Shown: positions 1 through 30,148, counted from the stretch's first letter. The stretch is DNA of 30,148 nt from an uncultured Deinococcales bacterium (GCA_964244895.1 CAXTKV010000042.1:1-30148), one strand, 5' to 3'. Program-made: numbers and translations. The notes: generated from the sequence alone by a model not told the origin.

Positions 1-174
1 GCCCCGGTTGAAAAGCTGTTCGAGAACATCGAAAACGCGCAGGCCAACGGTTACGACGTGAACGCGGTCTACGATGTGACCTACGGTTTTCCCTCGAGCA
101 TCAACGCTCAAAAGAACGTTCCGGACGCGAGTTACGTCTACACGGTGACGAATTTCGCGCCCGCTTCGAAGTAA
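1..174 (+). CDS. 3' end of a protein, DUF6174-like (partial, starts before window)
   Basis: Frame 1 is open from base 1 to TAA 172-174: APVEKLFENIENAQANGYDVNAVYDVTYGFPSSINAQKNVPDASYVYTVTNFAPASK. The 'V..LF..I ... YD..YGFP..I ... Y.V.NF' pattern resembles DUF6174 C-termini. Confidence 0.6.
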   Translation, partial: APVEKLFENIENAQANGYDVNAVYDVTYGFPSSINAQKNVPDASYVYTVTNFAPASK

Positions 175-257
175 GCGCGCTTCCAGCTCGAGCGCGCGCT
201 AACGAAAGTAGGGGCAAACCTCGTCTCGAGCGATCCAAACGGTGGTTCGAAATCCGA

Positions 258-305
258 GAACACCGTCAGGCACGCGTGATTTAATTCGCGTCCCAGACGG
301 TGTTC
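258..305. repeat. Dispersed palindromic doublet (GAACACCGT-N5-ACGGTGTTC family), spacing 25 bp
   Basis: GAACACCGT caggc ACGCG ... CGCGT cccag ACGGTGTTC; centres 269 and 294. Confidence 0.9.
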
Positions 306-312
306 CTGAAAC

Positions 313-1395
313 TCAGATGTACTTCTCGAGATCCGGGTTGGCCTTCATGCGTTCGACCAGCTTCTTGATGTCCTGCGTGCGATCCTTGCGGGCCACCAGG
401 GTCACGTTGCCATCGCGCACGATCACCACGTCTTCCAGGCCGATGGTCACGATCAAATCCTCGCCGGTGGTGGTGTAGAGGATCGCGCCGGAGGTGTCCA
501 ATCCCAGGTGCTGTCCGACGCTGACGTTCGGGTCGGCGGTCTGCATCAATCGGGCCACGGCGTTCCAGTCGCCCAGGTCGTCCCATTCAAACTTGGCGGG
601 AATGACCAGCACGCGGCGGGAACGTTCCATGATGGCGCGGTCGATCGGGGATTTGGGGATCGATTCGAAAGCCGTCTGCATCGCGGCTCTCGGGCCGTTG
701 GCGACGGGTTCGAGCGCATCCAGAAGCTCCGGGGCGTGCGCGCGGAATTCCTCGATGATGGTTTTCACGGTGAAGATGAACATGCCCGCGTTCCAGAAGT
801 AACGTCCGGTCGAAAGCATCTGCTCGGCGGTCTCGAGGTCGGGCTTCTCCACGAAGCGGGCGACCTCGTGGACGGTGTGCGATCCGATCTCGCGGCGCAC
901 AACGTCGGTTTCGATGTACCCATAACCGGTCGCGGGAAACGTGGCCGTCATGCCCAACGTGACGATGCCGCCGTCCAATCGTGCGGCTTGCGCGGCTGCC
1001 TCGACCGTCTCCTGAAAGGCCAGCACATCACCGACGCGGTGATCGGACGGGAACACGCCCATGACGGCATCCGGGCCGTGGTGCGCCCGCACGCGCAACG
1101 CGGCCAGCAGCACGGCGGGCGCGGTGTCGCGGGCCATCGGTTCGACCACCAGGTTTTCCAGGGGCAAATCCGGCAGGTGCTCCAAGATCAAGCCCCGGTG
1201 CTGCTGCCCGGTCACGATGTAAACGCGTTCCAGCCCACCGCACAGGGGTTCCAGGCGGTCGGCGGTGGCTTGCAGCAAGCTGCGTCCCGTGCCATCCAGC
1301 GCCAGGAATTGCTTGGGCTTGGCGCGCCGGGAGAGCGGCCAGAAGCGCTCGCCGCTGCCGCCAGCCAGGATCACGGGGATCAGGGTCTCGCTCAT
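313..1395 (-). CDS. manC: Mannose-1-phosphate guanylyltransferase
   Basis: VILAGGSGERFWPLSR..PKQF, EP..RDTAPA, PSDH, P.TGYGYI, FVEKP, WNAGMF and WDDLGDW motifs. TAGACT lies 6 nt before the ATG. Confidence 0.95.
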   Translation of the reverse strand: MSETLIPVILAGGSGERFWPLSRRAKPKQFLALDGTGRSLLQATADRLEPLCGGLERVYIVTGQQHRGLILEHLPDLPLENLVVEPMARDTAPAVLLAALRVRAHHGPDAVMGVFPSDHRVGDVLAFQETVEAAAQAARLDGGIVTLGMTATFPATGYGYIETDVVRREIGSHTVHEVARFVEKPDLETAEQMLSTGRYFWNAGMFIFTVKTIIEEFRAHAPELLDALEPVANGPRAAMQTAFESIPKSPIDRAIMERSRRVLVIPAKFEWDDLGDWNAVARLMQTADPNVSVGQHLGLDTSGAILYTTTGEDLIVTIGLEDVVIVRDGNVTLVARKDRTQDIKKLVERMKANPDLEKYI

Positions 1396-1440
1396 CGGGG
1401 CAGTCTAGGCCAGATTCCTTAAGGGGGGGTTTAAGGCGTG

Positions 1441-1537
1441 GGTGAAAGTTCAAAAGGTGAAAGAAAATACTCGAGGCGCGACGCACGATGGGGTCTTGAA
1501 CTTCCACTTTTACCTTTCCCCTTTTCGCTTTCCCTGT
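1441..1537. repeat. Degenerate heptamer run (TYNNCTT x6) with a purine-rich counterpart upstream
   Basis: 1496-1537 reads ttgaact tccactt ttacctt tcccctt ttcgctt tccctgt. 1441-1467 is purine-rich and partly complementary (aagttcaa / ttgaactt). Confidence 0.5.
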
Positions 1538-1538
1538 C

Positions 1539-2267
1539 TCACTGTTCATGGTCGAACCCGGCCTTGAGCGCCCCCCAGCGCGAGTTATTCAGGCTGACAT
1601 CGGGCGGGATGTGAACCCTGGCGGATGATCTCGAGCCGGGTTGCACGCCGGGGTTGCGGCGGTGCGCCAGTTCAAAGACGCTCTTGCGTTCGGTCACGAC
1701 GTGGAGCACGTCATCTTGAACGCGATCAAGGTTGAGCATCAACGACAGAATTTCCGCAGCGATCACGTCGGTGAAATCCGCGCTGGTGAATTGATCGTCG
1801 AAGGCGATGGGGTACCGCCAGACGGCGTCCTTGAAGGTCGTGCGCACAATCAACGCGTTACGGGCAGACCTGGCGGCTTCCTCGGCCACGGTTTTGGTCA
1901 GGCTGTAGTAGTTGCTCGGGTTGGGCGCGTCGGTTTCCGTGTACAGGCCGCGTTCTCCGTCGAAGACGTAATCGGTGGAAAAATGCACCAGCCTTCCCGG
2001 TGCGTGCCGCGCGACGTGGCGCGTGCCCGCGACGTTGACGGCCCAGCACTGCTCGCGTTCCTTCTCGGCCTTGGCCACGTCGGTGTAGGCCGCCAGGTGC
2101 AGCACGATATCGGGTTGCGCAGCCTCGAGCGCATCTGCCACGGCGGTTTCGTCGGTGATGTCCAGGTCGCGGCTCGGTGGCGCCGTCACGTTCCAGCCGC
2201 GAGCCTCGAGTTGTGGGATCAGTTCCTTGCCCATGCGGCCATGGCCGCCCGTCACAAACAGGTTCAC
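1539..2267 (-). CDS. rfbD: dTDP-4-dehydrorhamnose reductase (RfbD/RmlD-family SDR)
   Basis: VTGG.G.MG, LDIT, H.AAYT.V..AE, STDYVFDG, Y.E.D.PNP.NYY..TK motifs. Start placed at GTG 2267 because TAACCT lies 6 nt upstream; the ORF track gives 2273. Confidence 0.88.
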   Translation of the reverse strand: MNLFVTGGHGRMGKELIPQLEARGWNVTAPPSRDLDITDETAVADALEAAQPDIVLHLAAYTDVAKAEKEREQCWAVNVAGTRHVARHAPGRLVHFSTDYVFDGERGLYTETDAPNPSNYYSLTKTVAEEAARSARNALIVRTTFKDAVWRYPIAFDDQFTSADFTDVIAAEILSLMLNLDRVQDDVLHVVTERKSVFELAHRRNPGVQPGSRSSARVHIPPDVSLNNSRWGALKAGFDHEQ

Positions 2268-2374
2268 CCGCACAGGTTAACGCACCGGGACAAAAACTCG
2301 AACCGGACGGATTGCGCAGGTGACAGCTCGAGGGTCGCGTCATCGACCACAGAACCTCGAGGCTGGATTCTCGA

Positions 2375-2433
2375 GAAGACCGTGCTGGACGATGTTTCTT
2401 GTGAATCAGAAACCACTGTGCTGGACGGTCTTA
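2375..2433. repeat. Dispersed palindromic doublet, spacing 36 bp
   Basis: GAAGACCGT gctgg ACGATGTTT ... TGT gctgg ACGGTCTTA; centres 2386 and 2422; overlaps the GntR stop codon. Confidence 0.8.
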
Positions 2434-3216
2434 ATGCGACGGCTGCAATTCGACCACGAAATCGTAACGGTCGCCCCGGTACTGGCTGCGAACGAATTCG
2501 ATGGGTGCGCCAGCCGCATCCCAGGTCACGCGCAGGATCGACAGGATCGAAGCGCCCTCGGGAACTTCCAGCAATCGGGCGGTGGTCGCGTCGGCGGGCG
2601 CGGCGCGCAGGTGCTGGATGGCGCGGTGGGGCGTGAAACCTCTGGTGCGCAACAAATCGTAGAGGCTGCGGTTCTGCACGTCCTCCAGGCGCAAATCTCC
2701 GGCGACCTGCTCGGGCAAGCTTGAAGTCTCGAGCGCGAGCGGCGCGCCGTCGGCGGTGCGCAATCGGCGCAGGCGGGCGATGCGCGCGGAAGGCCCCAGC
2801 CCGAGCGAGAGGGCTTCGTCGGGCGATGGCCTGCCGTGCTCAAAAGACAGCACCCGACCGCCGGGCACGAAACCCCTGGAGCGCATGTCCTCGGAAAAAC
2901 TGGTCAGGGCGCTCAGGCTCTGCACGATCCGGCGCGGCGCGACGTAGGTTCCAGAACCGTGGCGGCGGATCAGCACGCCGTCCGCCTCGAGCCCCAGCAA
3001 GGCCTGGCGCACCGTCATGCGGCTGACGCCGAGCGCGTCGGCCAGATCGCGTTCTGAAGGTAACGCACTGCCTTCCGGAAGGTCTCCGGCATCGATGCGT
3101 TCCAGCAACCCGCGCCGGATTTGCAGGTACACCGGGGTCGGACTCTGCGGGTCGAGCGTCACCTGCAAGCCGACGCGGACGGTCGGGCGGCGATCAGTGC
3201 GGGCGGTTCGGGTCAT
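2431..3216 (-). CDS. GntR-family regulator, HutC subfamily (wHTH + UTRA)
   Basis: PVYLQI...LPSERDLA..LGVSRMTVRQAL..L..DG.L.RRHGSGTYV HTH; C-terminal UTRA (RLR.ADG.PLALE, SLY, EF.RS.YRGDRY). Exact start uncertain. Confidence 0.93.
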   Translation of the reverse strand: MTRTARTDRRPTVRVGLQVTLDPQSPTPVYLQIRRGLLERIDAGDLPEGSALPSERDLADALGVSRMTVRQALLGLEADGVLIRRHGSGTYVAPRRIVQSLSALTSFSEDMRSRGFVPGGRVLSFEHGRPSPDEALSLGLGPSARIARLRRLRTADGAPLALETSSLPEQVAGDLRLEDVQNRSLYDLLRTRGFTPHRAIQHLRAAPADATTARLLEVPEGASILSILRVTWDAAGAPIEFVRSQYRGDRYDFVVELQPSH

Positions 3217-3227
3217 GGTTCGGGGTT

Positions 3228-3246
3228 ACTGTACCAGTATTAGACC
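3228..3246 (-). promoter_or_regulatory. Candidate GntR operator overlapping a -10 box (TACAGT) of the gntR promoter
   Basis: Minus strand GGTCTAATACTGGTACAGT matches 3489-3507 at 14 of the first 17 positions. Confidence 0.6.
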
Positions 3247-3488
3247 TGTCGATGTTCGAGCCCGTTCGCAGTTCAGGCCCGGAATCTCGAGCCGGAACCG
3301 ACGGCGCGAGGGGCATCCGATACCGTTCGATGACCGCGTCTCAGGTCAGAGAAAGCGCCGTCCCAAAGCGACTCTCGAGCCACAGCTCATTCACACCTCG
3401 GCCCTTTTCGACCGTCATCAACATTTGAGCACACCGCAGCGAGCGCACGGGCTCGAGGACGCAGACGTTCGAGCGCATCTTGTTCGGT

Positions 3489-3507
3489 GGTCTAGGACTG
3501 GTATAAG
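3489..3507 (+). promoter_or_regulatory. Candidate GntR operator overlapping an extended -10-like box (TGgTATAAG) of the ABC operon
   Basis: GGTCTAGGACTGGTATAAG; TGGTCTA/TGGTATA half-sites resemble DasR/NagR-type boxes. Confidence 0.6.
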
Positions 3508-3546
3508 CTGATCGCGTTTTACAACCAGCAATCCCCAGGAGGTTCG

Positions 3547-5358
3547 ATGATGAAAAAGTCGTACAACGGGCTTTCGTACAAAGGAATCACCGCAGCATTG
3601 GTCGGCCTGGGCGTTCTGACAGCCACCCTGACGGGCGCGTTGGCGGGTCCACCGGAGGGCGCCAAGAAAATGCCCGCCTACACGGGCATCGGCCTTCAGG
3701 CGGGCAAGGCGGGCGGCACGCTGACGCTGGCCCTCGGCAACTCGCCGCAGACGTTCAACTACTACGGCGCAATCGACAGCAACGGTCAACGCATCGCGCA
3801 GCACATGTTCGATGGCCTGATCGAAGCCAACTTACAAACCGGCAAGATCGAACCCGCGCTGGCCGAATCCTGGACGATCAGCCCGGACGGCAAGGCCTAC
3901 ACCTTCAAGCTGCGCCAGGGCGTGAAATGGCACGACGGCGCGGAATTCACCGCCGACGACGTGATCTTCACCTTCGATCAGGTCATCACCGACCCGGAAG
4001 CCAAGGGCGGGGATTTCGCCAACTTTTCAAAGGACGGCGTCAAGTACAAGTTTGAAAAACTGGACAAGTACACCGTCAGGATCACGTTGCCCTTCTCGAG
4101 CGGCGCGTTCCTGGTGCAGATGCGCACCTTCATCATGCCCAAGCACAAGCTCTTGAAATACAGCGTCGAGGGCGGCGCGAAACCCGCCGACATCAACGAT
4201 GCCTGGGCGACCAACAGCCCGCTTTCGGACATCGTCGGTACGGGCGCGTACAAGCTCAGCAGTTACACGCCCGGCCAGAAGGTCTCCTTGACCAAGAACC
4301 CGGATTACTGGAAGGTCGATTCCAAGGGCACGCCGCTGCCGTACATCGACAAGCTCGACTACCTGATCCTGGTCGGCCCCGCCGCGCAGGAAGCCGCCTT
4401 CCGAGCGGGCACGCTGGACGCCTTGGACATCAGCGGCGCGCAGTTCCCGGATTTCAAGCAGCAGGAAGTCAAGGGCGCACCCTTCAAGGTCGTGTCGCAG
4501 CTCAAGGACGCGATCTACGGCAGCCCGCCGCACTTGGCCTTCAACTTCGACGCCGCCGATCCTGATCTGGCCAAGGTCTTCGGGAATTACAAATTCCGCG
4601 AGGCGATGCAGTCCGCCGTCAACCGCCAACGCATCATTGAAAGCGTCTACAACGGTCAGGCGCAACTGCCCGGCCACATGGGCGTGCCGCCCGCAGGCGT
4701 GTTCTACACGGACACCCGCAAGTACCTGGGCGAGTTCGATCTCAAGACCGCCGCCGCCGCGCTGGACGACCTGGGCCTCAAGGACACCGACGGCGACGGC
4801 GTGCGCAACATCAGCGCCAGCAAGCAGCTCGAGTTCAGCCTGACCTACGGCACGGATTCTGCCGTCTACCCACCGCTGGCCACGATCCTGCAAAACGATT
4901 TCAAATCGATCGGCGTCAAGGCGAACCTCAAGGGCGTGCTCTCGAGCACCCTGTTGTCCACGGGACTTTCGGGCAATTACGAGGCGATCATCGTGGCCCT
5001 GGGCGATCAGCCCGACCCGGAACTCAGAAAGCCGATCTGGCAACCCGGCGGCAGCCTGTACTACTGGCACCGCAGCACACAACCCACCAAAGACGGCGGC
5101 CCAGCCAACACCAAGGCCATGGCGGGTTGGGAAAAGCGCCTGTACACGATCTTCGAGAAGGGCACGCAATCGAGCGATCAGAGCGTGCGCGCCGCGCTGT
5201 ACTCCGAAGGTCAGGTGCTGACCGCCAAGTACCTGCCGGTGATCATGATCGCCAAGCCCGCCAACATCACGGTCACGCGCAACACGCTCGGGAATTTCGT
5301 GTACTCGCTCGGCGTGATTCCCGGTTACAACCCGGTGCCGCTGTACTACTTCAAGTGA
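3547..5358 (+). CDS. ABC transporter substrate-binding protein, family 5 (DppA/OppA-like), copy 1
   Basis: Signal peptide; P.LAESW..SPDGK.YTFKLR.GVKWHDG..FTADDV.FT; VGTG.YKL; KNPDYWK; SD AGGAGG. Confidence 0.95.
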   Translation: MMKKSYNGLSYKGITAALVGLGVLTATLTGALAGPPEGAKKMPAYTGIGLQAGKAGGTLTLALGNSPQTFNYYGAIDSNGQRIAQHMFDGLIEANLQTGKIEPALAESWTISPDGKAYTFKLRQGVKWHDGAEFTADDVIFTFDQVITDPEAKGGDFANFSKDGVKYKFEKLDKYTVRITLPFSSGAFLVQMRTFIMPKHKLLKYSVEGGAKPADINDAWATNSPLSDIVGTGAYKLSSYTPGQKVSLTKNPDYWKVDSKGTPLPYIDKLDYLILVGPAAQEAAFRAGTLDALDISGAQFPDFKQQEVKGAPFKVVSQLKDAIYGSPPHLAFNFDAADPDLAKVFGNYKFREAMQSAVNRQRIIESVYNGQAQLPGHMGVPPAGVFYTDTRKYLGEFDLKTAAAALDDLGLKDTDGDGVRNISASKQLEFSLTYGTDSAVYPPLATILQNDFKSIGVKANLKGVLSSTLLSTGLSGNYEAIIVALGDQPDPELRKPIWQPGGSLYYWHRSTQPTKDGGPANTKAMAGWEKRLYTIFEKGTQSSDQSVRAALYSEGQVLTAKYLPVIMIAKPANITVTRNTLGNFVYSLGVIPGYNPVPLYYFK

Positions 5359-5365
5359 CCGTCAA

Positions 5366-5400
5366 GGCTCGAGGGGAGCGTTCCCCTCGAGCTATTTTTT
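5366..5400 (+). terminator. Intrinsic terminator or stabilising hairpin after SBP1
   Basis: GCTCGAGGGGA-gcgt-TCCCCTCGAGC followed by TATTTTTT. Confidence 0.8.
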
Positions 5401-5414
5401 CGGCGATCGGCTCA

Positions 5415-5472
5415 AAACACCGTCACAGACGATGTTCTCGAGGAATAGAAAAACGCGTGCTGAACGGTGTGC
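5415..5472. repeat. Dispersed palindromic doublet, spacing 35 bp
   Basis: AAACACCGT cacag ACGATGTTC ... CGCGT gctga ACGGTGTGC; centres 5426 and 5461. Confidence 0.85.
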
Positions 5473-5514
5473 TGGCTCAAGGAAGCTCGAGCCAGGAATC
5501 TTCAAGGAGGAACA

Positions 5515-7272
5515 ATGCGTCGAACCACGTTGTTGACCGCCACCCTGACGGGTATCGCGCTCACCGGGGCGCTGACCGCGCTGGCGGCCACGCCGGACGG
5601 CAAGCTCTCCCGGATGCCGGGACTGAACCTGAGCATCGGCAAATCGGGCGGCACCTACACGCTCGCCTTGCCCGCCAGCCCCGGATCGTTTAACTACTAC
5701 GGCATCACCGACAACAACGCTTACACCGTGATCGGCAACGTCTTCGAGGGCCTGGTCGAGTACAACCTCGAGACCTACAAGATGGAACCCAACCTGGCCG
5801 AATCCTGGACGACCAGCCCGGACGGCAAGATCTGGACCTTCAAGCTCCGGAAATCCGTCAAATGGCACGACGGCGCGGACTTCAGCGCCGACGACGTGGT
5901 TTTTACCTTCAAGAACTTTATTTTCAACACCGAAGCGCGCGGCAATTCCGCCGCCGACTTCCCGGATGCCAAAGTTGAAAAAGTGGACGCCGACACCGTG
6001 CGCTTCACGCTCTCCAAGCCCTCCGGCGCGATTTTGCAAAGCCTGCGGTTGTTCATCCTGCCGCGCCACAAACTCCTCAAATTCACACCCGAAGGCGGCG
6101 CCAAGGCCGCCGATGTCAACACGCCCTGGGGCACCGGCACCGACCTCAAGGAAATCGTCGGCACGGGGCCGTTCAAGTTTTCCAACTACGTGCCCGACCA
6201 GAAAGTCACGCTCGAGAAGAACCCGAACTACTGGAAGACCGACAGCGCGGGCAACCACCTGCCGTACCTGGACAAGCTCGAATACCTGATCATCAAGGCC
6301 CCCGAGCAGCGCGTGGCACAGCTCAAGGCGGGCAACCTGGACGCCTTGAACATCACCGGCGGGCAGTTCCCGGAACTCAAGCAAGCAGAGACGCAGGGCG
6401 CGCCCTTCAAGGTCGTCAAGGCGCTGGCCCTGTTCGGATCGCCACCGCACTTGTCTTTTAACTTCGACGCCAAAGACGCAGACCTGGCGCGCGTCTTTGC
6501 CAACGACAAATTCCGCCAGGCCGTGCAACCCGCCGTCAACCGCGAACGCATCATCGATCAGGTCTTCAGCGGCCTGGCGACCCTGCCGGGAACGCCCGTC
6601 GCACCCGTCTCGAGCTGGTACACCGACACGACCAGCTACCTGGGGAAGTACGATCTCAAGGCCGCCAACACCGCGCTGGACGCGTTGGGCCTGAAGGACA
6701 CCGACGGCGACGGCGTGCGCAACGCCGGAACCAAAAACCTCGAGTTCTCGCTGATCGTCCCGACCGACAACGCGTTTTTTGACGGCCCACCGATCGGCAC
6801 GATCATCCAGAACGACCTCAAGGCCATCGGTCTCAAGGCCAACTTGCAACCCTTGCAGAACAGCGCCGTCTTCGCCAAACTTTCAGCCGGTGACTTCGAG
6901 GCCGCGATCTACGGCTTCGGCAACCAGCCCGACCCGCAGTTGCGCAAGGCCATCTGGCAACCCGGCGGGCAGTTGTACTACTGGCACCAGTCCATGCGCA
7001 CCAAGGACGCCAGCAAGCCTGACCTGACCAAGATGAAAAGCTGGGAGAAGCGCATCTACACGATCTTCGATCAGGCCGAAGCGCTGGTGGATCAATCGCA
7101 ACGCAAGGCGCTCTACGACGAATGGCAGTTGCTGAACGCCCGGTATTTGCCGGTGATCATGATCGCCAAGGCCGCGAACATCGCCGCCGTCAGCAACAAG
7201 GTCGGGAATTTCGTGTACAACCTCGGGCCGATCCCCGGTTACGTCACGAACCAGATCATCTACCTGAAGTGA
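5515..7272 (+). CDS. ABC transporter substrate-binding protein, family 5, copy 2 (paralogue of copy 1)
   Basis: Same motifs as copy 1 with long identical stretches (GSPPHL.FNFDA.D.DLA.VF, LGLKDTDGDGVRN, IWQPGG.LYYWH). ATG 5515 follows SD AAGGAGG. Confidence 0.95.
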   Translation: MRRTTLLTATLTGIALTGALTALAATPDGKLSRMPGLNLSIGKSGGTYTLALPASPGSFNYYGITDNNAYTVIGNVFEGLVEYNLETYKMEPNLAESWTTSPDGKIWTFKLRKSVKWHDGADFSADDVVFTFKNFIFNTEARGNSAADFPDAKVEKVDADTVRFTLSKPSGAILQSLRLFILPRHKLLKFTPEGGAKAADVNTPWGTGTDLKEIVGTGPFKFSNYVPDQKVTLEKNPNYWKTDSAGNHLPYLDKLEYLIIKAPEQRVAQLKAGNLDALNITGGQFPELKQAETQGAPFKVVKALALFGSPPHLSFNFDAKDADLARVFANDKFRQAVQPAVNRERIIDQVFSGLATLPGTPVAPVSSWYTDTTSYLGKYDLKAANTALDALGLKDTDGDGVRNAGTKNLEFSLIVPTDNAFFDGPPIGTIIQNDLKAIGLKANLQPLQNSAVFAKLSAGDFEAAIYGFGNQPDPQLRKAIWQPGGQLYYWHQSMRTKDASKPDLTKMKSWEKRIYTIFDQAEALVDQSQRKALYDEWQLLNARYLPVIMIAKAANIAAVSNKVGNFVYNLGPIPGYVTNQIIYLK

Positions 7273-7278
7273 ACCTGG

Positions 7279-7322
7279 CTCGAGGGGCGATTTCACGGTG
7301 GCCTCGCCCCTCGAGATGTTTT
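7279..7322 (+). terminator. Hairpin after SBP2 (weak terminator or mRNA stabiliser)
   Basis: CTCGAGGGGCGA (7279-7290) pairs with TCGCCCCTCGAG (7304-7315), followed by ATGTTTT. Confidence 0.65.
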
Positions 7323-7324
7323 AG

Positions 7325-7382
7325 GAACACCGTCCCACACGCTAAAATAAGTGACTCGAGAACCGCGTCCCAAACGGTCTTC
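7325..7382. repeat. Dispersed palindromic doublet, spacing 35 bp
   Basis: GAACACCGT cccac ACGC ... CGCGT cccaa ACGGTCTTC; centres 7336 and 7371. Confidence 0.85.
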
Positions 7383-7465
7383 TCAGGGAACGAAGAACGA
7401 CAAAGATTCTTCAGAGCGCCCATTCGGACAACTCGAACCCACACTCGAAACCCAGAGACTGAACC

Positions 7466-8437
7466 ATGGCGACTTACATCTTCCGACGCGTGCTAGCGAT
7501 CTTCCCGACACTTCTATTGGTTTCGGCGGTGTCGTTCTTCGTGATTCAACTCCAACCGGGCAGCTTCATCGACGCGTACCTCGAGGACCCGCGCTTCACC
7601 AAGGAGACCGCCGAACGCATCCGCGTGCAGGTCGGACTGGACAAACCGCTGGTGGTGCAGTACGGCAACTGGGTCTGGGGCATCGTGACGCGCGGGGATT
7701 TCGGTTTTTCGTTCGTCAACAACCGTTCCGTCACCAGTTTGATCGGGGAACGAATCATCTACACCATCGAGATCGCCGGGCTGGCGCTGGTGTTCTCGTG
7801 GCTGATCGCGGTGCCGCTCGGGATTTACACGGCGGTCAGACGGAATTCCCCGGCGGACGCGACCGCCAGCTTCGCCGGGTACATCGGGCTGGCGGTTCCA
7901 GATTTCCTGCTGGCGCTGATTCTGGTCTCGATCATCCTGAAACTGGGCGGCACGAACGTGGGCGGGTTGTTCAGCAAGCAGTACATCGATGCGCCGTGGA
8001 GTTGGGCCAGGCTCGGCGATCACCTCTCGCACCTGTGGTTGCCATTGCTGGTCTTGGGGCCGAACCACATTGCGACCCTGCAACGCCAGATGCGCGCCAG
8101 CATGCTGGACGTGCTGAACCAGGATTACGTGCGCACCGCCAGAGCCAAAGGCTTGTCTGAACGCATCGTCGTGTACCGCCACGCCGTCAGGAACGCGATC
8201 AACCCGCTCGTGTCGCTGGCGGGCTTGCAGGTTCCCGAACTGATCAACGGCACGATCATCGGTTCGCTGGTGCTGGGCTTGCCGACCATCGGGCCTTTTT
8301 TGTACGACTCTTTGTTGAACAAGGATCAGTACGTCGTGATGACGATGCTGCTGCTGTCCAGTCTGATGCTGATGGTCGGCAACCTGCTGGCGGACGTGAC
8401 GCTGGCGGCAGTCGATCCGCGAATCCGTTACGAGTAA
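7466..8437 (+). CDS. ABC transporter permease, DppB/OppB type
   Basis: YI.RR.L..PTL..VS..F..IQL.PG; GLDKPL..QY..W; GDFG.S; EAA loop DYVRTARAKGL...V..RHAVRNA. Confidence 0.95.
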   Translation: MATYIFRRVLAIFPTLLLVSAVSFFVIQLQPGSFIDAYLEDPRFTKETAERIRVQVGLDKPLVVQYGNWVWGIVTRGDFGFSFVNNRSVTSLIGERIIYTIEIAGLALVFSWLIAVPLGIYTAVRRNSPADATASFAGYIGLAVPDFLLALILVSIILKLGGTNVGGLFSKQYIDAPWSWARLGDHLSHLWLPLLVLGPNHIATLQRQMRASMLDVLNQDYVRTARAKGLSERIVVYRHAVRNAINPLVSLAGLQVPELINGTIIGSLVLGLPTIGPFLYDSLLNKDQYVVMTMLLLSSLMLMVGNLLADVTLAAVDPRIRYE

Positions 8438-8463
8438 CCGATCATCTCGAGCCGTATTCTCGA

Positions 8464-8511
8464 GAACACCGTCCCAGACGCAATTAAAGAACCTCGTGCC
8501 AGACGGTGTTC
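8464..8511. repeat. Dispersed palindromic doublet, spacing 25 bp
   Basis: GAACACCGT cccag ACGCA ... TCGT gccag ACGGTGTTC; centres 8475 and 8500. Confidence 0.9.
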
Positions 8512-8530
8512 CCAGAGCGAAGGAATCTTG

Positions 8531-9649
8531 ATGAGCCAAGCCGTCAACCCGCAACCCACGCTCGAGCAGGCGGTCGTGAAATCCGCGACCCCGCTGCAAC
8601 TCGCGCTCAAACGGTTCCGCAAATCCAGGGCGGGCGTGGTCGGCTTCTGGATTCTGGTCGTGCTGTACACCGTCGCGCTCTTCGCGGGGTTCCTGGCGCC
8701 GTACAACATCACCGAACAGCACTACGAATTCCAGGCGCAACCGCCGCAACGCCTGCACCTGATTCACGACGGGCAACTGCGCTGGCCGTTCGTGTACCCC
8801 GCCAAAGTCACGCGCGACGCCGTGACCTTCGTCAAGACCTACACCGAGGACGCGACCGCGCCGCAACCGATCCGTTTGTTCGTGCAGGGCGAGGAGTACA
8901 ACCTGTTCGGCTTCATCAAGACCAAGCAGCACCTGTACGGCGTGGACGGCGGGTATTTCTTTCCGCTCGGCACCGACAAATTTGGGCGCTGCGTGCTTTC
9001 ACGAATGCTGGTCGGATCGCAGGTGTCCTTGACGGTCGGCGTGATCGGGATTCTGATCTCGTTCAGCATTGGGATTCTGATGGGCGGCATTTCTGGGTTT
9101 TACGGCGGCTGGGTGGATGCGCTAATTCAACGAATGATCGAGGTCTTACTTTCATTTCCGCGATTACCACTCCAGCTAGCGCTGGCCTACATCATTCCGG
9201 CAAGCGTGCCCAGCACAACCGTTTACCTTGGGATCGTCGGAGTTTTCGCCTTTATAGGATGGGCAGGTCTGGGACGCGTAATTCGCGGGCAAGTGCTGGC
9301 GATTCGCGGCACGGACTACGTGCAGGCCGCTCGAGCACTCGGGGCGAGTGATCTACGAATTATCCTACGGCACATCACGCCGAACCTGACCAGCTATTTG
9401 ATCGTGACTGCCACGGTCGCCCTGCCCAACTACATATTGGCCGAAAGCGCGCTGTCATTCCTGGGATTGGGCGTCAAGGAACCGATGACGAGTTGGGGTT
9501 TGATGCTCAAGGACGCGCAGAATTTCGAGACGCTCCGACTTTACCCGTGGTTGCTTGCACCCGGAGCCATGATCATCCTGAGCGTGATGGCCTTCAACTT
9601 CGCCGGTGACGCCCTGCGCGATGCGGCGGACGTGACCACGCGCAACTGA
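8531..9649 (+). CDS. ABC transporter permease, DppC/OppC type
   Basis: LGTDKFGR.VLSR...GSQVSL.VG; GG.VD..IQR; DYVQAARALGAS..RII.RHI.PN; ESALSFLGLGV..P..SWG. Confidence 0.95.
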   Translation: MSQAVNPQPTLEQAVVKSATPLQLALKRFRKSRAGVVGFWILVVLYTVALFAGFLAPYNITEQHYEFQAQPPQRLHLIHDGQLRWPFVYPAKVTRDAVTFVKTYTEDATAPQPIRLFVQGEEYNLFGFIKTKQHLYGVDGGYFFPLGTDKFGRCVLSRMLVGSQVSLTVGVIGILISFSIGILMGGISGFYGGWVDALIQRMIEVLLSFPRLPLQLALAYIIPASVPSTTVYLGIVGVFAFIGWAGLGRVIRGQVLAIRGTDYVQAARALGASDLRIILRHITPNLTSYLIVTATVALPNYILAESALSFLGLGVKEPMTSWGLMLKDAQNFETLRLYPWLLAPGAMIILSVMAFNFAGDALRDAADVTTRN

Positions 9650-9705
9650 GGCTCGATGAACGAATGCTGGAACTGGAATGCCGCCAAGACGCGGATTCTC
9701 GAGCG

Positions 9706-10467
9706 TCAAACGCAGGCGTTCGCCCTGTTCGACCACTCGAGTTGAACCGTGTACGCGCCGATTTGCTTGAACTTCCACGGGCAGATATCGCCGATCTCGC
9801 CGTTGGTGTCGTCGTACCAGCCCTGGCCGGGCACGGGATCGGTGATGGCCTCGCAGAGTTCGTGCGAACTGGTGGCGGTCAGGGCCTCGAAGATGGGCCG
9901 TCCACCACGGCAGCCGCTGCACTCCGGGTACGGCATGACGGCGTAGTACAGGCCCTCGCGGATGCTGTTGTGATAGCCGCAGAAAACCTTGCACGAGGCA
10001 TCCTGACCGTCGGTGACCGTCACGCCCGGTGGCAAATAAATGAAATACAGCCTGTCCGCCGTCGGCGCGGGCGCGGCGTTATCGGCGATGCGCTGCTCGA
10101 GGAATCGCCGGATCGACGCATCGGTGGTCGTCGCGCGCGGTGCGGGCGCGCTCGAGGTCAACGAACCGATGAAACTGCCGCGACCGATGACCTTGCCGGG
10201 AACATCGTATTCACCCATGGCATCCAGCAACGGACTGGTCACGATGAACTCGAAGAAGGCGTTCAGTTGACCCGAGAGCGCCAGCATTTCAGCCTCCTTC
10301 CAGGCACTGCCCCAGAAAATCGTGAAGACCTCGACCGATTGCAACAACGGCCCGCCCCTGTAGGTCAGTTGCGGCGAGGCGGCCTTCTCGAGCGCAACCT
10401 GTCCTGGCTTAAAGAGTGGCACGATGCGAATTGGGGTGGTTTTGCTCGCGGCGCTGGCTTTCGTCAT
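9706..10467 (-). CDS. PHI-1/EXORDIUM-like protein (bacterial homologue)
   Basis: LTYRGGPLL..V.VF.IFWG, FCGYH, SHELCEAITDP, GWYD...GEIGDIC, VQLEWSN...C motifs. ATG 10467 follows SD AGGAGG. Confidence 0.7.
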   Translation of the reverse strand: MTKASAASKTTPIRIVPLFKPGQVALEKAASPQLTYRGGPLLQSVEVFTIFWGSAWKEAEMLALSGQLNAFFEFIVTSPLLDAMGEYDVPGKVIGRGSFIGSLTSSAPAPRATTTDASIRRFLEQRIADNAAPAPTADRLYFIYLPPGVTVTDGQDASCKVFCGYHNSIREGLYYAVMPYPECSGCRGGRPIFEALTATSSHELCEAITDPVPGQGWYDDTNGEIGDICPWKFKQIGAYTVQLEWSNRANACV

Positions 10468-10676
10468 GGTGCCTCCTGTTGCCGGAGTTCGAGGCTCGCG
10501 CTTCCGGACGGTGATGGCATTCTCGAGACGCGCCATTCAGAGCATGCCAGCGCGCTCGGGGTGAACGACCTGGATCGGTTCGGAATCTCGCGCCGTTGCG
10601 GTCATGCCCGAGGGCGCGTTCTTCTCGACTATACGCGGGTTTCAGAGCGCGATCTGAGGCCTCGCGCGCTTATGCA

Positions 10677-10725
10677 CTACATCGTCCAGGACGACATGCT
10701 CGAGACTGCATCCAGGACGGTCTCG
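10677..10725. repeat. Dispersed palindromic doublet (degenerate), spacing 26 bp
   Basis: CTACATCGT ccagg ACGAC ... GCAT ccagg ACGGTCTCG; centres 10688 and 10714. Confidence 0.7.
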
Positions 10726-10805
10726 CTCGGTCGCAATGCGCGCGGTACATCTGCCCTGTTCGCTTTTCATCTCGGGCACTCATCGCGCGCGGCTATACTT
10801 CTCAC

Positions 10806-11321
10806 ATGAGATTCGTATCCCTGGCAATCGTGGCGGTCTGGGTGGCGCTCGACCAGTGGCTCAAAGCCTACGTCGTGGCCAACGTACCGTTGAACAATTA
10901 CAACGCGCCCGTGGACGTGATTCCCGGATTCCTTTCTTTCGTTCACACCACCAACATCGGCGCGGCCTGGAGCCTCTTTTCCGGCAGCCCGATGATTTTG
11001 ACCATCGTGCGGGTCGTGGTCGGCGCGGGCATCCTGTATTACATCTGGCAGAACGCCGCCAAACTGCCGCGCGTGCAGATCATCGCGTTCTCGTTGATCG
11101 TCGGCGGCGCGTTCGGCAACGCGATCGACGGCGCGTTCCGGGGGCACGTGGTGGACATGCTCTTGTCTCACACGCTGACCGCGATTTACAGACCGATCTT
11201 CGGAACGCTCTACCCGATTTTCAACATCGCGGACATCGGCGTGGTCTCGGGCGTGATTCTCTTGTTGATCACCAGCTTGTTCGCGCCCAAAGCCAAGACC
11301 GCCAACCCGAGCGCGGGCTAG
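10806..11321 (+). CDS. lspA: Lipoprotein signal peptidase (signal peptidase II)
   Basis: LDQ..K, N.GAAWS, GGA.GNAID, G.VVD, FNIAD motifs. TATACT lies 6 nt before ATG 10806. Confidence 0.95.
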   Translation: MRFVSLAIVAVWVALDQWLKAYVVANVPLNNYNAPVDVIPGFLSFVHTTNIGAAWSLFSGSPMILTIVRVVVGAGILYYIWQNAAKLPRVQIIAFSLIVGGAFGNAIDGAFRGHVVDMLLSHTLTAIYRPIFGTLYPIFNIADIGVVSGVILLLITSLFAPKAKTANPSAG

Positions 11322-11329
11322 GCCAGACC

Positions 11330-11752
11330 GTGCGCGAGTCCCGTTGGCGCGACCTTCGCGGCTTGCATGTGGGCGGCAAATACTGGCGGCGCGGCTGGAC
11401 GGATCGCTGGTTCCGCGACGGCAACCGCCGCGCGGAATTGAAACGCGCGCTCGGGCCGCGAGGTGTGCCGCCTCGAACCGAAACCGATGCTCGAGTCTTC
11501 AGGCTGACGCGCAGCCTGGATGGGAACATCGCGCTGTTGGAGCTTTCCAGCGGCGGCGACGATGCGCAGCGCGTTCACGAGCTGGCCGCGCTGGTCAACG
11601 ATCACATCAATTACTTGGCGTGGTTGCGCCGCCAGGACGACGATGCGCTCGAGCTCGCGATCGCCGAACGCCTCGTGCTGCACGACCTGATGGCGCTTTG
11701 CAGGTTGGTGCGCTGGTTGCTGGGCGCGGGTGGACGACCGAAGGACGCGTAA
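11330..11752 (+). CDS. Hypothetical protein (~140 aa; basic N-terminus, helical C-terminus)
   Basis: GTG a few nt after the lspA stop; fills the gap up to a repeat element; host-like codon usage; family not recognised. Confidence 0.6.
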   Translation: MRESRWRDLRGLHVGGKYWRRGWTDRWFRDGNRRAELKRALGPRGVPPRTETDARVFRLTRSLDGNIALLELSSGGDDAQRVHELAALVNDHINYLAWLRRQDDDALELAIAERLVLHDLMALCRLVRWLLGAGGRPKDA

Positions 11753-11810
11753 GAACACCGTCCCAGACGGTATTTCCTAATCTCGAGAATATGCGTGCCA
11801 GATGGTGCTC
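11753..11810. repeat. Dispersed palindromic doublet, spacing 35 bp
   Basis: GAACACCGT cccag ACGGTATTT ... TGCGT gccag ATGGTGCTC; centres 11764 and 11799. Confidence 0.85.
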
Positions 11811-11852
11811 CCACACATCACGCTTCCTCGAGACCTGATCGCGAGGATCGCT

Positions 11853-12806
11853 TCAGATCGCTTCAAACTCGAGCCAGCGTCGCGGGTTGCTGACGAGCAA
11901 TTCAGAGACGATCTCTGGGCTCAATCCCGCCTCGAGCAGCATGGCGCGAACGGTGGTCGGTACGTGTTCCAGGCCGGGGCCGCCACCGTAAGATTTGAAA
12001 TACGATTTGCGCGCCATGTCGCCGCCCAGGATCAGTTGTCTGTGGTGTCCGGCCTGACAGAGTTTCACGACCAGGTTCACGCGGTCACGGTCGGGCAAGT
12101 ATTTTTCCTTGCCGAACTGGTCGAAACCCAGGTTCACGCCCAATGCGGCAATCTCGAGCAGGTACGGCAGGTCGGGTTTCAAGTCCAGATGCCCGATCAA
12201 AACCTTGCTCGCGGGCACGCCGCCGTCCAGCAACAACCGCCCCTGCTCGAGCCCCCAGGTTCCTTTTTCGGTGTGCGTACCGACGGGTGCGGCGGTCGCG
12301 TGGTGCGCCTCGATCGCGGCTTCAAAAACCTTCAACTCGTTCGGGTTCGCACCGTTCAGACTGGAAGACGCCTTGATCAGACCCGCTCTGGCGCGGCTGT
12401 ACTCCTCGAACGGTATGGGCTTTTCGGGCATCGACCAGGCCACGCCCTGTTGCACCTCGCGGATCATCCAGGCCGCAATCTCGGGGACGCTGCGGCTGGC
12501 GCTCAGGCGATCCGCGAAAACCCCTTTGTTGAAGCCCGTCGCGGCGATCACGTGAACGCCCGAATCCCGCGAGGCCCACTCGAGCCTGAGCGCGTCCCGC
12601 CCGTAATCCACGGTCGTCATCTCGACCAGCGCGCCGCCCCCGGCGCGTTTGAAGGACTCGAGTTCTCGGGTCGCGGCTTGCACGTCGTCCATCACCAGAT
12701 CGGCGTCCGTCACGTCCGCTGGCGGGTGCGTCATCAGGTGGTCGTGGCCGAGCGTCACGCCCAATTTTTCGGGCGAGATATCACCCAGCACGGTTCGGAT
12801 GATCAC
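11853..12806 (-). CDS. Phosphotriesterase-related amidohydrolase (PTE/PHP family)
   Basis: IRTVLG.I....LG.TL.HDHL (HxH), T..DYGRD, ATGF, G.IK, THT, IGHLD, FDQFG, GGDMAR. Start placed at GTG 12806 after GGGAG; the ORF extends to 12851. Confidence 0.9.
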   Translation of the reverse strand: MIIRTVLGDISPEKLGVTLGHDHLMTHPPADVTDADLVMDDVQAATRELESFKRAGGGALVEMTTVDYGRDALRLEWASRDSGVHVIAATGFNKGVFADRLSASRSVPEIAAWMIREVQQGVAWSMPEKPIPFEEYSRARAGLIKASSSLNGANPNELKVFEAAIEAHHATAAPVGTHTEKGTWGLEQGRLLLDGGVPASKVLIGHLDLKPDLPYLLEIAALGVNLGFDQFGKEKYLPDRDRVNLVVKLCQAGHHRQLILGGDMARKSYFKSYGGGPGLEHVPTTVRAMLLEAGLSPEIVSELLVSNPRRWLEFEAI

Positions 12807-12834
12807 AGCGGAGCTCCCGTCCCGGACGATTCGC

Positions 12835-13302
12835 TCACGGCGCGGCTCCAAGTATTTTTTTCATGTGTACCGCGTCCGTGCCCTGCACGGGAACCCGGTG
12901 CGTTTCGACGTACCCCAACCGGGCATACATCTCGAGCAAGCGCGTGTAGCGTTCGTTGGTGAAGAGCGTCAGGGCGCGCAAGCCGAGTTCTCGGGCTCTG
13001 GTTTCGGCGAAGGCCAACAAGCGCCGCCCGTTTCCCTTCGATTGCTTGACCTTCCCGACCGCGACGGTATCAATGTACAGGTCGTCCGGGTTGGCCTTCA
13101 TCTCGAGTACGCCGATGATCTCGGATTGCTCCTCGAGCACCCAGACCTCGTGATGGACAATTAAGTCGGTGTGATCCGCCGTCATCGGTAGGGGTTTGCG
13201 CCCGATCAACGGAATGTAGTCCGCGAAGGCCGCATCCACCAGTTCGCGGATTGCGGTTAAATCCTCGAGCCGAGCGCGGCGCAACGCCATCTTAATTGCC
13301 AC
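12835..13302 (-). CDS. GNAT-family N-acetyltransferase
   Basis: LR.A...DL.AI..LV.AAF..YIP.IGRKP.PM; acetyl-CoA motif VAV....Q.KG.GRRLL.FAE; Y.RLGY. The start could be ATG 13290. Confidence 0.9.
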   Translation of the reverse strand: MAIKMALRRARLEDLTAIRELVDAAFADYIPLIGRKPLPMTADHTDLIVHHEVWVLEEQSEIIGVLEMKANPDDLYIDTVAVGKVKQSKGNGRRLLAFAETRARELGLRALTLFTNERYTRLLEMYARLGYVETHRVPVQGTDAVHMKKILGAAP

Positions 13303-13507
13303 GGGCGATCTCGACCCGGTCGCGGTGATCGTCGTAGGCGTCGCCGAAGCGTTTGGCGGGTTCTTCCTCGCCCAATTTCCACGCGCCCGTCAGCACCGAC
13401 GGCGCTTGGCCGCGCACCAGGCGCTGGCGGCCCGGATGCGTTCGAGTCGCGTCTCGGGCACGCTTCGGGCTCGCTCCGCATTCCAGGGCATATTTCGGGT
13501 CAATCAT
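13292..13507 (-). pseudogene. Small ORF, possible remnant of an isoprenylcysteine/phospholipid methyltransferase-family gene
   Basis: Has SD GGAG and overlaps the GNAT start. The C-terminus EEEPAKRFGDAYDDHRDRV resembles the ICMT-family EE..L..RFG.AY..Y..RV tail, but no TM helices remain. Confidence 0.3.
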
Positions 13508-13525
13508 CGGCGTCTCCGTGCGGCG

Positions 13526-13573
13526 AAAGAGCGTCCTGGACGGTGTTCTACATTCGCGTCGCAGACGGTATTC
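13526..13573. repeat. Dispersed palindromic doublet (two right-type arms), spacing 25 bp
   Basis: GCGT cctgg ACGGTGTTC ... CGCGT cgcag ACGGTATTC; centres 13537 and 13562; overlaps the GntR2 stop codon. Confidence 0.85.
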
Positions 13574-14384
13574 ACGCGCTCGAGATCGCGTTCTCGGGCG
13601 TCTTCAATCCGATGCGCGTGTTGTCGCCTTCGAGGGTCACGCGAAACGAGCACTTGTCGGCGCGCCCGAAGCGTTCGGTGAATTCCAGGAACGCGCCCGT
13701 GTCGGTGGTGACGGTGCGTTGCGTGTACAGCGCGGGCGCGCCGCGTTTGATGCCCAGCAACTTGGCGAGCTTCGGGTCGGCGGTGATCGCCTCGACGGTT
13801 TCGTCGCCGGTGGCGAAGTGCAGGCGGTACGCGCGGGTCAGCGTCTCGTAGAGCGACCCGTTCAAGTCGCGTTCCAGCAAACCCGGCGTGAGCGCGTGGT
13901 TGATGTGCGCCCGCTCGAGCATCAAGGGTTCGCCATCCGCAAGCCGCAATCGCGTGATGACCGCGACCGCACCACCGCGCGGCAAGCGCAAGGCTCGAGC
14001 CACGCGAATCGAGGCGGCTTCGAGCTTGGCCTCGATCAATCTCGAGCCGGGGTTCATGCCCGCCTGGCGCATGTTCTGGCTGAACCCGGTGATGCGTTTC
14101 AGGGGTTGTTCGACCTTGGCCGGAGATGGAAACGTGCCGCGTCCCTGACGGCGCACCAGCCAGCCCTCGAGTTCCAGTTCGTGGATCGCCTGGCGCACCG
14201 TGGCCCGAGCAATGCCCAGGCGTTCGCTCATCTCTCGTTCGGACGGCAGCGGTTGATCGTCGCGCCAGTGCCCGACGGTCAATGCGCGTTGCAGCGCGTC
14301 CCGGAGTTGGCGGTACAGCGGCACGGTGGCGCTCGGGTCGAGCTGCGCGAGCGCTTCGGGAAATGGCGTCTGTGGGCTGGTCAA
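13572..14384 (-). CDS. GntR-family regulator, HutC subfamily (wHTH + UTRA), second copy
   Basis: PLYRQL...LPSEREM..RLGI.R.TVRQAI.ELE.EG.LVRRQGRGTF; UTRA RLR.ADGEPL.LE, SLY. Confidence 0.92.
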   Translation of the reverse strand: MTSPQTPFPEALAQLDPSATVPLYRQLRDALQRALTVGHWRDDQPLPSEREMSERLGIARATVRQAIHELELEGWLVRRQGRGTFPSPAKVEQPLKRITGFSQNMRQAGMNPGSRLIEAKLEAASIRVARALRLPRGGAVAVITRLRLADGEPLMLERAHINHALTPGLLERDLNGSLYETLTRAYRLHFATGDETVEAITADPKLAKLLGIKRGAPALYTQRTVTTDTGAFLEFTERFGRADKCSFRVTLEGDNTRIGLKTPENAISSA

Positions 14385-14451
14385 GGCGTCACGCTCGAGT
14401 CCCTTTCGGCGGGCGGTTGAGTTGAAGATCGCGAAGGTTTCAAGATTCGGT

Positions 14452-14470
14452 GGTTCGTACCTTTATAGTA
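14452..14470 (-). promoter_or_regulatory. Candidate -10 (TACTAT) with an adjacent GGT-N4-ACC GntR-type operator
   Basis: Minus strand TACTAT aaa GGTACGAACC, about 70 nt upstream of GntR2. Confidence 0.4.
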
Positions 14471-14647
14471 CGCGCCCAGCTCAAACGCGAACCCGCCACT
14501 CGAACCCATTCGGGTCTTTTAAAGGGGTGACGCACACCTCCCAAACCGTCTCCGTCGGGGTCGGTCTCGGCGGAACGGGCGTCCGTGTGGCAGCGCCGAC
14601 GGGGGCCGCGCAGCGCGATCACGATGCGCGCGGAAACCTTCGGGTCG

Positions 14648-14685
14648 GTCGTGCCCGTTCAGAAATGTCGTGCCCGTTCAGAAAT
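14648..14685. repeat. Perfect 19-bp tandem duplication
   Basis: GTCGTGCCCGTTCAGAAAT x2 (14648-14666 and 14667-14685). Confidence 0.95.
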
Positions 14686-15008
14686 TCAGCCATCTCGGGG
14701 ACGCGACTGCGCGCCAACGACAGCGATCACGGGCCGGTGGCGCACCTATTCGCGCGGGATGACGCCACGATCAGGCGCGTATCCGACGCGCCCAAAGCGG
14801 GACGGTCAGCGTCAACAACGGTGCCATCAACACGAATGGCGCGCCCTAAGACGGCTGGAAGGATTCGGGTTTCGGCACGAAGTTGGGTCGGCGCGGCATC
14901 GTGGAGTACGTCGAGCCCAAACGCGCTAAGGTGCAACTGTGAGCACACCATCGCCGACAATCCGCGCCGGGAACGACCCGCGCAACGCGCTGATTCTCGA
15001 GATGACAG

Positions 15009-15031
15009 TAACGCCGTCCCAGACGGTGTTA
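15009..15031. repeat. Single full palindromic site of the dispersed family
   Basis: TAACGCCGT cccag ACGGTGTTA; no clear partner. Confidence 0.85.
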
Positions 15032-15087
15032 CCGGGGTTTTCTCGAACCGACGAGACTTCCGGGTTCGACCGCTCAGGGTTATCGAT

Positions 15088-15537
15088 GTGAACGCCCGCT
15101 ACGTCCACACGAACCTGGTCGCGCGCGACTGGAAGCGCCTGGCACAATTTTACGAGGACGTGTTCGGTTGCGTGCCTGTGCCGCCTGAACGCGATTATTC
15201 GGGCGACCTGCTCGAGAGATTAGCGAATCTCTCGGGTGCGCGCCAGCGCGGGATGCACCTGAGATTGCCCGGCTTCGGGGATGACGGTCCGACGCTCGAG
15301 ATCTTCGAATACGAACCCGCGCTGAAAAAACCCGAAACGATGGTCAACCGCCAGGGTTTCGGGCACATCGCCTTCGTGGTGGACGACGTGCAAACTGCAC
15401 TCGAGATGGTGATTGCGTCGGGCGGCGGTGCGGTCGGTGAGCTCGTGACGCTGACCCGAGCCGATGGAAAACGCGTGACGGTCGTGTACGCAACCGATCC
15501 CGAGGGCAACGTGGTCGAGCTTCAGAGGTGGTCGTGA
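15088..15537 (+). CDS. VOC (glyoxalase/bleomycin-resistance) family protein
   Basis: YVHTNLVA.DW..LA.FY..VFG, LEIF.Y, G.GHIAF.VDDV, Y..DPEGN.VEL motifs. This is the real 3' part of the 14326-15537 ORF. Confidence 0.9.
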   Translation: MNARYVHTNLVARDWKRLAQFYEDVFGCVPVPPERDYSGDLLERLANLSGARQRGMHLRLPGFGDDGPTLEIFEYEPALKKPETMVNRQGFGHIAFVVDDVQTALEMVIASGGGAVGELVTLTRADGKRVTVVYATDPEGNVVELQRWS

Positions 15538-15542
15538 CGAAA

Positions 15543-15590
15543 GAACATCGTTCGGCACGCATCTCAAGAATACCGTCAGGGACGATGTTA
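15543..15590. repeat. Dispersed palindromic doublet, spacing 25 bp
   Basis: GAACATCGT tcggc ACGCA ... GAATACCGT caggg ACGATGTTA; centres 15554 and 15579; the last bases overlap the aldolase -10 (TAAGGT). Confidence 0.8.
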
Positions 15591-15600
15591 AGGTGAATCC

Positions 15601-16599
15601 ATGCTGCTCAATCCATTGCAGGCCCGCACGGTTTTCAAGCACGCGCTCGAGCACCATTACGCCGTCCTGGCGGTCAACGCGGATTCGCCCGCCGCCGTCA
15701 ACGATTGCCTCGAGGCCGCGCTTCAGGCGAACGCGCCGATCATCATCGAGACGAGCTTGTGGCAACTGACGGGTCATAGCTTCGGCATGGGAGACGCGTG
15801 GCTGGGCATGAAACGCTTCATCGCGCAGCTTGAGGTGATGGCCCAGAGCGAGCGCTACGCGAAGATTCCGGTGCTGTACCACACCGATCACATCAAGGGC
15901 GCGGTCGCGCTGCCGCTCTTGAACGATGCCGTGCGCGGCCTGCCGATGACCTTCGGCGGCGCGAGGGTGCTGCTTTCACCGTCCACGATTTCGCTGGATT
16001 CGTCGGAGCTTTCGGAGGCAGAAAATATCGACGCGATTCTCGAGTTGTGTACCACCGCCAATGACAGCGCCCGAGCCATCACGCTCGAGATGGAGGCGGG
16101 CGTGGACGATGGCCTGACGCCGTTAGACGTGGCGGAGCGTCTGTTGGGCGGGGTCGAATCGAAATCGCCGGGCAGGATCGCGCTCTGGGCTCCGGGCGTC
16201 GGTACGCGGCACGGCCTGGGCGACCAGGGCGGCTTCGACGCGGGCACGGTCGCGCAGCACCAGCTCTTCGCGTCACAACTGATCGGGCGACCCATCGGCA
16301 TCGCGCTGCACGGATCGTCGGGGTTGTCCACGGAAAGTTTGCGCGAGGCAGTCGCGGCGGGCGTCTCGAAGGTCAACTGGTCTTCGGAATCTTTGTTGCT
16401 GCGTTCCAGAACGGCGCTCGAGTTCTACCGGGCGCACACCGCGCAACTCGAGAAAACGCACCAGGATTGGAAAAACACCGCCATGGACAACGGCCTTCAG
16501 CGTTTCGTCTCAGAGCTCTACATCCCGAACGTGATTGAACGCATCGCGCTCCTGGGTGGCGCTGGGCGCGCGTCCGACCTGGCGCAGTTGCTCGAGTGA
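15601..16599 (+). CDS. Class II (metal-dependent) ketose-bisphosphate aldolase family, divergent
   Basis: YAVLAVN, P.IIE.S, HTDH, D.S, E.EAG, G.GT.HG, LHGSSG, G.SKVN motifs. Confidence 0.85.
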   Translation: MLLNPLQARTVFKHALEHHYAVLAVNADSPAAVNDCLEAALQANAPIIIETSLWQLTGHSFGMGDAWLGMKRFIAQLEVMAQSERYAKIPVLYHTDHIKGAVALPLLNDAVRGLPMTFGGARVLLSPSTISLDSSELSEAENIDAILELCTTANDSARAITLEMEAGVDDGLTPLDVAERLLGGVESKSPGRIALWAPGVGTRHGLGDQGGFDAGTVAQHQLFASQLIGRPIGIALHGSSGLSTESLREAVAAGVSKVNWSSESLLLRSRTALEFYRAHTAQLEKTHQDWKNTAMDNGLQRFVSELYIPNVIERIALLGGAGRASDLAQLLE

Positions 16600-16706
16600 A
16601 CCGTGTGACCCCAGCCTCAACCTGAAGTTCGGGATTCTCGAGATCAGCCGATGCCGCGGGCCTGAGTCCATGATCTGAACTTCACGTTTTGCGCGTAGGT
16701 TGAAGT

Positions 16707-17723
16707 ATGAAGCGCTGGCTGATTCTGAGTCTCCTGACTGCATCGCTGGCGGCCTGTTCCCTGACCGGGCCGGGCGGCAGCAAGGAATCGTTCGAGGCCA
16801 ACGCGCGCCTGGCGCGCACCATCAACTTCGGGGACACCCTCGAAGTCCCGCCGAACGAAAGCTGGGGCGTGCCGCTCGAGGAACGGTATTTCGATCTGGT
16901 CAGGGACGCGGGGTTCAGCGCGATCCGCCTGCCCATCGGCTGGTCGTATTACGTCGGGGCGGGGCCGGAGTACGCGATTCAAAACGCGATCTTCGAGAAG
17001 GTGGATCGGGCGGTCAAGCTGGCGACGGATCGCAACCTGGCGATCATCCTGGATTACCACAGCGACGCCGCGCTGCGCGAGAACCCGACCGCATCCAGGG
17101 ACCGCTTCGTGGCGACCTGGCGGCAGATCGCGGCGCACTACCGGGGCGCGCCGACGGACGTGATCTTCGAGGTGCTGAACGAACCCAGTGAGGGGATTGA
17201 ACCGTACTGGAACGATTACATGAACCAGGCGCTGGGTGCGATCCGCGAGACGAACCCCGCGCGGGCCGTGATCGTGGGGCCGATCTACTGGTACAGCCCG
17301 GAGCGCCTGAAAGACCTGTACTTGCCGCCCGACGATGCGAACCTGATCGTCAGCATTCACAATTACCGCCCGTACCATTTCACGCACCAGGGCGCGGGCT
17401 GGATCAACGGTTCGGACGCGTGGTTGAGCCTGGAATGGGGCGATGGCACGGAGCGCAACGAGATGCTGACGTACTTCGATACCGCCGATCAGTGGGCGCG
17501 CTGGTTCAAACGCCCGATCTTCATGGGTGAATTCGGGGTGTTCGGCAGGGCCGACCCGGCCAAACGCGCGCGCTGGACGGAATTCGTGCGCACGGAAGCC
17601 GAGAAGCGCGGTTTCAGTTGGGGTTACTGGGAATTCGGGTCGGGTTTCGGCGTGTACGACCGCAAGGCGGAACGATGGCGCAAGGAAGTGCTCGAGGCGC
17701 TGATCCCGAAACAGAGGCCGTAA
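16707..17723 (+). CDS. Glycoside hydrolase family 5 (endoglucanase-like) lipoprotein
   Basis: Lipobox LAAC; INFG..LE, IRLPI.W, acid/base LNEP, H.Y.P..FTHQGA.W, nucleophile MGEFG, W.YWEF. Confidence 0.92.
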   Translation: MKRWLILSLLTASLAACSLTGPGGSKESFEANARLARTINFGDTLEVPPNESWGVPLEERYFDLVRDAGFSAIRLPIGWSYYVGAGPEYAIQNAIFEKVDRAVKLATDRNLAIILDYHSDAALRENPTASRDRFVATWRQIAAHYRGAPTDVIFEVLNEPSEGIEPYWNDYMNQALGAIRETNPARAVIVGPIYWYSPERLKDLYLPPDDANLIVSIHNYRPYHFTHQGAGWINGSDAWLSLEWGDGTERNEMLTYFDTADQWARWFKRPIFMGEFGVFGRADPAKRARWTEFVRTEAEKRGFSWGYWEFGSGFGVYDRKAERWRKEVLEALIPKQRP

Positions 17724-17752
17724 ACGCCTGCCCGAGAAAACTGAATTGATCT

Positions 17753-17800
17753 GGGCACCGTTCAGCACGCATTTTTATAGTTGCGTGCTGAACGGTGTTC
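17753..17800. repeat. Dispersed palindromic doublet, spacing 25 bp
   Basis: CACCGTTCAGCACGCA tttttatagt TGCGTGCTGAACGGTG (perfect 16-bp inverted repeat); centres 17764 and 17789. Confidence 0.9.
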
Positions 17801-17901
17801 TCGAGGATGCAACCTTCGCGGCGTGGGCAAAGATGGCGCACGTCTCTCGAGAGACTCGAGCTGTACCTGACGGGTAGACTGAGTTCAACCAAGGAGGCAG
17901 C

Positions 17902-18750
17902 ATGTTTCAGACGGGACTCTTGAAGGACAAGGTTGTGCTGGTCACGGGCGGCGGCACCGGATTGGGACGCTCGATGGCTGAACGGTTTCTGGAACTCGGG
18001 GCGAAAGTCGCGATCGCCAGCCGCAGGCAAGACGTGATCGAGACCGCCGCCCGAGAGATGGCGGAACAATTCGGTGGTGAAACCTTCGGCGTGCCGTGCG
18101 ACGTGCGCGACCCGGAAGCCGTGCGCGCCATGATCGACGCGGTCGAAGCGAAGCTCGGGCCAATTGACGTGCTCTTGAACAACGCCGCCGGGAACTTCAT
18201 CTCGCCGACCGAACGGCTCTCGCACCGCGCCTTCGATACGGTGCTGAATATCGTCCTGCACGGCACGGTCTACTGCACGATGGACGCGGGCAAGCGCTGG
18301 ATCGAGCGCGGGCAAAAAGGCACCGTGTTGAATATCGTCACAACCTACGCGCTGGCGGGTTCGGGCTACGTCGTACCGTCCGCCACGGCCAAGGCGGGCG
18401 TGATCGCGCTGACCAAATCCCTGGCGGCGGAGTGGGGCAAGTACGGCATTCGATTGAACGCCATCGCACCGGGGCCGTTCCCAACGGAGGGCGCGTGGTC
18501 GAGGCTGATGCCCACGCCAGAAATCGAGCGGATGTTCGATGCGCGCATCCCCTTGAAACGCGTCGGGCAGCACATCGAACTGGCCAACCTGGCGGCCTTT
18601 TTGATCTCCGACATGGCGGGGTACATCACCGGTGACGTGATCGCGATCGACGGCGGCGAGACCGTCTGGGGCGCGGGCGAGTTCAACATCCTGGATGCCG
18701 TGACGCCGGAACAGTGGGATGCGCTCGAGGCGATGCGAAAAAAGGCCTGA
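17902..18750 (+). CDS. SDR oxidoreductase, 2,4-dienoyl-CoA reductase-like
   Basis: VTGGGTGLG, NNAAGNFISPTERLS..AF.TV..IVL.GT, AKAGV.ALTKSLA.EWG.YGIR.NAIAPGP; SD AAGGAGG. Confidence 0.9.
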   Translation: MFQTGLLKDKVVLVTGGGTGLGRSMAERFLELGAKVAIASRRQDVIETAAREMAEQFGGETFGVPCDVRDPEAVRAMIDAVEAKLGPIDVLLNNAAGNFISPTERLSHRAFDTVLNIVLHGTVYCTMDAGKRWIERGQKGTVLNIVTTYALAGSGYVVPSATAKAGVIALTKSLAAEWGKYGIRLNAIAPGPFPTEGAWSRLMPTPEIERMFDARIPLKRVGQHIELANLAAFLISDMAGYITGDVIAIDGGETVWGAGEFNILDAVTPEQWDALEAMRKKA

Positions 18751-18770
18751 GGCTCGAGGTTGAGATTCGA

Positions 18771-18818
18771 GAACACCGTCTGAGACGCAGTATTCAAACT
18801 GCGTCCCGGACGGTGTTC
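18771..18818. repeat. Dispersed palindromic doublet, spacing 25 bp
   Basis: GAACACCGT ctgag ACGCAGT attcaa ACTGCGT cccgg ACGGTGTTC; centres 18782 and 18807. Confidence 0.9.
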
Positions 18819-19015
18819 TTTTGCGGTTGGAAATTGCGATGACCTGATTCGGTGAAGGCGAACCCGAGGTTCTCCTCTACGAAACCTGTCGCATTACAGC
18901 GGCGCGCAGGAACCTCGACGCGATCTCGGATGCCTTACGCCCAGACTCGAGCCGTTCTGCGTCAACCATGATGAATGGATCTCCTGCGAACGTGACCGAA
19001 TGCGGTTCGTGGGCA

Positions 19016-19077
19016 GGGTAACCACAAGGGTTACCCCTACAAAACCTGTCCTGTAGGGGCAACCTTTATGGTTGCCC
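19016..19077. repeat. GTAG-family REP doublet (REPIN-like)
   Basis: Minus-strand GTAGGGGTAACCCTTGTGGTTACCC (19016-19040) and plus-strand GTAGGGGCAACCTTTATGGTTGCCC (19053-19077): each is GTAG plus a hairpin, and the two form an inverted pair. Confidence 0.8.
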
Positions 19078-19246
19078 TCGTAGGGAACGGGCGTGAAGAT
19101 CAACTTTCGCAGGAGGTTTAATACCGCATCAGGCAGGCCTGCTGTTCCCTCGAGATGGGTCGAACACGTTTCGCGGTGTTCTCGAGACATGGTTTGGCGC
19201 GACCGATCCGACAGTTGGTCGTGTCGGAACCGCGTCGGGCGTCGGC

Positions 19247-19295
19247 TTGACAAATCCAAAGCCTTCCTTTAAATTGAATGAACATTCATTCAATT
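19247..19295 (+). promoter_or_regulatory. Sigma70-type promoter with an overlapping TetR operator
   Basis: TTGACA (19247-52), 17 bp, TAAATT (19270-75); perfect inverted repeat AATTGAATGAA-ca-TTCATTCAATT (19272-19295). Confidence 0.85.
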
Positions 19296-19319
19296 GAATG
19301 TCAGATCAGAAAGAGTCCG

Positions 19320-20000
19320 ATGCCCAGAAAAAAACCAAATCCCGAACTTCAAGAAAAGCTGGCCGCCGTCAAACGCGACCAGATCCTCGATGCCGCCCGC
19401 GCGGTCTTCGCAGAAAAAGATTTCCACCGCGCCACCATCAAGGACGTGGCAGCGCGCGCGGGCGTGGCGGACGGCACGGTCTACAACTATTTTGAAAACA
19501 AGAACGCGTTGATCCTGGGATTGATGGATCGCTTCACGCAGGGCGTTCAGCCACAATCAGCGGCGCAAACCGCATCGCGCAAAGCCAAGCTCGAGCGACC
19601 CGCACCGTTCGACCTGGAAGGCTTCGTGCGCACCAGCACGCGCGAACGCTTCGCGATGCTGTCCGAGGAAAGCATCAGTTTGTTCCAGGCGATCCTGCCG
19701 GAAATCATCGCCAACCCCGACCTGCGGGCGCTCTACCGCGAGCGAATCATCGCGCCCAGCCAGGCGGGTGCAAACCAGGTCGTCGAGGCCATCAGCCGCT
19801 CGAGCGGAATGGCGCGCGATCAAGTCAGGCTGGGCTTGCAACTCGAGGCCGCCATGTTCATCGGTCTGATCGTGCAGCGCATCATCGGTGATGCGCTTCT
19901 GGAGCAGCACTGGGGCGATCTGCCGGACGCGATCAGCGATCTGATGCTCAAAGGATTCGGCGCGGCCAAGCCCGGTCAACCCCGAAAAAAGCGCGGCTGA
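19320..20000 (+). CDS. TetR/AcrR-family regulator
   Basis: R.QILDAARAVFAEK.FH.ATIKDVA.RAGVA.GTVYNYF.NK..L HTH. Confidence 0.93.
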   Translation: MPRKKPNPELQEKLAAVKRDQILDAARAVFAEKDFHRATIKDVAARAGVADGTVYNYFENKNALILGLMDRFTQGVQPQSAAQTASRKAKLERPAPFDLEGFVRTSTRERFAMLSEESISLFQAILPEIIANPDLRALYRERIIAPSQAGANQVVEAISRSSGMARDQVRLGLQLEAAMFIGLIVQRIIGDALLEQHWGDLPDAISDLMLKGFGAAKPGQPRKKRG

Positions 20001-20018
20001 ACAGTTTTTGAATCACGA

Positions 20019-20081
20019 AAACACCGCCCCCAACGCGTATTCTCGAGAAAAACCGTAGTTCTCTCGTCCAGAACGGTGTTC
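20019..20081. repeat. Dispersed palindromic doublet (degenerate), spacing 40 bp
   Basis: AAACACCGC cccca ACGCG ... TCGT ccaga ACGGTGTTC; centres 20030 and 20070 (the only off-register pair). Confidence 0.65.
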
Positions 20082-20120
20082 GCGCCGTTCGCACAAAAAC
20101 CGTAGCGGAAGGAATCCAAC

Positions 20121-21383
20121 ATGAACATCGCCATCATCGCGCTCGGCAGCCAGGGGGACGTGCAACCGTACATCGCGCTCGGCAAGGGTTTGTCGGAGGC
20201 GGGTCACGCCGTCCGGCTGGTCACGCACGAGAACTTCGAGAAACCCGTGCGCGCGCACGGCCTGGAATTTCACGCCATGCCGGGCAACGTCCAGGAATTT
20301 CTCGAGACACCCGAGATGCGAGCGCTAACGGAAAAAGGGAATTTTATTGCCATCACCGCGCGGGCCGCCAGGGAATCGCAGCGCGTGACGCTCCTGTGGG
20401 CCAGGGCCGGGCTCGAGGCCTGCCGGGGCGCGGAATTGATCGTCGCGGGCGTCGGCGGGATGTACGTGGGCTTCAGCATCGCCCAGAAGCTCGACCTGCC
20501 GATGGTGCAGGCGCACGTCTTTCCGTTCACCCCGACCGGAGATTTCCCCGGCGTGCTCTTCCCGCAAGCCATCACCAGGCTGGGGCGGGGCGTCAACCGC
20601 GCCTCGCACGAGTTGATCCGGCAAGTCATGTGGCAGGGTTCTCGGGTGGCTGACGCGATGGCGCGAGAACAGGTGCTGAACCTGCCCGCCGCACCGTTCT
20701 TCGGGCCGTACAACGATGAACGCCTGAACCGTTACCCCACGCTCTACGGCTTCAGCCCATCCGTGATTCCGCCGCCGAGAGACTGGAACGATGCTCGCGT
20801 GACCGGCTACTGGTTTCTGGAATCCGCGCCCGACTGGACGCCGCCCGCAGACCTGGAAGCCTTCCTGGCAAACGGCCCAGCGCCCATCTACGTCGGTTTC
20901 GGCAGCATGGGCAGCCGCAACCCGGCCCAGACCGCAGAACTGGTGTTGCAGGCCCTGACCAGCACCGGACAGCGCGCGGTGATGCAATCGGGCTGGGGCG
21001 GTCTGGGCACTGAAAACCTGCCGGACAACGTTCACGCGGTCAGTTCCGTGCCGCACGCGTGGTTGTTCCCCCGCATGGCCGCCGTCGTGCATCACGGCGG
21101 CGCGGGAACCACGGCGGCGGGCTTGCGGGCGGGCGTGCCATCCATCATTGTTCCGTTCTTCGGCGATCAGGCCTTCTGGGGCGAGCGCGTCGCCAGCCTG
21201 GGCGTCGGGCCTCGAGCCATTCCGCGCAAGCGACTGACGGCGGATCGGCTGGCGCAGGCCATCCAGCGGGCCGTATCCGATCAGGGCATGCGCCAGCGCG
21301 CCCGCGATCTGGGCGAGCGGATCAGATCCGAGGATGGGATCGGTAACGCGGTCGCGGCGATCAACGCCATCAATCTCGGTTGA
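20121..21383 (+). CDS. GT1 glycosyltransferase (sterol-glucosyltransferase/UGT-like)
   Basis: GSQGDVQPYIALG..L...GH.V, TGYWF, IYVGFGSM, PH.WLFP...AVVHHGGAGTT.AGL.AGVP...PFFGDQ.FWG. Confidence 0.93.
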   Translation: MNIAIIALGSQGDVQPYIALGKGLSEAGHAVRLVTHENFEKPVRAHGLEFHAMPGNVQEFLETPEMRALTEKGNFIAITARAARESQRVTLLWARAGLEACRGAELIVAGVGGMYVGFSIAQKLDLPMVQAHVFPFTPTGDFPGVLFPQAITRLGRGVNRASHELIRQVMWQGSRVADAMAREQVLNLPAAPFFGPYNDERLNRYPTLYGFSPSVIPPPRDWNDARVTGYWFLESAPDWTPPADLEAFLANGPAPIYVGFGSMGSRNPAQTAELVLQALTSTGQRAVMQSGWGGLGTENLPDNVHAVSSVPHAWLFPRMAAVVHHGGAGTTAAGLRAGVPSIIVPFFGDQAFWGERVASLGVGPRAIPRKRLTADRLAQAIQRAVSDQGMRQRARDLGERIRSEDGIGNAVAAINAINLG

Positions 21384-21402
21384 CCGCGAGGAATCACATC
21401 AG

Positions 21403-21461
21403 GAACACCGTCCTGGACGGCATTCTCGAGACCAACAGGAAATGCGTGCCAGACGGTCTTC
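21403..21461. repeat. Dispersed palindromic doublet, spacing 36 bp
   Basis: GAACACCGT cctgg ACGGCATTC ... TGCGT gccag ACGGTCTTC; centres 21414 and 21450. Confidence 0.88.
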
Positions 21462-21556
21462 TCGAGTGACGCACGGTAAAAAACCTTCCACTCGAGAAGC
21501 GCGACCTAAGCAATTCGGCGCTGGCTTTGAGCGCGCGTCCGCGCCAGACTGCGCGC

Positions 21557-22348
21557 ATGAAGCTGCAATCGCTCGGTTACCGCACGGACTTGATCTTCGC
21601 GAATTTCAACGGCAACGTGATGGATCGCGGGGATCACCTGGTGATTCGCACGCCGTCGAATCCAACGTTCTACTGGGGCAATTTCGTGATCTTCGAGTCC
21701 GCACCTCGAGCCGCCGACACAGAAACCTGGCTCGAGACGTTCCGAGCAGAAATTCCTTACGCCGAGCACGTCGCCATCGGCTGGGACGCTCAGGAGCGCG
21801 GCGAAACCGGGGCGTTCCTGGATGCCGGACTCACGCTCGAGGAATCCGTCGTCATGACCGCAAAAGCCGTTCACGCGCCCGCGAAGCTCAATGCGCAAGC
21901 CGTCTACCGCGCCCTCGAGACCGATGAAGATTACGCGCAGGCCGTCAGTCTGGGCGAAGCCTGCAACGACGATCACGAAGCCTCGGGCTACCGCGTGTTT
22001 CTCGAGCGCAAATTCGCGGCCTACAAGGAGATGGCGAACGCGGGATTGGGCGCTTGGTTCGGCGCGTTCCTGGACGGGCGCATGGTCTGCGGCATGGGGT
22101 TGTTCACGGATGCCGCGCCCACGGATCGCATCGCGCGGTTCCAGAAGGTAGAGACGCACCCGGATTTCCGGCGGTTGGGATTGTGCGGCACGCTGGTGCA
22201 TCGCGTCGGACTGTACGGGCTGGAGCATCTGCGGGCCGAAACGCTGGTGATGGTCGCCGACCCCGAGTACCACGCGGCGCGCATCTACGAATCGGTCGGG
22301 TTCCGGGCGACCGAGAAGCAATTCGGGATTCTGAAATCCGGGGATTGA
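21557..22348 (+). CDS. GNAT-family N-acetyltransferase (C-terminal GNAT domain)
   Basis: SLG.RTDL...RTP.NP.FYWGN; ARFQ.VETHPDFRR.GL.GTLV; A.RIYESVGF. Confidence 0.88.
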   Translation: MKLQSLGYRTDLIFANFNGNVMDRGDHLVIRTPSNPTFYWGNFVIFESAPRAADTETWLETFRAEIPYAEHVAIGWDAQERGETGAFLDAGLTLEESVVMTAKAVHAPAKLNAQAVYRALETDEDYAQAVSLGEACNDDHEASGYRVFLERKFAAYKEMANAGLGAWFGAFLDGRMVCGMGLFTDAAPTDRIARFQKVETHPDFRRLGLCGTLVHRVGLYGLEHLRAETLVMVADPEYHAARIYESVGFRATEKQFGILKSGD

Positions 22349-22388
22349 AACTCGAGCCCGACGCATCAATTCATATCGAATCACCCAA

Positions 22389-22436
22389 GAACACCGTCCA
22401 GCACGCACTTATTTATTCGCGTCCTGGACGGTGTTC
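22389..22436. repeat. Dispersed palindromic doublet, spacing 25 bp
   Basis: GAACACCGT ccagc ACGCA ... CGCGT cctgg ACGGTGTTC; centres 22400 and 22425. Confidence 0.9.
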
Positions 22437-22496
22437 CCGCATCCCACTCGAGCCCGAGGACGTTTCGCTCAGGGCATAACTTGGTAAACTTCGCGT

Positions 22497-24839
22497 GTGC
22501 CGACCGTCGAAGAGTTGCGCGAGCGACTGAAAAAACCCCTCCAGCGCGAACTGGACATGGGTTGCCAGAACCGCGTCGTCACGGCGGGACTCGAGGCGCT
22601 ATTAACCAACGTGGCCGCACCGTTCCCAAAAGTGCGCGCCGTGCTGGACGGCTACGGCGTGATGAGCGTGGATGAACGCCGCCAACGCTTGCTCGAGGCG
22701 CTCGAGTTGCTGGACGTGGAACGCAAACCCGCTACACCTGCACCGCGCCCCAACGCTCGCGCCGCCGTACCCGCGACGCTCGAGCGCACGACCTTCACGC
22801 CGGACACGGACGTGACGCGGTTGAACGTCGGGCCGGGCGGCGCGAAAAAATTGAACGCGCTCGGCATCCGCACGATGCGCGATCTGCTGCACAACTATCC
22901 CCGACGCTACGAGGACCGCCGCAAACTGCCCGGATTCCACGTTATCGAGGACGGCGCTCGCGTCACCATCGTCGGCACGATCACCGCCAAATCCAGGCAC
23001 GCGCCGCGACCCGGAATGTTGTTGCTGAAAGCCACCATGCGCGACGACTTCGGGAATACCGCCACCGCGACCTGGTTCAACCAGCCGTGGGTGGAGAAAA
23101 ATTTGCGCGAGGGCAACCGGTTGATCGTGACCGGCAAGGCCAAACGCTTCGGGCGCAAGCTCGAGGTCGGCGTCGAGTATTTCGAGAACGACTCCGACGA
23201 GACGGAATCCATGTCCACGGATCGGATCATCGGCGTCTACGGCGCGACGGACGGCATCTCTCAGGCCTTCATCCGCAAGTGCGAACGTGTCGGGCTGGAG
23301 GCGTTACCCGAACCCGAAGATTTCCTCTCGAGCCACCAACGCGGCACGTTGGGCTTGCTGCGCTACGCCGAGGCGCTCCACGAAGCGCACTTCCCGACTG
23401 ACGAGGAACGGCTTGAAAAGGCGCTCTCCAGGTTGAAATTCGACGAGTACCTGTTTCTCGAATTGCGCGTCATGCTCCAGGGCGAGAACGGGCTCGAGGG
23501 CAAACAATTCAGCGCCCGCGACGAGGATATTCTCGAGTTCGAGCGCGCGCTTCCGTTCAAGTTCACCAACGCCCAACGCCGCGCCATCCTCGAGATCGCG
23601 GGCGACATGCGATCCGACAAACAGATGGCGCGATTGCTGCAAGGCGACGTGGGTTCCGGCAAGACCGCCGTGGCCGCCTGCGCCATCTACCTCGCCACAC
23701 GCGACGGCATGCAGGGCGCGCTGATGGCCCCGACCGAAATCCTGGCGCGGCAACACTACGCCAACCTCTGCACGTATTTTTACCCGCTCGGGCTGCGCGT
23801 TGAACTCTTGATCGGCGCGATGACGGCGCGCGAACGCGCGGAAGCTCGAGAACGCATCCAATCTGGAGCCGTCGAGGTCGTGGTCGGCACGCAAGCCTTG
23901 ATCCAAGAAGGTGTGGAATTCCACAAGCTCGGCGTGGCCGTGGTGGACGAGGAACACCGTTTCGGCGTGATGCAGCGCCGTGCGCTCCTGAAAGACCGCC
24001 CTGACGTGCTGGTGATGTCCGCCACGCCGATCCCGCGCAGCCTCGCGCTGACGGCCTACGGCGATCTCGAGCTGACGATCATTGACGAACTGCCACCCGG
24101 ACGCACCCCGATCCAGACGAAACTGCTGATGGACACGCACCGCCGTCAGGCGTACAGCTTCGTGATGAAACACATCCTGGAAGGCCGCCAGGCGTACGTG
24201 GTCGCGCCACTGATCGAGGAATCCGAGAAAATGACCGAAATCCTGGCCGCCACGCAACTGGCGGATGACCTCAAAGTGATCCTGCCCGAAGCCAGAATCG
24301 AACTGCTGCACGGTCAGATGAAAGCCGACCAGAAAGACGAGATCATGAACCGGTTTCGCTCGAGACAGTTCGATATTCTCGTGTCCACCACCGTGATCGA
24401 AGTCGGCGTGGACGTGCCTAATTCGACCGTGATCGTGATTGAAAACGCCGAACGCTTTGGGTTATCGCAGCTTCACCAGTTGCGCGGACGCGTCGGGCGC
24501 GGCGACAAGCAGAGCTATTGCATCCTGATCGCGGGCGAGCATTCCAAACGCACCAAAGAACGCCTGAAAGTCATCGAGGGCAGCACCGACGGATTCAAGA
24601 TCGCCGAAGCCGATTTGCGCCTGCGCGGCCCCGGCGAGATTCGCGGCACGCGCCAGAGCGGTGTGCTGGATTTGAAACTCGGTGATATCTCCAGCGATAC
24701 AGAAGTGATCGAACAAGCCAGGGATTACGCCAAGAAGGTTTTAGCCGATGACCCACGGCTCGAGAAACCTGCGAACGCCGTGCTGCGTGCGGAATTGCAA
24801 GCACGGGCGGAGATGGTGGCGATCAGGGATGTGATTTAA
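22497..24839 (+). CDS. recG: ATP-dependent DNA helicase RecG
   Basis: Wedge domain (PRRYEDR, WFNQP), [68 protein letters not shown]. TGgTAAACT lies 6 nt before the GTG. Confidence 0.98.
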
Positions 24840-24849
24840 ACAAAACGAT

Positions 24850-25266
24850 TTACGAATCAACCTTGGCGTATTCAATCACGTCTTGAGGCTTCGCACCCAT
24901 GAATCCAATCGGAACACCCGCCGCTCGCAAGGCTCGATTCGCGCGAGTGTTCAGAACAAGAAGTGCCACTGCATCAATCACAAGAGCGAACAGTAGCGCC
25001 CAGCCGATAATCTCAGGGTTTCTAAATCCAATTGTACCAACCGAGAGCGCAGTTACATAGACGAGCGGAACTAACCAGGGTGTCAGCCCAACTGATTGGC
25101 TCAACTTCCATGCTGCAACCAACAAGATGCAAGTCGCAATGACACTAAGTGGACCGCTGATACCTGGAGTTCTCAGTGCCGAAGCTGCTACATTGGCTGC
25201 CACCGCGTGGTTGAACCAGAATTGCCATGTCGCCATCGTAAGAAGTTCATCTTTGGTGTAACGCAT
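24850..25266 (-). CDS. Hypothetical membrane protein with atypical (lower) GC
   Basis: 138 aa with 3-4 hydrophobic segments; SD GGAG; many A/T-ending codons; no CTCGAG. Confidence 0.75.
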   Translation of the reverse strand: MRYTKDELLTMATWQFWFNHAVAANVAASALRTPGISGPLSVIATCILLVAAWKLSQSVGLTPWLVPLVYVTALSVGTIGFRNPEIIGWALLFALVIDAVALLVLNTRANRALRAAGVPIGFMGAKPQDVIEYAKVDS

Positions 25267-25329
25267 CTATTCTCCAGCATGAATCGTATTGGTCCATTTG
25301 TCCTTGCAATGGTCAGCGGTCACACCGAA

Positions 25330-25377
25330 GAGCACCGTCCTGCACGCGTTATTTGATTCGCGTCCTGGACGGTCTAT
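25330..25377. repeat. Dispersed palindromic doublet, spacing 25 bp
   Basis: GAGCACCGT cctgc ACGCG ... CGCGT cctgg ACGGTCTAT; centres 25341 and 25366; overlaps the Uma2 stop codon. Confidence 0.85.
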
Positions 25378-25955
25378 TCGCTCTTGTCTCGAGTTTCCAA
25401 ATCGATCCCCGCGTAAATCTGTTCGAGGCTCAACGTTGTCTCGAGGCACGGAATCTCGATCTCGCCTTCACCGGTGAACATCTCGTACATCCAGCCATTG
25501 ATGGTGCGCTTGAACACGGCTACGTGGCGTTCGTTCGGGTTGACGACCACGTACCGTTCCAGGCTCGGCATCTCGAGGTACGCGTCCTGTTTGACGCCAC
25601 GGTCGCGCCAGGCGGTGCTGGGTGATAAGACCTCGAGTACAAAGCACGCGTTCTCGAGAAAGTTCGAGTCGTTCGGGGTGGGTTGGCGCGTGATGACCAC
25701 ATCTGGGTAGAAAAACTTGCGGCTCGAGACGCGCAACTTGATTGTTTTGATGCTGAATCGGTAGCCGCGTTCTCGAGAGATGGGGCGCAAAGCTTTGGTC
25801 ACGTTCAGCACGATATCCTCATGCCCGAGCGTTTCACCCGCCATCGCGTAAAGATGTCCGTCCTCGTACTCGTGGCGTTCGTCGGACTGCTCCTCGAACG
25901 CGAGGTATTCGTCTAAGGTCATCAAACGTTTGGGTTTGTCGCGCAGAGCGGTCAT
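25374..25955 (-). CDS. Uma2-family (DUF820) putative PD-(D/E)xK endonuclease
   Basis: MT.DEYL.FE..S..RHEY.DG.LYAMAG....H..I..N, YPDVV, EVLSPST...DRG.K...Y..MPSL..YV.V. TACACT lies 5 nt before ATG 25955. Confidence 0.92.
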   Translation of the reverse strand: MTALRDKPKRLMTLDEYLAFEEQSDERHEYEDGHLYAMAGETLGHEDIVLNVTKALRPISRERGYRFSIKTIKLRVSSRKFFYPDVVITRQPTPNDSNFLENACFVLEVLSPSTAWRDRGVKQDAYLEMPSLERYVVVNPNERHVAVFKRTINGWMYEMFTGEGEIEIPCLETTLSLEQIYAGIDLETRDKSE

Positions 25956-25971
25956 GGCTGAGTGTATAACA

Positions 25972-26019
25972 AAACGCCGTCCCAGACGCATATTTTATTT
26001 CGTGTACGGGACGGTGTTC
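25972..26019. repeat. Dispersed palindromic doublet, spacing 25 bp
   Basis: AAACGCCGT cccag ACGCA ... GTGT acggg ACGGTGTTC; centres 25983 and 26008. Confidence 0.85.
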
Positions 26020-26043
26020 AGGGAATCGAGCGATTCTGGGCGC

Positions 26044-26616
26044 TTATGTTCTGTCGCGCTCGTACGCCAGGGCGACCACGCCGGATTGAAAGGATTTCGT
26101 CTCGAGCAGCTTCAATTTGGCTGGTTTCGCGGCGTCGGTGAACATCGGAATGCCGCGTCCCAGAACGACGGGATTGACGGTGATTCGGTATTCGTCGATC
26201 AAATCCATCTCCATGAAGGTGTGCGTCAGGCTGGGGCTGCCGAAGATCATCAGGTGCTTTCCGGGCTGGCTTTTGAGTTGAGCGATTTCTTCGGCGATGT
26301 TGTCCTTGGCCAGCCTCGAGTTGTTCCATTCAACTTGCGCTGCGCTTCTCGAGAACACGATTTTGGTGGCGTGCTCGACCCAGCGCGCGTGGTCGAGGTC
26401 GTGCCTGGTCGCGTCCGGGTTCGAGGGTATGGTCGGCCAGTAGGCTTCCATCATGCGGTAGGTGACGCGACCATACAGTGCGGTGTCCGTGGTGCTGATC
26501 AGCTGGTCAACGTAGGTCGTGATCTCGTCATCGATGCAAATCCAATCGAGTCGACCGTCGAGCGTGCCGACGAATCCATCGAGCGACGAGTGCATCAACA
26601 GAATGACTTTTCTCAT
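26044..26616 (-). CDS. Dihydrofolate-reductase-family protein (RibD C-terminal domain)
   Basis: MRKVIL.MH.SLDGFV, L.GRVTY..M..YWP, K.VFS, GS..L...F...DLIDEY...VNPVVLG.G.P.F; SD GGAGG. Confidence 0.9.
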   Translation of the reverse strand: MRKVILLMHSSLDGFVGTLDGRLDWICIDDEITTYVDQLISTTDTALYGRVTYRMMEAYWPTIPSNPDATRHDLDHARWVEHATKIVFSRSAAQVEWNNSRLAKDNIAEEIAQLKSQPGKHLMIFGSPSLTHTFMEMDLIDEYRITVNPVVLGRGIPMFTDAAKPAKLKLLETKSFQSGVVALAYERDRT

Positions 26617-26936
26617 GTGATCCTCCGCGTTCTCGCTGGGGTTCTGTGTCTGCGGGTCTCGAGCGACTGAAGTTGATGCCCGCACTGTAAAAGTTATTTG
26701 CGTAATTCTATGACAGGTTACGCTCGTAACGTCGACTGGCGCATGAGTGACTACGGCTGGATTCTCGAGAGCTCGCGGAGCCCGTGAGGTGCTTTCTGAA
26801 ATGCAAGCACAGAGTTGTTTTGGAGTCGCGCGTTGGCTTCTCGGTTTGCGCGCAACTCATCAATTGGGCTCGAAGGCGATATTCGCAAACGACCGAGATG
26901 GGGTTCGATTCGTACCAGACGAAATAATCATGATTA

Positions 26937-26952
26937 AGTCAGTTGACTAACT
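26937..26952. promoter_or_regulatory. Second candidate TetR operator, downstream of tetR
   Basis: AGTCAGTTGACTAACT is 13/16 identical to the reverse complement of 27588-27603; a minus-strand TAAAGT -10-like box overlaps its edge. Confidence 0.6.
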
Positions 26953-26989
26953 TTAGTTCAAAACGACGCAATTTGTTCGCGTGGCGATT

Positions 26990-27568
26990 TCAAAAACTCG
27001 CCGCTGTGACCAACAACCAATCTTCCAGACGGTCGAGTTGGCGTTCGAGAAATTCGCTCGAACCGAGCTGATTGGCCAGCAAATAACTTCCCTGAAGCGA
27101 GCAGATCAATTCTTCGGCCAGTTCACCGGATCGTTCCGCCGCCCCTAGCGCACTGAACTGTTCGGTTGCAAACTCGAGGTACATCTCGAGCAATTTGGTC
27201 GGCTTGCCGCCTGAAACTTTTTGAAGCTCCCGCCCAATTCCGGCGAAGGGGCAGCCGCGTTCGGTCAGTTCTGCCTGGTTTCGTCTGGCGTCTCGGATCA
27301 GCATCATCAACCGCTCCAGGGGTTCCGGGTCGAGCGATGCCGCCTCGAATTGACCGCGCAATTCTTCGGCTCGATTGGCGACGACTGCTTCAACCAATTC
27401 GTCTTTGGTGCGGAAATGGTAGTAGACGTTACCCGTTGGAATTCGGGCTGTTTTGGCGATGTCGGCCAGGGTCGTGGCGTTGATACCCCGCTGGTGAAAT
27501 CTGAGCTTGGCGGCCTCGAGCAGCCTGTCTCGAGGTGGTTTTGCGGGGTTTTTGCTGGTTTTTGGCAT
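26990..27568 (-). CDS. TetR/AcrR-family regulator (LmrA/YxaF-like C-terminus)
   Basis: RDRLLEAA...FH..GI.ATTLADIA..A.IP.GNVYYHFRTKDELV; C-terminal GCP and LQG..LLA. Confidence 0.92.
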   Translation of the reverse strand: MPKTSKNPAKPPRDRLLEAAKLRFHQRGINATTLADIAKTARIPTGNVYYHFRTKDELVEAVVANRAEELRGQFEAASLDPEPLERLMMLIRDARRNQAELTERGCPFAGIGRELQKVSGGKPTKLLEMYLEFATEQFSALGAAERSGELAEELICSLQGSYLLANQLGSSEFLERQLDRLEDWLLVTAASF

Positions 27569-27587
27569 GATTTCTCCGTGATTTATT

Positions 27588-27603
27588 AGTCAGCTAACTG
27601 ACT
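27588..27603. promoter_or_regulatory. Candidate TetR autoregulatory operator
   Basis: AGTCAG-ctaa-CTGACT palindrome overlapping the end of a minus-strand TGgTATAAG box, upstream of the SD. Confidence 0.7.
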
Positions 27604-28109
27604 TATACCATTTCAGAGGGTGAATTGAGTCGGTTTTTGATCACAGAATTCTTTCAAAAAGCTTCGGAAATTCATCGGCTCGGGTGCCAGAATATGCGAC
27701 CAGCACGTCGTTTTTGAGATGCGCTGTAAGTCTTGTGTAATGCCGCACAGGGCACACTGTCTGGCAGTGAAGCATTTGTGCATCGAGTTCCAAAAAAACC
27801 TGATCGCGGCGTTCGCCGCCGCGCTTGAACCTGCCTTCGACTCACGGCCCAGCTTTCGTTCACTTCGTGCGCGAGACGGAGAGCCGACGGGCATTTGACG
27901 TGCGCCAAACGCTGTCTTCCGGAGTTCTCGCTGCGCTCTTGACGTTGGTTCTGAGCGCATTCTGGCCGTCTGGCGGCGAGGCTCAAATCAAGCCGATCAG
28001 CATCAAAACGGACGACCGCAATACGCCGACTGCGAGTAAAGCCATCCTTGTCCAAGCTGCCATCAAAAATCCGAATCCGCCCGTACCAGACTTCAGAGGG
28101 CGTGCAGCC

Positions 28110-30148
28110 GTGAAGCCGCGCCTGTTCGCGCTGTTGTCGATCCTGGGCTTGTCGATTCCAGGTGCTTCAGCCAGCGCCGGGGTGTACTTGCCGCTGGTCA
28201 ACGTCGGGACGCAGTTGCGCTGGTCGAACACGCCGGACGATTTCCGGCTGGTCGTGACCGCGCCGCAGAGCGCGAGCCAGACCGCGCAGAACCCCGTCAA
28301 ATCCAGCCCAGTCAAGCTCGAGATTTACAGCCCGAACTTGAACCTTCAGGATTACGCCAACAAGCGCGACAACCCGCAGTACATCGGTGACGAGCGCTAC
28401 AACAAGGCGGATTTCTTCACGCGATTCCGGTTGCGCAATTCCAAAAACGAGGTCGTGACCGAAAAGACCTTCGGCCTGAGCCGGGCGCACACCTGGGCAA
28501 CGTTTCTGAATCAGAACCTTCAGCCCGGAAGCTACCCGTTGGAAATCAAATCCGGCGGCTACGGCAAGAACGCCTTCGGGCTGGTGGCGAGCGGCAACGT
28601 GCGGCTCGAGGCGAGCCAGTTCACCGTCAACGCTCGGGGCAAGATCGGCACGGAATTGTTGGCCGCGCGTTTGCCCGTCTCTGCTTCCTTGATCGGGCAG
28701 CGCGTGCGGGTTTCCAACTACGACGCGGACGGCGAGAACGAACTGGTGTTGTACGCGATCTACCCGAACGGCCAGCGCCACCGTCTGGTGTCCTCGGGCG
28801 ACGTGACCTGGGCGTCGGAAGATGTCTTGGTCACGAAGGAACTCGTGGGGACGTGGCAAATCGTGGCGCGGATCGGCAAGAAGCCGAAGCAGTTCTCGAA
28901 CAGCTTCGCGTTTCGGCTGCAAGCGGTCGGGGTGAAAGCCAGCCCGTTGTACGCGCAGTTGCCCGTGACCGCGCCGACCCATCCGCCCGTGACGCCACCA
29001 GCGCCAGCCACCCCACCACCAGCGACTCCTGTAGCGCAGACCCTCGGGCCAATTCAGGTGTCCGTCGTGGACGAGGCCGGACAGGGCGTGCCGGGCGCAG
29101 GTTACGACATCGCGGGCGAGTCTGAGCGCCGCGTCAGCTTTCGGTTGCCGCGAGGTTACGTGCGCACTGCCACGGAAATCACCGATGGGGACGGCATTCT
29201 CGAGGATCGAGGGAACACCGTGCTGGTCGGTGTTCGTGGCGCGAGCATCCGGTTTACGGTTCGCCACATGCGCGCGACATTGACCGTCAGAACGGTCGCG
29301 GAACTCGGATCGGAACGCATCAATCTGGAGGGCGTGCCGGTCACGGTGGACGGCTGGACGCAAGCTTCAGGCTCGAGCTTCAACCTCAGGCCGGGAACGT
29401 GGGTCGTCGAACCCACGATGCTGCCCGGAGCGCAGGCGCAAGCCGTGACGGTCGAGCTCACAGATGGCGCGAGTCAGACCGTGACCATCGCGTACCGGGT
29501 CGAGGCGAAGCTGCAACTCGAGGCGGATCGCTCAGTGTTGAGCATCGGTGATGCGGTCAAGTTGACGGCGGTGGCCAGCACGGAATTCCCGTACGCGGTT
29601 CCAGTAACGATGGCGCTCGGGTTGCCCGGTGAGCTTCACACGGATGCGCGATTGATGCTCCAGGGCCGAATTCAGGCCGACCGACCGCTCGCGTTCGAGC
29701 TTTTGGCAGACGCGATCGCGCCGTCACCCAGCGCGACGGTCGCGGCGCGACTCCAGCCGTTCGATCAATCCGAATCCGTGCAGCTCGAGATCAAGGCTTC
29801 ACCGACCGCAACCTCTCCCCCGCCACCCGCACCGCCCGCACCGACACCGCCAGCGCAGGCGGATCTGGAGGTCACGCACGGCGCCGAACCGAACCCCGTC
29901 GAGATCGGCAACACGGCGACCTACACCATCAACCTGACCAATTTCGGGCCGGACGCAGCGCAAAACGCTCGCGTTCGATTCCCGCTGGTGGATGGCGCGA
30001 AGCTCGAATCCTGGAGCGCCAGCCAGGGAAGCTGCGCGGTCGTTGACGGGGCGCTCGAGTGCGACCTGGATCGCCTTGAGGCTGGCGCGACCGGGCTGGT
30101 GCTGGTCGTGGTCAAACCGATGGCGCTGGGCTTGTTGAACACGACCGT
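28110..30148 (+). CDS. Secreted multidomain DUF11-containing protein (partial, runs off window end)
   Basis: Open frame from GTG 28110 to the window end; absent from the ORF track because it has no stop. Signal peptide MKPRLFALLSILGLSIPGASA; two Pro/Thr/Ala linkers; DUF11 motif ADLEVT...EPNPVEIG..ATYTI.LTN.GPD.A.N..V. Confidence 0.88.
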   Translation, partial: MKPRLFALLSILGLSIPGASASAGVYLPLVNVGTQLRWSNTPDDFRLVVTAPQSASQTAQNPVKSSPVKLEIYSPNLNLQDYANKRDNPQYIGDERYNKADFFTRFRLRNSKNEVVTEKTFGLSRAHTWATFLNQNLQPGSYPLEIKSGGYGKNAFGLVASGNVRLEASQFTVNARGKIGTELLAARLPVSASLIGQRVRVSNYDADGENELVLYAIYPNGQRHRLVSSGDVTWASEDVLVTKELVGTWQIVARIGKKPKQFSNSFAFRLQAVGVKASPLYAQLPVTAPTHPPVTPPAPATPPPATPVAQTLGPIQVSVVDEAGQGVPGAGYDIAGESERRVSFRLPRGYVRTATEITDGDGILEDRGNTVLVGVRGASIRFTVRHMRATLTVRTVAELGSERINLEGVPVTVDGWTQASGSSFNLRPGTWVVEPTMLPGAQAQAVTVELTDGASQTVTIAYRVEAKLQLEADRSVLSIGDAVKLTAVASTEFPYAVPVTMALGLPGELHTDARLMLQGRIQADRPLAFELLADAIAPSPSATVAARLQPFDQSESVQLEIKASPTATSPPPPAPPAPTPPAQADLEVTHGAEPNPVEIGNTATYTINLTNFGPDAAQNARVRFPLVDGAKLESWSASQGSCAVVDGALECDLDRLEAGATGLVLVVVKPMALGLLNTT
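29177..29235. repeat. Dispersed palindromic doublet inside the DUF11 CDS, spacing 36 bp
   Basis: AATCACCGA tgggg ACGGCATTC tcgaggatcgagg GAACACCGT gctgg TCGGTGTTC; centres 29188 and 29224. Confidence 0.75.

Follow-up and report, generated by a model that had tools for sequence, protein, structure and literature searches.

Helically phased palindromes in a Deinococcales genome as putative sites of a DNA-bending protein with an IHF-like role

The IHF site of Escherichia coli occupies the R1-R5M interspace of oriC and is likewise found at iteron origins of plasmids, in the CRISPR leader and at att sites. Borrelia Hbb (PDB 2NP2), a homodimer of the HU/IHF family that prefers a site close to the origin, provides a precedent for such binding by a homodimer; its site is AT-rich and is not known to form a genome-wide paired array. 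REP/REPIN and the BIME/RIB elements of E. coli are inverted doublets that lie outside genes, close to stop codons, and favour certain spacings, and an IHF site lies within RIB elements. The uptake signals DUS and USS of Neisseria and Pasteurellaceae number in the thousands, are non-clonal, lie about 1.5 kb from one another, often as inverted pairs, and favour the core genome and permissive coding regions. IHF recognises the consensus WATCARNNNNTTR and kinks DNA by prolines 9 bp apart (PMC8421141). The oriC interspace is bound by IHF and HU in E. coli and Thermotoga maritima, where HU is described as sequence-non-specific and as binding the interspace only together with DnaA (PMC10325909). CdbA, a sequence-preferring RHH nucleoid protein of Myxococcus, is a DNA-bending tetramer with more than 500 binding sites; its site is a direct repeat, and the available part of that account describes neither phased doublets nor a link to origins (PMC7156744). 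The motif reported here shares with IHF sites the places in oriC, plasmid origins and CRISPR leaders, and its steps 9 bp apart, flanked by AT-rich DNA, may correspond to the two kinks of IHF. It differs in being GC-rich and palindromic, unlike the IHF consensus, and in number, with about 5,400 sites of which most form phased pairs, whereas E. coli has about 300 IHF sites.

The window, which is the whole stretch of DNA analysed, comprises 30,148 nucleotides of an uncultured Deinococcales bacterium whose genome (G000) is 91% complete. A first-pass annotation had listed 17 pairs of a palindrome, and these were borne out in position and spacing, together with a lone site at 15009 (Table 1). The core ACCGT-N5-ACG occurs 30 times in the window, compared with 1.41 ± 1.11 expected from 100 shuffles. 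Sites occupy 17 of the 24 gaps of at least 40 bp between called genes, in keeping with the claim that most intergenic gaps are filled, and the direct arm arrangement of the pairs at 13526 and 15543 was confirmed. The doublet reported at 29177 is present, but its first site scores just 4.7 bits and the pair lies within an ORF.

Table 1. Positions, geometry and PWM scores of the sites in the window.
Feature	Coordinates	Strand	Scores and context
Doublet, 25-bp spacing, strong halves outward	258..305	.	20.3/29.7 bits
Doublet, 36 bp	2375..2433	.	25.7/21.1 bits
Doublet, 35 bp	5415..5472	.	19.7/25.9 bits
Doublet, 35 bp	7325..7382	.	25.2/23.5 bits
Doublet, 25 bp, within ABC-transporter operon	8464..8511	.	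29.3/25.8 bits
Weak doublet, 26 bp, divergent genes either side	10677..10725	.	12.3/14.9 bits
Doublet, 35 bp	11753..11810	.	30.0/20.9 bits
Doublet, 25 bp, direct arrangement	13526..13573	.	32.9/16.5 bits
Lone near-symmetric site, no partner close by	15009..15031	.	20.0 bits
Doublet, 25 bp, direct arrangement	15543..15590	.	21.4/18.5 bits
Doublet, 25 bp, sole window pair with inverted-identical N5	17753..17800	.	
Doublet, 25 bp	18771..18818	.	25.9/32.4 bits
Doublet, 40 bp (minor 40-42 class)	20019..20081	.	15.1/20.1 bits
Doublet, 36 bp	21403..21461	.	29.5/27.6 bits
Near-consensus doublet, 25 bp, upstream of recG	22389..22436	.	30.9/31.6 bits
Doublet, 25 bp	25330..25377	.	26.2/24.6 bits
Doublet, 25 bp	25972..26019	.	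24.2/24.6 bits
In-CDS pair, 36 bp, weak first site	29177..29235	.	4.7 + 23.1 bits; ORF 28110-30146

A PWM scan of G000 revealed 5,392 sites of at least 10 bits, compared with 83 in the reversed genome used as control, and 1,988 doublets. Loci lie a median of 1.5 kb apart, mostly one per gap. Adjacent sites are spaced at 25 (868 pairs), 26 (153), 35 (593) and 36 bp (222), whereas random placement yields 15–20 pairs per distance. The peaks predicted at 25 and 35–36 bp were thus found genome-wide, and a possible peak at 46 bp is absent (1 pair). Minor peaks shifted by half a turn, at 30/31 bp (58 pairs) and 40–42 bp (52 pairs), account for about 5% of close pairs; 1,881 of the 2,061 pairs spaced 22–45 bp fall at phase 0.25–0.6 of a 10.5-bp turn. 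The fixed rotational register proposed from the window holds in that the pairs are phased, but their dyads lie on roughly opposite faces of the helix, not on the same face. Rotationally phased pairs of a putative double-stranded DNA protein-binding site are the best-supported reading.

The site has the consensus GAACACCGTCC-N-GSACG. Its N5 centre, initially regarded as variable, is mostly CC-N-G-S. The centres had also been described as unpaired between arms, which is correct for the window (inverted-identical in 1 of 17 pairs) but not for the 25-bp class genome-wide, in which the arms covary in 306 of 852 doublets against 146 ± 8. Covariation is weak at 35 bp (68/575 against 46 ± 6) and absent at 36 bp (20/215 against 17 ± 4), and swapping arms changes the folding energy of the 25-bp class (-26.7 vs -25.6) but not that of the 35/36-bp classes. 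The supposedly unrelated linkers are not clonal, yet they show a positional profile with CTCGAG in 472 of 1,988; the flanks of the doublets have a CTCGA-like consensus. CTCGAG was rejected as the cause of the expansion because an excess of this hexamer is found family-wide (4.6–6.9 per kb) in genomes without expansion. Positions 6/7 and 15/16 are YR steps, at a distance of 9 bp, in 99% of doublet sites, a figure which is partly mutational because CG to TG is a very common mutation, and AA/AT/TT steps occur 5 bp outside them in 71%. The conservation of GT/AC at 93% looks like base readout. The motif is not the RDRM, though both have a YGY-N5-RCR core; as judged by consensus alone, it was also not taken for an attC, res or CRP-type site.

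Related genomes carry the site at low copy number. The oriC gap next to the DUE-proximal DnaA box has YGY-N5-RCR at a constant offset in 30 of 48 anchored origins, which stem from related and thus not independent genomes (2,000 shuffles gave 1.3, maximum 7); carriers belong to four of five families, and a first anchoring had located the core in 26 of 50 origins. The remaining 18 origins without the core include those of 4/4 non-g22 f4 genomes and 6/8 g22 genomes. The oriC of G000 itself has an 18.5-bit site at the same position. Among 20 regions upstream of plasmid RPA genes, chosen independently of the motif, 7 iteron origins contain a site of at least 10 bits (0.19 expected), and in 4 of these it separates the last iteron from the AT-rich stretch. 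Among the 6 CRISPR arrays found, 3 have the site in their type I-C leader, starting 35 bp ahead of the first repeat; these three leaders are homologous, and the other three arrays have no clear site there. Judged by this distribution, low copy number at oriC, plasmid origins and CRISPR leaders is the ancestral state of the site throughout the order. The first-pass annotation, supported in its reading of phased protein sites, had missed this. The presence of the site at these places suggests an IHF-type bending role. Low-copy matches in IS coding sequence were left out (an IS1595 transposase lies around 7 of 54 loci, partly overlapping), and att-side sites (L306 beside an integrase; L314), like those at promoters, had been selected through the motif itself and serve as examples, not as tests. 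Doublet scans yielded none in viral contigs, one chance match in plasmids, at least 11 unrelated stretches in genome contigs and one true relative, L057, in metagenomes; two DNA sequencing runs with a small share contributed no usable orthologous spans. A description of the motif was not found in the literature searched, with most subscription journals outside its scope.

An HU-family gene is present in 71 of 71 genomes, and genes for an IhfA/IhfB heterodimer were not found in the genomes checked. Only one PF00216 gene occurs in G183, G195 and many others, so that G183 and G195, unlike organisms with IHF, carry the site and have no alpha/beta pair. The three PF00216 proteins of G000 are all HU-type with 5EKA as best match. 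From this analysis, an HU homodimer is the likely reader of the site. The main HU of G000 is close to that of G134, a genome without expansion; therefore, nothing in the protein explains the expansion. HU of Deinococcus radiodurans reportedly prefers four-way junctions and does not bend duplex DNA. A protein encoded at C258:1094-1573, with a basic tail and no Pfam match, was rejected as order-wide binder because it occurs in 17 of 101 genomes and in none of the 40 f3/f4 genomes.

With moderate confidence we take the motif to be the putative site of a Deinococcota bending protein in the role of IHF, probably an HU homodimer, multiplied to about 2,000 phased pairs. This dyad-symmetric protein would kink DNA at two CG/TG steps 9 bp apart and wrap the AT-rich flanks, and each phased pair is predicted to hold two sharp bends. 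At spacings of 25/26 bp (about 2.4 turns) or 35/36 bp (about 3.4 turns), two dimers would sit on roughly opposite faces and may share the inner AT-rich arm, folding the DNA into a compact S at intervals of about 1.5 kb. The shared arm is a guess, because IHF covers 35 bp (PMC8421141), more than the 25-bp spacing. Small repeats with a host-factor site, still discernible as young families in G183, G195 and G258, may have seeded intergenic gaps; afterwards selection would have held core and spacing while linkers drifted, and would have added in-gene sites through substitution.

The main rival, which we consider rather unlikely, assigns the same architectural role to another reader, either the RHH-like TTHA0139 (G000:C44:7784-8008) or an unrecognised dimer or tetramer. 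Two RHH dimers of TTHA0139 would bind one turn apart on CGT/ACG half-sites, the centres of which are about 10 bp apart, and bend DNA like CdbA. TTHA0139 is single-copy in 99 of 101 genomes, has 29 invariant columns over 20 orthologues and the codon bias of a well-expressed gene (rank 94), and matches PDB 5YTP/5YTQ, with weak fold matches to the RHH domains of PutA and ParD. However, these RHH matches have E above 1, none of 20 genomes has a site upstream of the TTHA0139 gene (best score 2.9 bits), nothing ties the protein to origins, and the oriC interspace is the HU/IHF position in the organisms tested so far (PMC10325909).

About 98% of the G000 doublets lie outside called genes near stop codons (median about 21–23 nt), and those of the 25-bp class prefer convergent gaps. 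Relative to G143, the median gain in length is 53.5 bp for gaps that hold a doublet (48 gaps) and -3.5 bp for gaps without (82 gaps); for the doublets at 8464..8511 and 22389..22436 the differences are 36 and 59 bp. The intergenic copies probably arrived as insertions. These features, the arm covariation of the 25-bp class, the fixed inter-REP distances that REPINs also show (PMC3116915) and the location of the site within repeat families of G183 and G258 speak for an ordinary REP/REPIN or MITE, spread by transposition and now decaying, the spacings being two element lengths. G195 has a sequence dialect of the G183 element at orthologous gaps, and G177 lacks the element in the one gap aligned. 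This explanation is nevertheless improbable and already weakened. No Y1_Tnp (RAYT) was detected in G000 or in G183 (99% complete), target-site duplications were looked for at G000 copies and not found, and the REP tags 5' GTAG/GT[AG]G or CGTC are not at the doublet flanks; CGTC REPs likewise have no cognate RAYT. A RAYT is present in 4 relatives without expansion. Two clonal subfamilies with conserved linkers were not found genome-wide: the 25-bp class consists almost wholly of distinct copies (851 of 854), identity of the linkers brings no more flank similarity than background and only a slight gain at variable arm positions (0.754 vs 0.694), and a small excess of near-identical linkers comes without shared flanks. 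No paralogue family in G000 is preferentially flanked by doublets, the 35/36-bp classes give no hairpin signal, and the single copies linked to origins would be left unexplained.

Motif copies within genes, judged by their alignments, are built by substitution, in permissive regions. At 20 bits or more, 83 in-CDS sites compare with 6–9 under synonymous shuffles, and at 18 bits 112 with 14.7, using a matrix trained on intergenic doublets only. Over 571 orthologous segments, G000 has 109 sites against 41.7 expected and G143 has 23 against 22.5. Synonymous tuning was seen in conserved peptides (10 vs 3.8 ± 1.9 at 12 bits), and the in-gene doublet of PheT aligns without gaps to 16 orthologues; such sites are therefore not from insertion, which cannot yield them. 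As transposition would have it, alignment gaps of at least 5 residues coincide with 6 of the 43 in-CDS sites. The in-CDS doublets of DnaX lie within unalignable linkers and are uninformative, and for one gene with an in-CDS site 5 genomes yielded no orthologue. Between genes, an orthologous doublet of a related species has retained 24/24 core bases and the 25-bp spacing with a linker identity of 3/12, fourfold-degenerate sites being 70% identical in the same comparison.

Sites built by substitution in permissive coding regions would also suit an uptake-sequence-like signal, multiplied by biased uptake and recombination (molecular drive) and read by a multimeric competence receptor. Sites are rarer in accessory-looking contigs of G000, loci have the pitch and one-per-gap distribution given above, and in-gene sites fall in larger inter-locus gaps (matched percentile 0.58, p 0.006), traits which Neisseria DUS show as well (PMC2397512); ComEC and a highly expressed pilin are present. 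We nevertheless judge this explanation highly improbable, as ComEC occurs in 5 of 5 genomes tested, expansion or not, the motif differs from DUS/USS as a dyad-symmetric 23-mer with fixed helical pair spacing and no terminator polarity, and the conserved single copies at fixed places at oriC, plasmid origins and CRISPR leaders of non-expanded genomes would be unexplained. It is barely credible that the doublets, despite their placement after stop codons, are RNA hairpins (terminators or 3' stabilisers), given that sense and antisense are alike in sequence and U-tract in tandem gaps with GU not in excess over AC, that none of 15 terminator-like calls (window 1-20,000) coincides with a doublet and that an Rfam search gave no match, or that they are weak extra sites either of DdrO, whose RDRM has the same core (PMC8533742) but other outer bases (TT...AA) and forms a separate set of 22 canonical promoter sites in G000, many at repair genes, or of the abundant CRP-family DdrI, which is linked to plasmid maintenance but binds TGTGA-N6-TCACA (PMC11253593).

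A bending protein in the role of IHF, our preferred explanation, would answer how Deinococcus and Thermus, with no IHF pair in the genomes checked, bend oriC, iteron origins of secondary replicons and CRISPR leaders. This answer is concrete and would be cheap to test; standard laboratory strains allow mutation of the predicted site. If the reader is HU, the sequence-blind view of this protein would need revising for the phylum. The genome also shows a bacterial chromosome in which pressure on a putative binding motif is strong enough to change codons and residues genome-wide and to maintain helical phase in thousands of pairs. In the wider form of the proposal, which we put forward tentatively, a previously undescribed palindromic code, GC-rich and recognised by a bending homodimer, would replace IHF in Deinococcota, and about 2,000 phased pairs in one lineage would spell nucleoid folding at kilobase pitch. 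If true, nucleoid folding would be written in the sequence, reshaping even the essential PheT, like nucleosome-positioning signals.

The dispersed paired-site pattern is real. A matrix scan recovered, at their places in the window (contig C42 of G000, the genome under study), all 17 pairs and the single site that the first-pass annotation had claimed for the 23-bp palindrome; ACCGT-N5-ACG occurs there 30 times, against 1.41 by chance. Genome-wide (5.1 Mb assembly, 91% complete) the scan returned 5,392 sites of at least 10 bits versus 83 in the reversed genome, and these make up 3,328 loci including 1,988 doublets. Adjacent sites were spaced by 25 bp in 868 cases, 26 bp in 153, 30/31 bp in 58, 34 bp in 48, 35 bp in 593, 36 bp in 222, 37 bp in 14 and 40-42 bp in 52, where random placement gives 15-20 pairs per distance. 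The predicted peaks at 25 and 35-36 bp were borne out; the one named as possible at 46 bp was not (a single pair). Strong halves faced outward in 985 of 1,028 doublets 24-26 bp apart and in 630/841 of those 34-37 bp apart; the 29-31-bp class favoured the opposite orientation. Loci were under-dispersed, mostly one per gap regardless of gap length to about 1 kb, and scarce on accessory-looking contigs. A site lies within 150 bp of 34 of the 69 tRNA calls.

Several comparisons indicate that the motif sequence itself is under selection. Within 3,334 G000 genes, 83 sites of at least 20 bits were found versus 6-9 after synonymous shuffling, and a matrix trained on intergenic doublets only gave 112 in-gene sites versus 14.7 at 18 bits; in-gene pairs have the same spacings as intergenic doublets. 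Across 571 orthologous segments, G000 carried 109 sites versus 41.7 and its relative G143 23 versus 22.5, the control being 14 permuted matrices with a mean ratio near 1. The enrichment persisted where 85% or more of the residues in a window are conserved (18 versus 9.2 +/- 2.2 at 10 bits). PheT contains a 36-bp doublet in gapless alignment with 16 orthologues; within it, G000 has lost a Cys that is invariant elsewhere. Among the 217 in-gene sites, 43 were alignable to 1.34 Mb of G143 (18 gapless, 19 in small-gap regions, 6 at gaps of at least 5 residues). One orthologous intergenic doublet, compared between the metagenome relative L057 and contig C118 (n = 1), kept 24/24 core bases and its spacing at a linker identity of 3/12 and a fourfold-site identity of 70%. 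In spreading through genes the motif is like a DNA uptake sequence, but that reading leaves the origin-linked copies unexplained.

The signal appears to be one of double-stranded DNA rather than an RNA hairpin. When tandem gaps were oriented by transcription, the strands differed at one position in six class-by-distance comparisons, with no difference in U-tracts, and GU pairs were not in excess over AC mismatches in the doublets. No doublet coincided with any of the 15 terminator-like hits called between window positions 1 and 20,000, and no doublet matched Rfam. The N5 centres were said usually not to pair between arms; genome-wide, the arms covary in the short spacing class only (306/852 versus 146). 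Template-switch correction across the short spacer could explain this covariation.

Nor does the motif look like a young mobile family within G000. The clonal MITE or REPIN subfamilies with a linked RAYT considered in the first-pass annotation were not found: 851 of 854 25-bp doublets are distinct, and a profile search detected no Y1 transposase in G000 (91% complete) or G183. No target-site duplication stood out around G000 doublets. Near-identical linkers are moderately in excess (76 versus 20), and flanks of doublets with identical linkers are no more similar than background. The doublets resemble REPINs but lack defining features of REPINs such as the GTAG/CGTC tag. Intergenic copies nevertheless likely arose by insertion, since doublet-bearing gaps exceed their G143 orthologues in length by a median of 53.5 bp (n = 48; doublet-free gaps, -3.5 bp, n = 82) and the site sits within recognisable repeat families of G183, G195 and G258.

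Coordinates of motif copies and other features (C, contigs of G000; L, loci in other genomes or metagenomes)
Location	Feature	Remarks
L001-L030, L074-L093 (G183); L147-L148 (G195)	Directional repeat holding a 36-bp site pair	Degenerate 7-bp repeats in inverted arrays surround it; the orthologous gaps of G195 show a sequence dialect
L273-L298 (G258)	MITE-like repeat, ~110 bp	Ends TAGCA...TGCTA; one site copy each
Window 207-230, 19010-19080	Classical GTAG-tagged REP hairpins	Family separate from the motif; 161 GTAGGGGC words across G000, no Y1 transposase found there
L036, L042, L044 (g8 and g3 genomes)	Perfect single motif palindromes	Directly 3' of tRNA-like genes
L301 1512-1544 (G007)	CRISPR spacer with motif	Resembles part of a 26-bp doublet; 29/33 match to C108
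C36 near 30850	CRISPR spacer with motif	First spacer
C44:7784-8008	TTHA0139 orthologue, 74 residues	RHH-like, single-copy, highly conserved, without Pfam family
C258:1094-1573	Basic protein, 159 residues	KRGRKP tail; no Pfam match; family-conserved; distant multi-copy relatives in g8
C149:4012, C105:2199, C263:2701	RDRM sites	Examples from the canonical DdrO regulon (22 sites)
Window 187-192	CTCGAG	One of 21,883 in G000

The motif was not described in the literature searched, which included excerpts of PMC3116915, PMC2397512, PMC6868357, PMC4550694, PMC6006769, PMC3733652 and PMC8112702; an oriC comparison figure including T. thermophilus (PMC10325909, excerpt) may bear on novelty. CTCGAG often flanks or fills doublets in G000. 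A tie to the motif expansion was rejected, as CTCGAG is in excess family-wide, also in genomes without expansion (4.6-6.9 per kb across the family, about 3.3 in G183, nearly absent at g8 loci). It is a HIP1-like highly iterated palindrome in this family (next CTnnAG word in G000, 1,773), and the literature searched holds no description of it. G000 strongly avoids CGGCCG, CCCGGG, CCGCGG, GCCGGC, GACGTC and GGWCC, which suggests many restriction systems.

A symmetric bending protein would kink the DNA at CG/TG steps 9 bp apart, which are YR in 99% of doublet sites, and would contact AT-rich steps 5 bp beyond the kinks; the prolines of IHF likewise kink DNA 9 bp apart (PMC8421141, excerpt). Paired dimers would lie on roughly opposite faces, with the weaker inner arm in common, because 1,881 of 2,061 close pairs fall at phase 0.25-0.6 of a helical turn; this agrees with the proposed fixed rotational phasing. 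Occupancy by two dimers, in an S-shape, is predicted to be best at spacings of 25/26 and 35/36 bp. G000 has homologues of DdrO, DdrI, TTHA0139 and Thermus-type HU, which suggest that its order is Deinococcales. HU is the leading candidate: its gene family is universal (71/71 genomes) and often single-copy, and its arm tip reads GV[RK]P in 11 of 12 aligned proteins, where IHF has GRNP. HU was non-specific in the species tested (PMC10325909, excerpt). The rival putative reader, RHH-like TTHA0139, occurs in 99/101 Deinococcales genomes and has a precedent in CdbA, an RHH-type DNA-bending nucleoid protein (PMC7156744, excerpt), but its own promoter carries a site in 0/20 genomes; whether or not it reads the motif, TTHA0139 is a candidate nucleoid protein. 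The RDRM, the DdrO operator, has its core in common with the motif, yet its 22 pattern matches in G000 are a set apart (cf. PMC8533742, excerpt), located at genes read by N-termini as gyrA, gyrB, uvrB, uvrC, uvrD, recQ and cinA; the DdrI target is a CRP-type site (PMC11253593, excerpt).

Expansion of the strict half-site is confined, among 364 genomes, to G000 (2,170) and, in mild form, G183 (52). The degenerate motif is present at low copy in 172/363, including 68/111 of group g8, with controls mostly 0, and is commoner in G183 (82), G195 (32) and G258 (16); both tallies take in the unpublished genome G324, on which none of the other results depends. Motif-picked examples include six iteron origins upstream of RPA plasmid replication genes (PF10134), five with the site between iterons and an AT-rich stretch and one among the iterons. 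Further examples picked in this way adjoin an integrase located at a tRNA or precede promoters. Because these were motif-picked, unpicked oriC and RPA sets were tested. In 30/48 origins, versus 1.3 in shuffles, the space separating the last two DnaA-box groups holds the core (YGY-N5-RCR), 33-35 bp ahead of the anchor of the unwinding element (families f1 5/7, f2 12/12, f3 6/9, f5 5/8; group g22 2/8, other f4 0/4); the core is absent there in 18/48, and related genomes are not independent. Four of 52 origins were unanchored, including that of G000, whose own oriC carries the site; L338, anchored but apparently misplaced, was scored as a miss. Upstream of RPA genes, a site of at least 10 bits occurred in 7/20 regions versus 0.19 expected, the 20 being taken from roughly 150 matches mostly for a near-complete N-terminus; one of the seven is also in the degenerate-motif listing.

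Of six CRISPR arrays, three (C36 of G000 and two homologous arrays of G142) have in the leader a site whose start is 35 bp ahead of the first repeat. The motif also occurs in two CRISPR spacers, and mobile DNA bearing motif sites may exist. The oriC interspace is the binding place of IHF, or of HU with DnaA (PMC10325909, excerpt), and IHF acts at oriC, CRISPR and in lambda recombination (PMC8421141, excerpt). By position the motif would work like an IHF site, but consensus and heterodimer set it apart. The copies at oriC, plasmid origins and CRISPR leaders would represent the ancestral role of the motif.
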